Source: Leucoraja erinacea
Lineage: Eukaryota
Assembly (NCBI RefSeq): GCF_028641065.1
Contig: NC_073411.1
Coordinates: 13,392,001 to 13,456,000, forward strand
Length of the DNA stretch: 64,000 nt
Direction of reading: 5' to 3'
In this document: positions 1 to 64,000 of the stretch, in pieces
How positions within the stretch are numbered: position 1 is the first letter of the stretch
Layout: each line of letters opens with the position of its first letter
The notes under the pieces: model-generated
Seen by the model: the letters and a program-made list of their open reading frames with translations, nothing else
Database searches by the model: none
What the model was told of the DNA's origin: nothing
Translations under genes and position numbers: made by a program

Positions 1-1299
1 TTAATTTACATTCCTTTAATCATATTTAATTTAAACGTTTAATTAACCCCTTGGCATCCAAACGGTGTTTTGCTGTCACTGACTCGATGTTCTGCCTCTG
101 GTGTACAATTAACATTACTTGCAGCCTTCTGATTGGAGCTACCATATGTACTTCTGTTGGATGTTCATGCCTCATCGTCCCATTTGTGGAGAATTCAGCA
201 CGGAAACAAGCCCTTTGGCCCAATTTGTCCACGAGGATCAAGTTGCCCCCCATTATCCCACGTTTGGCCTATATCCCCCTACACTTCAGATAGACACAAA
301 AATGCTGGAGAAACTCAGCGGGTGAGGCAGCATCTATGGAGAAAAGGAATAGGTTACATTTTGGGTCGAGACCTTTCTTCAGACTGAAAGCTGGAGTAAC
401 TCAGCGGGTCAGTCAGCATCTCTGGAGAAAAGGAATAGGTTACGTTTCAGGTCAAGACCAACACCTTTCTGATCCATGTAGGATTTGAGAGTTAGATAGA
501 GCTCTAGGGCCTAGTGGAGTTAAGGGATATGGGGAGAAGGCAGGCACGGGTTATTGATAGGGGACGATCAGCCATGATCACAATGAATGGCGGTGCTGGC
601 TCGAAGGGCTGATGGCCCCCTCCTGCACCTATTTTTCTATGTTTCTAGATGTTTGGACCAGTCTGACCTTCCCACTTGGTTCTGCTGTTTCCTACCGCAT
701 TTTGTATTATTGCATCTACTCCATTGATGAACAAACTTCACATACATTTTCAACTTTAATGTCATCGCACAAATACAAGTACATTTGACAGCTGCATTCC
801 CCCCCCCCCCCCCCCCCCCCCCCCCTCCCCTTGGTACATGTCTAAATTTGGAGGGCTGTCCAACGGAGAAACAGCAGGCTGACTCGTTAGTATTTGCAGC
901 TTCACATATCACAGATAAAATGTCAGGCTCTTCAGCCGCAATCCATTACTAAGTCTTATCTCACTTGCCTCTGGCCCACTGGAGATAATAGTACTACGGA
1001 ATACAGGGAGGAAGGAGTGGGCTTTTCAATATTGACTTTGAATCTCGTGGAGTCATCATTTCACACACGGGCTAAAACTGCCTTGTGCCATCTTCCACCA
1101 GCTGATATTTGCTGCTCTTCCAAAATTGGAAGAACCACTGAAATTTAAAAGTCCCCAAAAAATGTTGGTGGGAGACTTTAATGTCCACTAATTCTGTCCT
1201 GCCAGCACAGATTAAACTGAATGCTGAAGGACATAGCTTCCAGGATGTGTCTCCATGTGTTGAATGAACCAACACCTGAAATAAACCTTGACCATGTGC

Positions 1300-1610
1300 A
1301 TAGCAGTTGCAGGTATAACTACGTGTGGCTGTGTTGGTGCAGGTAGATGGAGGCATAGCTGCAGGTACAACTAGGTGTTGATGCAGGTATATGGCTACAT
1401 AGTGCCAGGTATAGCTAGGTGTTGGTGCAGGTATATGGCTGCATAGATGCAGGTATAACTCGGTGGTGGTGCAAGCAGACACGAAGTGCTGGGGTAACTC
1501 AGCGGGTCAGGCAGCATCTCTGAAGAAAAAGAGGAGACGTTTTGGGTTGGGACCCTATATGTCTGTGTTGGTGCAGGTATATGGCTGCATAGATGCAGGT
1601 ATAACTAGTT
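1300..1610. repeat. Degenerate ~42-bp tandem repeat interrupted by a Penelope-derived fragment
   Basis: Units like GTGTTGGTGCAGGTATATGGCTGCATAGATGCAGGTATAACT. Confidence 0.75.
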
Positions 1611-2877
1611 ATGACTGCATTGGTGTGGAGTGATTATTATGTTGTCCTAGTGGGAACAAAATTCAATGTTCTCTCCCGGGCATCCTCTAGCATGTTACGG
1701 TGAATCACCATTTGGTAGATATGATCGACTCAGTGGATTGAACAGGACCATTTCTGCTGATGGGCACCAAGTTGTTGTGGTCCATTGCGATGTGTAACGC
1801 CCAGATCCAGTATATCTCTCGCCATTCCCTCGCATTCAAGCGGGATACTAATTGACATTTAATAAAGTGTAGCGGAGCTAGCCAGGAGTGGTGGCAGCTG
1901 TAACATGCCAAACACCAGCATGCAATACGGAGTGACGTGATCTCCCAACCACTCACTGCTCTGCTATTAAAGCAAAGCAAACCTATTTATCTCTCGGTGG
2001 TACTAATTCATCTTGCCTTGTTATGAGTGTTTCACATTCAAACCGTTTAGTGTTGGTGTCACCATATTTTACCCAGTTTTGATCCTGTTTGCGGCTGCCT
2101 TCTGTCTTATTTCATACTCCGTCCCTGTCACTCTGTTTACCATTGTCCATTTTACTGCATTGCACCACTATCTGACTTTCCAAGCCCCCCACCTCCCCCA
2201 AACCCTCACCTCTCTGGCTACAGCTCTAGTTACTCGGTTTGACCAGTTTAAATCTAGTGAAGTCCACTCCAAGGAACAGAGTCCTCTTCTCAAAATAGAC
2301 ACAAAATGCTGGAGTAACTCATCGTGACAGGCAGCATCTCTGGAGAGAAGGAACGGGTGACATTTCGGGTCGAGACTTTTCTCAATACTGGTGCCAATGC
2401 CCCGCGATTTAAAACCTTTTTGATTTTCACCTCTCTTTGAGCGACACTTTCAACTGTTCTGTTTGACCCTGTGCAAGTTTGTAGGTGACTTAAGTTATAA
2501 TCCAGAACCTTCTCACATGTGCAGAATTACTCTCATTGTTAACTTATGTCAATGGTTCCAAACAACAAGATGGCTATCACGTTACCTTTCAGTCCTGCTT
2601 TCTGAATGGTCTAATTCCCTGTGCACTCCACATGCAGGCAGACAATACCGTTCACTTAATAGGCAAGGTGGCCATTCATATCTGAAGCAGTCACATCCTT
2701 CTATGACTGAGCCAATCTAGGCAGTTAGCAGTGCCTACACTGTGGGCCTTGCTCAACAAATAACTCCCCTGCTTGTATACCAGATCATCTGCAGCTCAAC
2801 TACGCCAAACCAAGGTCCTCGTGCTGCACAAGAAACCGCAGATGCTGTCATCTGGAGCGTGAAACAAACCACCGGAC

Positions 2878-2912
<35 letters not shown>

Positions 2913-5900
2913 ACGACTGAGACAGTGTCTCGACCCAAAATGCCCACCATATCATAAATGATAGGAGATTTAAGCCATTCGGCCCATCAAGTCTACTCAG
3001 CCATTCAATCATGGCTGATCTATCTCTTCCTCCTAACTCCATTCTCCTGCCTTCTCCCCATAACCTCTGACACCCGTACTAATCAAAAATATATCTATCT
3101 CTACCTTAAATATATCCGCTGACTTGCCCTCCACAGCCTTCTGTGGCATCTCTGTCTCAACAGATATTACCTGGCCTACTGAGTTCCTTCAAGTTTTGTT
3201 TTTTTTACTGTTTGATTTCATGCTGCAGTAGCTCACTGTAGAGTTAGTTGATGAGGTTCTCAATCATTCCCACCAGTGCACACATGTCAAGAATGTTTAA
3301 ATGTTAAATGCGCCGACGACAGAACAATTAAATGTTTATTTGCAGCAGTTAATCAGCACTGCCAGCCCCTTACCTGTCAAAAACACCAGGATGTCTCCCT
3401 CTGACTCATTCATGTGTATGTCCAAAGTGACACTAACAACCTCGGAGAGAGGAACAAGAAACGAAAGGCAGGAAGGGCACCGGACGGCAGTCGGTCGGAT
3501 GGCACGAGAGTTTTATATATTAATAGATAGAAGATAGATAGGTAGATAGATAGATAGATACCTTACTGTAGAAACCGTTAAAATAAATCAACTGACAACT
3601 ATGTTCCAATGAATTACCTTCACATTTATTCTATTAATTAAAATAAATAATATGCTGGTCAGGGAAATACAAACTAAAATATCAATAACCAAAAATATGG
3701 TGTTTTACTGGTGTTTCTCACACAGATGTTGAAACAACACCACTCAATAAATCAATCTTTTATAGTACCTTTAAGTATTAATTACTATGTGGGTCACCAC
3801 ACTCACTCACACAAGCCGGCAACATGAAAAACGAAACAAGAATAACCCCACGTTGCAGGCCTGGTCGAAGCTGGAGAGCGTTGCGGCCAAATACAGTTGA
3901 AGCCGACAAGTGCACAGTGCAGAAGCTCACAAGATGGCGGGCGAAAGGCACGTTGCTGGTGATGACGGCTGACGGGCGAATGGCGAGCTGCTGGCGAGTT
4001 GGCTGACCAGAGAGGACCCCATGTGGCAGAAATCTTCCTTCTACCTCGTTGTCTCCAGGGCTCAGCTAACCGCTGCTCTCACTCTCCCCGTACTCACAAA
4101 GTCCAAACGGCAACAGTCTTTAATCCACACCTCCGAGCTGAAGGGGTAGCAGCTAGGCTACGGCTAACTACGCTAATGACGGAAGGCAGCGGCAGAGAAA
4201 AAGTCTTTGAGCTCAGCATGCCGCTGCAGCTCACAGTCCAATAACCACGTTCTCTGTAAAAGTCATTATCTTACCTCACCGCGAGGAAAGATATTTAAAC
4301 TGTTTACAGACCGAGTAGGACAGTCAAAACTTGTTTTTCTCAGTCTCTGTTCTTCGTATTTCTCTCTGCTCCGCCCGGGACTTCTTCTGTGTCTCTTCTG
4401 TTCACCGATTAACCCCAATCCCCAGCTCCTGCCCCCAAACCAATCACCACACAGGAAAAATGATCTAACTCATTAACAACAAATCAAATGCATTTAAATC
4501 CATCCACATAGGTTGTATGCTGTTTACCACACATGTTCACCAAGTACACTGCAGAAAACTATTTAAAGGGGCAGTAGTGCATATCAATGTGAACCAGCTA
4601 ATGACATCAAAACACATAGTCACAGCAAAACTTATATAAATCTCTTAATAAGAAAAACTAATGAAATAGTCATGGATATGAAGTTACACAGGGCTACACA
4701 TTGAACTCTGCAAGCAGAAAGTTGCTGATCTATGAAACATCAAAGCTCCACACTATGGTTGCAGAGCAATGTATGTACTGAAGGTCCTAAGGGTATTGGA
4801 GGATGTGGCTTAAAGGAGACGCGTTGGATGAGGTTGATAATTTTTGCTGAATGGCAGCGAATTGTGGACGCAGCCCAGAACATTACACAAACCAACCTCC
4901 CTTCTATTTATATCTCACGTTGCCTCGGCAAGGCCAGCAACATAATCACGGAAGAGTCACAACCTGGCCACTCCCTCTTCTCCCATCAGGCAAAAGGTAT
5001 GGAAGTGTGAAAACGCACATCTCCAGATTCAGGGACAGATTCTTCCCAGCTGTTATCAGGCAACTGAATCTTCCTACCACAACCAGAGATCAGTGCTGAA
5101 CTGCTATCCACCTCATTGGTGACCCTCAGACTTTCCTTGATGGACTTTGCTGGCTTTACCTTGCACTAAACGTTATTCCCTTATGTACCTATACACGGTA
5201 AATGGCTCGATTGTAATCATGTCTTGTCTTTCGGCTGACTGGATAGCACGCAACAAAACATTTTCACTGTAACCCGATGCACGTGACAATAAACTAAACT
5301 GAACTGGCCAAGCTGGATCAAGAGGGCATTTTGTAGCTTCCTCAAGCTTGTGTTCTTGAAGCCAAAAGACACTGCAGCTTGCCAACAACGACTAGGGCAT
5401 CTGTAACTGAGCTCTGTGTTCCACAGGATGGTACGGTGGAGATGCAAATAATAGATGCAAAATGCTGAACACAGCTCCTTGGTAGCGTAGGGTGAAGCAG
5501 GAAGGTGGAGCACAACAGATGTTATCTTCTTAATGCAAAGGAGAATTGGACTAAATATAACTCGTTGAGCAGTGTAAATGGTGGCAGGATTGACAATGGA
5601 GATTGGAGAATAGATTGGGAATCGATGTAAAAGGAAATCCCAGAGCTGGAATAATGATCCAGAAATGAATCCAACCACACATCAGCTGGTGGCGCTTATG
5701 AATATTCCCAAGTGGAATTTTATAATTAAACTGTCCCTCTTGTGAGCCAGAAAGCTCCATGAAATGTACATCCACATTCTCAAATACTGCCAATAAACTG
5801 CAGAATCTTCCAGCTTTAAAAACAGAAGCCACAAGTTGGAATGTAGTCGAAATAACTAAACTGAGAGGTGTAACATTCTCACCCAGAGGGTGGTGGGTGT

Positions 5901-5937
5901 ATGGAATGTGCTGTCAGAGGAGGTAGTTGAGTCAGGT

Positions 5938-6217
5938 CAGGGCTCTCACTTAACTTTTTTCCCATGTTGCCAGCTGGGCAACCTCGGCAGCTTTTTAAGT
6001 TGCCAAGTTACAGTTTAGGTGGTCATTTAAGACGGCAATGTGCTTGGACGAAGTGCGTAGTTACCAGTCGGAATTATGGTCAATGATAGAGAGGGGGCCC
6101 ACTCAGAATTAAATGCTAGGTGCTTGCCAAGCCGGGCAAAATGGCATGGCTTTTAGGTTGCCCGGAGGGACTGTAGGTTGCCATTGGCACCCGGGCAACC
6201 ACTAATTTCGAGCCCTG
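5938..6217. mobile_element. Non-autonomous hAT-like MITE with 5-bp TSD, inserted in a CR1 fragment
   Basis: Termini CAGGGCTC...GAGCCCTG flanked by CAGGT on both sides (5933-5937 and 6218-6222). Confidence 0.7.
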
Positions 6218-6743
6218 CAGGTACCTATAATAACATTTAAAAAACATTGGACAGATACATAGATTGGAAAGGTTTAGAGAGGTATGGGCCAAACACGGCA
6301 GGTGGGACAAGCAGAGATGGGACATTTTGATCCTTTGGGCCGAAGGGTCTGTTCTGTACGGCATTATGTCCTAGGAAATAAAATCTGCCATTTTAATCTG
6401 GTTTACATGCAAGGTCAGAACATTGAAAATGTACTTGACAACAAACTAATCTGAACTGGCCCGGCAAGCCATCAGTTGCATCAAACCGCCACAAAAACAA
6501 CGAGAAAAAGATCCAGCAAACATCTCAGCTCATCCTTGGGCAACTTTGGTTGGGGAACGAGAAGTTGCTGAGGGGTGATTAATGCTGGGTTTGCTACATC
6601 ATCCCCACTACCTCAAAGACAAGTCTGGCGCTATTCTCCTCAGACAATGGACGAGTTGCTATTAGAGTTTGAATTTGTTGAGAGTTTCAGTGGGGGGTCG
6701 GTAACGAAGGTGATTTGCAAACTAACAAGAGAAAGAACTAAAG

Positions 6744-7313
6744 TAGGTATGTTACAAAACCTACCTGAATCGTCATTAGGAATCTGCCCTGAGCCATGTC
6801 GGCGATTTTGGCGCTGTTTGGAGGGGGCGGGTATTAAACGCGATTTTTTCTCGGCATTTGAGGGCACTAATCCAGCGCTATGTCAACGTTCTAAACCAGC
6901 GCGTTCCACATGAACCCACTAGAAAGCCGATTTAAATGGGCATTTATTTACAGCAATTGAACACTAAATTCCTTCCATTTGGCCTATAAATTAATGTAAA
7001 TTAGATATAAAAGTCATGTTATATTGTGAATTATTTGTGAATAATCTTTGGACACTTAGGCTATTTAAAAATGTTAATCTTTCCTTAAGAAATGGGCGTT
7101 TGACTATCCAAGATCACAGGTTTTTTGTAATGTCCATTGAAAATCAATAGGGAACAAGATGCTAATTTCCGAGTATGAAAATGGTCATAACGTTTTTAAT
7201 ACTTGAGATATGAAAGTTAATTTGGTGTCAAATTAAACTTATTGTTATGCTTTATCTGATGGGATAAATTGCAGACTTGATTTTTTAAATATCAAAATTT
7301 TGTAACATTGCTA
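6744..7313. mobile_element. Non-autonomous TIR DNA transposon (MITE) with 7-bp TSD
   Basis: TIR TAGGTATGTTACAAAA / TTTTGTAACATTGCTA, flanked by ACTAAAG at 6737-6743 and 7314-7320. Confidence 0.7.
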
Positions 7314-7413
7314 ACTAAAGACTTTTAACCTGGGTGAGAATTAATATTAGGCTGGACCTCTTATTAGCTGAGGATGTGCTCCTAGTTGCACCAATTCTAC
7401 CTGATGTGACGTT

Positions 7414-7780
7414 ACAGAATAATGAGAGGCATAGATAGAGTGGATGTGGAAAGGATGTTTCCACTGGTGGGAGAGTCTAGGACCAGAGGTTGTAGCCTCA
7501 GAATTAAAGGGTGCTCTTTTAGAAAGAAGGTGAGGAGGAACTTCTTTAGTCGGGGTGTAGTGAATCCGTGGAACTCATTGCCACAGAAGGCTGTGGAGGC
7601 CAAGTCAGTGGACATTTTTAAGGCAGAGATAGACAAATTCATGATTTGAACCGGTGTCGTGGGTTATGGGGAGAAGGCAGGAAAATTGGATTTTGAGGCG
7701 GAGATCAGCCATGATTGAATGGCGGAGTGGACTCGATGGGCTGAATGGCCTAATTCTACTCCTATAACTTGTGAACTTGT
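7414..7780 (+). mobile_element. CR1 LINE 3' fragment
   Basis: MRGIDRVD..MFP..SRTRG.SLRI...RRNFFSRGVVNPWNSLP plus the CR1 3' UTR. Confidence 0.85.
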
Positions 7781-9464
7781 GATAACAAACCAATGGCAGT
7801 CAACTCAAGCCAACCACACACATCCTAAATGATCATCTCTGGATCATCTAGTCTGTCCCATGGAAATGACAGTTTGTGCACTAAAATCCTGTGTTGTGCA
7901 AGATAGCCCCATCTTGTTTCAAAGAACGTATCCTTCCATGTTCTGCGGCAAAATTATGAAGTTAAAAAGAAACTAATTTGTGCACGAGTAAAGTCATTCT
8001 GTTTAAGAGAAAAATGATTCTGTCTCCAAGAGAAAAGTAAGCGAGAGACAAACCTATGCTGTTGGTTTCAGAAAAATTCACCTTTCCCCACCCACAACAC
8101 ATACTTTTAACAACACGAGTAGAGGCGAAGCTCATGCCGTGGTCTGTAGGTTGTTTTGAAACCACATTAATGCGGAAAAACAAAATACTGTAGATACTTG
8201 TCTGAGATAAAACACAAATTTGTGACCACACTGTAGTCAGTCAGCATCTGGGAGGAGAGAAGCGGTCAACATTTCAGATTCCATGAGCTTTCATCTAACC
8301 TGAGGGGAGATGAAGAAATCTTAAGATACTGAGAAGGCAAAAGTTGATATGTGATCAGAAGAGATTAAAGGGTAAAAGAGCAATGTGAGATGGATGTGGG
8401 CCCCATATCTGAGGGAGGATGTGATTGATCCCAGGGATGTCTGGATCAACGTATGATGAGCGTTTGATGGTCCTCGCTGGAGTTTAGAAGAATGAGGGGG
8501 AACCTCATTGAAACATACCAAATAGTGAAAGGTCAGCATGAGTGGATGTGGAGGGAATGCTTCCACTAGCGTGAGAATCTAGGACCAGAGGGCATAGCCT
8601 CAGAATAAAAGGACATACCTTTAAAAAGGAGATGAGGACGAATTTCTTTAATCAGACAGTGGTGAATCTGCGGAATTCATTGCCACAGACGGCTGTGGTG
8701 GCAAGTCATTGTGTAATACAGAGATGAACAGATTAGGGGAGAATGGGATTGAGAGGGAAAGATAGATCAGCCAGGATTGAATGGCGGCGTAGACTCAATG
8801 GGCCGAATGTCCTAATTCTGCTCATGTGACTTGCAAACATGGGCGAATAGAAGAAGCAAGTCTGGAGGAGGTAAAATAGAGGAAGAATACATTTATCAGA
8901 AGATACCAAAGAAAAATTAGTTTGCTGGGAATGTGAAATGGAAAAGCCGGATTTATTGATTACCTGAAAGTGTTGAGATCAAGATCTAGTCTGGATCATT
9001 GTATGAATGAAGATATGAAAGATATTCTTTGTGATCCTGTTGAACATTGTTGCAGCATTGCAGGAGGTTAAATGTCGAGGTCAGAATGGAATTGAAACGA
9101 AAGTGAGAGAGGAAGGGAGGTTTGTGGTCAGCTTTGTGGTCGACTGAAGATCTGCACAGTAGTAATTTACAAATCTGCCCTGCAGAGGAAACCGCATTGT
9201 GGGCAATTTTTTGTGTGTGTGGGGGGGGGGGGGGGCAGGGGGAGGGGAGATTGTGGGCAACAGTAACAATGGGGGGGGGGGGGGGGGGGGGGAATATAGA
9301 TTCATAATTTTTCTACCTGGAGCATTTATTGAGATTTGGCAGGGAGAAGGGAAAAAGAGAGCTCTGCATCTCTGGTAAGGGGAAAAGAATTAGAGGGGAT
9401 GTATGGGAGACCATCTTCATCGGGAGAGTGGTGAGTACCTGGAATGCACTGCCTGAGAATAGAT

Positions 9465-9686
9465 GTGTTTAAGAAGGAACTGCAGATGATGGAAAATCGA
9501 AGGTACACAAAAATGCTGGAGAAACTCAGCGGGTGCAGCAGCATCTATGGAGTGAAGGAAATAGGCAACGTTTCAAACGTTGCCTATTTCCTTCAGTCTG
9601 AAGAAGGGTTTTGGCTCGAAACGTTGCCTATTTCCTTCGCTCCATAGATGCTGCAGCACCCGCTGTGTTTCTCCAGCATTTTTGTG
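9465..9686. mobile_element. Penelope-derived fold-back insertion
   Basis: Inverted arms with a hammerhead core at 9598-9625. TSD TGCCTGAGAATAGAT at 9450-9464 and 9687-9701. Confidence 0.8.
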
Positions 9687-9894
9687 TGCCTGAGAATAGA
9701 TTACTGATCTCCATACTTTTTCCAAGATCTGCCACAGATATGAGAGGCATATTCCAGAGAGCATAGAATAATGCTATTGCATGCCATTCTTTTCCCATTG
9801 ATAGTATTGTGATTTTGAGTGCACTTCAAATTATGGTTGGGATTAGGAAGTCTACTTTGTGTAAAGAATTGATACGAGTGCATAAACGTTATAA

Positions 9895-10114
9895 AGGGCC
9901 TGTCCCACTTATGCGATTTTCTTCGGCGACTTGCCGGCACCCGTCATAGTCGCAGCAAGTCTCCCAAAATTTTCAACATGTTGAAAATCCAGCGGTGACC
10001 AGAAAAAAGTACGAGTCTTTGGGCGACTACTCACGACTTTACACGCGACCTGCTTGCGACTATGACGGGTGCCGACAAGTCGCCCAAAAAAATCGCATAA
10101 GTGGGACAGGCCCT
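9895..10114. mobile_element. PIF/Harbinger-type MITE
   Basis: 26-bp TIR AGGGCCTGTCCCACTTATGCGATTTT with TAA TSD. A partial related end lies at about 27462. Confidence 0.8.
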
Positions 10115-10245
10115 TAACTCAGTGTATCCCTTTGGCTGCTTCTCTTGATATGAGTTAACCCTCAAATAAAACATGGCAGAACTCTTGAGAGTTCCATCAA
10201 AACGCAGAGAGTGTGGCTTACATTTGTTTTTTATTGTCCCATCAG

Positions 10246-14287
<4,042 letters not shown>

Positions 14288-16620
14288 AAGTGACAAAACA
14301 AGAAACAGAAACTCCTTTACATAATCTGGAATGCAAAAATAAAAGCTGGCTGCAGTTTTATGGATTCACCTGTGCCGTTCCCAATGAATTTTATACTTGG
14401 TGAAGGGCGAGGAGTTCTCTCTGGAAGCTGAGGCTCTGGCCTTGGTTTGAGCAGTCAGCCTGCCATATATGGATGTGCATTTTGAAATATACATATTATA
14501 TAAATAATATATATATTTCTTTTTTATCGCCAGTGTCTGTGACAGCAGTCAGTTGTGCGCTGGTGATCCAGCGTTGTACCGGTCACAGGCGGAAAGGGAG
14601 GCAATAGCAACTTTGTAAGTGTTTTGTTTTGGAAATGTGATGCTTGTTTCCCTAATCTATTTATGCTGTCTGCAGTTCATCTTGTAGAGTGAGTGTGCTT
14701 TTTTATATATAGATTATATACTTGTGTCTGTATATACACATATAGAACTCAGCCTCCCCCGGTAGCACAGTTTTAGTGAATATTGTGACTCGTGGCATGG
14801 TCGACTCGGTTGCTCTGCATCTTCTGAATCTCATTGGAACTGGAGGTTCCTCTGCAGATGCAGCCTGGTGCAAATCTCTCGGCCGGCCAGCCACCCACCC
14901 ACATACCCAACTTTCTTTGGATTCCGCTGATGCCAACACTTTGGTTCTGTCCCAAGCTGCCACTCGGTTGTGTGTCCTTCCCCATCCTCCTTCTCCAGTG
15001 CATGTTTCTTGCCGGCCGCTTCCCCCCCCCCCTTTCTCACTTCACTTGAAAGCCCTTGTGGGGCTGGCCAGAAACGGGAGCCAAAAATGTGACCCGGGAT
15101 TCTTTTTTTTTTTAAGCTTCTGCCACACCACCCACTAGGGATGGACAGTACACGTTTGGTTGGTTTCTTCGTTATCGCCATCCCATCAACAAAAAGGCAT
15201 GGCTTCAGATGTAGCAAGGTCCTGCTCCAGACGGTAGAGGTCCTCCATCTGATGGTGGAGGTCCTCCATCTGATGGTAGAGATTCTCCATCTGATGGTGG
15301 AAGTCCTTCATCTGATGGTAGAGAATCTCCATCTGATGGTGGAAGTCCTTCATCTGATGGTGGAGATTCTCCATCTGATGGTGGAAGTCCTTCATCTGAT
15401 GGTGGTCTTCCATTTTCCATTGGCTGGTGGAAGTCCTCCATCGGATGGTGGAGGTCCTCCTCCAGATGGTAGAGGTCCTCCATCTGATGGTAGAGGTCCT
15501 CCATCTGATGGTAGAGGTCCTCCATCTGATGGTAGAGGTCCTCCATCTGATGGTGGAAGTCCTCCATCTGATGGTGGAGGTCTTGCATTTTCCATTGGCT
15601 GGTGGAGGTCCTCCATCTGATGGTGGAGGTCCTCCTCCAAATCTTAGAGGTCCTGTCACTGTGGTGGTACTGGTGTGCACAATCTAGAGTGAGATCCACG
15701 TCTGGCACTGCAGTCTCAAGCCTCACGTATGTGGACTGGAGCAGTACCTAGCCCCTTAGAAACTGCCCTTGCAAGTGGATGATAGGAGCTGCTGGTCCTC
15801 TACTCTGGGTGTGATTTAAACCAAATCCCTGCGGTGAGCCGATGCTGATGTGCTTCTCAATGACTAGCTTTGTGGCAGCAACCAGGAGCACGGACATAGC
15901 TGGTCTTTCACCCATTTACACATGAGCTCTGAGACTACTGTAGCAGCCATTCTACATCCTTGCTGAGGCCTAACTCCGCAGAAAGGGAGACACCACTCCA
16001 AAGTCCTCCTCAATGGGATCTTCCTCGTGCATGCAACCTTGCAGAAGCCTCAGTGGGTGTTCCTGTCTGGCTCCTGTTGTTTAATTAACTTTTGAACATT
16101 AAGAGACAACAGTGATCAGAATCGAGACCTGTCCTGTAGTGATTTTGCTCAAGGATCTTATGATGTTTCACCACCTTCTGACCCACTTGCTTGCTGCAGG
16201 TGTGTGGGCAATGGCTGGGTTGTAGCCCTGGGCGGTGGGGAGTTCTTGTCTCACTGCAGCATCTCAACACTAAGTGCTGCAACAGGCCGTGGAAAATCCC
16301 TTGTGTAGGACTGGAGTGAGTTTGTAAATAAAGCACTGCGTGTGGAAAGTGGCCTCCTGACCACTCTGCTGCCACGTCTGATGTCCATTTCCAGCCAAGG
16401 TTTAATCTCTTCCGTAAACTCGAATGGATTGATTTAAAATGAAGAAAAAACTAAGATTTGAAATGGAAAAGATAAATATACATGGTTTTTAAGTTTAAAA
16501 TAAATGATGGGGTTTTCACCGAATGATCTAGCCTCGTGTTGGTACCATGTAGTGTTCTGTCTTTTTTAACAGTGTGTTCCAATATGCAAAGTCCTTTCCT
16601 AAGCTGTGTGAATAAATTGG
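14288..16620 (+). other. Probable long 3' UTR of UBE2D4-like with alternative poly(A) signals
   Basis: AATAAA at 14338, 16499 and 16611. The ~2.3 kb stretch is AU-rich in parts and free of the interspersed repeats that saturate the introns. Confidence 0.55.
15232..15636. repeat. 21-bp minisatellite (GATGGTGGAGGTCCTCCATCT)n
   Basis: About 17 units, twice interrupted by CATTTTCCATTGGCT. Confidence 0.95.
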
Positions 16621-16945
16621 TGGCTGGTTTCTGCTCTGACTCACTTGTTGCTCATTGTCGTTATTGAGATGTAGCTTTGACCCTTCTTCTTCTTGCGTAT
16701 GGCGTGCACAGCCTAAAGTTGTAGGACAACTTGTACTATTTGATCTTATTTGATTGTGCACGCCGGGTTGATTGCATTCGTCGAAACAGTGCAGACCACG
16801 TGAAGGTTGCAATCTCCCACCCCAACTTTGACCCTCAGACCCAATAATGGAGCTAATCATTCAGCTCTGCAGTGAGAATAAGGAATAATATTCTCAAGTC
16901 AAGTGTAATTAGTAGCAAAACAGGCTTGCACACGCAGTACACATA

Positions 16946-17020
16946 CAGTGCCCTACATAATGTTTGGGACAAAGACCCATCATTTATTTATTTGACTCTG
17001 TACTCCACAATTTGAGATTT
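16946..17020 (+). mobile_element. Tc1/mariner terminal fragment
   Basis: TA|CAGTGCCCTACATAATGTTTGGGACA, a typical Tc1 TIR start. No matching right end was seen. Confidence 0.55.
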
Positions 17021-17254
17021 GAGAGGGTCCCTGGATGGTGAGAAGAGGTGAAAGGACATTAGTTGGATCTTTCTCGGTTGCAGGCAGAAGTGCCATAAAA
17101 GAGGATTGGTTGTCGAGGATGGGTCCAAATCTTGTTGGAACTGATGGAAATTGTGATGGGCGATCTGCTGAATACAAAGATTGGCGAGGCGAAAGGCAAG
17201 GACTAGGGGAGGGAGCTCTGCTCTTGTTTTGTCCAGGAGGAGAGGGCTTTTTTT

Positions 17255-17580
17255 AGCTTATTTAGTTTAGAGGTACAGCGCGGAAACAGGCCCATCGGCA
17301 CACAGAGTCTGTGTCGCCCAGTGATCCCTGCACATTAACACAAGCCTACACTCATTAGGACAGTTTACACTTACACCAAGTATACAAACCCAAACCAATG
17401 AACCTACAAACCTGTACGTCTTTGGAGTGTGGGAGGAATCCGAAGATCTCAGAGAAAACCCACGCGGTCACAGGGAGAATGCACAAACTCCGTACAGACA
17501 GCACCCGTAGTCGGGATTGAACCCGGGTCTCCGGCACTGCATTCGATGTAAGGCAGCAGCTCTACCGCTGTGCCACCGAA
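17255..17580 (-). mobile_element. tRNA-derived SINE (HE1/V-SINE-like)
   Basis: The minus strand has A/B boxes (GGTGGCACAGCGGTAGAG...CCGGGTTCAATCC), a conserved central domain (GGAGTTTGT..TTCTCCC.GTGACCGCGTGGG) and a CR1-like tail ending (CTAAA)n. Other copies lie at about 20845-21080, 23640-23830, 29365-29645, 30130-30725 and 48600-48875. Confidence 0.8.
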
Positions 17581-17666
17581 AGTCTCATTGGAACAATTCA
17601 GATGGAATGGAGAATTACAGGAGATGGGGTTGGAGGAAGTAGTCAAACCAACTGGTGTTTATTATT

Positions 17667-17864
17667 GTTTAAGAGGGAACTGCAGATGCTGGAGAATCGA
17701 AGGTTACACAAAAAAGCTGGAGAAACTCAGTGGGTGCAGCAGCATCTATGGAGCGAAGGAAAAGTTAATTTCCATCAGTTCCAACAAGATTTGGACCCAT
17801 CCTCGACAACCAATCCTCTTTTATGGCACTTCTGCCTGCAACCGAGAAAGATCCAACTAATGTC
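17667..17864 (-). mobile_element. Penelope-derived insertion carrying an inverted copy of neighbouring genomic DNA
   Basis: Element end at 17667-17760, then 17767-17866, which is the exact reverse complement of 17053-17152. TSD CTGGTGTTTATTATT at 17652-17666 and 17865-17879. Confidence 0.8.
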
Positions 17865-18509
17865 CTGGTGTTTATTATTCCTTTGGGAAACCATTGCTCC
17901 ATCAGGATAGCTCGTTAATGCTATACAGTCCTACATTGCTATGCGTTATGAACCCTAATGCACGGTGTGAAGAAGGGTCGCGGCCCAAAACGTCACCTAT
18001 TCCTTCACTTCAGAGATGCTGCTTGTCCTGCTGAGTTACTCCAGCTTTTTGTGTCTTATGACATTGCAATCCTGATAGCAAATGTACAGCCTTTTAGAAA
18101 CAAGGAACTGCAGGTGCTGGTTTACAACACACAAAAAAAACGACAAAGTGCTGGAGTAACACAGCACCTAAGGCACATCATGCTGGAGAATATGGATGGG
18201 TGACAGCACTCATCTCTGGACTGATTATAGAGAGAAGAAAACTGCAAGGAATGGGCAGGACAGAGCCTGGCAAGTAGTAGGTTGATACAGTAGGTGAGAG
18301 GAGAAATGAAATGAAATGATTCAATTTATTGTCATTGTCAGTGTACAGGAGGGAGTTGGTAGGCAGATGGTTGGACAAAGGCCAGAGATGTAGAGGCAGA
18401 GGGTATGAGACAGACAACAGGATTGAAGAGTTGTGAATTGTGAAACTAGAGGAAGGAATGCAGGTGTACCGTGTCTCTGGGTGGCGCTGTTGGCAGGGGG
18501 TGGCCAGTG

Positions 18510-19284
18510 TCTCCCGGTGGGGGCGCTGTGGGCGGCGAGTGACCAGTGTGGGCGCTGTGGGCGGCGAGTGACCAGTGGGGGCGCTGTGGGCGGAGGGCGG
18601 CCAGTGGGGGCGCTGTGGGCGGGCGGCCAGTGGGGGCGCTGTGGGGTGTGGGCGGGGGGCTGTGGGGTGTGGGATGTGGGCGGGCGGCCAGTGGGGGCGT
18701 TGTGGGATGTGGGCGGGGCTGTGGGGTGTGGGCGGGGGCTGTGAGATGTGGGCGGGGCTGTGGGGGTGTGGGCGGGGCTGTGGGGTGTGGGCGGGGCTGT
18801 GGGGTGTGGGCGGGGCTGTGGGCGGGCGGGGCTGTGGGGTGTGGGCGGGGCTGTGGGATGTGGGGCGGGCGGCCAGTGGGGGGCGCTGTGGGGGCGGCGG
18901 GTGACCAGTGGGGGCGCTGTGTGGGCGGGGCGACCAGTGGGGGCGCTGTAGCTGGAGTGCTGGCGGTGTGGCCGGAGCTGTGGGATGTGGGCGGGCGGCC
19001 AGTGGGGGCGCTGTGTGGCATGTGGGCGGGGCTGTGAGATGTGGGCGGGCGGCCAGTGGGGGCGCTGTGGGGTGTGGGCGGGGCTGTAGGATGTGGGCGG
19101 GGCTGTGGGGTGTGGGCGGGGCTGTGGGGTGTGGGCGGGGCTGTGGGGTGTGGGCGGGGCTGTGGGCGGCCGGCCAGTGGGGGAGCTGCGGCCATTTTGC
19201 TGCGAGGCCTACACCTGAGGCCTGGGCCTGAGTTAGTGCCGGAGCGGAGCCGAGCGCTGCGGCCGGGCTCGGGAGGCCGGCTCG
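18510..19284 (+). promoter_or_regulatory. KANSL3 promoter: G-rich tandem array followed by a YY1 site and 5' UTR
   Basis: About 670 bp of interleaved units GGGTGTGGGCGGGGCTGT and GGCCAGTGGGGGCGCTGT, then GCGGCCATTTTG (YY1) at about 19188, then a CpG-rich leader to the ATG at 19285. Confidence 0.7.
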
Positions 19285-22200
19285 ATGTGCTGCCGCGGCG
19301 GCGGCGAGCGGGACCTGCAGGGCTCGGCAAGGCGGATGGGCGCCTCGCTGCTGCAGCAACTGTCGGCCCACGAGCGGGAGCTCGACCTCGTCTTCCTCGA
19401 CCACAGTTACGCCAAACCCTGGAGCGCGCACCCCGAGGCCGGCGGCTCCCGGCCCGCACGCAGGCTCTTCCTCACCCCGCGGCGGCACCCTGACAGCACC
19501 AGGTGAGGGGCCGAACGGCCGCGCCACCCCTTCCTCTCTCCCCACTCCCTTTCTCCTCTTCCCCCCTCCCTCTATCCCCTCCTCCCCTCATCTTTCCCCC
19601 ATCCCTCCCTCCCTCTTCCTCCCCCCATCCCTCCCTCCATCCTCTTCCCCCCATCCCTCCCTCCATCCCTCCTCCCTCTCCTCCCCCTCCCTCCCCACCC
19701 CCTCTCAACCTCCCCCCCCCTCTCCACCTCCTCCCCACCTCCCCTCTCTCCAAACTCCCCCACTCCCTCCTCTTCCCCTCCCTCCTCTTCCCCTCCCCTC
19801 CTCCCCCCCCCTCCCTCCTCTTCCCCCTCCCTCCTCTTCGCCCTCCCCTCCTCCTCCTCCCCCCTCCCTCCTCTTCGCCCTCCCTCCTCCTCTTCCCCCT
19901 TCCCTCTCCTCCCCCTCTCCATCCCCCCCTCCACCTCCTTCCCTCCCCTTCCCTCCCCCCTCCGCTTCCCCTCCTCCCCCCCCCCTCCCTTCCTCCCCCC
20001 TCCACCTCCTCCCTTCCTCCCCCCTCCACCTCCTCCCCATCTCCCCTCCATGCTGCCTGTCCTGCTGAGTTACTCCAGCATTTTGTGTCTACCTCTGAGG
20101 ATGATTTGCACTGGGGCATATAATGGATAGAAGGAATGGGTGACCTTTCGGGTCGAGACACTTCTTCAGTTTATTTCTAGCCGGTTCTGCTTTGTGTTGA
20201 TACCTGAATACATCTGAGCAACCTTGCGTTTTACAGCGACTGTGAGGTGTCTGTGGATGTGGAGACGGTAGTTCCAACACCGACCCCTCTTTACGACAAC
20301 CAGAAGGCATGGAGCGTGATGAATGAATGTGAGCGGCATGTCATCTTCGCCAGGTCAGACACGGACGCCCCGCTCCCACCTGACGACTGGGAGGAGCACA
20401 TCAGCAGGTAAGAGCTCCCCGTCACCACGTGGTGATCTCCGCGCACCTCGCCGGTAGATCGGTTACTGCATCGCTGTGCCTAGACCCACTCACTCCCCAT
20501 AGCCAACCAATCCCTGGTTCACAATCTCAAATCACGATCCAGGGGCCACAGTTCAAGAATAAGGAGTAAGCCATTTAGAACGGAGACGAGGAAACACTTT
20601 TTCTCATGGAGAGTTGTGAGTCTGTGGAATTCTTTGCCTCAGAGGGCTATGGAGGCAGGTTCTCTGGATGCTTTCAAGAGAGAGATAGATAGGGCTCTTA
20701 AAAATAGCGTAGTCAGGGGATATGGAGAGAAGTCAGGAACGGGGTACTGATTGTGCATGATCAGCCATGATCACATTGAATGGAGGTGCTGGCTCGAAGG
20801 GCCAAATGGCCTACACCTGCACCTCTTGTCTATTGTCAAAGTGCGCCACACTGTGGCGCAGCACCAGGGACCCAAGTTCCATCCTGACCTCGACCCCTGT
20901 CCGTGTGGAGTTTGTACATTTCTCCCTGTGACTGCGTGGGCTTCCTTCAGGTGCTCCAGTTTCCTCCCACATCCCAAAGACGTGCGGGTTTACAGGTTAA
21001 TTGACCCTCTGTAACTTGCCGCCTAGTGTGCAGGGGAGTGGATGTGAAAGTGGAATAACATCGAATGAGTGTGAGCGGGTGACACACACGCGTAGCGCAC
21101 TACTGGCCTTTCCCAGGGGGGGTCGGGCTGCTGCTCTGGAAACCTCACACTTGTTGAAGTAATCAAACAATAAAGACTTTGAAATCTAGAATTGTTGGGG
21201 ATTCTGGGTTTGAGATGAGGCTGTGGATTCACCAAGATCTAAATGGCAACTCTTGTGTGGTCCAATGTCTCACACTCTGGTACTTGGTACGAGTCTGCTT
21301 CATGTATGCTAGGATAGACACTGAACCTTATGCAGAAAATAATGCCACTGTGCTAGGGTACACATGACTGTAACGTCTGAAGATAGGTCTCGACCTGAAA
21401 CGTCACCCATTCCTTCTCTCCAGAAATGCTGCCTGTCCCGCTGAGTTACTCCAGCATTTTGTGTCTCTCTTGGGTTTAAACCAGCATCTGCAGTTCCTTC
21501 CTACACACTGACAGTGATGTACCGCTGACCCATTGAATGGTAGGTCAGGCGTGAAGACTGAATGGTCTCAGCTTGCTGTGCTGTGCCGCGTTACACTCAA
21601 ATCGGTTGCTGGAGTCAGAAGCTGCCGCCTCGCTGTCTGCGGCCCACCGCTCCCGTCTTCCCCGCGACACCGGGTGCTCGATGGCTGATCGCTGCTCCTG
21701 TCTCCGGCTCCACCTGACACATGGTCTCCCTCTTTCCCCCCCCCTCCAGATCAGGGTGGAGTGTGGCGCAGAACAAGCTGTTCAACAAAATCGTGAAGGT
21801 GCTGTACTCGGACCGCTTGGCCAGGCTGGCCAACGAAGGGGTGAGTGTGCGTGGTCAGCTGCCCCGGTTAATGTCGGCTCTCACTAACTCATGGATGGGC
21901 GAGAAGGGGAGGGGAGGGAGGGAGGGGGACACACACGGTCGACCAGAGCTGGCTAGCTGGATGCCTGGCACTGAGCCAGAGGCTTGGGTGTCTGACTGGG
22001 AGCGCCACATATTCTCCATATTACCTGCAAGATGGCAAGCAATGAAGTCCCCCCGGTTTTGGGAGACTGGGGGGGAAGCAAAGCACTTGGTAACGGGAGA
22101 CTGGGAACAATGATGTGCTCAGGTAGACAAAAGTGCTGGAGAAACTCAGCGAATGCAGCAGCATCTATGGAGCGAAGGAAATAGGCAACGTTTCGGGCCA

Positions 22201-25200
22201 AAACACTTCTTCAAACTGAAGGAAATAGGCAACGTTTCAGGCCGAAACCCGGAAGGGTTTCGGCCTGAAACGGTGCCTATTTCCTTCGCTCCACATAGAT
22301 GCTGCTGCACCCGCTGAGTTTCTCCAGCACTTTTGTCTACCTTCGATTTTCCAGCATCTGCAGTTCCTTCTTAAACACAATGATGTGCCCAGTTTGCTGG
22401 TGAGGAGCAGGCCCTGCCTTGCACCCCCTGCACTGCCGTGGATAGTTACTGCTCCCCTGATATCGGTGGTCACTGTGAGACCGGAAACTGTTTGCAGGCC
22501 AGCAACGAGCCGGTGCTACGGAGAATCGCAGTGGACAAGTGCGCTCGCCGCATCCGCCAGGCCCTGGCCAGCCTGAACTGGGACACCAAGCTGACGCAGT
22601 GGCTGCACACCACCCTGGTGGATACGCTCAGCCTCTCCATGCTGGCCGCGTACCTCGATGTCCTCCAGACCCTCAAGTGCAAGGTATGGATGGATGCTCC
22701 TGCTCCTCGCGCGCTGGCCCCACTGGGCTCCTCGCCCCTCTAGGACAGAGCACACAGTAATGTAAAAGGACACAGAGTGTTGGAGCAAGGGTGCCGACTC
22801 GAAACGTCACCTATCCAGAGTTCTCCAGAAATGCTGCCTGAGCCACTGAGTAACTCCAGTACTTTGTGTTCTGTTCCGAATGCTCTCTCTGAATGAGAGG
22901 TTTGCTCTGCTCCTACCTCCTTATCTTACTGGAATACACAGTTGGCGACTGCATGCAGACCCTGTTGCTGCCCTCTCGCTGTTAATCTCTCTGCCGTTTC
23001 CCGTAATGCCCAGTTTATTTAGGTGTCTAATGCCCAGAGGCTCTCTGTTCACCAAAGATCCTGTTCTGTTCCCTACACGCCCCACGTGCCGTCGGAACCG
23101 TGGTTTACTTGAGTTGACGGTGCCACCACGTGTTACCCTCATCCTCTGCTCCCTCTCTGGATGTTTTACTACAGCTGCCAACGCTGATCGATAAAATGAT
23201 CATCTCGTCCACGGCCAAGTCTGGGGCAGCCGGTGCCGAGGCCCTGCCCTTGTTGCTGAAGCGACCGTGGGATCCTGCTGTCGGAGTCTTGTCCCACAAC
23301 AAGCCCGTGAGTTACCCCGAGTCTGGTCCCACAACAAGCCTGTGAGTTACCCCGAGTCTGGTCCCACAACAAGCCCGTGAGTTACCGCCGAGTCTTGTCC
23401 CACAACATTCCCATGAGTTACACACAGGTCAGGGTGGCATCTAGGGGGATAAACACCTCTTGGAAATTTTGTGCGTCTGAGAAAAGGAATAGGGTCGAGA
23501 CTCTTTTTCCGACCCGAAACATACACCATTCCTTCTCTCCAGAGATACTGCCTGTCCCGCTGAGTTTCACCAGCATTTTGTGTCTACGTTCGATTCATAT
23601 TTGCAGGTCTTTCCCACACATTTTGACCACTACTTGAGGTTCAGTTTAGTTTAAAGATACAGCATGGCAATGGGCTCTGCCCCACCGAGTCCACATCGAC
23701 CATCGATCACCATGTTATCCCACTTTCTCACCCACTCCCTACACACCATTGACCTGCAAATACACACGCCTTTCGAATGTGGAGGGAAACCGGAGCACCC
23801 GGAGGAAACCCACGCGGTCACAGTGAGACGGTGCACACAGATAAGACCCTGTCGGGTTTTAATGCTTGTTCTCTCCCCGGCAGACTAAGGTCCCAGGTGC
23901 CCCATTGCTTCTCATCGCTCCTGGCGGCCCCACGAATAACATGGCCTCTGCCTCACGCAGGACCCGATTCTGGTTGTCCCAGCTGTCCTGTTTGGGAAAG
24001 GTCAGTGGTGTGTGTGTGTGGTGTGTCTGTTTGTGCTGTGTGTGTGTGCATGCGTGTGTGTGTGTGCGCACGCGTGTTTGTGCTGCGTGTGTGTGCGCGC
24101 GCATCTCTGTCGGATGGGGAGAGGTGATTGATCACCTTTAGTGTGTCGGCTTGGCTGGGCTGGGCTGGGCAGTAACAACGCCTTCATTCAGGGTGGGGAG
24201 GAGGGGTTGGGGTGATGAGGGATTGAGAGGGGGCAGATGTTGGGAATAGGGAACATAGGGTGCGTGGAGGAGGGGGCTGCTGGCAGGGTTGGGGCAGAGT
24301 GTGGAGGGGGGGGGGGTGCAATTTGTTTACATGGGGCAGTAGGGACCCCGTGTGGGTGGGGGCAGCCCCAGGAGTTGCCTGCGGTGCTGTGAGTGTGTGT
24401 GTGTGTGTCTGGGGGGGATGGGGAGGGGACGGTCAGGCTGGCCGCGGGCTAAGGTGTGAGTGCTGCGTGTCAGGTTCGGGTGTGAGTGGTGAGGGTCAGG
24501 GTAGAGTCGGTGTCGAGGGTGGGGCTGGCCGTGGGCGCGAGTGTGACCACTGTTCCTTGTCCTACAGGTAATCCCGGTCACCATGCACATTGTCAACGGC
24601 GGCTCTGGAGTGAGCGTGTCCCAGTGCCTGGAGCACATGATTGGGGCCGTCCGCACAAAGGTCCTGGAGGTTGGTGCTGCGATCGATGCTCCACTTAGTG
24701 ACCACAGGGGCCCCATGGAGCCTGAACCCACACAGTCCGATAATCCCACTGTCTGTCTGCTCATGGTCATTCTAAGAACATAGATCAAGTCAAGTCACTT
24801 TTATTTACGTAGCACATTTAAAAAACAACTCTCGTTGGCCAAAGTGCTTTACATTGGTAGTACATACATAAATACATACATATAGCCCTCACTCAGAGGA
24901 CATCTGAGATCATAAAATAGGTGCAGAATTAGACCATTCGGCCCATCGAGTGGGCACGCCATTTGATCATGGCTGATTTATTTTACCCTCCCATCCCAAT
25001 TCTCCTGCCTTAACGCCATAACCTTAGATACCTTTACTAATCAAGAACCTGTCAATCTCCATTTTAGAAATATCCATTGACTTGGCCTCCACTGCCGTAT
25101 GTTGCAATGGATTCCGCAGATTCACCACCTTTTGGATTAAGACATTTCTCCTTATCTCATTTTATTCTGAAGCTGTTCCCATCTGGTCCTAGACTCTCCC

Positions 25201-28200
25201 GTTACCGGAAAGGCAGCTAATGGGAGCTCTAGATGTTTACCAGGGCAGGCAAATGTGTGTTGGTCGCGATGCACCCAGTCAGTACTCTACCATACATCTG
25301 TAGAGGACGGCATCTGGATTTGCAGCGTTTGGATGTAGGGCATTTTAGTTAGCTCCCACCCAGCTCGAGGTGCCCAGTACACATTCTAATCGGTCGGTAT
25401 ATCTCTCTCTTGCAGCTGCAGACTCACTTTCCGAGCCGACCGATTGTACTGATGGGGTGGAACGTGGCTGCTCTCGTGGCTTGTCATGTAAGTAGCTAGG
25501 ACTGTGCGGTCTGGGTTCACACTTAGTAAGCTGTCTCCTTCTGATGAATTGCTCATCTCTGGTATCCTCCGTCTGGGATGAAACCATGTCCTTGTGTTAG
25601 TTTACACGGCAGCTTTGTACACACCTTACATGCTGCTTACTGAGTTCCTCCAGCGCTTTTATTTTTGTAAACCAGCATCAGCAGTTCCTTGTGTGTCCAT
25701 GTGTTCGGCTAATATTACTGCAAACTGCCGGTGCCTAAAAAACATGGGTGAAAAGCAAGCTGCTAACCGCTCAGTGAATTACAGAGATTTATTTTGCATC
25801 CCTTTCCAACTTAGGGATCTTTCGAGGTGTTTCCCAGACAATGTGAAGTAGATGCTGGTGTGTAGTCACTAGACCAGCAAGCCCCACCCCCACAACATGC
25901 AAAACCACAGTTGAGATGTGGAATAAAATTTGCTCTCCTGTGACTTGAATGGAAAGAAAAAAAGTGAATTGATCAAAACCGATTTATTATTTTCAACTTG
26001 CATTATCTGTGCATGCGTCGTGAAACGTGGCTTTGCGTTACGGGAAATTGTCCTACACGCGTTTTCACGGAGTGAACACCCCACCGAATCCGTAACGGGA
26101 GGGCTGTCCGTGCCGACACTGACTCTGCCTGATGCTGCCTTCCGCTTGTTTCTCTGCAGGTCTCGGTGATGGAGTTTGTGTCTGCCGTAGTTTGCCTCGG
26201 ATTCCCTCTTCTCACGGTAGAAGGACCAAGAGGAGTGAGTGGCCACTTGTTTAATTTCTTTTGGGGTAAAAGTATATTTGGAGGAAGCAGTGGTGCTTAA
26301 AAATGGCATGTTACTTTACACTTTGAGACATGGCTGGTAACGTGGGCCTTGGCATCATGCTTGGCACAGACATTGTGGACTGATAGGCCTGTTCCTGTGC
26401 AGTACAGTTTTATCTTCTATTTTATGAGTGATGTTCTCGAGGATAGAACAGGGTGAGTACAAAGTAACGCTCTCCCTGCACTCTGCTGTCACATACTCTC
26501 AGGGCAGGGACAGTCTGAATTGGATTTGAAATAAAACAAATTAGTAATGACTCTCGTCACGTGGAAGGTATCATGCAGAGATGGGCAGGTTGGGCCGAAG
26601 AGCCAGTTTCCAAGCTGGTAGGTTAGTGCGTTGGACTCGAGCAGGTACGGCGTGTTTGAGACTGGGTGGCCACAGCGGGTAGCAGAAACCCTGTGTGTGA
26701 GTATTTGCTGAGGGACTGGATCGGGTTACTAGCACTGTGCCCCAGCTCTCACCTCCCACCCTCCCCACATCTCACCCTCCCCACATCTCACCCTCCCCAC
26801 ATCTCACCCTCCCCACATCTCACCCTCCCCACATCTCCCCCTCCGCACCTCCCACCCTCCCCACATCTCACCCTCCCCTCATCTCACCCTCCGCACCTCC
26901 CACCCTCCCCACATTCACCGGTGCATAGAGAGGTAAACGCATCAAGCTTGTCACATTGCCACAACTGAGGGCAGTGCTGTGCTGTGCTGCTGACGGACAC
27001 TGGCTGGTGGGAGGAAGCTGTTCCTGAACTAGACTTGCCCTGTGTGTCTGGGATTCCTGAGCCCAGTCTGCCGTCTGTCACTGGGAAGGGGCAGTTCCTG
27101 AGCCAGGCTGCTGTGTGCCCCCGTGCTATCTAATACTCTGGACGTCTCTGTTCAGGATGTAGATGACCCTCTGCTGGACATGAAGACGCCCGTGCTGTTT
27201 GTGATTGGCCAGAACTCTGTGCAGTGCAATGCCGACTCCATTGAGGATTTCCGGGAGAAGCTGCGGGCTGAAAACAGCCTGGTGATAGTTGGTGGTGCTG
27301 ACGATAATCTCAGGTAACCGCGCCACTGCCATGCTGTTCCAAGCTTGGGGCCGAGGGTTCAATCCTCACACCGGGACTGTTGATGCTCCAGTCTCTGTGG
27401 TGCCAACCCCAGTGAGATTTGGCCCCTGCTTGCTCTTGGAGGTCAACTTCAAAGATCACTAAGGGCCTGTCCCACTGACGCGACCTTTCAGCGACTGTCT
27501 TCGACCTTCACGCTCCTGCACCAACTCCTGCACCTATTGTCCATGTTTCTGGCCCTGCCTTCCTTAACCCCACGGTGACGAGCTGTCTTGATGGGTCTGG
27601 GGACCAATAGACAATAGGTGCAGGAGTAGGCCATTCGGCCCTTCGAGCCAGCACCGCCATTCAATGTGATCATGGCTGATCATCCCCAATCAGTACCCCG
27701 TTCCTGCCTTCTCCCCATATCCCCTGACTCCGCTATTTTTAAGAGCCCTATCTAGCTCTCTCATGAAAGCATCCAGAGAACAGGCCTCCACCGCCCTCTG
27801 AGGCAGACCAAGGGGAGAGGGTTTAGCTGCTTGGGGGTCTCACCTCACGCTGACTTTCTCCACCGCAGGATCAGCAAAGCAAAGAAGAAGATGGAGGGTC
27901 TAACGCAGAGCATGGTGGACAGGTGCATCCAGGTGAGTCTGTCCCCTGACACACCTGTGCTGTGAGGTTGCCGTTCAGCTGGAAAGGGTGCAGAGCGGAT
28001 TTACCGCATATACCAGAACTCATGGGTCTGAGCTGTAGGGACGGGCTGTGTCGGCTGGGACTTTATTCCTTGGAGCACAGGAGGATGAGGGGTGTTTGTA
28101 TAGAGATGTATGTGATCTTTAGAGAATAGATTGGGTAAATGCACAATCTTGTGCACAGAGTAGGGGAATCAAGAACCAGAGTTAAGGTGAGAGGGGAAAG

Positions 28201-31200
28201 ATTTTAGGGGCAACCTTCTCTCTGCACACTGTGTAGTTTACTTTAGTTAATTGTCAAGATTCAAGAGAGTTTATTGTCATGTGTCCCTGATAGGACAATG
28301 AAATTCTTGCTTTGCTTCAGCACAACAGAACATAGTAGGCATTGACTTCAAAACAGATCAGTGTGTCCATATACCATTATATAAATATATACACACATGA
28401 ATAAATAAACTGATAAATAACAGATAATGGGTTATTAATGTTCAGAGTTTTGTCCGAGCCAGGTTTAATAGCCTGATGGCTGTGGGGAAGCAGCTATTCC
28501 TGAACCTGGTCGTTGCAGTCTTCAGGCTCCTGTATCTTCTACCTGAAGGTAGCAGGGAGATGAGTGTGGCCAGGATGATGTGGGTCCTTGATGATACTGC
28601 CAGCCTTTTTGAGGCAGCGACTGCGATAGATCCCCTCGATGAAAGGGAGGTCAGAGCCGATGATGGACTGGGCAGTGTTTACCACTTTTTGTCGTCTTTT
28701 CAGTGTTCCAAGTGTACGTCATGAAGAAACGCCACCCATTCCTTCTCTCCAGAGATGCTGATTGTCCCATTGAGTTTCTCCAGCATTTTGTGTCATATAG
28801 TTGGGAGGTCATGTTACAATTGTTTAAGACATTGCTGTGGCTACGTTTAGGGTATTGTGTTCAGTTTTGGTCACCATGTTATAGGAAAAGTGTTTTAAAG
28901 CTGGAAAAGGAGCAGAGAAGCACTTCTGCATCTGCAGTTGCTGCCTCCGTATCTTGGGAGGAGTTGTTGATAGCCCCGCGTTCATTGTCCATCTCTTCAC
29001 CTCAGGATGAAATAGGCGACTTCCTGACCGGTGTGCTGACCAAGAGCGAGTCGCAGGCGGGTTTTGAGGCCAAGGAGGTTGACCTGGACAAGAAGAGGAG
29101 ATGTCGGGACACGCGGCGGGACTTGGCCTTCGAGCTGTCGGAGAGGAACAGCCGGCCCGCGTCCCCGTTCAGCCGCGTCCCGGTCTCTCCCTCTGGCTCA
29201 GAGGTGAGTCGCGTGACATTCACCCCCCCCCCCCCACCCCATCCCCGAGCTCACTGACCTGCTCCCAGTCGCCCATCGCACTCCTCTCCTCCGGCTCTGT
29301 GATCAGTAGCGAAGGCCGTGGGTTCAAACTGTGCCGTCTCTGCACACCCCCCCTCCACTGCAGAAGTAGAGTTGCTGCCTCACAGCGCCGGAGACTCGTA
29401 CTCCATCCTGGCCACGGGTGCTGTCTGTAAGGACTTTGCACGTTCTCCCCGTGAACTGTGTGGGTTTTCTCCGGGTGCTCCGGTTTCCTCCCACATTCCA
29501 AAGACGGCAGGTTCGCCAGTTAATTGGCTTCTGCAAAGCGCAAATTGACCCTAGTGTGTGTCGGACAGTGCTAGTGTACATGGTGATCGCTGGTCAGCAG
29601 GGCTTGGTGGGCCGAAGGGCCTGTGTCCACGCTGTATCTCTAAAGTGTAAAAATCCCCCAAAACTAACCAGCTGAGTTTTCCTAGGTAGACAAAAATGCT
29701 GGAGAAACTCAGCTGGTGAGGCAGCATCTATGGAGCGAAGGAATAGGTGACGTTTCGGGTCGAGACCCGAAACGTCACCTATTCCTTTGCTCCATAGATG
29801 CTGCCTCACCCGCTGAGTTTCTCCAGCATTTTTGTCGATCTTCAATTTTTCCAGCATCTGCAGTTCGTTCATAAACAGCTGAGATTTCCTCGTGGACTTT
29901 TGCCAATATTCATGCATCAGCCAACAGCCTGACAAGATGATTACCCTGCCATGATTACATTGCGTTTTCTGTAAATTCACACAGTACATACAGTTATCCT
30001 TGGCACATCCAGCATTTAGTGCCGGCCTCAAACTGCCCAGGAGACGACACAAGACGTCTAAAGGCTTCAAATCACTTCATCCAATGGGCACAATGACGAC
30101 TTCAAAACACATTTGGGCAGATATGTGGATAATTTAGTTTAGAGATACAGCGTGGAAACAGGCCCTTCGTCCCGCCAGGTTCGTGCCGACCAGCGATCCC
30201 CTCACATTAACACTACCCTACGCACATTAGGGACAATGTTGGATTTATACCAAGCCAATTAGCCTACAAACCTGCACGTCTTTGAGATGTGGGAGGAAAG
30301 TGGAGCACCGGAGCAAACCCACGCACGTCACATGCAAACTGGTCACGTGGAGCTCGGATTCAGCCGCGGGCGGGACTTACTTACCATCACCCGCCGGGGT
30401 CCCAACATCGGAAGCCTGGATCGCCTCAGCGCAGAGGGAGAATAAGGAGGGAAGAGACAAGGACTTTCAGACTTTTGCCTTCCATCACAGTGAGGAGGTG
30501 CCTGGTGAACTCACTGTGGTGGATGTTAAACCTGTGTTTATTGTGTGTTTTGTTATCTTATTCTATGTTATGACTGCAAGGCAAAATGAAATTTCGTTCA
30601 GACTGAAAAGTCTGAATGACAATAAAGGAACACAATACAGCTCAGTACAGGCAACACCAGTGGTCAGGATCCAACCCGGGTCTCTGCCGCTGTGAGGCAG
30701 CAACTCTACCGCTGCTCCACCATGCCAGCAATTGAGCGGTAAAGGCCAAAATGCAGGCAAATGGATCTCGGCCAGTTTGCCGCCATTGTTGGTCAGCATG
30801 GAGGTGGTGGGCCGAAGGGCCTGTTTCTGTGCTGCACAGCTCCTTTAATGTCTAACGTTGTTGAACCCTGTGCAGGGAACGTCGAGCGTGTCGAGCAGCC
30901 CCACCTCCAGCCCGAAGACAAAGAGCGCGTCCCTGTCCCTGTCCCCGGCCCAGAAGGCCAGCCTGATCACTGCCACGGCCACCGCTGCCAGCCAGTCGCC
31001 CAGCCTCTCCGCCCAGTTCTCACACATCCTCAAACAGCACATGCAGAAGACCGGCACTGTCCTCACCCAGAAACAAGCTCAAGGTAATCACTGCTTCTCT
31101 CCCCATGTTGGTGGAGTCTAGAACCAGGGGATACTATTTAAGAATAAGGGGTAAGCCATTTAGAACGGAGACAAGGAAACACTTTTTCACACAGAGAGTT

Positions 31201-34200
31201 GTCTGTGGAATTCTCTGCCTCCGAGGGCGGCTCTCTGGATACTTTCAAGAAAGAGCTAGATAGGGCTCTTAAAGATAGCGGAGTCAGGGGATATGGGGAG
31301 AAGGCAGGAACGGGGTACTGATTGTGGATGATCAGCCATGATCACATTGAATGGCGGCCCTATCTAGCTCTCTCTGGAAAGTATCTAGAGAACCGGCCTC
31401 CATTCTGAGGCAGAGAATTCCACCGACTCACAACTCTCTGAACTGAAATGTGACAATAATGCACTAAGATACATGCGGCTCTGTCCTCTGTGGTTTACTG
31501 ATGTCTGTGTCCTTGGTTTCAGCTCAGTTTGCTGCATTCCTGAAGCAGAACGTGCTGGTGAAGAAGAATTCCAGTCCGGCCAACTCATCCTGCGTCTTCG
31601 GTGAGTATGTGTGTGTGTTTGTTTCTGAGTGTGTGTGTGTGTATGTGTTTATTTTTGTGTGTGCGTGTGTGTCCTCTCCCCTGACCCTCAGTCTCCGTAT
31701 CTGCAGTTCCTTCCCACACAGTGTTGCTGACAGTGCAGCCCACCCCCCCTCCCCAGTGCCGCAGCCCACCTGTGCTGCAGGTGACCCCTGACCTGCTGGC
31801 GAGCGCAGTCTTTCCCTGAGCCGCAAGCCCATGGCGCAGTCCGCCGTGCTAGAGGTAGAAGCAGGAACAGGCCATTCGACCCCTCATGTCCGCTGCCTCA
31901 TTTTATGATGTAATTGCTGATCTCATACCCAGTCACCCCATTACTGGAGGCTCAGGAGAGGGTGCAGGGGAGGTTTACCACGATGTTGCCTGGATTAGAG
32001 GGCATTAGTTACAGGGAGAGGTTGGACAAACTTGGATTGTTTTCTCTGGAGCACTGGAGGTTGCAGGGAGACCTGATGGAAGTGTATAGAATTATGAGAG
32101 GCATAGTCAGAATTTTTTACCCAGGATGGAACAAATCAAATACTAGAGGGCTTAACTTTAAGGGGAGAGGGGCAATGTTGAATGGAGATGTGTGGGGCAA
32201 GATGGTGGTGGGGGCAGATACGATCGTGGTGTTTGACAGGTTTTTTGAAAGGCACATGGACATGCAGGGAATAGAGGGCTATGGATCACATGCGGAGAGA
32301 CGAGAGATGATTTTGGCATTGTGTTTAGCACAGATATTGTGGGCCGAAGGGCCTGTTCCTGTGCGATACTGTTGTACGTGCGATGTTCCCCAACGTCAGC
32401 CTCGTGCCTGGTGCCGCAACTCCCGGTGCTGTTCCGGCTGTAAGTGTTATGTTCCTGGTGCGGCAAATGCCCGGTAGTGATGTACCGTGCGCCAGTCCCC
32501 GCCGGTGCCGCTAACGCCCAGCGCTGTGTTGCCCCCTACAGTACCTGTGACATCGGAGCCGCAGGATGTCGGGGACAAGGACGACGCTAAGGCGCAGCTG
32601 AAGCGACGGCAGGCCACGAGCCCCACGCCCCTCGTCTCCAAACCCGCCAAGAAGGCCAAGATCAAGGTGACCATCCTGTCCCACGGAGACGTGCCGGCCT
32701 CCACCGCCCTGCCCTATGCTGGAGCCAAGGACGGTGAGCTCTGCCGCTGCTGGGCACCGCTCTCCCGACCCCACGGTCCCTGTGGTGCAGGGGCCCAACA
32801 AGAGGGCTGTAGTTTGGGGGAAGGGTTGGGGATGATGAGACACTGGAGAATAGACCAGGTGGAGGTGCCTGGAGTGTAAGTGCAGTGATAGAACACAGAA
32901 CAGGCCCTTCGGCCCACAATATCCGTGCTGAAAGTCAAACTCCCTGCACGTGACATATGATCATGGCTGATCATCCAACTCAGTATCCCGTACCTGCCTT
33001 CTCTCCATACCCTCTGATCCCCTTGGCCACAAGGGCCACATCTAACTCCCTCTTAAATATAGCCAATGAACTGGCCTCAACTACCCTCTGTGGCAGAGAG
33101 TTCCAGATATTCACCACTCAGGGAATGGAGTGACCAATATCTCTCCATTCCCTGCCTATCTTACAAAAAAAGACACAGCATGCTGGAGTAACTCAGCGGG
33201 TCTGACAGCGTCTCTGGAGGACTGAGTAGGTGAAGTTTCGTGTTGAGACCCTACGTTAGACTGGAGCTTCTCGACATGAAACAACACCTATCCATGTTCC
33301 CCACAGATGCTGCCTGACCCACTGAGTTACTCCAGCGCTTTGTGTGTTTTTTTTTAATAAACCAGCTCTTGCATTACATTGTGCCCGTCTATCTAAAGCG
33401 GTGTGGAACAATGTTCTCTCTGGTCTGGAGAACTCAGAACATTCTTGGTGTGCTCCCCTCCCCCCCCCAGGCGTGCGGTGTGTGGGGCAGTGGGTGACGG
33501 GGGTGTGGGCTGGGGAGTTTGGGCCCGGTGTTTGTGAGGGTTGGTGATGGTGCCGCGGGGAAGTTGGGCAAACCCACGGCAGTGCTGACCTCGCGTGTGT
33601 GTCCCTCCCTCCTGACAGGCGGTGCCCCAAAGCCCTTGACCCTCTCCGTCAGCCAGCCAGCCTCCGTCACCAAGGAGTTGCTCGCCAGTCAGAGGTAAGT
33701 GGACGGGGCCCGTGTAACTGGTGTATGTGGAGGGTGGCACAGTGGGTAGAACAGCGCCAGAGACATAGAAAATAGGTGCAGGAGGAGGCCATTCGGCTCT
33801 TCCAGCCAGCACCGCCATTCATTGTGATCATGGCTGATCGTCCCCAATCAATAACCCATGCCTGCCTTCTCCCCATATCCCTTGACTCCACTAGCCCCTA
33901 GAGCTCCATCTAACTCTCTTAACTCCATCCAGTGACTTGGCCTCCACTGCCCTCTGTGGCACGGAATTCCACAAATTCACAACTCTCTGGCTGAAAAGTT
34001 TATTCTCACCTCAGTCTTAAATGACCTCCCCTTTATTCTATGACTGTGGACTGTGGACTGTGTGGGGGCAACTAATGTGGCCATACCACGCTGGCCACCT
34101 TCTCATTGCAACCCTGCCACAGGGGGGGAAGGTATAGGAGCCTGGGAACTGTAACGCCCAGGTTCAAGAGCAGCTTCTTCCCAACAACCTCCAAATAAGC

Positions 34201-37200
34201 TCGCAACCACATAGACTTGGGGGCAAAGGTTTTGTCTTTTTGTGCTATTGTTGTTGGTGTGTGTGTGTGTATGTATGTCTGGTGTCTATGTGTACGGTGT
34301 GTGTGTCTGTGTGTGTAGGGGGGACATGCGATCGGTGATGTGTGTGTGTGGGAGGATTAGTGATGCATGTGTGTGTATATACACCCCCCACCATGGTACG
34401 TTATATCGTGGGATTACTCTGGGGTCCATCTTGACCAAAATGGCGGCGGCGCGGGCACACCGCGACGCCCTGTGTCTCCCTAGAATGGGAAAAATAGCAA
34501 CTACCCTCCTACCATCCGGGAGGCGCTACAGGTCTCTCCGTTGCCGAACCAGCAGGTCAAGGAACAGCTTCTTTCCGGCGGCTGTCACTCTACTAAACAA
34601 CGTACCTCGGTGACTGCCAATCACCCCCCCCCGGACACTTATTATTTATTTTTTATTCAAATCGTTTGCTATGTCGCTCTTCAAGGGAGATGCTAAATGC
34701 ATTTCGTTGTCTCTGTACTGTACACTGACAATGACAATTAAATTAAAAAATTGAATCGGAATGCAGGCCAAGGGGACCAGCCCAGTCGGCCCCGGTGGTG
34801 TGGGTGGTGGGTGTGTCCCCGTGCCGTACAGCCCACTGACTCCTTGTTCTCTCCCTGTGGCCGCGGTGACTCGTTCAGCAGCTGCCCCGGTGCCACGGTG
34901 ACCACTGCCGCCCTGCCCACCAACACCAGCGCCTTCCACACCATCCAGGCCAGAGTGACCGCTGCCCCCGGCTCCACACAGCCAGCCCAGGCTCACCTGG
35001 GCCCCGCCACGCCAGGTAGGTGGCTCTGACCCACCCCTCCCCTCCCATCCCCTGCTGTCTGTGTGGAGTTTGCACGTTCTTCCTGTGACCGTGTGGGTTT
35101 CCTCCCACATCCCAAAGACGTGCAGGTTTATAGGCCGACACCAAGTACTGGAGTAACTCAGTGGGACAGGCAGCATCTCCGGATAGAAGGAATGGGTGAG
35201 GTTTCGGGTCGAGACCCTTCCTCAGACCAGGTGACGATACGATAGAACTTTATTTATCCCAGGAAGGGAAATTAATAAAAACACAAAGTACATGAAACAT
35301 GAAATTAAAATGATGAGTGGAAAGGCTTTGGGGATGTGCAGAGATTGGGGGGGGGGGGGGGGGGGTCAGTCTCAGTCTACCCCACAACAGAAGGGGAGCA
35401 GTTGTAAAGTTTGATAGCCAATGTTTAATTGTCCCTGATGTGTGTAGGATTGAGCTCGTGTACGGGTGGTTGTGGGCGGCTGCGAAGGCCCTGTCTCCGA
35501 GCTGTGTCTCTAAACTAAACTGTGGGCTTTGTATGCAGGGGCTCCGTCTGCCAGCAGCCTGCTCCAGGGCCTGAGCTTCAGTCTGCAGGACATGGGAACC
35601 AAGGCCAGCACCACCGGCCAGGTACAGCACGGCTCACGTCTCAGGCCCAGCCCGGCCTCCCCACTGTCACTGTCACAGCCTGGGGTGGAAGGGTTTGAAT
35701 GAGGGGGAGTGGGGTGGTGTCAGAGTGGGGGGGGGGGTGAGAGTGTGAAGGGGGGGGGGGGGTGAGAGTGAGGGGTGGAGGGGGAGTGAGGGGGTGAGGA
35801 TATGGGGGAAGGTGTGAGTGGGGGGGGAGGAGGAGTGACGGGGGGAAGGGTAGTGAGGGGGAGTGAGGAATGAGGGGGGGGTGGGTGTGAGGATATGGGG
35901 GAAGGTGTGAGTGGGGGGGGGAGGAGGAGTGACGGGGGGAAGGGTAGTGAGGGGGAGTGAGGAATGAGGGGGGTGGGTGTGAGGATATGGGGCAGTCGGG
36001 CAGGTGTGGGTTAACGGGCTGTGTTGTTGCTGCAGGCGGGCAATGTGAAGGGTGCGGGTCTTGTCCCGGTCACTTCCACTCCCATCGTGAGGACCATCGC
36101 CTCCCCTGCTGCGGCGATGCCGGTCGCCAAACCCAGCGCCATCCAGCAGCTGATCAGCAACGGGGGCCTGGCTAAGCTCACCGGCACCGCCGGCACCAGC
36201 ACCACAACAGGTAGAGCAGCACGGCCCACACCACAGACACACACACGCACGCACACGCCCTGCACACGCACGCACGCACACGCCCTGCACACGCACGCAC
36301 ACGCCCTGCACACGCACACCCCCCACACCACAGACACACACGCACGCACGCACACGCCCTGCACACGCACGCACACGCCCTGCACACGCCCTGCACATGC
36401 ACACGCACGCACACGCCCTGCACATGCACACACACACACACATGCCCTGCACACGCACACACGCACGCGCGCACACACACACACACGGCACACGCACACG
36501 CCCTGCACAACCCGAGCAACTATACGACCACCCACCCCTCATGCGCAACCACACCTCTCTCTCACACCCCCACAGACCCCCCCCCCCCCCCCCCCTCCAC
36601 CAACTGGGCAGCGCTCCCCCAGCTCCACCCCTGACGGGGATGTGGGATTGGCTCGGTAATGCACAATTGCCTGGCTTTGACCTTGCATTGACCCCGTGTG
36701 TTGTCCTCCCTCATGCCAGGCGTCAAGCCTCCCACCACTATCACGGTGACGCTGAGGGCCCAGGCTGTCCGCGGACCCACCCTGAACCAGCCCGGCACTG
36801 CCGCCGGCACCCTGGTGCTGGAGGGGACGGAGACGGAGGTGAGAGGGCCCCAGCCCCAGCAGGTGAGTGGCCGCTCCTCCTGGTGTTACTGGGTTTAAAA
36901 AGAACAGCTTGCAACCGCGGGAGTTAGTGGCACGAGGTGTTCACTCGAGCTGTGTGGAGTTTGCACGTTCCCCCTGTGACAGCGTGAGATTCCAGCGGGT
37001 GCTTCAGTTTCCTCCCACACTCCAAAGACGTGCGGGCTTGTAGGTAGACACAGAATGCTGAGGAAACTCAGCGGGACAGGCAGCATCTCCGGATAGAGGG
37101 AAGGGGTGATGTTTCGGATCAAGGCCCTTCTCCAGACTTCAGGTTAATTATCTTGTGTAAATTGTCCCTAGTGTGTGTGTGGGATAGAACTGGTGTAGGG

Positions 37201-39538
37201 GTGACCGTGGGTCGCTGTGGACTCGGTGACCCCCACAAGCAAACACACAATTCAATAGAAGACACAGAGTGCTGGAGTAACTCAGCGGGTCAGGCAGCTT
37301 CGCTGAAGAACATGGATAGGTGAAGTTTCAGGTTGAGACCCGTTTCAGGTCTGAAGAAGGGCCCCGACCCAAACCGTCACTTATCCATGTTCTCCAGAGA
37401 TGCTACTCCAGCACTCGGTGTCTTTTTTTTGTTGTAAACCAGCATCTGCAGTTCATTGTATCTATAGAACGGACGCATTTACTGACTGGTAGCGTTTTCA
37501 CTGACGTGGGAGGTTCTGGAGCAGGGAGGCCTGTTGTTCAGTGGAGTAAGAAAGCTCCCTCACGCCGAGTTCCCCCTCCACACAAAACCTTGCATCAGTA
37601 GATCATGTTCTGGCCAAGTTTGATGAATAGCTGTTAGGACGGGTATTGAACTGCTGGATTGGAGATACAGTGAGGATGGTCTGATGGTCTGCTCCGGGTC
37701 ACCCTCAACCTCGCAATGGCAACTTCTCCCATCCGAGTTGCCTTAACGGACGCGGGACTTGCCATCGTCCGCTGGGGGCTTTAACATTGGGAGAAGAATG
37801 GAACACAGGGGAGAGCCAAGACTTTGCCTTCCATCACAGTGAGGAGGAGATTCACTGTGATGGTTGTTTGTGTGTCTTGGTTCTTTTCTTGTTGTATGAC
37901 TGCAGAAACCAAATTTCGTTTGAACTTCTCTTGAGGTTCAAATGACAATAAATTTGTATTGTATGTTGGTGGTGAGACAGTGCTGGAGGCTGAACAGCTA
38001 CCTCCGGTTGCCATTAACCAGGTCCCCCAGTCGACCAAACTCAGAGACATGGGTCGTTCTTACTGTGTTATTCTCACTTGGAGGACGATTGGAATCTCTG
38101 GCGTATGGGGTTGGAAGTTCACTGCAGGGTAACGGTGCAGAGGTTATGACAATAGACAATAGGTGCAGAAGTAAGCCGTTCGGCCCTTCGAGCCAGCACT
38201 GCCATTCAATGTGATGATGGCTGATCATGCCCAATCAGTACCCTGTTCCTGCCTTCTCCCCATATCCCCTGACTCAGCTATCTTTAAGAGCCCTCTTTCT
38301 TGAAAGTAGCCAGAGAACCGGCCTCTGAGGCAGAGAATTCCACAGACTCACAACCTGTGAGTTGGGTGACTGATTTTTAATTGGTTTCTGTAAATTGCCC
38401 CTGGTGTGTATCAAAGTGGGATAGCATAGAACTAGTGTGACTGGGTGGGCCAAAGGGCATGTTTCCGCGCTGCATCTCTAAACTAAACTCACCCTGATGC
38501 TGTTTCCTCTCTGCAGTGCTCGGACCCTCTGCTCCAAATCCCAAGAGGCCAAGGTGTCGGCGCCATTGACCAGACCAAAGTGATCGCGGCACGGGACGCA
38601 ATCAAAGCTCAGCCCCCCCTGGAGACGAACCCCAACCCCCAGAGTCTCTCCTCAACTGTCGGTGAGTCTGCACCCAATTTAATGGGTGTTTTCAAGAGAG
38701 AGTTAGATTTAGCTTAGAGCTAAAGGAATCAATGGATATGGGGGAAAAAGCTAGAACGGGATAGTGATTTTAAATGATCATCCATTATCATATTGAATGG
38801 CGGTACTGGCTCGAATGGCATACTCCTGCACCTATTTTTTTTAATATTCTATGTTTCTATGTCTGCAGTCAATGTGGGCACACCCTGTGTTTGATATAGA
38901 ATCAAGCAACTACGAATGTTGGAGTAACTTAATGTCAGTCAATTTAAAGAAGGATCCCAACCTGAAATGTCACCCATCCATTTTCTCTAGAGATTGCTGC
39001 CTGGCCTGCTGAGTTGCTCCAGCATTAAGTTTTTATCCATACACCCCCTGCATGCTGTAACCTGGGGCAGGCGTGTTTGGGGAACATTGTCTAGTATCGA
39101 GGACCTGCATGCTTGAATGTTAAGTACACTGCTCAATGTTTGCTTATTTATTTTCCAGTTACAACAAGTCCAACCAAGACTCTCTATGTGATGTCTGATG
39201 CCAAGATGTCTGCCCTCACCAAATCGATTATCAGTCCTCTCGAAGTGTCCTCTCCGCGCACTCTGGGGACTCCCACTTTGAGCACAGTGGGTGCAGTGAT
39301 GAGTCCTTCCACCGTCAGCATGCTGTCCAAGGTCGGTCCTGTCCTCAGGAGCTCCTCCGGCCCCACCAACCTCGTCACGGCCGCTACAGGAGGGGAGAGG
39401 TTCAGCCTGGCCACTGGGGCTGCAAGTACAGAGACACTGGGCAAAGTGCCCTCAGTAATGGACCAAGGGAGCACCATCATCCACACTACTGCAACACCCT
39501 GCCTGGTGGGATCCTTGGCAACCAGCGGGCAGCAGTGA
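19285..39538 (+). CDS. KANSL3: KAT8 regulatory NSL complex subunit 3 (alpha/beta-hydrolase-like domain), 22 coding exons, ~1066 aa
   Basis: Exons 19285-19502, 20237-20407, 21750-21840, 22498-22683, 23175-23306, 23884-24000, 24568-24669, 25416-25487, 26160-26234, 27156-27313, 27869-27932, 29006-29203, 30876-31083, 31523-31600, 32542-32733, 33619-33694, 34879-35015, 35539-35621, 36036-36210, 36720-36862, 38517-38661 and 39159-39538. All are GT-AG and phase-compatible, totalling 3201 nt. Recognisable peptides: [88 protein letters not shown]. The last two exons are supported by frame and splice signals only. Confidence 0.95.
19525..20050. repeat. Polypyrimidine/polypurine low-complexity tract in KANSL3 intron 1
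   Basis: About 520 bp that is almost purely C/T. Similar tracts lie at 26745-26912, 35700-36000, 45390-45750, 56905-57325 and 60740-60955, and a (CA/CG)-rich tract at 36225-36510. Confidence 0.95.
21377..21404 (+). ncRNA. Minimal hammerhead ribozyme core in KANSL3 intron 2 (sense strand)
   Basis: CTGAAGA-T-AGGTC(TC)GACCT-GAAA-CGTC. The closing pair of stem II is A-U instead of G-C. Confidence 0.6.
22123..22376. mobile_element. Penelope-derived fold-back insertion
   Basis: Inverted arms. TSD ACAATGATGTGC(T/C)CAG at 22107-22122 and 22377-22392. Confidence 0.8.
23285..23420 (+). repeat. 35-bp tandem repeat spanning the KANSL3 exon 5 splice donor
   Basis: Four copies of GAGTCT(T/G)GTCCCACAACAAGCC(C/T)GTGAGTTACCCC; the fourth copy is degenerate. 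Confidence 0.9.
29684..29875. mobile_element. Penelope-derived fold-back insertion
   Basis: Near-perfect palindrome centred on GACGTTTCGGGTCGAGACCCGAAACGTC. TSD CAGCTGAG(T/A)TTTCCT at 29669-29683 and 29876-29890. Confidence 0.8.
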
Positions 39539-39742
39539 CTATCACCACCTCCCCCACACTGTCTGTAGGACAGGGACAAGTGTCGTTGCTTACTGCTTAT
39601 TTTTGTAATATTTTACTGGCTGTGTATAATTGCCGGATTTGTTGACTGCAGCACTCACTTCATCTTCCCCAGTGGTGGTACTAAAGCTGACCCCCAGTGT
39701 GGTACAAGGCTCCATCCACTACTGTCTCTGAGGGTAACAAGA

Positions 39743-39785
39743 AATAAAGAGCTGTGGAAACAAGGCTGTGGACATAAGATTTATT
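39743..39785. terminator. Convergent poly(A) signals of KANSL3 (+, AATAAA 39743-39748) and COX5B (-, AATAAA 39785-39780)
   Basis: These are the first canonical hexamers downstream of each stop codon, and they are 31 bp apart. Confidence 0.7.
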
Positions 39786-39882
39786 TAATATTTTATACTT
39801 GTGTAAACAATACAATACACCGGGCAGATAGATGCCCACGGAGTGGTGATCGTCAGGTCCCGAACCATGAAGGCAGCTCCAC

Positions 39883-42800
39883 TCAATGCTTGTGAGGAAC
39901 CAGCTTGTAATGAGCCCCACAGGATGGGCAGCGCTGGGCATCGCCCTCGTGAAGCCAGAACCAGATGACTGCAGTGTTGTCCTCCTCACCTACAGGAACA
40001 AAGTCTCCATTAGTGTCGGCACCACCACATATCACCGCAGTACCAAATCAAAACACCCTTGGACATACTTCCTACCGCTCCTTGAATGGTTGGATGCAAA
40101 TGCTTTCCTTAATCACCTTTATCATTTAAATATCCCCGTTCAAATCCCTCAGTGGGCTTGAGTAGTGTTGGCACCCTCATCTCTGCACCCTGGATTCTTA
40201 CACTCTGCTTATTTCAGTCTCACTATATTATACACAGGCAGCATCTCTGGATAGGAATGGGTGACGTTTCGAGTTGAGATCTTCTCCAGACTCTGAACCT
40301 GAAACGTCACCCATTTCTTTTCCCCAGGGATGCTGCCTGTCCCGCTGAATTACTCCAGCGTTTTGTGTCTATCTTCAGTGTAAACTAGCATCTGCAGTTC
40401 CTTCCTATTCACTAAATCATAATCCCTGAGATTGAGAAAGTCTGCTTCATCCTCAAGGTAGTAACACGATACACTAGCGACTGAACCCTCACGAGTTATA
40501 CACACAAGGTACAAGGGAAAGTGAGACAGGCAGCGGATTGCATTGACAGGGCCCCCACTATCCAGGCATGAATAGCAAGGGTACATGGGCTTGGATATTG
40601 CAATGCTTGTACAGTCCACTAGTGGGCAAGCTCGGGCTGCTAGAAGACAAGCCAACTTTCCAGTCAGTCAGGATGGAATGATCTGATTTGAGCTGGAATT
40701 GGGTTGAAGTGGTTTTTTTCTGGTGGGTTTGGTCGAAGGTGGTCACTGGTCAACACCAGGACAATGACTATCAGCTGTGGGAGGTATCCCCACACTGGCT
40801 GGTGCTACTGAACTCAGTGTCCATCTGCATCAGTGTTCCTGCCCACACCAGTGCTGCCTGGGCTCGGATCCTGAGCACACGGGCACCTGTGACTCAACAA
40901 ACATCACGTCCGGTAACAGCAACCAATGGATAATGTTACTCACACACGCAGCCCACAATCCTCTGGGTGGTGATGGATGGGACAATGTGGGGGTCACTCT
41001 TTGTCCCAGCGTACTCCTTTGGTTTCAGCACATTGTAGGGATCCTGTAAGGAACGACAGAGATAGTCACTGTCTGCCTCAACATCAAGGCAGTCACTAAA
41101 TACTGAACCTTCACCCAGTTACAGGCCCTGCATCCCACCGGCTCCGCACTAACCAGCAACCTACGCATATTAACACTGTCCTACACACACCAGGGACAAT
41201 TTTCACATTTACCAAGCCAATTTACCTACATACCTGTACGTCTTTGGAGTGTGGGAGGAAACCACTGATTGTGATCATTTTGAGAGTGCCATTTTGATCT
41301 TGCATCAAATCGTTTTTTAGCTAATTCTCTCAGGAAATAAATGATGCAAACATATTTCAGACTCAATCTGTGGAATCCATAAAATTGAGAATCCTTTACA
41401 AGTGGACACAGCCCAGGCACCCGTCCAGCTAACCCACAATTAACCCACCAGGCAGATTATACCAAGCGTGAAGGACCTGTGACCACCAGGCAGTACAGCT
41501 ATGTCCACACATCTTGCCCCAAGCGCTCAAAGCCTAGTGAATCTACAGGGCCCATGCCACTAGCTGCACTCGACAAACCCAGGCTCCTTCCCTTCTCGTC
41601 TGGACTGCTTTGGATCACCAGCGTTTGCAGGGAGACACAAATTGCTGAAGTAACTCATCAGGACAGGCAGCATCACTGGAGAGAAGGAATGTGTGACAAT
41701 TCAGGTCGAGATCCTTCTTCAGACAGCGTCTGCAAGGAAATGGCCAGAGTTCCTTACGTACCTTCCCGGCTTTCATAGCCTCCATGATGATCTTTTCCAA
41801 TCCTGTTGCCTGTTCTTCATCAGTTGGGATGCCTGTAGTTCAGAAGGGAAAGCATGTCAAGAGGCCAGTAATAATGTTCATGCAGTCAGCAAGGGGGCAT
41901 GGAGGCACGAGCAACACAAGGTGTCGATCTGGGAGTAAGTGAACCTGTCACATCACAGCAGCAGAACACCACTGAATGAATCAACACTCATACCGATGCC
42001 CGAGTGGGAGATAGTGTCAGGCGAGCTGCCTCTGCTGTAACTGAAGAAGGGTCTCGACCTGAAACGTCACCCACTCCTTCTCTCTAGAGCAGTGGTTCCC
42101 AAACTTTTTTTGGCCATGCCCCACCTAATCACCTCTAAAATCCTGATGCCCCCCCCCCCCCCCCATGTGGTGATATATAATTCTTATCATAAGAGGCAGA
42201 AAGGAGACCGTTCATCATGGACAGCGGGTATGAAACCAAGTTTTAAATATTCCTCTGAATACTGACGAACTTTCTTCTTGCTTGCACCACTCATTTTAGC
42301 ACGAGCAGACAAATAAATAATTCTCAGAAAATGGATTGCTTTCCCTTGAGAGAAAACGGAGGAAATAGATATTATAAGGGTAACTTAGCAAAAGCTCTTT
42401 GAATCGCATTTCTAAATCCAATTCAATAAATAAGGTTCTCCCATGACCTCGCGCGCTTCGTGCGACGTGCATGAAGAGCGATGGCGCGGTGATTATGTAA
42501 TAACTACACAATAAAGACCTTTTTTACCCCCAAAAAATTATTTACTCAAAATAACATCTGAAACATAAACTACATATGTTTACCTGATGGAAAATCCAAA
42601 AAAATAAAAATCGAAAATTTGGACCCAGACCTCCTCAGTCGCGCTCAATTGCCCCCCTTAAAAATCAAATTTCCCCCCTGTGGGGCGTACGCCCCACGTT
42701 GGGAACCACTGGTCTAGAGATACTGCCTGTCCCACTGAGTTGCCAGCATCTGCAGTTTCTTCCTACACATTTCCTCTGCTGTAACCAATCGCAGTTCATA

Positions 42801-45800
42801 GGCTGAAGAGTCCCGACCCAAAATATATTCTGTCCACAGCCACCACACATGCTGCCTGACCCCCTGAGTTCCTCCAGCACTTTGTGTTTTGCTCAAGATT
42901 CCAACATCTGCAGTTCCATCTCTCAGATCATAGTAATTAATTCGATTACCAAGTGGCAAAAAAGAAGGCTCATTTTTTGTTGCTCCTGACAACCCAGATG
43001 TGAAAACTCTTAATGTTGTAACCAATTCACTGCAACCGACATTGCACCACACACAGAAAGCAGGCTTTAAACGCCAACATTACACCTACTTCATGCCTGC
43101 TTGTGTCGCTGCCCCCGACTGTCAGAGTAATTACTGTATAAACCGCTGCAACATGGAAAATTGCAACATTTCCTTTCCACAACTCTGGAGAACGGTTGCT
43201 ACTGCAATCGTTCCCCCCGTTCCAACCGACAGGACTTTGGAAGCTTGACCTTGCCTCATTCGAGTTTAGTTTGGGAAAGTTTATTCTCAATTTAAAGCCT
43301 TAAGGAGTTCAAAATATCTCCATGATGATAGATTGGACAGCCTCAGATCATGAGTGCATTGTGAAAGGTTTGTTCTGACAGGAAATAAAGAAATACCAGC
43401 TGTGGTCTAAACACTGACTCATCCAACCATGGGCCCAAAGCCTNNNNNNNNNNNNNNNNNNNNNNNNNNNNNNNNNNNNNNNNNNNNNNNNNNNNNNNNN
43501 NNNNNNNNNNNNNNNNNNNNNNNNNNNNNNNNNNNNNNNNNNNNNNNNNNNNNNNNNNNNNNNNNNNNNNNNNNNNNNCACAACGATGTTCTCTGCTCTC
43601 CCGTGTAGCTCTCGTCACTCTAGGTCCCAGGAACATCCTCTATAGGCAGGGGCAATCTCAGTTGTGATGGACTCAAGTTTACAATTCAGGTGCCAAACGT
43701 GCAGACAGAGAACAAAGACTCCTCCACCTGCCCTCGGTTGCAGACCAGGCACGATACACGGCTCCCTCTGTCACCAAGGCTGGCCACCTGACAAAATGCA
43801 GTACGTAGAATGCGCAGTCATGGCAGTGTGCAGGATCCGTGACCAAACTAGCAATCTAGAAATCAGTTTCATTTGCATTCCCACCATGCATAAACCTTTG
43901 TTAAAGCAACAATATCAGCAATGATAACCACGAGATCACCACAATGGCGTGTGGTCCAGCCAGCCGACCCACACCAACACAAGCAACCCTCTGTACCTTC
44001 CACAAACTGCCTCACGTCTATGTTAAAACCTCGCCGTAGGTACAATGGTCAGACCACCAACCCCAGCACCAGACACGGATACGGAAAACTTGGTCACTAC
44101 TAAAGACCTCCTTACAAACATCTGGGGACAGGTGTCTAGATTACAAACATCTGGGGACAGGTGTAAATATCCGGGGACAGGTGTCTAGATTAGTATCACT
44201 TGTCATGTCAAACTCACAGGCAACATGCAGAACCTCTTTACCGCGGGTGGGGCCACAGTCAGAGCCATCACACGTGGTGGTCCAGCTAACCCTCAACACT
44301 GCCTTGTACCCCAGCTCTACTGCCTTTAGATGAAAGGTGAACAGAAACCTGGTGTTAACCGCTCAGCTGATGGATAAATAATGAATGCTGAACATCAGTG
44401 ATACGAACAGAGGGGATTTCATGGTAGTTTATTGTTACTTGTACTGAGGTACGGTGAAAGGCTTTCTTGTTGGGATTCTAGCTGATGGACTTCAATATTC
44501 AATAGACATAGCACCAGTGCACATCCGCCACGTGCCAGATGAGGTCTGTGGTGAGTGAACAGTCACAGAATGAATGGGAGGTAGGCAAAAGTGCTGGAGA
44601 AACTCAGCGGGTGCAGCAGCATCAATGGAGGTAAGGAAATAGACCCTAGGGATTTGGCCCGAAACGTTGCCTATTTCCTTCGCCCCATCGATGCTGCTGC
44701 ACCCGCTGAGTTTCTCCAGCACTTTTGTCAACCTTCGATTTTCCAGCATCTGCAGTTCCTCCTTAAACAAAATGAATGGGCACAGCCCTGGTGGGGACTG
44801 ATGTCCCAATTCCACATCTCTACCCTGTTGCGAGGCACAAACCACACAGCAAGTGCCATGAATTCAGCAGACATCCAAGTTCCCACAACAGCTTCCATGG
44901 GCACCAGCATTGTTTTCCCACTGCAACCATTAACCTCACAGCCCAGTATATCCTTGCTCCCACCCTGATTACCATGAAGCCACACAAGCACCCTGGTTCA
45001 CCAGGATCACCAGAGGGAGATGCCATCGTGCAGATTCACAGCAAGAGCAGCATGCAGGAGACAGAGCTCCGTGTCGCAAACAACAACGGCTCCGACCAAA
45101 CCTCAGTGGCCTTACCCTTCCAGCCGTGAAAGATGGCGGGCAATTTAACACCCGTGGCAGCAGCTCCAAAGAAATGGTGGGCAGTTCAGCAGGGAAGTGG
45201 CATGGCGACTGCAAAGCCTTTCCAATCGTGTTTAGCCAGAAACGCTGAGTCTATGATCCATTGCAATTTCTTCATGATAGTTCATGATAATATTCTATAC
45301 TCCACAACCTCCTCTCCCCTCAAACCCATCCCTCCACCACCCAAACCACCCTGCCAACTCTCTTCACCCCTCACTTCCCCATCCCCACACCCTCCCTCAT
45401 GTTTGTCCTGCCCTGGTCCTCACCCTCCCCATGGTCCTCCCATCTCCCCGCTCCTGGTCCATCCACCGCCTCCACTATGGTCCTCCCAAACACCCCCCCC
45501 CCCTTCCCCTCCTCTCAGGGTCCTCCCCCCCCCCCCATGGTCCTCCCACCTCTTCCTCTATGGTCCTCCCAAAAATACCCCCCCCCCCCCCAGGGTCCTC
45601 CCACCCCTTCCTCTATGGTCCTCCCAAACCCCCCCCCCCCCCTCTCCCTCCCACCCTCATGGTCCTCCCACCCCTTCCTCTATGGTCCTCCAAAACACTC
45701 CCTCCCCCCTTCCCCCCCATGGTCCTCCCCCACCCCCACCTCCTCCTCCTCGGGCGCTTCACCTCCTATTTCCGCCGGGTGACCTTCAGGCCCGGGCCTA

Positions 45801-45961
45801 CCAGCGCCGCCTCAGCCCGCGCTTCACTTACCGCCCGAGGCCATCCCCCGAATGTGTTTGCGGCCCATAGCCAGGGCAGAGCCGGGGGCTCGAGTAGCCA
45901 CCAGGCCCAGGCCCCGCCGCCCGCCGAGCAAACCCAACACCGCCGCTGCCCGAGCCGCCAT
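39883..45961 (-). CDS. COX5B: Cytochrome c oxidase subunit 5B, mitochondrial; 4 exons, 135 aa
   Basis: Minus-strand exons 45961-45832, 41832-41762, 41043-40944 and 39989-39883 give [135 protein letters not shown]. It has an Arg-rich presequence, the [11 protein letters not shown] motif and zinc-binding CxC...CxxC. The ORF track misses it because the exons are short. Confidence 0.96.
42041..42068 (+). ncRNA. Minimal hammerhead ribozyme core (antisense in COX5B intron 1)
   Basis: CTGAAGA-A-GGGTC(TC)GACCT-GAAA-CGTC. Confidence 0.55.
42090..42711. mobile_element. hAT (Charlie-like) MITE in COX5B intron 1
   Basis: TIR CAGTGGTTCCCAA / TTGGGAACCACTG with 8-bp TSD (C/G)TCTAGAG. It splits a Penelope-derived repeat. 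Confidence 0.8.
43444..43578. other. Assembly gap (135 N) inside COX5B intron 1
   Basis: Run of N. Confidence 1.
44579..44766. mobile_element. Penelope-derived fold-back insertion
   Basis: Inverted arms. TSD ACA(G/A)AATGAATGGG at 44565-44578 and 44767-44780. Confidence 0.75.
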
Positions 45962-46375
45962 CTTGCACCTCGCACCGCGACACGTGACCTCCCCCTCCCG
46001 GGGGCGGGGCCTCAGCGCGGTCACGTGCCCCGCCCAAGCTCCCGTCGTTACGTCACCGAATTGGTGGACGTCATCACGTAACCCGCCCGCCCGGCGCGCG
46101 TCGTTACGTCATCGGCTCTCCCTTACCCCGCCCGACGTCACGTCAACAGCCCAGCGTTGCGTCACCGGATTGGTGGACGTAATCACGTAAACCGCCCGGC
46201 GCGCGTCGTTACGTCAGCGGCTCTCCCTTACCCCGCCCGACGTCACGTCAACAGCCCAGCGTTGCGTCACTAACTTGGAGCACGTGACCCGCCGCCCAAC
46301 GTCAGACTAGGCCGCGCCCTCCCGCCTCGGTTGCCCAGCGACGGGCGGCGCCGGGCCTAGTGCGGCCCACAGCCT
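45760..46375 (-). promoter_or_regulatory. COX5B CpG-island promoter
   Basis: Very CpG-dense. A YY1 motif (AAGATGGCGGC) overlaps the start codon. Also present: E-boxes (CACGTG, three copies), several CRE/ATF-like sites (TTACGTCA, GACGTCA), CCAAT boxes (ATTGG), GC boxes and an RFX-like GTTGCCCAGCGAC near 46330. Confidence 0.8.
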
Positions 46376-46491
46376 TACTATATTCTGTTGTGCTGAAGCA
46401 AAGCAAGAATGTCATTGTCCTGTCAGGGCCACATGACAATAAACTCTCTTGAATCTTGAGGTTCACTTGCATAGAAACATAGGCACACCAG

Positions 46492-47012
46492 ATTCAGATT
46501 CAAACTTTATTGTCATTGTGCAGTGTACAGTACAGAGACATCGAAATACAGTTAGCATCTCCCTAGAAGAGAGAACATAGAATATGAGCAATAAATAAAT
46601 ATATTTACGTGCATAGAGTCATAGTAGTGCAATTATTTTGTTCCTGGTGGAAGGAGTGTCCGGTGGGGCGGGCTGATTGGCAGTCACCGAGGTACGTTGT
46701 TGAGTAGTGTAACAGCCACAGGGAAGAAGCTGTTCCTGGACCTGCTGGTCCGGCAATGGAGAGACCTGTAGCGCCTCCCGGATGGTAGGAGGGTAAACGG
46801 TCTGTAGTTGGGGTGAGAGCAGTCCTTGGCGATGCTGAGCGCCCTTCGCAGACAACGCTTGCTCTGGACAGACTCAATGGAGGGGAGCGAGGAACCGGTG
46901 ATGCATTGGGAAATTTTCACCACCCTCTGCAGTGCTTTCCGGTCGGAGACAGAGCAGTTGCCATACAGTTGTGATACAGTTGGTAAGGATGCTCTCGATG
47001 ATGCAGTGGTGC
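46492..47012 (-). mobile_element. Rex1/Babar LINE 3' fragment
   Basis: CIIESILTNCIT..YGNCSVSDRKALQRVVK...[23 protein letters not shown]. Related pieces lie at about 4850-5300, 28255-28690, 34500-34760 and 57470-57810. Confidence 0.85.
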
Positions 47013-47373
47013 ACACAGAAACTAGGTGTAGGACAGGAGTAGGCTATTTGGCCCTTCCAGCCACCACCCCCATTCAATATGATCATGGCTGATCATCCAC
47101 AATCAGTACCCCGGTTTCGGCCCGAAACGTTGCCTATTTCCTTCGCTCCATAGATGCTGCTGCACCCGCTGAGTTTCTCCAGCATTTTTGTGTACCTTCG
47201 ATTTTCCAGCATCTGCAGTTCCTTCCTAAATACATCAGTACCCCTTTCCTGCTTTCTCCCCATATCCCTTGATTCATTTAGCCCGAAGAGCTAAATCTAA
47301 CTCTCTCTTGAAAACATCCAGTGAATTGGCCTCCACTGCCTACTGTGGCAGAGAATTCCACAGATTCACAACT

Positions 47374-48160
47374 CCTCCAACCTCATCTACTGTAGCCGCT
47401 GTTCCAGGTGAGACCAAGCGCAGGCTCGGCGATGGTTTCGCCGAACACCTCCGCTCAGTCCGGCTACTAAACCTAATGGACAATAGAGGAGCCGGCGTGG
47501 GGGGACCGTTGTGGAGGGGGGGAGAGAGGGAAGAACAACGGGGGACATGGCACGGGGGTACTTTGTAACTTAGTAATCACCCTTTATGTGTCGACTATTT
47601 GCATATCTTGGGTGTGCAAGCAAAGAATTTCACTGTGAATTGTCACATGTGACAATAAAGTATTCATTCACCTCCTGATTGCCAACACTTCAACTCCCCT
47701 TCCCATTCCCACAAAGGGCCGAGATGGCCTGTTTCCGTGCTGTAATTGTTATATGGTTATATGACCTTTCTGTCCTGGGCCTCCTCCACTGTCAGAGCAT
47801 AGTTCACTTGCGCAGCTTACACCCCAGCGGTATGAACATTGACCTCTCTAACTTCAAGTAATCCTTGCTTTCCCTCTCCATCCGTCCCGCATCCGAGTTC
47901 TCCGACCAGTCTGACTGTCCTCCTGATTCATTTTTATCTCTGTATGTTTCGTTGTCACCTTCTCCTAGGTAACAATAAGCTGCTCTACAATTTCCTTGTT
48001 ACATCCCCTTTGATGTCTTGGTTTCACAACTTACACTTCCTTATCTCCGTATCTCCTCCTCCCACGACTCAGCGTGAAAAAGGGTATTGACCCGAAACGT
48101 CACCCATTCCTATCCGGAGATGCTGCCTGTCCCACAGGGTTACTCCAGCTTTTTGTGTCT
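47374..48160 (+). mobile_element. Degenerate Penelope-like retroelement 3' part (GIY-YIG endonuclease remnant plus terminal repeat)
   Basis: Peptide remnants SNLIYC..RC, GETKRRLGDGFAEHLRSV, HFNSPSHSH and DLSVLGLLHCQS...SLHPSGMNIDLSNFK* (stop at 47861). They are followed by a pyrimidine-rich tract and a decayed hammerhead-like motif at about 48073-48102. A further piece, AQCKLEEQNLIFRLG, lies at about 48451-48496. Confidence 0.8.
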
Positions 48161-50504
48161 AATGTTTGAGAAGGAACTGCAGATGCTGGAAAATCGAAGG
48201 TACACAAAAATGCTGGAGAAACTCAGCGGGTGCAGCAGCATCTATGGAGCGAAGGAAATAGGCAACGTTTTGGGCCGAAACCCTTCTTCAGTCTGATGGG
48301 GTGTTTCACTTAGACCAATCTTGGCTAAAAGACAACAAATATCACTTGAAATCTAGAATTGGAAGAGATTAATTAACCTGAGATGATGCTCTTTGCTTTT
48401 AACATTGGCGCCAGAGTGGAATGTGTTCTCGACATTGAACTATTCAGACAGGCCCAGTGCAAATTGGAGGAACAGAACCTCATATTTCGCTTGGGTGATA
48501 TCAATGCCGAACAAGATGCCAGATTAAACTAGTCTCTTCTGCCTGTCCCATACCACTCCATCGTCTGAATCCCGACGATCCGTGGCCTATCCCCAACGGC
48601 AGGCGTGGTTCGGGCACCACTGAGACCCGGGTTCGATCCTGACTCTCGGTGCAGTCTCTATGGAGTTTGTATGTTCTCCATGTGACTGCCTGGGTTTTCT
48701 CCAAGATCTACGGTTTCCTCCCACACTCCAAAGATGTATGAGTTTGTAGGTTAATTGGCTTGGTATAAGTGTAAATTGTCCCTAGTAGTAGGACAGAGTT
48801 AATGTGCGGGCATCACTGGTCGGTGCGGACTCGGTGGGCTGAAGGGCCTGTTTCCAAGCTGTATCTGTAAACTAAAAAAAAAAAATATATATATATAAGG
48901 TTGGGTCTCTTCCTCATCCAGCAAACAAGAGAGAGAAAAATAGTTTTGCACTATTATGGTGATGGTCTGGTTATGCAGTATTACTGATTATTAATTTCCT
49001 GACATCGATTATCGTATATTTGTTTGTGTATTTTGCATTAACGGGTCTGTTAAGCTGCAGCAAGTCGCAATTTAATTGTTCCCTTGCCAAGTTCATATGA
49101 CAATTAAAAACTCTTGACTCTCGATAAATGAGTGCAGGCATCACTTTTCCGAAGGCCTGGACAGGGTGGCTGGGGCAATATTCACCTCCATGGGCAAGGG
49201 GAGGGGTAACAGATCCCCTCTGCGGGTGAGGGGTGTGCGGGGCCGAGACTCAGTCCCCCCCAATGACAAGGGGCTGGTGGTGGGAATGAGGGGAGGGGTT
49301 CCATATCTCCATCCACACAAAGGCCGTCATTGTATACAGCTTAAACTGGCAGCTCGTTCCAGATACAGACTACCCTCCAAGTGAAAAGGTTGCCCCTGAT
49401 GTCCCTTCTTAAATCTCTCCCCTCTCACCATAAGCATGTGCCCTCTAATTTTAGACCCCGGGGAAACGAGTGTGAATGTTCCACATTAGACAATAGACAA
49501 TAGACAGTAGGTGCAGGAGTAGGCCATTTGGCCCTTCGAGCCAGCACCGCAATTCAATGTGATCATCCCTAATCCGTACCTCGTTCCTGCCTTCTCCCCA
49601 TATCCCGACTCCGCTATTTTTTAAGAGCCCTATCTAGCTCTCTCTTGAAAGCATCCGGAGAACTGGCCCCCACCGAGGCAGATAATTCCACAGACTCACC
49701 ACTCTCTGTGAGAAAAAGTGTTTCCTCGTCTCCGTTCTAAATGGCTTACTCCTTATTCTTAAACTGTAGCCCCTGGTTCTGGACTCCCCCAACATGGGGA
49801 ACATGTTTCCTGCCTCTAGTGTGTCCAAGCCCTTAACAATCTTATATGTTTCCACATTATCCATGAGGGTGAAGGAGATGGAGGAAAGGGTTTATCCCTC
49901 ATGAGAGGTGCAGGCTGATCTTCAGGGACAAGATTCATGGAGCATTACAACAGTTCCCTCCCTCCACACCGACCAAGGTGCCCATCTAAGCTAGTCCCAA
50001 TTGTAAGTAGTAAGTCCAAAAAGTAAGGAGCCTTGTGTGTGTAGGAAGGAACTACAGATGCTGGTTTAAATCGAAGATGGAATAAAAATGCTGGAGCAAC
50101 TCAGCGGGACAGGCAGCATCGACCCGAAATGTCACCCATTCCTCCTCTCCATTGATGCTGCCTGTCCCGCTGAGATACTCCAGCATTTTGTGTCTATCTT
50201 CGGTTTAAACCAGCACCTGCAGTTCCTTCCTACACACACATGGTCCATGTTTGATCAATTTCCCTCTGAAGGGTGTGATTCCATTGGAAAGGGCGCAGAG
50301 GAGATTCACCAGGATGTTACCCGGGCCTGAGAGGTTGGACAGGCTGGGCCTTCTTAGGAGGCTGAGGCGTCGTGACCTTATTGAGGTGCACAAGATCATG
50401 AGGGGCACGGTGGAGGTGAACAGTCTTCACCCTACCATAGGTAGACAAAAATGCTGGAGAAACTCAGCGGGTGCGGCAGCATCTGTGGAGCGAAGGAAAT
50501 AGGC

Positions 50505-50532
50505 AACGTTTCGGGCCGAAACCCTTCTTCAG
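50505..50532 (-). ncRNA. Minimal hammerhead ribozyme core, second subfamily
   Basis: The minus strand reads CTGAAGA-A-GGGT(TTCG)GCCC-GAAA-CGTT, with a UUCG-capped stem II and a GUU triplet. Confidence 0.65.
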
Positions 50533-51399
50533 AATTATTTTGATTTTCCAGCATCTGCAGTTCCTTCATGACCATTCCACCCTCCCACAGTTACCCGACC
50601 AGACACAACTAAATTGAAGGTAGCTCTTTTTTCCCCCCAAGAACCCTCTTTTGCTTAAGTCCACCCTCCACCACCTCCAGTTTAAATTCCATTTGGAATA
50701 TTTTTGGAGGACCAGGAAACCAAGAACCAAGAACACTCACAGTCTTTTTCTCCAGCGTAGAGGATTCCAAACTAGAGGGCACAGGCTTCAGGTGAAAGGG
50801 GAGAGATTTAAGAGAAACCTCAGGGGCAACATTTTCACTCAGAGGAGGCGTCTATATCTGGGGCAAGCTGTCAGAGGAAGCTGTTGAAACAGGTTCAATA
50901 ACGACTTTTATTTGGACCGAGGTACTGATGGGAAGGATTTAGAGAGAGGCGGGGGAACTGCAGATGCTGGAATCTTCAGTAAAAAAACCCCACAAAAGTG
51001 CTGGAGTAACTCAGTGGGACAGGCAGCTTCTCTGGGGAAAAAGGATAAGTGTCGTTTTGGGTCGGGACATTTCTTAAGACTGAAGAAGGGTCCCAATCTA
51101 AAACCCATCCATGTCCTCCAGAGATGCTGCCTGGCCCGCTGAGTTACTCCAGTACTTTGTCTCTTTTTACCCAAGGATTGAGAGGGATATGGGCCAAATG
51201 GTACTTCTAGCCCAGAATGGCAACCTGGTTAGCATGGACAAGATGGGCCGAAGGGCCTTTGTCTACGAACTGGAGGAGGGGGGATTATTTTCACTGTCTG
51301 AAGCAGATTGGTGGGTCTTTAAGAGGCTGGCTGCTGGAAGGGGGGTGGGGATTGGAGACGGAGGGAGGTGTTTACCCGCTCAGGGGGCGTCTCGCTGCC

Positions 51400-51700
51400 C
51401 GGTGCCCGGTGCCCGGTGCGTGGGCTACAACAAGCCGGGCTCGGTGGCTGCAGGGTCCGTTCAGCGGGGAGCGGGGCCAGGCCAGGCCGGGCAGAGAGAG
51501 CTCCAACCCCGGTCCTCAGGGACCCTGCGCCCGCACCGTGCACGCACACTGCGGCGTCCGAGTCTACACACACACACACACACCGTGTCCGCTCCCTCTC
51601 CCTCTCCCTCTCCCTCTCCGCCCTGGGAACCCGCGCAGACCGCACCTTCCAGTAGAAGAAGCCGCCGCCGCCGACTCTCGGAGCCGGGACACCTCGGCAG
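51400..51700 (+). promoter_or_regulatory. CpG-rich promoter and probable non-coding exon 1 of the NPY receptor
   Basis: Local CpG enrichment at about 51380-51920, with a consensus donor CAG|GTAAGG at 51700/51701. A matching polypyrimidine acceptor (ctttgctcttcccactcag|) at 53565/53566 lies 165 nt upstream of the ATG. Confidence 0.6.
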
Positions 51701-52389
51701 GTAAGGATACTGCAGTGGATGTGTTGTGTACAGCCTCGACGGGCCGATCGGCCTCCCCCTGCCCCTGCCCCTCCCGGGCGACCGAGGCGTCCTTCTGCTA
51801 CCCTGGAATGTGTTTATTGATGGGACGAATGGCCTCCCGGTCTTATTTAATGACGGTGGGGGCTAGTATCGGCTCTTCCTGCGAAATGGGGCGGAAAGGC
51901 CGCCTCCTATCCCCGAGTGACGGGCTCAGAGAGAGGAATGGACTCCTGGTGCTGCCGTGCTACAATTTGAAGTGAGGCCATTTGGCCGATCTAGTCGATG
52001 ATAGCCCTTTGCAGAGTGCTGGTCTGTTCCATTTCCTGCCTATTCTCTGCAGCTCTTTGAATAAATTTCTCTCGATTCTCCTTAAAAAAAACCTGAAGTC
52101 AACAGAGACTGCAGATGTTGGAACTAAAACAAACACATTCATAGAACAGTGCAGCACAAGAACAGGCCCTTCAGCCCACAATGTCCATGCCGAACCTGTT
52201 GCCAAGACCATCACATATCTACCTGCACTTAATCCATGTCCCTCTGAAGAAGGGTCTCGACCCAAAACGTGCCCCACATATTTTCTTTAAACCTTGTTCC
52301 TCTCACCTTAAAGATCCTTTAGTATTTAGTTCCATCCTGTCCTTGTGGGCAATGATACCATGTCTAAAAACATATCCTCACATTTCAGT

Positions 52390-52417
52390 CTGAAGAAGGG
52401 TCTCGACCCGAAACGTC
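52390..52417 (+). ncRNA. Minimal hammerhead ribozyme core (Penelope-associated), intact copy
   Basis: CTGAAGA-A-GGGTC(TC)GACCC-GAAA-CGTC: CUGANGA box, stem II, GAAA box, palindromic ACGT stem III and GUC cleavage triplet. Confidence 0.7.
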
Positions 52418-52845
52418 ACCTATTTCCTTCGCTCCATAGATGCTGCCTCACCCGCTGAGTTTCCCCTTCATTTTTGTCCACCACACATTTCCCCTGCATC
52501 TTTCAAACATCACTTTAAATGTCTGAAGAAGGGTCTAGACCTGATGTATTCAAGAGAGAGTTAGATTTAGCTCTTAGGGCGAAAGGAAGCAAGGGATATG
52601 GGGGAGAAAGCAGGAACAGGGGGACTGATTTTGGATGATCAGCCATGATCATATTGAATGGCGGTGCTGGCTCGAAGGGCTGAATGGCCTACTCCTGCAC
52701 GTATTTTCTATGTTTCGATGAAACATCACCCGTTCCTTCTCTCCAGAGATGCTGCCTGTCCCGCTGAGTTACTCCAGCATTTTCTGTCTATCTTCAGTGT
52801 AAACCAGCATCTGCAGTTCCTTCTAACACACTTTAAATGTAATAT

Positions 52846-52997
52846 GGTGGACAAAAAACTGGAGAAACTCAGCGGGTGAGGCAGCATCTATGATCTATGA
52901 TCTATGCAGCATTCATAGATGCTGCCTCAACCGCTGTCTTTCTCCAGGTTTTTGTCTACCTTCGATTTTTCCAGCATCTGCAGTTCTTTCTTAATCA
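52846..52997. mobile_element. Penelope-derived fold-back insertion
   Basis: Inverted arms with (TCTATGA)n at the turn. TSD TTAAATGTAATAT at 52833-52845 and 52998-53010. Confidence 0.75.
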
Positions 52998-53730
52998 TTA
53001 AATGTAATATTGAGTCATACACGACACAAACACATGGGCACATCAGTCCAGAGAGAGTCTGTACTCACATTCAAATTTACACAAATCCCACCAATAACAT
53101 CATTAACTCCATGCAAGCCTGCTAACTCCACGCAGAGAGCACCCGAGGTTAGGATCAAATCGGATTTAGATAAAAACATAGAAAATAGGTGCAGGGGGAG
53201 GCCATTTGGCCCTTCGAGCCAGCACCGCCATTCATTGTGATCATGGCTGATCATCCCCTATCAATAACCCGTGCCTGCCTTCTCCCCATATCCCTTGACT
53301 CCACCAGCTCCAAGAGCTCTATCTAACTCTCTCTTAAATCCATCCAGTGACTTGGCCTCCATTGCCCTCTGTGGCAGGGAATTCCACAAATTCACAACTC
53401 TCTGGGTGAAAAAGTTTCTTCTCACCTCAGTCTTAAATGGCCTCCCCTTTATTCTAAGACTGTGTATGGCCCCTGGTTCTGGACTCGCCCAACGTTGGGA
53501 ACATGTCTGTGGACCTGCCTCTTGTGAATCGGGAATAACTGACTGCCTTTGCTCTTCCCACTCAGGAGATCCCACCCAGATGTTGGGGAGACGACAGACA
53601 CGGTGGTGAGGGCCTGTCCGCGGGCGCTCTTGCTTCAGGTGAAGAGGAGGCGGTGTGGGAGATGGGCTGAAGGACAGACGGAGGGTCGGACGGAGGCCAG
53701 TGGAGGACGATCCGCTCACCGGCCGGGAGG

Positions 53731-54849
53731 ATGGATTGGAGGTTGAACATAACGGGCAGGTTTGGGAGGGTCTCCTGGCTGAACTCCTCGCTGCTGATGG
53801 AGAGCTTCCCCCTCTGCCCAGACTCTCTCAGTAGCACCACCTTCCTGCTCCTGGCCTACAGCGCCATCATGGCGGTGGGCGTGGTCGGCAACACCTGCCT
53901 GGTGCTGGTCATTACTCGGCAGAAGGAGATGCGTAACGTCACCAATGTCCTCATCGCCAACCTCTCCTGCTCGGACATTCTCGTCTCTCTCATCTGCCTG
54001 CCGGTTACTGTCATCTACACTATGATGGACCGCTGGATCTTGGGCTCGCTGCTCTGCAAGCTGACCCCGTTTGTGCAGTGTACCTCCATCACCGTCTCTG
54101 TCCTCTCCCTGGTCCTCATCGCCCTAGAGAGGCACCAACTCATCATCCACCCCACGGGCTGGAAGCCAGCGGTGGGACATGCCTATCTGGCGGTTGTCCT
54201 CAGCTGGCTGGTGGGCTGCTTCATCTCGTTGCCCTTGGTGTCATTCAACGTCTTGACCAGCGAGCCCTACACCAACATCTCCTTCCTCCCGGACAGCGTG
54301 GCTGACCAGGTGGCTTGCGTGGAGCACTGGTCGTCTGAGGGGCAGAAACTAGCCTACACCACCAGCCTCCTTGTCTTCCAGTACGGCCTCCCGCTGCTCC
54401 TCATGCTCACCTGCTACTTCCGCATCTTCCTCAGGCTGCGGCGGCGCAAGGAGATGGTGGACCGGCCACGGGGTGACCGTCACCACAAGGTCAGTCACAG
54501 CCGCAGGGTCAACATCATGCTGGCCTCCATCGTGGTGGCCTTTGGCCTCTGCTGGATGCCCCTCACCGTCTTTAACACCGTCTACGACTGGGACTACGAG
54601 GCCATATCCATCTGCCACCACAACCTCATCTTCTCCCTCTGCCACCTGACGGCCATGTTGTCCACCTGCGTCAACCCCGTCATCTACGGCTTCCTCAACG
54701 CCAACTTCCAGAAGGAGGTGAAGGCCATGTTGTACCAGTGTCGTTGCAGTGGCCCCAGGGAGAGGTACGAGACCTTCCCCCTCTCCACCGTCAATACTGA
54801 GCTCTCCAAAGCCTCCCTGCACCTGGGCTGCACCAACAACAATGTCTGA
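53731..54849 (+). CDS. NPY8R: Neuropeptide Y receptor of the Y1 subfamily, most like Y8 (intronless class A GPCR, 372 aa)
   Basis: Seven hydrophobic segments with GN (TM1), [14 protein letters not shown] (TM2), [16 protein letters not shown] (TM3/ICL2), CWMP (TM6) and [20 protein letters not shown] (TM7). Strong Kozak context (gggaggATGG). [19 protein letters not shown] and HPTGWKP match my recollection of fish Y8 rather than Y1, Y4 or Y6. Confidence 0.85.
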
Positions 54850-55484
54850 CCCTTCCCTGGGTCACTTGACCATTGACCTCACCTCTCTCCTCCGTCCATC
54901 TCAGGCCCAGAGGATCCCTGCATCAGGTCACTGGCCGCCACTTTAAACCATGGTGGACCTCTTGGCAGAGGCCCAATGGTCAGATGAATCATCTACCCTG
55001 AACACCATGAAACAGACGAAAGGCCGGAGGCAGAACAGCTGGAGAGGAGCAACAAGAGAGACTTCACCTCTGATGTAGATGTGACGGCACTTGTTGCATT
55101 AACAATTGTTGTCCAGGCCAGAGTGAGCTCAACAACCTGGTTTGTGTTCGAGACTTATTGAGCCCCGGTCCCTGGCTGGCTGCTCCCCAAGAGTGGTCTA
55201 CAAGTACCAGGTGGTCCCTGCTCAACCCAGGGAGTCAAGGACGTTGATAGTGCCGACTTTTATTGACAGCTTGCCCACTGTGAAGATGGAGCCACATCAA
55301 TGTTGCGGGCTGCATGCTGCCTATCACCTTGTGCAATGTTTGTTCAGCCTGGTCGCTTGGCTTTGGGCCTCCCCGTGTGAAAGGAGAAAAAACATCCTTC
55401 ACTTTACAGATCTGTGAGGCTCAGCTGTGCCTTGCGAAGGCAGGGCGTTTCCACATTCTCAACATTGAGAAAAGGCCTGGAGGC

Positions 55485-55790
55485 AAAGGCTCGGTAAATC
55501 AGGCTGGGCCTAATGGAAAGGCTCAGAAAATCAGACTGGGCCTGACAGGAAGGCTAAGCAACTCAGGCTGGGCCTAACAGGAATGCTCAAGTAACTCAGA
55601 CTGGGCCTAATGGAAATGCTCAGTAAATCAGACTGGGCTTGACAGGAAGGCTAAGCAACTCAGGCTGGGCCTAACAGGAAGGCTCAAGTAACTCCAGGTG
55701 GGCCAAATGGAAAGGCTCAGTAGCTCAAGCTGGGCCTAACAGGAAGACCTCAGCTCAGGCCTAACAGAAAGGCTTGGCAACTCACTTCCT
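55485..55790. repeat. ~31-33 bp minisatellite in the probable NPY receptor 3' UTR
   Basis: About 9-10 units of AGGCTCAGTAA(A/C)TCAG(G/A)CTGGGCCTAA(C/T)(A)GGA. Confidence 0.85.
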
Positions 55791-58319
55791 TTACGACAGA
55801 ACCACTGGGGAATTGGGTTAAACAAACAATACCATGAGCAGCCCGGACATAATCTCTTGCCTGGAGAAAAGTGCTGAGAGTTGGGAGAGCAGTTAAATAA
55901 AAGCATCCTGAAAATGCATGAGAACATTTAATGGACCCTCTGCGGTTTTTCCAAACTCAGGCCCCTCTACAGGGGGGCAAGATGTGGTTCTGGGTCTCCC
56001 GCTGTGAGAGACTGCGGGTGCTGTGAGTTAGGGGGTGGGAGCTCGAATCGTGAGGGCAAACTTATCCTCATTGGAGCTCACCGCTTCCCCTCAGTCAATT
56101 GTCCTCAGTGTCTGAATTGTAAATATTTTAAATTGCCTTCTCTTCTATCTACAGAAAAAAAACTGTTGTTTAATTAAATTTCTTGACTATGACAGATCAA
56201 TGTCTATTAAAATTTACCACACCAAGTTGCATGTACAGTTTTCCTCATTCAATTCCTCATTGCATTTCTACGAGACACCGTCTGTGTAAGATGGCAGGGA
56301 TTTCTGAACCTGAGTCGGGATTCAAGTGTGTTAACTCGTCACGTGTATCAGGAATGGAACAATGTCACTCTTACTCGCTGCAACTTTATCAAGGACAAGT
56401 CGCACCCTGGCCACTCCTTCATATCCCCCCCCCCTTTATTCTCAAACGGTGACCCCTGGTTCTGGACTCCCCCGACATCGGGAACATTTTTCCTGCATCT
56501 AGCCTGTCCAGTCCTTTAAGAATGTTATATGTTTCTCTAAGATCCCATCTCATCCTTCTAAATTCCTGTGAATATATGCCCAGTCGACCCATTCCCTCAG
56601 CATATGTCAGTCCCGCCATCCCGGGAATTAACCTGGTGAACCTACGCTGCAAGAATGTCCTCCCTCAAATTAGGGGACCAAAACCTGGTGAACCTGGCCA
56701 CTGGAAATGGTGTGTAGCTGAGAGTGGTCGATGGCCATAAAATGAAGCTGGTGTTTGGAGATGGTAGCTCAGGAGAGACTGCAGACGATGGAATAATCTT
56801 GAGGCAAATAACAAAATGTCACTCACTGATGGTGCAGCATCTGTGGAGGATGTGTGGGTGGGTGACATGGATCAGGATCCTTCTTCAGTCCTCACTCACA
56901 CTGAAGATGGGGGGGGGAAGAGGGAGGAGAGAGAGAGAGAGAGAGAGAGGGGGGAGAGAGAGAGGGGTGAGAGAGTGTGTGAAGAGGGGGGGGGAGAGAG
57001 AGAGGGGTGAGATAGAGAGGGAGGGAGAAAGAAAGAGGGGGAGAGAGAGGAGATAGGGAGAGAGGGGGAGAGAGAGGGAGGAGGGAGAGAGGGAGGGGGG
57101 GAGAGGGGGTGGTGAGGGGGTGAAAGAGAGGGAGAGGGGGGGTGAGAGAGGGGGTGAGAGGGAGAGATGGGGGGTGAGAGAGGGGACGGGGGGGGAGAGA
57201 GGTGGGGGGGGGAGAGAGAGGGGGGGTGAAAGAGAGGGTAGTGGGGATGAAAGAGAGAGGATAGTGGGGGTAAAAGAGAGAGTGAGGTTAAAGAGAGAGG
57301 GAGGGGAGAGAGAGGGGGGAAGAGAGGTTCCACTCTGAAGAGGTTCTCCTCTTCTCCCCGTGTCCATCTCCCTCCACCTTCGCTGCCTGTCCGGCTGAGT
57401 GGAGGTGGAGGTAGAGAGTGTGTGTGTGTGAGACAGGCCGAAGGTCCTGTTCTCCTGCTGTCCCGCCCCAAGTCAAGTCAAGTCAAGTCAAGTCAAGTTT
57501 ATTTGTCACATACACATACGAGATGTGCAGTGAAATGAAAGTGGCAATGCCCGCGGAACAACAAAACAACCAAACAAATTATAAACACAATCATAACACA
57601 CATATTATTTTACATAATAAATAATAGAAGGAAAAACGTTCTGTACAGTTAGTCCCTGGTGAGATAGGAGTTTACAGTCCGAATTGCCTCTGGGAAGAAA
57701 CTCCTTCTCAACCTCTCCGTTCTCACTGCATGGCAACGGAGGCGTTTGCCTGACCGTAGCGGCTGGAACAGTCCGTTGCAGGGGTGGAAGAGGTCTCTCA
57801 TGATTTTGTTTGCTCGCGAGTTGCACCTCGTGAGCGGGCTTGCGCGGTTAGAGGCACCGCGTCCCGTCGAACTCCTCCCGCCCCTCTCCCCTTGGTTCTT
57901 GGTTTCTTGGTCCTCCAAAATATTCCAATGGAATTTAAACTGGAGGTGGTGAAGGGAGGGCTTAAGCCAGAAAGGGTTATTGGGAAAAAAGAGCTACTTT
58001 AAATCAAAGATCTTATAGCGGGTCTCTGCTGTAAGATCTTTGCTTTACACTCTCACTCTACTCACAGTCACTTGATTCTGCGGCTGGCACTGGCCACTCA
58101 AATCAGCTGCCCCGGATATTTTTATGATTGGTTTATTGTATTTTAATGTTGTGTTTTACCTGCTTTTAACTATTTATAGTTCCATCAGGGACTGGATTGT
58201 TTTTAGTGTTATTATGTGTGTAATGTTTTAAATTTCATGTGCGATGCTCCGCTATTCCCTGGGAAACGTCTTTTCATTTTGCACTGTACAACTGTTGCTT
58301 GCAAGATGACAATAAAGGT

Positions 58320-58812
58320 TGATCTATTACCTAAATGGTGTCCGACTAGGAAAAGGGGGGAGATGCAGCGAGACCTGGGTGTCATGGTACACCAGTCATT
58401 GAAAGTAGGCATGCAGGTGCAGCAGGCAGTGAAGAAAGCGAATGGTATGTTAGCTTTCATAGGAAAAGGATTTGAGTATAGGAGCAGGGAGGTTCTACTG
58501 CAGTTGTACAGGGTCTTGGTGAGACCACACCGGGAGTATTGCGTACAGCTTTGGTCTCCAAATCTAAGGAAGGACATTATTGCCATAGAGGGAGTGCAGA
58601 GAAGGTTCACCAGACTGATTCCTGGGATGTCAGGACTGTCTTATGAAGAAAGACTGGATAGACTTGGTTTATACTCTCTAGAATTTAGGAGATTGAGAGG
58701 GGATCTTATAGAAACTTACAAAATTCTTAAGGGGTTGGACAGGCTAGATGCAGGAAGATTGTTCCCGATGTTGGGGAAGTCCAGGACAAGGGGTCACAGC
58801 TTAAGGATAACT
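58320..58812 (+). mobile_element. CR1 LINE RT C-terminal fragment
   Basis: RDLGVMVHQSLKVGMQVQQAVKKANGMLAFI...LYRVLVRPH.EYCVQLWSP...EGVQRRFTRLIPG. Confidence 0.9.
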
Positions 58813-58897
58813 GGAAACTGGCAAACGTGGTCCATTTGTGCACAAGGGCAGCGGGGGGAAGCGTGGAAGGGGAGCTGTTCAACATCAAGATTAATGG

Positions 58898-59028
58898 TAG
58901 ACAAAAGTGCTGGAGAAACTCAGCGGGTGCAGCAGCATCTATGATGATCTATGATGCTGCTGCACCCGCTGAGTTTCTCCAGCACTTTTGTCTACCTTCG
59001 ATTTTCCAGCATCTGCAGTTCCTTCTTA
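58898..59028. mobile_element. Penelope-derived fold-back insertion
   Basis: Inverted arms. TSD AACATCAAGATTAATGG at 58881-58897 and 59029-59045. Confidence 0.8.
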
Positions 59029-59959
59029 AACATCAAGATTAATGGACTTGGAAAGCCAAAGATGAATCAGTGACTGCCAACGTGACTTTGTGAAGGGCAG
59101 ATCCTGTCTGACCAATTTGATTAAATTCTGTGCAAAGTTAATAAAAGTGATGCGCGGTCTGCGCAATAGGAGTGGACTTTATTTGACAACCTGTTCGACA
59201 AGTTCAGCTGGTTGGAGCACATGGGTTCCATTGGCTAAATTTGATCCACTAGCTGAGAAATAAGGAACTGCAGATTCTGGTTTGCAAAAAAAACAACACA
59301 AAGTGCCGGAGTAATTCAGCGGGTCAGGCAGCATCTCTGGAGCGAAGGATTAGGCGACGTTTCGGGTCGTCTTAAGAAGGGTCTCGACCCGAAACGTCGC
59401 CCATATCCTTATCTCCATGGATGTTGCCTCACCCACTGAGTTACTCCAGCATTTTTGCCTACCTTCGATTTTTCCAGCATCTACAGTTCCTTCTTAAACA
59501 AGAGTCATTCAGCGGGCCAGGCAGCAGAAAACTAGAAGACAGAGTTTGCCCTTGACTCATACTCGCAGCATGGTCGTCACGAGGTCGTAGGAGGTCGTAA
59601 GTAGGACGTGGCATCAAGTCGGTCGGGCGTTTTTACTAACATAATGGAGGACAAGGGGTCACAGCTTAGGGATAAGGGGGAAATCCTTTAAAACCGAGAT
59701 GAGAAGAACTTTTTTCACACAGAGAGTGGTGAATCTCTGGAACTCTCTGCCACAGAGGGTAGTCGAGGCCAGTTCATTGGCTATATTTAAGAGGGAGTTA
59801 GATGTGGCCCTTGTGGCTAAAGGGGATCAGGGGGGTATGGAGAGAAGGCAGGTACGGGATACTGAGTTGGATGATCAGCCATGATCATATTGAATGGCGG
59901 TGCAGGCTCGAAGGGCCGAATGGCCTCCTCTTGCACCTAATTTCTATGTTTCTATGATT

Positions 59960-60240
59960 GAATGATTAAATGTAGTTGCATTTGGTTGTGTAACTATAGT
60001 TGGGTGGAGATTATTCCATGCTTTAATTGTGCGGGGGAAGAACGAATTGCTGTACACATCTGTCTTTGTAGCTGGGATCACAAATTGGATCGAATGTGCC
60101 CTCGTCTGCTCCTAATCGGTTTGGGGTTGGTGTGGGGCTTGTAGTCTATGTCGAGCTGACCATTTAACATTTTGTAAAAACAGGTCAAACGGTGAGCTTC
60201 ACGTCTGTCTTGCAGAGGGTTCCACCCCACAGAATTCTGA
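59960..60240 (-). mobile_element. 3' fragment of a further non-LTR retrotransposon (CR1/RTE-X-like)
   Basis: The minus strand reads WNPLQDRREAHRLTCFYKMLNG...YSNSFFPRTIKAWNNLHP. Its downstream continuation, ending in (ACCAAGA)n, recurs at about 12376-12535 (+), 50575-50733 (+) and 57890-58003 (-). Confidence 0.65.
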
Positions 60241-60269
60241 ACTTTGGTGCCGCCCACACTGCTTGAACT

Positions 60270-60540
60270 CACTCACTCGCTCACTGTCAGTCTGTGACTC
60301 TTGTGTGGAGCAGTCGGAGTGTGCAACTGGACGTCCGAGTCTTTGCTCCTAGCAAGTTGGAAAAGTTTTTTATTTTAACTTTTACTCCCCCCCCCCAGTT
60401 TTGCTGAGTCTACCCCCTCACCCCCCTCCCTCTGGGGCTGGAGCCGCTGAGAAAGTTGAAGACAACTTTAACTGTAGTTGGAGAAAGTTTCCGTACTGGT
60501 GATGAACATGATCACGGAGCGCATGGAATTCCCGGTCAGT
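60270..60540 (+). other. Possible first exon of an unidentified downstream gene
   Basis: Unique, CpG-containing, UTR-like sequence ending ATG AAC ATG ATC ACG GAG CGC ATG GAA TTC CCG|GTCAGT (possible donor near 60534), followed by a C-rich intron-like tract. Confidence 0.3.
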
Positions 60541-60999
60541 CCCGCCCGCGGCTCCCGGTCTCTCCCCCCCACCTCCTCTCTAATTCTATCCCCTCTCCCT
60601 CTCCCTTCCCCTCTCTTCCCCCCGGGGAAGTAGCAACACCGAATCCTCCCACCGTCTCCTCTGAGCTTTTGTTGTTTTTTTCCTTCAGCAGCGCCGCCAA
60701 TTGCATCATCGCCCATTCACTCACTGCCCGCCCTCCGGGAACCCCCCACCCCCCCCATCTTAACGCGGACCTTCCTCTCCCGAGCCCCCCCCCCCCCCCA
60801 TCCCATCTCAACTGCCCCCCCTACTCTTGCCTCTCCACCACCCCCCCCCCCCCCCCCCCCACTCTTCTCCCCCCCCCCCCCCTCTTACCCCCCCCGCCCC
60901 CCCAACTCTACCCCCCACCCCACTCTTTCTCCCCCCCCCACTCCCCTCCACCTCCCGAATTGTGCTCAGTTAATGAATGAATTAGAAGATTTGTTTGTT

Positions 61000-61226
61000 T
61001 AAGAAGGAACTGTAGATGCTGGAAAATCGAAGGTAGACAAAAGTGCTGGAGAAACTCAGCGGGTGCAGCAGCATCTATGTGGAGCGAAGGAAATAGGCAA
61101 CGATTCGGGCCGAAACCCTTCAGGAAGGAAATAGGTAACGTTTCGGGCCGAAACGTTGCCTATTTCCTTCGCTCCACATAGATGCTGCTGCACCCGCTGA
61201 GTTTCTCCAGCTTTTTTGTGTACCTG
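61000..61226. mobile_element. Penelope-derived fold-back insertion
   Basis: Inverted arms. TSD AGAAGATTT(G/A)TTTGTT at 60984-60999 and 61227-61242. Confidence 0.8.
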
Positions 61227-62707
61227 AGAAGATTTATTTGTTCAGTTTTTATATTATTGATAGTTGCTCCCAACATTTGAGTATATTGGTGGTGGGAAAC
61301 GTAACTTAACAGAAGATTGAGGGGGGATCTTATAGAAACTTACAAAATTCTTAAGGGGTTGGACAGGAAGATTATTCCCGACGTTGGGGAAGTCCAGAAC
61401 AAGGGCTCACAGTTTAAGGATAAGAGGGAAGACTTTTAGGACCGAGATGAGGAAATCATTTTTTTACACAGAGAGTGGTGAATCTGTGGAATTCTCTGCC
61501 ACAGAAGGTAGTTGAGGCCACAGTTCATTGACTATATTTAAGAGGGAGTTGGATGTGGCCCTTGTGGCTAAAGGGATCAGGGGGTATGGAGAGAAGGCAG
61601 GGATGGGATACTGAGTTGGATGATCAGCCATGATCATATCAAATGGCGGTGCAGGCTCGAAGGGCTGAATGGCCTACTCCTGCACCTATTTTCTATGTTT
61701 CTATGTAACATTTAATTGACATAATGATACCTTACTGCCCACAAATAAAAACTGAGAGTAAAATATTGCAAAAATGTAAATTCTGATTTGTGGTTTGCGC
61801 GATGAAGGGGGATAGATTGCTGAACACGTTTTGTTTTTGTAAAATAATCTAAAGCACTTTGTGGTCCGGGTGCATTTTGAACAGCGAACTCAACCTCCAA
61901 TTATTTAAACCTAGCTATTGAATGAATCATTTGGTTTAAACAATAATAATTGAGTGATGATATTGTGCAATTGTGTAGTGTATTAATTATATAATAACAG
62001 TGGGCGTTGTTGCAAAGCGGAAATGCAACTAGTAATGTTGTGTGTGGTATGAGTGATCACCAGAGCAAGTACCTTGTGGAAATAATCAGCAGATATTGCC
62101 ACTTCCTCTCCAGGCCCGCCACTTGTTTTATGTATATTTTTTTTAATTGTCACTGTATGTCATGTTGTCACTTGCGGGCAGGGCACCAAGGCAAATTCCT
62201 TGCATGTGAATACTTGGCCAATAAACTTATTCACTTACCATTGACCAGAACACATGGGCCACTCTACACCCAGGTCACAAGTTGACAAGTTCCCACACAA
62301 GAGATTAGTGTGCAAAACTTGAGCACATGGTATTCGTTTTGTTGTTTGTCTTTTGCACAAAAGTCCGCGAGCATTGCCACTTTCATTTCACTGCACATCT
62401 CGTATGTGTATGTGACAAATTGACTTGACTTGACTTGGTGGTAGGGTATTGACATGGGATAGATTGGCAGACAGGAAGCAAAGAGTAGGAATTAACGGGA
62501 CCTTTTCAGAATGTCATGCAGTGACTAGTGGGGTGCCGCAAGGCTCAGTGCTGGGAACCCAGTTATTTATAACATCCATTAGTGATTTAGACAAGGAGAA
62601 TTAAAAGTTAAAGTAACATCTTCAAGTTTGTGGATGACACAAAGCTGAGTGGCAGTGTGAGATGCAATGAGAATGCTATGAGGCTGCAGGGTGACTTGGA
62701 TAGATAG

Positions 62708-62936
62708 TGTGTTTAAGAAGGAACTGCAGATGCTGGAAAATCGAAGGTATACAAAAATGCTGGAGAAACTCAGCGGGTGCAGCAGCATCTATGGAGCGAA
62801 GGAAATGGGCAACGTTTCGGGCCGAAACCCAGAAGGGTTTCAGCCCGAAACGTTGCCTATTTCCTTCAGTCTGAAGAAGGGTTTTGGCCTGAAACGTTGC
62901 TTATTTCCTTCGCTCCATAGATGCTGCTGCACCCGC
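62708..62936. mobile_element. Penelope-derived fold-back insertion nested in a CR1 RT fragment
   Basis: Inverted arms with a hammerhead core at 62871-62898. TSD TGACTTGGATAGATAG at 62692-62707 and 62937-62952; removing the insert restores CR1 LQGDLDRL. Confidence 0.8.
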
Positions 62937-64000
62937 TGACTTGGATAGATAGGTTGGGTGAGTGGGCAGATTGCAGTATAATGTGGATAAATGTGAGGTT
63001 ATCACCTTTGGTGACGAGAACAGGAAGGCAGATTATTATCTGAATGGCGTCAAGTTGGGGAAAGGGGAGGTACAACGAGACCTGGGTGTCATCACCTCTC
63101 CATCTTCTAGAGTTGCTGCCTGACCCGTTGCATTACGTAAACATGGAACATACAGCACAGGAAGTCTTATCTGCCTGCACATCCCTTCAATTCCCTGCAT
63201 ATACATAGAAACATAGAAAATAGGTGCAGGAGTAGGCCATTCGGCCCTTCGAGCCTGCACCGCCATTCAATATGATCATGGCTGATCATCCAACTCAGTA
63301 TCCCATACCTGCTTTCTCTCCATACCCACTGATCCCTTTAACCACAAGGGCCACATCTAACCCCCTCTTAAATATAGCCAATGAACTGTGGCCTCAACTA
63401 CCCTCTGTGGCAGAAAGTTCCAGAGATTCACCACTCTCTGTGTGAAAAATGTTTTTCTCATCTCGGTCTTAAAGGATTTCCCCCTTATCCTTAAACTGTG
63501 ACCCCTTGTCCTGGACTTCCCCAACATCGGGAACAATCTTCCTGCATCTAGCCTGTCCAACCCATTAAGAATTTTGTAAGTTTCTATAAGATCCCCCATC
63601 AATCTCCTAAATTCTAGTGAGTATAAGCCAAGTCTATATCCGGCATATCCATGCGCCTCTCCAGTATCTTAAATGCCACTATCGTATCTGCCTCCACCAT
63701 CATCCCTGGCAATGTGTTCCAGGCACCCACCTCCCTCTTGTGTGGGGGGAAAAAATATCTGCATATCTCCTTTAAACCTTGCCCCTCTCACCTGAAAGCT
63801 GTGCCCTCGGGTATTTGATATTTCTACCCTGGGGGGGAAAGATTCTGGCTGTCTACCCCATCTGTGCGGCTCATTAGTTGACAAAATTCTATCAAATCAC
63901 TCCGGCGTTGCTGAGAAAGCTATCCAAGTCTTTTTATTTTTCATTTCACTGCACGTCTCGTATGTGTATGTGACAAATAAACTTGGCTTGACTTGAAGTC

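Follow-up and report, generated by a model that had tools for sequence, protein, structure and literature searches.

Hairpin insertions derived from a Penelope-like terminus in a skate genome and their probable origin by twin priming

Our analysis indicates that the short hairpin insertions found in the window, a 64,000-nucleotide stretch of skate DNA, derive from the terminus of a Penelope-like element (PLE) of Neptune type, of which they are 5'-truncated copies (3' stumps), and that they are probably built at insertion by twin priming. In a survey sample of 1.664 Mb, which holds 66 young inverted pairs, the 3' ends of the arms are bimodal, lying either at a point P or at a point D = P+36, the difference being a 36-nt tail. 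Tailed and untailed arms are joined (D+P) in 63 of the 66 pairs, with two DD and one PP, far more often than the ~50% expected under independent choice of end (p ~5e-16). Likewise, 37 of 40 copies that turn at the hot spot discussed below are D+P and none is DD or PP, three being unclassifiable. A target-site duplication (TSD) scoring at least 10 encloses 45 of the 66 pairs, a score that none of 300 shuffled flank pairs attains, and P must be an end in its own right because lone P arms carry TSDs too (19 of 72, with 17 of 62 for lone D arms and 0 of 300 in the control).

In the mechanism that we propose, two opposed nicks would be made ~14-15 bp apart, with the GIY-YIG domain cutting both strands, and from each nick a separate short cDNA would be started on the element RNA, one at the tail end and the other 36 nt further in, both primings usually taking place on one RNA or on two RNAs of one source. 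Both cDNAs would stop early. As cDNAs of the same polarity, they could pair with each other only via a palindrome, and for that reason a 15-nt palindrome in the hammerhead motif would be the hot spot; elsewhere the cDNA ends would be joined head to head, blunt or with short fillers, and fill-in would produce the TSD. A more speculative part of the model concerns the 5' ends, which pile up at -90 to -100. If the RNA has its 5' end at this pile-up, the SINE-sized copies would be run-off products of the autonomous element and no separate non-autonomous family would be needed, although this step finds no anatomical support, since no full-length copy and no terminus at a 5' end turned up in the 30 RT-bearing loci or in the longest 5'-reaching copy. 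The strictest form of the proposal, which we are slightly inclined to doubt, is an obligate two-site reaction in which one complex sets RNA starts 36 nt apart and nicks 14-15 bp apart, so that the tail would be the primer spacing and the second cDNA would make up the inverted pLTR. Near the 5' end of the RNA, run-off cDNAs of ~95 and 131 nt would then pair via the hammerhead palindrome, seeding of the order of ten thousand hairpins in a single vertebrate genome with no non-autonomous master.

Within the window, seven of the eight hairpins named by an earlier, sequence-only reading were recovered as tailed and untailed pairs, each within its own direct repeat of 12-19 bp (some of them mismatched). 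The copy at 9466-9690 (-) has its tailed arm on the left, reaching -72, an untailed arm reaching -95, a short duplicated piece between them and a 15-bp direct repeat, TGCCTGAGAATAGAT. That at 22122-22377 (+) combines an untailed arm to -95 with a tailed arm to -87; it has an extra 33-nt unit, a 2-nt insertion confined to the tailed arm and a 12-bp repeat, ACAATGATGTGC. A hairpin of a related subfamily at 29685-29877 (+) turns at -79/-77 within a direct repeat of 19 bp with two mismatches, one at 44580-44769 (+) turns at -62/-85 with a 5-nt filler (TSD 14 bp, one mismatch), and in the copy at 52846-52997 (+) both arms reach -47 and enclose a short repeated filler (TSD 13 bp, TTAAATGTAATAT). The smallest in the window, at 58896-59032 (+), turns at -47/-43 with a 9-nt filler and a 17-bp direct repeat. 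The copy at 60996-61224 (-), with a 16-bp TSD (one mismatch), shares an inner 2-nt insertion between its arms and is discordant at three linked subfamily sites near its outer end; its predicted fold has an energy of -155 kcal/mol (z = -21). The eighth named hairpin, at 62710-62942 (-) within another repeat, is present as well with a 16-bp TSD, its short arm beginning ~22-27 nt inside the usual start. The single-armed insertion at 47113-47233 (+), a tailed arm starting at -83 with TSD ATCAGTACCCC, was borne out too, and the 35-nt tail said to be common to the copies has nine matches in the window against none in 100 shuffles. Absent from that earlier reading is an insertion at 50436-50575 (-) that consists of an untailed arm to -93 and an inverted piece of tail only, with no duplicated sequence, in a weak direct repeat of 10 bp with one mismatch. 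At 17663-17864 (-), a tailed arm to -59 is followed by ~100 bp of unrelated DNA, both enclosed by a 15-bp direct repeat.

The descent of the hairpins from a Penelope-like element had been read from a GIY-YIG remnant in the window, supposedly followed by the same terminal sequence. This decayed and interrupted remnant of an older relative (47369-48158, +) does have its own sense terminus at 48069-48158, but the latter is only 74% identical to that of the young family. The 95%-identical copy beside it, at 48163-48301 (-), is a separate single tailed arm in the opposite orientation, for which a TSD was looked for and none found. The Penelope-derived origin itself holds via other loci, where long copies with both RT and GIY-YIG domains end in the same terminus, at P or D in 28 of 30 cases. 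Their translations contain a PLE-type RT with a DKG motif followed by a C-terminal GIY-YIG; the RVT_1 match (E = 0.0016) lies below Pfam's cut-off and the GIY-YIG match (E = 1e-4) above it. The element protein has 273 homologues, the best a shark protein (66%). We call the element Neptune-type because loci L013 and L023 have a CxxxRCxxC-type stretch ahead of GIY-YIG, a feature that PMC8557442 uses as a criterion for Neptune and Nematis. Among 141 tailed arms, no shared sequence continues past the tail. The family may already be catalogued in Dfam or Repbase.

A minority of copies extend as far as the hammerhead core: CUGAAGA is reached in three of the eight window hairpins and in 13 of the 66 surveyed pairs, most copies being without it, and the idea that the ribozyme is a working part of most copies finds no support. 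By eye the motif of the element matches the minimal hammerhead layout of PMC4209133 (CUGAAGA, one unpaired base, a short stem II, GAAA and a palindromic CGU, with a stem I of only ~2 bp), and an Rfam scan of three loci did not assign the motif to any hammerhead family. The core is missing from the internal 33-nt repeats (-85..-52). We also considered the putative hammerhead cleavage site (~-64) as the main 5' stop of the templates and rejected it, since none of the 36 TSD-confirmed lone arms starts between -70 and -51.

The TSDs range from 10 to 19 bp, with 39 of 73 at 14-15 bp, and are 64% A+T without a strong target motif. At 18 of 73 sites an intact paralogous host repeat has a single copy of the TSD (22 matches, less three simple repeats and one self-hit). 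A strict search leaves 98 of 134 lone arms without a TSD, and a wider one adds 13 (control 1 of 100). An empty-site search of public contigs, whose results were swamped by repeat contigs, gave one joint that skips 62698-62948 in all four runs and likely reflects paralogous copies of the host repeat. For the insertion at 58896, two short contigs hint at its presence in two other organisms, at a level below the bridging rule. Neither outcome is counted as evidence here.

How are the two arms related? Their depths speak for two primings: in 13 of 50 pairs the untailed arm goes further in than its tailed partner by 8 nt or more (16 were listed and three parser artefacts dropped), by ~550 nt in locus L020 and by ~1 kb in L072 and L080. 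Moreover, three of the 72 lone P arms (two with a strong TSD), together with locus L065, have a tail-only partner and hence no duplication. Later deletions at the apex could instead account for the asymmetric arms. The arms nevertheless tend to agree in subfamily: variants common to both number 61, against a permuted mean of 19 and a maximum of 32. Discordant arms are few (60996 and 22122 in the window, and 3 of 46 pairs at site -4), and a strict one-RNA model does not explain them. Private mutations are for the most part confined to one arm (35 copies show 69 asymmetric differences), from which we conclude that exchange between arms is uncommon. The turn point was said to differ in every copy; this is so within the window, whereas genome-wide 11 of the 66 pairs have one turn in common, with 1,463 exact matches to its 33-mer. 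At this hot spot the centre base is of the tailed-arm type in 18 and of the untailed-arm type in 17 of 35 independent copies, and in mutation-free copies of two subfamilies the ratios are 14:16 and 17:11 (31:27 for both sets together); in linear copies the second centre base occurs in only 5 of 130. A 50:50 centre base could instead reflect later flipping of the apex. The centre base seemed in 35 copies to go with subfamily (p = 0.002), which would have countered such flipping; genome-wide the link did not replicate, and we dropped it. Hairpins have more transversions beside the centre than linear copies do (4 of 10 versus 4 of 130; p = 0.0008), showing that the apex is not inert. Outside the hot spot, the overlap at 16 simple junctions averages 0.6 nt, with a null value of 0.67.

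Could the hairpins instead arise from a single priming at the tail end, after which the cDNA snaps back and primes itself, an endonuclease resolves the inner site, and the apex later suffers deletions or flips? Self-priming has been suggested in PMC3846280 and EN-mediated tail resolution in PMC8557442. Such a route would give matching arms, put the commonest turn at the palindrome, deliver D+P pairing by construction and add mutations at the apex; subfamily alleles common to both arms fit it equally well. We nevertheless judge it quite improbable, since P-ended arms with TSDs occur alone as often as D arms do, untailed arms can go as much as 1 kb deeper, tail-only partners exist, half of the mutation-free hot-spot copies have an untailed-arm centre, and private mutations mostly stay in one arm. 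The sequence-only reading had proposed that each hairpin is created anew, by snap-back or a self-templated second strand, and is not inherited as in a MITE. Creation anew, as opposed to MITE-like inheritance, is supported; snap-back or a self-templated second strand as the main route is not, in view of the fixed inner start, the deeper untailed arms, the tail-only partners, the centre base from either arm and the lack of excess microhomology. A gentler version keeps twin priming at both ends but lets one cDNA fold back and copy itself, making the complement to which the other anneals, the RNAs possibly differing and being held by an asymmetric dimer. It is a variant of our best explanation, no alternative to twin priming, and we think it rather unlikely. 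It explains concordant arms without one shared RNA, and either centre base; the hot spot lends itself to folding back; and it accounts for the copy at 60996, common at the inner insertion and discordant at the three outer sites. On the other hand, ordinary junctions show no excess of microhomology, tail-only partners require no fold-back, and even the outermost site is seldom discordant.

An abundant single size class with an identical turn may also bring to mind a lineage of MITE or SINE type, in which a single hairpin master of 187 bp, or a few of them, would be copied whole. We regard this as highly improbable. Copies with the shared turn are found in three or more subfamilies and with either type of centre, none of the arm-specific variants is seen more than twice among 35 copies, 55 of the 66 pairs turn elsewhere, TSD length varies, and linear and kilobase-long versions end identically. 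A MITE master with a fixed internal structure is thereby refuted for the bulk of the copies, and in place of inverted repeats to both termini and a TSD of fixed length we find a one-sided tail and a variable TSD. This structure argues for by-products of an autonomous element over a SINE with its own master, as far as structure alone can tell. The estimate of more than one insertion per 10 kb turned out to be local: TSD-confirmed pairs number three in 200 kb of large-contig samples and 45 in the 1.664 Mb overall. A Pfam scan of 80 of 152 long frames in search of host genes gave one single-frame GPCR only and brought no intron to light.

PMC8557442 calls the origin of PLE inverted repeats and of the one-sided tail an open question, and PMC11167929, the first in vitro study, leaves it unsettled. 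Twin priming, if right, would explain why PLEs have one long and one short end, long unexplained. Being young and numerous, the skate family provides counts that any mechanism has to match: D+P pairing in 95% of cases, a stagger of 14-15 bp, a hot-spot centre base that can come from either arm, and partners made of tail only. Automatic annotation will misfile the copies as MITEs or ribozyme SINEs.

In L1 twin priming, reportedly described by Ostertag and Kazazian in 2001, both target nicks are said to prime on the element RNA and to leave an inversion inside one TSD, the second site being variable and the two parts free of overlap. The tail-only partner arms resemble this non-overlapping product. 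In the skate family the distance between the two sites is fixed at 36 nt, and one stretch is usually copied into both cDNAs, which yields a hairpin. We found no twin-priming reading of these hairpins in print. Non-LTR retrozymes (bioRxiv 10.64898/2026.07.22.740005) are likewise short, non-coding and derived from a PLE terminus with a hammerhead-like motif, but their units, each with an entire ribozyme, are repeated directly in tandem. The skate units, inverted, dispersed and mostly without the catalytic core, do not belong to that class. In Schistosoma, PMC4209133 describes dual minimal hammerheads on opposite strands, 100-700 bp apart. A further comparison is with the Poseidon of Anolis carolinensis: in the passages of PMC11167929 that we draw on, its protein cuts and extends both target strands in vitro and starts at two RNA sites flanking the tail, with a hammerhead just upstream and a predicted dimer. 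It belongs to another clade and its ORF begins inside the hammerhead, while the search in the skate family turned up no 5' copy of the terminus; those passages make no connection between the pair of start sites and the arms that inverted insertions have. The hairpin shape itself, an inverted end with a 30-40-bp tail and a TSD, is already published, for endonuclease-bearing Penelope/Poseidon, Neptune and Naiad (PMC8557442, Fig. 2) and for Adineta Pen2a (PMC3846280). Like those inverted-pLTR insertions, the skate copies consist of a 5'-truncated copy and an adjoining inverted 5'-truncated copy, head to head within one TSD, with a one-ended tail, palindromes at the inverted junction, a DKG RT plus GIY-YIG at the C terminus. 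Unlike them, they are mostly cut to 90-350 bp of terminus and are very numerous, and their TSDs are mostly 14-15 bp, where the Adineta examples have 8-10 bp. Published accounts invoke self-priming or EN resolution, whereas the present counts favour two primings.

Our survey establishes that the hairpin insertions are real and abundant. They are short 3' stumps of a Penelope-like element (PLE), mostly within a target-site duplication (TSD) of their own. The 1.664 Mb surveyed comprises the window with 200 kb of neighbouring sequence, six 200-kb blocks picked around earlier matches and hence non-random, and large contigs sampled at round coordinates in twenty 10-kb pieces. On the sense strand we number as 0 the final base of ...GTACC and call it P, the inner, untailed end; the tail end D lies at +36, and negative numbers run upstream. 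In the survey 339 young arms have their ends at P or D, and 63 of the 66 young inverted pairs combine a D-ended (tailed) arm with a P-ended (untailed) one (105 of 131 pairs at all ages together). TSD scores of at least 10 occur in 45 of the 66 young pairs versus 0 of 300 shuffled pairs. The TSDs measure 10–19 bp, 14–15 bp in 39 of 73, and for 18 of 73 sites there is an intact paralogous host repeat with one TSD copy, four more matches having been excluded as simple repeat or self. Hairpins are unevenly spread, with 8 in the 64-kb window against 3 in the 200 kb of large-contig samples; rough extrapolation from that small count of 3 to the 2.19-Gb genome would give a number on the order of ten thousand.

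Within the window, the tail sequence has 9 matches versus none in 100 shuffles, and self-comparison yields 26 local inverted matches. Seven of the eight hairpins named in the sequence-only reading were recovered as an untailed plus a tailed arm within a 12–19 bp direct repeat (three with mismatches); the eighth, at 62710, is flanked by a 16-bp repeat, with a short arm that begins inward of the usual site. The TSD reported for the single arm at 47113 was found as described. The terminus that comes after the GIY-YIG remnant, taken in the sequence-only reading for the same one, belongs to an older relative (74% identical), and the near-identical terminus copy beside it is a separate arm in opposite orientation. 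Older, more diverged subfamilies take the same hairpin form, for example at 12629–12739, 33161–33357, 37296–37404, 40234–40340, 50031–50243 and 50995–51158, and at 17663–17879 one 15-bp direct repeat encloses a tailed arm together with about 100 bp of unrelated DNA. A 220-bp imperfect palindrome at 9894–10115, with ends AAGGGCCTGTCCCACTT, is unrelated to the family and is likely a DNA-transposon-derived element. The hairpin at 52846 lies about 670 bp upstream of a single open frame of 392 aa (53671–54846, plus strand) for a neuropeptide Y receptor of the Y1 group, whose best solved match is Y1 (E = 4e-119).

Genome searches returned kilobase-long copies in which a reverse transcriptase, a cysteine-rich linker and a GIY-YIG domain are followed by exactly the terminus of the hairpin family. 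P or D is the end of 28 of 30 long copies; every long copy seen is broken, and none carries the terminus at its 5' end. The longest copy in the 5' direction (L110, L311) holds a long 27-nt tandem array within the element's N-terminal part, and similar arrays occur on several small contigs. On the antisense strand at P, the start of the untailed arm, AAG|GTA(C/G), resembles a splice donor, perhaps by chance. The best protein match is a shark protein (66%), and the motif in the linker suggests the Neptune clade under the criterion of PMC8557442.

Turn points had been described as unique to each copy. This holds among the window copies but fails genome-wide: 11 of the 66 surveyed pairs, about 187 bp long, turn at a 15-nt imperfect palindrome (-82..-68, centre -75). 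A 33-mer spanning this turn has 1,463 exact matches (reversed control, 0); for two contigs the first 20 matches listed were classified, and of these 40 a D+P pair is present in 37 and a TSD in 29 (control, 2 of 300). The shared turn is a hot spot and no lineage, because copies with it have three or more subfamily backgrounds and, among 35 independent copies, any arm-specific variant was seen at most twice. Turning there removes the hammerhead-like core CUGAAGA (-92..-86); most hairpins lack this core, which 13 of 66 pairs reach. The hammerhead, SINE and intronic-dsRNA components of the sequence-only reading are putative at most. At many junctions a 33–34-nt unit (-85..-52) is repeated one to four times (L211–L230 sampled from contig C36; window 22122 and 60996), and the jumps in such copies land repeatedly on -52.

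How could a tailed and an untailed arm arise in one insertion? The sequence-only reading favoured snap-back, in which the cDNA primes itself; in twin priming each of two opposed nicks primes its own cDNA. We judged the two on five results, which simple snap-back fits poorly. Lone arms have TSDs at similar rates whether P-ended (19 of 72) or D-ended (17 of 62); P therefore serves as an end even where no hairpin is formed. The untailed arm holds sequence absent from the tailed arm in 13 of 50 pairs, and also in L020, L072 and L080, while in four cases the partner arm is tail only. If a tailed cDNA folded back, the centre of the hot spot would in every case carry the sense base; instead, after removal of local duplicates sharing insertion and TSD (L299/L301, L300/L302, L027/L028), the two bases stand at 18:17 in 35 copies, and, for two subfamilies counted over their mutation-free copies, at 14:16 and 17:11 (the latter on contigs C1–C20, among the matches listed, 100 of 179). 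The second base occurs in 5 of 130 linear copies. At 16 simple junctions outside the hot spot, overlap is no greater than chance. Moreover, the D+P excess far exceeds independent choice, so both ends are coordinated; and since the arms within an insertion have subfamily alleles in common (61 versus 19 by permutation) and diverge by 3.2% against 5.5% between insertions, both normally come from one source. Together with this arm concordance, the five results fit two primings on one RNA: two nicks 14–15 bp apart would each prime on it, at sites 36 nt apart.

Counting against twin priming are the discordant arms of a few pairs (window 60996, 22122) and the absence of a TSD, by either search, from 85 of 134 lone arms. 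Asymmetric arms and a 50:50 centre could also come from deletions or flips that struck the apex after insertion, and extra transversions are indeed present there: a G>T or C>A change adjoins the centre base in 4 of 10 hairpins versus 4 of 130 linear copies, and in 12 of 77 among the one-mismatch matches listed. These could reflect faulty repair during insertion, or damage that an extruded loop suffered later. A subfamily bias of the centre base, considered as an argument against flipping, did not replicate and was dropped.

Among TSD-confirmed lone arms, 21 of 36 begin between -90 and -100. TCAGTCT at -97..-91 (e.g. L002:1501–1507) matches the initiator consensus, suggesting the idea that this stop is a putative 5' end of the RNA; the same motif is part of a 9-nt imperfect palindrome immediately downstream of a C-rich tract, and a stall at either is equally possible.

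Twin priming is a process of L1; we found neither such a reading for PLEs nor this hairpin family in the literature listings searched, most subscription papers, Dfam and Repbase lying beyond it. PMC8557442 and PMC3846280 describe inverted 5'-truncated copies with a one-sided 30–40-bp tail, TSDs and junction palindromes, and suggest endonuclease-mediated resolution and self-priming; PMC4209133 similarly reports minimal hammerheads in PLE termini, including opposite-strand pairs, and a preprint on non-LTR retrozymes (bioRxiv 10.64898/2026.07.22.740005) tandem units. The value of the hairpin family lies in counts that constrain an open mechanism. The twin-priming reading agrees with what an anole Poseidon protein does in vitro: both strands are cut and extended, and synthesis starts at two sites, one on either side of the tail (PMC11167929).

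Follow-up and report, generated by a model that had tools for sequence, protein, structure and literature searches.

An exact inverted copy of nearby unique DNA at a Penelope-like element insertion in Leucoraja erinacea

In this work, we have analysed a 64,000-nucleotide stretch of DNA from Leucoraja erinacea (the window; G000:C35:13392001-13456000 of the 2.19-Gb assembly, contig NC_073411.1), and our results show that the stub of a Penelope-like element (PLE) lies there beside an exact inverted copy of unique neighbouring DNA, both enclosed by one target-site duplication. The copy, here called the filler (17767-17866, minus strand), is the reverse complement of the source segment (17053-17152, plus strand) at 100 of 100 bases, as the original prediction had stated, with 614 bases between the two, and the identity cannot be extended by even one base on either side. 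BLAST within the window gives this match an E value of 1.6e-47, so it is not due to chance. When positions 17000-17300 were searched against their own 2.19-Gb genome, in a search that skips very common words, the 100-bp segment had only two matches, both in the window. Each flank of the insertion has a single genome match, and there is thus no paralogous or alternative empty site within the assembly.

In the window, the 15-bp duplication CTGGTGTTTATTATT has exactly two copies, 17652-17666 on the left and 17865-17879 on the right (both on the plus strand), and these positions mean that the filler shares its last two nucleotides (CT) with the right copy; the predicted single duplication with a 2-nt overlap is therefore present. 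Between the copies lies an insert of 198 bp, made up of a 96-bp stub of a PLE terminal repeat with its tail (17667-17762, minus strand), a 4-nt linker AGTT (17763-17766, plus strand) that matches neither the element nor the source flank, and the filler to 17864, followed by the two shared bases. The element origin of the left part had been correctly predicted, while its boundary had been set at 17760 and is extended here to 17762, where the linker begins. Thus, the inner junction has a few untemplated bases and the outer junction a 2-nt microhomology. Read from the sequence, the linker falls in the loop of a 5-bp hairpin in which 17758-17762 pair with 17769-17773. The source is ancestral DNA located 499 bp upstream of the insertion site, on the side of the first-primed end, and an unrelated high-copy repeat lies between them at about 17261-17575, with approximate boundaries taken from contig depth and loose ends; we take this repeat to be SINE-like. 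With a segment foreign to the element, of unique and nearby origin, enclosed by the duplication, the structure is a locally templated insertion at a retrotransposition junction. Since the duplication is intact and of modal length, and since the filler ends exactly at it with the microhomology, stub and filler belong to one event; the intact duplication and the unique source likewise support the earlier claim that the filler was templated nearby in a single retrotransposition. The insertion is real and clean, and it is probably young.

On sequence grounds, the stub is the terminal repeat of an endonuclease-bearing PLE. The window copy itself has no ORF, and the stub sequence follows a frame ending in a GIY-YIG domain at ten related loci. 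In one of these (L204) the frame is of 557 aa and matches RVT_1 (E 8.2e-6) and GIY-YIG (E 3.6e-4), both just below the Pfam curated cut-offs, and the stub matches the sequence downstream of it at 87% over 94 nt. The stub differs from seven subfamily copies at 1 position in 94. The insertion carries a target duplication (15 bp), and its siblings have an inverted truncated repeat (an arm in 89 of 113) and a tail of 30-40 bp that is confined to one end. What we take to be hammerhead core-like words were recognized by eye in sibling terminal repeats; the monomeric hammerhead fold was not better than shuffles (z 0.67), Rfam gave 0 matches in the window, and the stub stops short of the hammerhead-like motif. 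The ORF orientation places the element sense on the minus strand, so that the plus strand from 17667 would be first-strand cDNA starting at the tail (cf. PMC11167929). A cysteine-rich linker precedes the endonuclease and, by the description in the accessible passages of PMC8557442, suggests an element of the Neptune type.

The existence of the insertion outside the assembly was addressed with Logan contigs of four of 24 listed sequencing runs, X1, X7 and those of organisms B and C among them. In X1, a 179-nt contig covers 17737-17915 with 0 differences and reaches 30 and 49 nt past the filler; its left overhang is one base short of the 31-base bridging rule of the tool, and X1 is perhaps the sample from which the assembly was made. 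A 319-nt contig of organism C matches rightwards only, from exactly 17865, as an empty site would. The source appears as ordinary flank in organism B (5 differences in 293) and in organism C (3 in 170), where the contigs run through it or across its left edge. In X1, moreover, a left-flank contig with two differences stops exactly at 17666, and the unexplained depth to the right of the insertion fits an unlisted contig 17865-17915 of depth 14.4, one of ten arithmetic solutions, of which no other both begins at the duplication and ends together with the listed contig. The bridging contig has a depth of 29.6, for which a heterozygous filled allele predicts 28-29 and a homozygous one, with a flank depth of 20, predicts 29.4. 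X1 is likely heterozygous for filled and empty alleles, the empty junction being deduced from contig ends and depth. Organism B gives a contrary hint to youth and to a simple empty site, since the match of a 230-nt contig enters the filler for 15 nt and gives way to 85 diverging letters; its source contig is also deeper than the neighbours (38.8 against 24-31). X7 covers neither source nor filler and is uninformative. The comparison with other samples that had been suggested as a check for an empty site thus returned patterns in organism C and in the X1 tables that would fit an empty site, and the contrary hint in organism B. A recent event had also been read from the perfect identity, which dates weakly, because 0 differences in 100 has a probability of 0.14-0.37 at 0.5-1% change per copy; the likely heterozygosity of one sample is a better sign of youth.

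To place this copy among its relatives, we scanned 1.86 Mb, mostly of small chromosomes, and found 376 element ends (294 + 82), from which 113 insertions with a duplication score of at least 11 and an insert of at most 900 bp were kept. Duplications were found at 110 of 294 element ends, compared with 8, 16 and 30 of 294 in three mismatched-flank controls, and their length is 13-15 bp in 75 of the 113. An inverted arm is present in 89 of the 113, so that the filler does stand, as had been proposed, where siblings have theirs; the window copy has the tail and no arm. The accompanying picture of siblings simply folding back on themselves did not hold. Among younger-type arms, 35 of 44 start at element position 26-42, the first 25-41 nt being absent, and 11 of 44 reach at least 9 nt past the aligned end of the first arm (a clear example is at 9467 of the window), a count that internal tandem copies may inflate. 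Arms diverge by 4.3% within one insertion and by 6.7% between insertions, with some discordant subtypes. These start positions and overreaching ends fit second priming better, and taken with the arm sequences they speak for either another priming event or palindromes inherited from the template rather than for simple fold-back. Ten insertions have one inversion junction in common, in either orientation, and because it recurs in independent insertions some palindromes may be inherited from their templates. Examples of the recurring junction, and of tandem hammerhead-like units that likewise recur, are 22086-22376 and 62711-62942 of the window. Another insertion (G000:C34:2863389-2863780) repeats its right junction internally in inverted form, the repeated part being the arm with about 20 nt of flank, which suggests that there the arm was joined to the second end before final joining.

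How often are fillers local? With eight natural element copies as the masking library, a segment of at least 15 nt outside the library was found in 28 of the 113 insertions; most of these are other repeats, element parts absent from the library, false duplications or short linkers, and two of the 28 were searched genome-wide. The present insertion stands alone in having a unique filler whose source lies within 10 kb; as its window was a selected one, the rate is 0 in the 112 others. The family scan that had been proposed for locally templated fillers, in the 1.86 Mb covered here, returned no second close case and two more distant ones. In the first (C35:13536670-13537122, L026), one duplication encloses a stub together with 94 nt of flank and an element copy, inverted and 96% identical to C35:13521334 onward (L024), 15.6 kb away. 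In the second (C34:2703252-2703622, L139), the middle part joins an inverted arm to 78 nt of flank, at 97% and with two genome matches, traced to a palindromic copy at C34:1965267-1965344 (L160), 738 kb away on the same 19.9-Mb contig; its outer arms belong to a different subtype. The three captures traced within a duplication are all inverted and all stem from the contig that holds the insertion, at distances of 0.5 kb, 15.6 kb and 738 kb; since it was a local search that led to the 15.6-kb case, the set is biased toward near sources. We also looked for two-copy local repeats in 1.46 Mb without requiring a duplication. Of the 136 pairs obtained, the present one alone is a perfect copy of unique sequence that lies directly against an element and within a duplication. 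When the junctions of 229 ends were scanned, most of the 18 hits proved to be repeats or the target duplications.

Other arrangements were noted in passing. At G000:C32:6180051-6180365 a stub (C32:6180193), for which no duplication was found, is followed by a 40-nt inverted copy (92.5%) of DNA about 105-140 bp upstream. About 80 nt of unique sequence form a direct repeat 1.2 kb apart at 85% (G000:C30:5050262-5050343 and 5051473-5051546), one copy lying between two element pieces, with no duplication found. In the window, 48164-48500 holds an element head, then about 160 nt that match nowhere else in the genome, and a piece of the endonuclease end in inverted orientation, again with no duplication found, and a 42-nt exact direct repeat (1419-1460 and 1565-1606) flanks an element stub. 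A 192-nt local inverted duplication (G000:C35:13703647-13704539) lies among other repeats, away from Penelope ends.

The gene context had been described as lying between the 3' end of UBE2D4 and the promoter of KANSL3. The upstream gene is placed at the level of the UBE2D family, with coding exons on the plus strand at 10264-12880 (an approximate span of motif matches). Poly(A)-type hexamers follow at 16327, 16499 and 16611, and the inverted repeat lies past them. Downstream, an open frame in a CpG island (19285-19497, plus strand) may be KANSL3-like, by one motif, and had no PDB match. The prediction had pointed out the 100-bp perfect inverted repeat between the two genes; no sign of a function, or of an effect on these neighbours, was seen. 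The folding score of the 841-nt region (z -16) was considered as a sign of function and rejected, being trivial for a 100-bp perfect stem.

We propose that the inverted copy was made in the same integration event, when the stalled cDNA end looped back onto its own upstream DNA strand, an account to which we give about half of our confidence. The element endonuclease would have made staggered nicks 15 bp apart, as family anatomy and PMC11167929 lead one to expect, and the top-strand nick at 17666 would have primed cDNA from the tail start site. Element sequence ends at 17762; a few untemplated bases and the 5-bp hairpin may then have formed, leaving a 3' end complementary to GGAAA. This end could have re-annealed to a look-alike 9-mer at the inner end of the source (17143-17151, plus strand), on the same top strand and made single-stranded by resection or unwinding, and extension leftwards to 17053 would have copied about 100 nt. 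The final two bases, whose microhomology is observed, would have paired with the other target overhang before gap filling. The second target end would thus never have primed the usual inverted arm, and the product would be a repair scar.

The candidate landing 9-mer matches the element cDNA, where the stub stops, at 8 of 9 bases, a match noticed after the fact against a background of 1028 in 191,667 sampled positions (0.5%), and it suggests that the cDNA end switched to the upstream strand. The X1 contig that bridges both junctions is in agreement with this account, as is the C32:6180193 stub with its 40-nt inverted upstream copy; the inverted orientation and a source on the first-primed side are the geometry of intrastrand self-annealing, for which the available passages on L1 and zebrafish LINEs offer precedents. 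Against it, this is a single event, whose direction of synthesis depends on one after-the-fact 9-mer and a 5-bp hairpin, and the organism B contig diverges after 15 nt of filler. The accessible parts of the L1 literature, moreover, describe inverted duplications on the reciprocal end with small hairpins, whereas here the loop is of about 610 nt and on the cDNA side, and in those of Zumalave no template is more than 15 bp away. As sibling arms resemble second priming more than fold-back, the hairpin step is no rule of the family.

The sense of the filler would be the same with a DNA or an RNA template. The reverse transcriptase might instead have jumped from its own RNA to a nascent plus-strand read-through RNA over 17053-17152 and copied 100 nt of it, the new end being joined to the second target end afterwards, which we regard as possible, with perhaps a quarter of our confidence. 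Template jumping is an established behaviour of reverse transcriptases, and the untemplated linker fits it. The source has the right strand and position relative to the UBE2D-family gene, and with about 440 bp between the last poly(A)-type hexamer and the source downstream of it, a nascent RNA of the right sense is plausible. The pieces captured at C35:13537122 and C34:2703622 both combine an element end with flank, the composition expected of a read-through transcript, and at 15.6 and 738 kb they are too far for a resected hairpin, which counts against looping back. The filler, however, has no splice or poly(A) mark, and although one co-insertion of nearby pre-mRNA is reported for L1 in the consulted passages of PMC10191854, the L1 analogues in the parts of the literature available are mostly ascribed to DNA synthesis. 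Synthesis from the opposite side is improbable in our estimation: the second target end would have annealed by two nucleotides to the bottom strand at 17053-17054, been extended rightwards to 17152, and the new ends joined head to head. The filler in the place of the inverted arm, the microhomology at this end and the preferred second site of sibling arms (35 of 44 at 26-42), expected from the anole element (PMC11167929), agree with such a course, but it requires duplex invasion across the break on 2 nt of pairing and gives no clear reason for synthesis to end on an element-like 9-mer.

A two-armed palindromic insertion, as in 89 of the 113 siblings, might have come first and later, through replication or break repair at its hairpin, had an arm swapped by template switching to the look-alike; the inner six bases of the filler are those an inverted arm has there, yet the whole arm would have been removed exactly to the duplication, leaving at most one base, and X1 has signs of an empty allele and none of a two-armed one, so that we hold this to be quite unlikely. 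Still less credible is transduction, in which another haplotype once had a stub at 17152, and a transcript of that stub and its flank was inserted anew 0.5 kb away: element-plus-flank copies do exist in the family, but no element or remnant is seen at 17152 here or in the spanning contig of organism B, and both a lost allele and a local hop are required. An assembly artefact, or a DNA transposon whose 100-bp terminal inverted repeats span 17053-17866, is what we believe least, and both were rejected, as were the misassembly and the multicopy or transposon repeat of which the original prediction had warned. X1 is possibly the assembled sample, and the structure is known from short-read contigs; nevertheless, both junctions are bridged with 0 differences, the organism C contig matches only from the duplication onward, X1 is likely heterozygous, the 100-bp segment has two genome copies, no duplication flanks 17053-17866, and the source is ordinary flank elsewhere.

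If the looping of the cDNA end is correct, what does it say of Penelope integration, in which the steps after first-strand synthesis have not been validated (PMC11167929)? In this inherited case, the Penelope intermediate would have had a free extendable end able to copy neighbouring sequence, as in L1, and the second arm would be optional; a single case settles little. A wider and doubtful idea, which we advance tentatively, is that Penelope integration complexes take up templates that lie close by in the chromosome: at the break, the reverse transcriptase would abandon its own RNA and copy nascent RNA or DNA near at hand, in keeping with the three traced captures, all inverted and all from the contig of the insertion. 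Were this true, Penelope elements would duplicate and invert unique host sequence in cis, and many young stubs would let the second-end step be read from sequence alone.

A search of titles and abstracts, with thin coverage of subscription papers, found no Penelope insertion with a traced local filler, and the accessible passages of PMC13174262 contain nothing on local templates. Endonuclease-bearing PLEs are described with a target duplication, a 30-40 bp tail at one end and an inverted truncated terminal repeat (PMC11167929 and the available passages of PMC3846280 and PMC8557442), and the duplication and tail of this insertion, like the inverted truncated repeat of its siblings, agree with that description. 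An anole Penelope element has two start sites and two-strand extension (PMC11167929). In Adineta PLEs, host DNA is captured between terminal repeats (passages of PMC3846280 and PMC8557442). Here, by contrast, host DNA replaces the inverted arm and its source is traced to the immediate neighbourhood, whereas those PLE passages trace none.

Closer parallels come from LINEs, as far as the accessible parts of these reports go. In L1, an inverted duplication arises by self-annealing of a resected end with 2-bp homology and the duplication kept (Mendez-Dorantes, bioRxiv 2024.12.14.628481); somatic L1 insertions include foldback inverted duplications of 52-220 bp, 0.3% of insertions, and the single pre-mRNA capture (Nam, PMC10191854); and 22 templated insertions of less than 250 bp have templates within 15 bp (Zumalave, bioRxiv 2024.08.27.596794). 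The present case resembles these in a segment of less than 250 bp of nearby genomic DNA, inverted, with 2-bp homology, a duplication kept and a frequency of about 1% of events or fewer. It differs in being a PLE insertion that is inherited, where those are somatic or cultured, in a source 499 bp off rather than within 15 bp (Zumalave), and in a source on the first-primed side rather than at the reciprocal end. In zebrafish ZfL2 LINEs, extra nucleotides at the 5' end are templated by the flank (PMC4760211, PMC4245944), and as here the extra sequence at the truncated junction is copied from the flank and joined by annealing, although the passages speak of "several" nucleotides, compared with 100 bp from 0.5 kb away in the skate. 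The original prediction had presented the insertion as a snapshot of the mechanism, and this mechanism has already been described for LINEs, human L1 among them. Templated repair at retrotransposition junctions is thus known, and by this analogy the insertion is a new example of it in a less-studied group of elements.

What the first reader, a model, noticed from the sequence alone, without database searches (positions are those of the whole stretch)
52390..52417. Minimal, probably dimer-dependent hammerhead ribozymes in two subfamilies with pairing-compatible variation
Seen: the core CUGAAGA-A-stemII-GAAA-CGUH is intact at 9598, 21377, 42041, 52390, 62871 (+) and 50532-50505 (-). Decayed versions occur at about 13077, 17967, 35200, 37351, 48073, 48263, 52244 and 59371. 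Subfamily A is GGGU-CUCG-ACCC...GUC|AC and subfamily B is GGGU-UUCG-GCCC...GUU|GC. The differences keep pairing (U-A vs U-G in stem II and at the first stem I pair), and copy 21377 swaps G-C for A-U. Stem III is the loopless palindrome ACGU. Established: Penelope-associated minimal hammerheads have such palindromic stem III and can work as dimers. Inference: stem I is very short here, so monomer activity is doubtful. Sense-strand copies in introns (9598 likely in UBE2D4 intron 1, 21377 in KANSL3, 52390 in the NPY receptor 5' intron) could pair in cis or trans and cut pre-mRNA.
Basis: partly seen in the sequence, partly recalled or inferred. Interest (0 to 1): 0.7.

Follow-up and report, generated by a model that had tools for sequence, protein, structure and literature searches.

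The report
Minimal hammerheads in Penelope retrotransposon ends
This motif is the miniature hammerhead (self-cutting RNA) sequence in the end repeat of a known kind of jumping gene, present as tens of thousands of perfect copies in this genome; the scattered copies are decaying and likely do not cut the host's gene transcripts.

Summary
The motif is real and at the stated places. It is the minimal type I hammerhead in the pseudo-LTR of a Penelope-like retrotransposon with a Neptune-type Cys linker: 29 of 30 long copies join RT and GIY-YIG sequence to this core on the same strand. The genome holds 40,789 exact cores. The anatomy fits published Penelope minimal hammerheads; stem I is only 2 bp. 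The claimed covariation does not exceed shuffles. Dispersed copies show no excess core conservation, and catalytic G12 is lost by CpG decay. One ORF-linked set hints at core conservation (P=0.06). Copies run through the cut site, and RNA reads show no ends piling up there. The three intron placements hold, but cutting of host pre-mRNA is unsupported. A 345-bp tandem unit offers a natural dimer substrate. This scan found the same family before at other places in this genome. New member of a known kind; low interest.

The parts
52390..52417 (+). Minimal type I hammerhead core: CUGAAGA, extra A, 4-bp stem II with CUCG loop, GAAA, ACGU palindrome, predicted cut after C at 52417; best-preserved copy in the window
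52386..52490 (+). Solo pseudo-LTR fragment carrying the core; 2-bp stem I (52388-52389 with 52418-52419) and about 70 nt of tail
52244..52271 (+). Decayed core 146 nt upstream (G12 lost, G at the cut position, no tail); not a plausible dimer partner
9598..9625 (+). Core with two G-U pairs in stem II, inside an inverted repeat (about 9461-9714) predicted to bury it; first intron of a UBE2D-type gene
21377..21404 (+). Core with A-U in place of G10.1-C11.1; KANSL3 intron
42041..42068 (+). Core with G-U at 10.1-11.1 and no stem I pair
50505..50532 (-). Core of the UUCG/GUU type with one contiguous stem I pair
62871..62898 (+). Core with two G-U pairs in stem II, inside an inverted repeat (about 62706-62941)
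51701..53565 (+). GT-AG 5' intron of a rhodopsin-family receptor gene that contains 52244, 52390 and 52523
   Evidence: one contig joint in run X1; splice dinucleotides
47230..47568 (+). Frame holding a short piece like the element's GIY-YIG region
   Evidence: translation compared by eye; no Pfam hit

Best explanation
The motif is the minimal type I hammerhead sequence in the pseudo-LTR of an abundant Penelope-like retrotransposon, and the window's copies are decaying, 5'-truncated or inverted insertion products that likely do not cut host RNA. Shown: the core lies about 100-130 nt behind the GIY-YIG end of the ORF on the same strand, and in a partial tandem it heads the next unit's 5' UTR; most copies are only core plus a 70-105 nt tail. 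Inferred from published Penelope work: reverse transcription starts inside this 5' UTR at two sites, which gives the two 3' ends, and runs through the uncut hammerhead. Inferred: the core was kept in the active source elements, where it would cut weakly, as a dimer through ACGU/ACGU or with help from the element's protein; after insertion it mutates like its neighbours.
For: 29 of 30 long copies carry the core behind RT/GIY-YIG sequence; RVT_1 E=1.4e-4 and GIY-YIG E=2.6e-4, both under Pfam's cut-off; Cx2-5CxxC motif in 29 of 30; partial tandem in L131. 409 fragments in 790 kb sampled, 161 with an opposite-strand partner within 60 nt. Non-CpG mismatch rates in dispersed copies: box 1 149/929 (16%), GAAA 46/514 (9%), tail 897/8212 (11%); G12 34/121 (28%). 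G12-to-A in 8 of 29 ORF-linked copies vs 54 of 464 other CpG Gs (P=0.02). Of 386 hits, 179 start at or before the core's first bases and 13 within 3 nt of the cut site. No read begin/end pile-up at the cut site in 5 RNA-type runs. Predicted monomer folds hide the core: P(stem II) at most 0.36, P(stem I) at most 0.001. Literature: PMC4209133, PMC11167929.
Against: In the 29 ORF-linked copies, non-CpG core positions differ less than the rest: 5/288 vs 350/8793, 12.2 expected by base (P=0.06; L060, with a deletion in the core, was dropped first). This fits selection in source elements but does not exclude some later constraint. The tail was the anchor, which lowers its rate, and a cluster of 28 truncated copies was dropped. 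The reads come from many loci and perhaps a related species, and poly(A) libraries see 5'-OH or cyclic-phosphate ends poorly. Folding energies ignore tertiary contacts. No cleavage was measured.
Confidence: 0.85

Rival explanations
1. Intact intronic copies pair through ACGU in cis or trans, or are chaperoned by the element's protein, and cut host pre-mRNA.
For: 40,789 exact cores; about 56,000 of 12.9 million reads lay on a family member at 85% likeness; 9598, 21377 and 52390 are sense-strand intronic; the anole Penelope hammerhead cuts only with protein (PMC11167929).
Against: Stem I is 2 bp or less in all 17 best copies of the sample; the dimer topology scores -6.1 vs -25.7 kcal/mol for the best fold; 23 of 190 cores have a same-strand core within 500 nt; neighbour 52244 is dead; no read ends at the cut site; G12 decays freely; published dimers cut weakly (PMC4209133).
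Confidence: 0.05
2. The working ribozyme context is a non-autonomous tandem unit of about 345 bp (retrozyme-like) that places two cores on one RNA for dimer cleavage and perhaps circularisation.
For: L171-L190 share a unit of core, tail, the ORF's first bases and a pyrimidine-rich stretch; two recognisable same-strand cores 337-392 nt apart in 7 of 20 by the strict scan, plus 2 more seen in the alignment; 2,542 matches to its ORF-start region, which autonomous copies share. A preprint reports such units averaging 363 bp in one chondrichthyan (10.64898/2026.07.22.740005).
Against: Copies are 73-81% identical to L010, mostly 1-1.5 units, and most cores are mutated; no read ends at either cut site; go-back joints of one period cannot be told from tandem DNA. 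It does not explain the solo copies in this window.
Confidence: 0.2
3. The sequence is kept mainly as a DNA or protein-binding signal (internal promoter or RT/endonuclease recognition), and ribozyme chemistry is vestigial in this family.
For: 109 of 176 core-reaching copies have no element sequence upstream, so a 5' boundary sits at the core's front edge; the sequence there fits an initiator consensus (recalled, not tested); hammerhead mutants did not affect insertion in vitro (PMC11167929); some Penelope clades lack hammerheads (PMC8557442).
Against: All catalytic positions, the extra base and G10.1-C11.1 are kept in the four cluster consensuses, apart from CpG decay at G12 in one (0 of 10 non-CpG core columns vary vs 16 of 54 tail columns, P=0.055).
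Confidence: 0.25

Closest known systems
Minimal type I hammerheads in pLTRs of metazoan Penelope-like elements (Cervera and De la Pena 2014, PMC4209133; text parts 1-2 of 4 read, supplements not seen)
   Same: Core boxes, extra base between 9 and 10.1, G10.1-C11.1, palindromic 15.2-16.2, no helix III loop, place in the pLTR, mostly solo copies, thousands per genome.
   Different: Stem II 4 bp (7-8 bp in Schistosoma), stem I 2 bp (4-5 bp typical there; 2 bp reported for D. virilis); about 40,000 exact cores vs 4,000-9,000 reported for coelacanth and Xenopus.
Neptune/Nematis-type EN+ Penelope-like elements (PMC8557442, passages)
   Same: RT, Cx2-5CxxC linker, C-terminal GIY-YIG, partial tandems, inverted 5' copies, optional 30-40 bp tail.
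   Different: No tree was built, so Neptune vs Nematis is not settled; the long copies seen were 79-91% alike and none had a frame spanning the whole ORF in the pieces read.
Poseidon element PAc of the green anole (PMC11167929; text parts 1-2 of 4)
   Same: Hammerhead at the pLTR-ORF junction, two 3' end points, no RNA-seq ends at the cut site.
   Different: There the ORF starts at stem II; here the likely start codon is about 140 nt behind the cut site. Protein-assisted cleavage was shown there, not here.
Non-LTR retrozymes of animals (PMC7229834, passages; bioRxiv 10.64898/2026.07.22.740005, parts 1-2 of 5 and passages, supplements closed)
   Same: A tandem unit of about 345 bp with one hammerhead per unit exists in this genome.
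   Different: The window's copies are solo or inverted pLTR pieces, not tandem arrays; the core is minimal, not canonical; circles not shown.

Membership tests
Minimal type I hammerhead of Penelope-like elements | CUGANGA and GAAA boxes, U16.1-H17 | tested here: met
Minimal type I hammerhead of Penelope-like elements | Extra base before stem II, G10.1-C11.1, paired stem II | tested here: met
   52390 meets all; G-C in 141 of 209 sampled copies
Minimal type I hammerhead of Penelope-like elements | Palindromic 15.1-16.1 with no or tiny loop III | tested here: met
   ACGU; CG at 15.2-16.2 in 101 of 209, the rest mostly CpG decay
Minimal type I hammerhead of Penelope-like elements | Helix I (4-5 bp typical, 2 bp in D. 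virilis) | tested here: inconclusive
   2 bp at 52390; 11 of 17 best sampled copies have 2 bp, none more
Minimal type I hammerhead of Penelope-like elements | Location in the pLTR of an RT + GIY-YIG element | tested here: met
   29 of 30 long copies; partial tandem L131
Hammerhead ribozyme (activity) | Site-specific self-cleavage | not testable with these tools
   no assay; no read-end pile-up
Hammerhead ribozyme (structure support) | Compensatory base-pair changes above chance | tested here: not met
Rfam hammerhead families | Covariance-model match | tested here: not met
   no hammerhead among 39 matches up to E=5
Neptune/Nematis-type PLE | Cx2-5CxxC linker between RT and EN | tested here: met
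   motif in that region in 29 of 30 copies
Neptune/Nematis-type PLE | RT phylogeny | not tested
   no reference PLE proteins at hand; PDB search empty
Non-LTR retrozyme | Tandem units each with a hammerhead | tested here: not met
   window copies are solo or inverted; a related 345-bp unit elsewhere meets it in part

The most novel reading that the evidence does not exclude
Tens of thousands of intact cores, many inside transcribed introns and UTRs, form a dispersed set of latent cut sites that pair through their ACGU palindrome or are switched on by the Penelope protein, so that element activity cleaves host pre-mRNAs across the genome.
Probability: 0.05. Interest if true: 0.7.

Novelty: new member of a known kind. 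Interest (0 to 1): 0.2.

Why it matters
As found, it adds one very abundant vertebrate family to a known class. With 40,789 exact cores and roughly a million fragments (extrapolated from 409 in 790 kb), it is a good natural data set for the open question of what Penelope hammerheads do: copy ends say the template RNA was mostly uncut. If host transcripts were cut, it would be a new genome-wide cost or control route of a retrotransposon, but the evidence here points away from that.

Tried and rejected
Rfam scan: no hammerhead hit, only hairpin look-alikes from inverted copies. Longer stem I with bulges: none beyond 2-3 contiguous pairs in the six copies, apart from a flank-made helix at 50532. 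Splicing idea: the 345-bp unit has a GT donor-like site at the ORF start (G 19 of 20, T 19 of 20) and a YAG just before stem I, as for the D. virilis intron end in PMC4209133. The exactly joined form occurs 3 times in the genome, of which 2 are the arms of one insertion and 1 is unrelated, against 2,542 unjoined; a non-splice control junction occurs 73 times (not normalised for copy number); no such joint among the 15 listed of 1,193 read joints. So splicing is neither shown nor excluded. The exact-match version gave 2 hits, one an inversion junction. The general descriptor had a fault (4 hits) and was redone: 29 hits, all this family, so no second family was available for deep covariation. 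The look-up of sequencing runs listed no holder on record as RNA. PDB search of a 601-aa RT piece: nothing. Lunse et al. (PMC5785218) was not held; known only through its citation in PMC6765202. Literature searches found no paper on this family in skates or rays; Repbase and Dfam could not be checked, and supplements of PMC4209133 and of the 2026 preprint may list it.

Full report
Observation. The 28 bases at 52390-52417 (+) read as described. The window holds 25 cores within 7 mismatches, 14 on + and 11 on -, and 63 fragments of the surrounding repeat. The loose two-box pattern alone is near chance (9 vs 4.25), but the family motif has 40,789 exact matches in the 2.19-Gb genome and the reversed control none. 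Rfam has no matching hammerhead model.

What it belongs to. Copies that extend upstream run into a GIY-YIG coding end and RT sequence on the same strand. Of 30 long copies fetched, 29 carry the core behind the ORF; L060 has a deletion in it. Pfam gives RVT_1 (E=1.4e-4) and GIY-YIG (E=2.6e-4), both under the curated cut-offs. A Cx2-5CxxC motif lies in the linker region in 29 of 30; PMC8557442 (passages) names this linker for Neptune and Nematis. L131 is a partial tandem: ORF end, core, tail, then the next ORF's start. Copies end at two preferred points about 70 and 105 nt behind the core, like the optional tail that PMC11167929 traced to two reverse-transcription start sites. In 79 stretches of 10 kb taken at round coordinates, 409 fragments were found, 161 of them next to an opposite-strand partner, the known inverted arrangement. 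That the host is a cartilaginous fish is my recall and earlier notes of this scan, not a call result.

Anatomy. The core meets the features that PMC4209133 lists for Penelope minimal hammerheads: extra base before stem II, G10.1-C11.1, palindromic 15.2-16.2. Stem I is 2 bp at 52390. In the 790-kb sample 38 copies have both boxes and a paired stem II, 23 also ACGU, 17 also G-C, 11 of these a 2-bp stem I and none a longer one. Predicted folds pair box 1 and the 5' strand of stem II with the bases behind the cut site; stem II has probability at most 0.36 and stem I at most 0.001. The dimer topology for 52390 scores -6.1 against -25.7 kcal/mol for the best fold. These models ignore tertiary contacts and undervalue all hammerheads.

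Covariation. In 24 window copies there is one two-sided change in 144 cells, that of 21377; 461 of 500 shuffles do as well. In 209 sampled copies, two-sided Watson-Crick changes in stem II number 10 against 6.65 expected (P=0.14), and A-U at 10.1-11.1 is not clearly enriched (P=0.09). U-A to U-G is one-sided. The A/G states at 11.4 and 1.1 are linked (124 AA, 31 GG) but 40 copies mix them, and tails fall into at least four clusters.

Of 409 hits 314 covered the tail; after dropping a cluster of truncated copies and keeping those bracketed upstream, non-CpG mismatch rates were 16% in box 1, 9% in GAAA and 11% in the tail; G12, in a CpG, 28% (the tail was the anchor, which lowers its rate). In the 29 ORF-linked copies G12 changed to A in 8, more than other CpG Gs (54 of 464, P=0.02), and only 4 pass the strict test, one of them after an insertion column was filtered out. 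Against my reading: their non-CpG core positions differ at 5 of 288 versus 12.2 expected (P=0.06), and the four cluster consensuses vary at 0 of 10 non-CpG core columns versus 16 of 54 tail columns (P=0.055). The simplest account is selection on the core in source elements and decay after insertion.

Signs of cutting. If cut RNA were the usual template, copies would begin at the cut site. Of 386 hits, 179 begin at the front of the core, 133 within it, 13 within 3 nt of the cut site and 61 beyond. Laid reads show no begin/end pile-up at 52417 or at either core of a tandem unit. These reads come from many loci, perhaps a related species, and from poly(A) or single-cell libraries, so the test is weak. 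PMC11167929 reports the same absence in anole, cleavage only with the element's protein, and no need of it for insertion. PMC4209133 reports no monomer and low dimer activity.

Host genes. 9598 lies in the first intron of a UBE2D-type gene, 21377 between KANSL3 exons, and 52390 in a GT-AG intron joined out in one contig. With about one fragment per kb here, on both strands, intronic copies are expected. The only same-strand neighbours of 52390 are dead (52244, 52523). In the sample, 23 of 190 cores have a same-strand core within 500 nt.

A tandem derivative. A unit of about 345 bp (core, tail, ORF start, pyrimidine-rich stretch) recurs in L171-L190. It is the natural dimer substrate and resembles the retrozymes that a 2026 preprint reports for one chondrichthyan (mean 363 bp). 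It has GT and YAG signals with the YAG at the 5' end of stem I, but the joined form is one insertion against 2,542 unjoined matches, and a control junction is commoner. Splicing stays untested.

Verdict. A new, very abundant member of a known kind. Shown: sequence, element context, copy number, decay, lack of covariation. Inferred: uncut template, weak dimer or protein-assisted activity in source elements, inert dispersed copies. Earlier notes of this scan reached the same family at other places. Interest 0.2.

Noticed in passing
L196-L197; 2,612, 9,568 and 12,943 bases upstream of window position 1: Three similar 24-nt first-coding-exon candidates (MALRRIQK, MAKRRILK, MAHRRINK, each followed by GT) face only one set of downstream UBE2D-type exons at 10240-14290; possibly alternative or duplicated first exons.
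   Followed up: partly
L171-L190 (for example L172, G000:C24:24837578-24837960, minus strand): Non-autonomous unit of about 345 bp with one hammerhead per unit, a GT donor-like site at the ORF start and a YAG directly before stem I, preceded by CTGAC/CTAAC variants.
   Followed up: partly
L193/L194 (G000:C16:10014979-10015265): One inverted insertion whose two arms both lack exactly the GT-AG stretch; a spliced retrocopy or a microhomology jump.
   Followed up: yes
window 9461-9714, 22113-22383, 60992-61232, 62706-62941: Long palindromic pLTR insertions, several with a shared internal partial repeat of the core; they would give long double-stranded RNA in transcripts.
   Followed up: partly
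window 52386-52417: The front edge of many solo copies fits an initiator-like sequence, with motifs at +18 to +33 resembling downstream core-promoter elements (from memory, not tested).
   Followed up: no
L172:1540-1600 in run X22: Reads antisense to the hammerhead end in A-runs after an AATGAATAAA-like stretch; the antisense strand may supply poly(A) sites or internal priming.
   Followed up: no
window 15149-15651 and 26718-26941: Tandem arrays of 21-nt and 16-nt units.
   Followed up: no
window 43444-43578: Run of 135 N; not examined.
   Followed up: no
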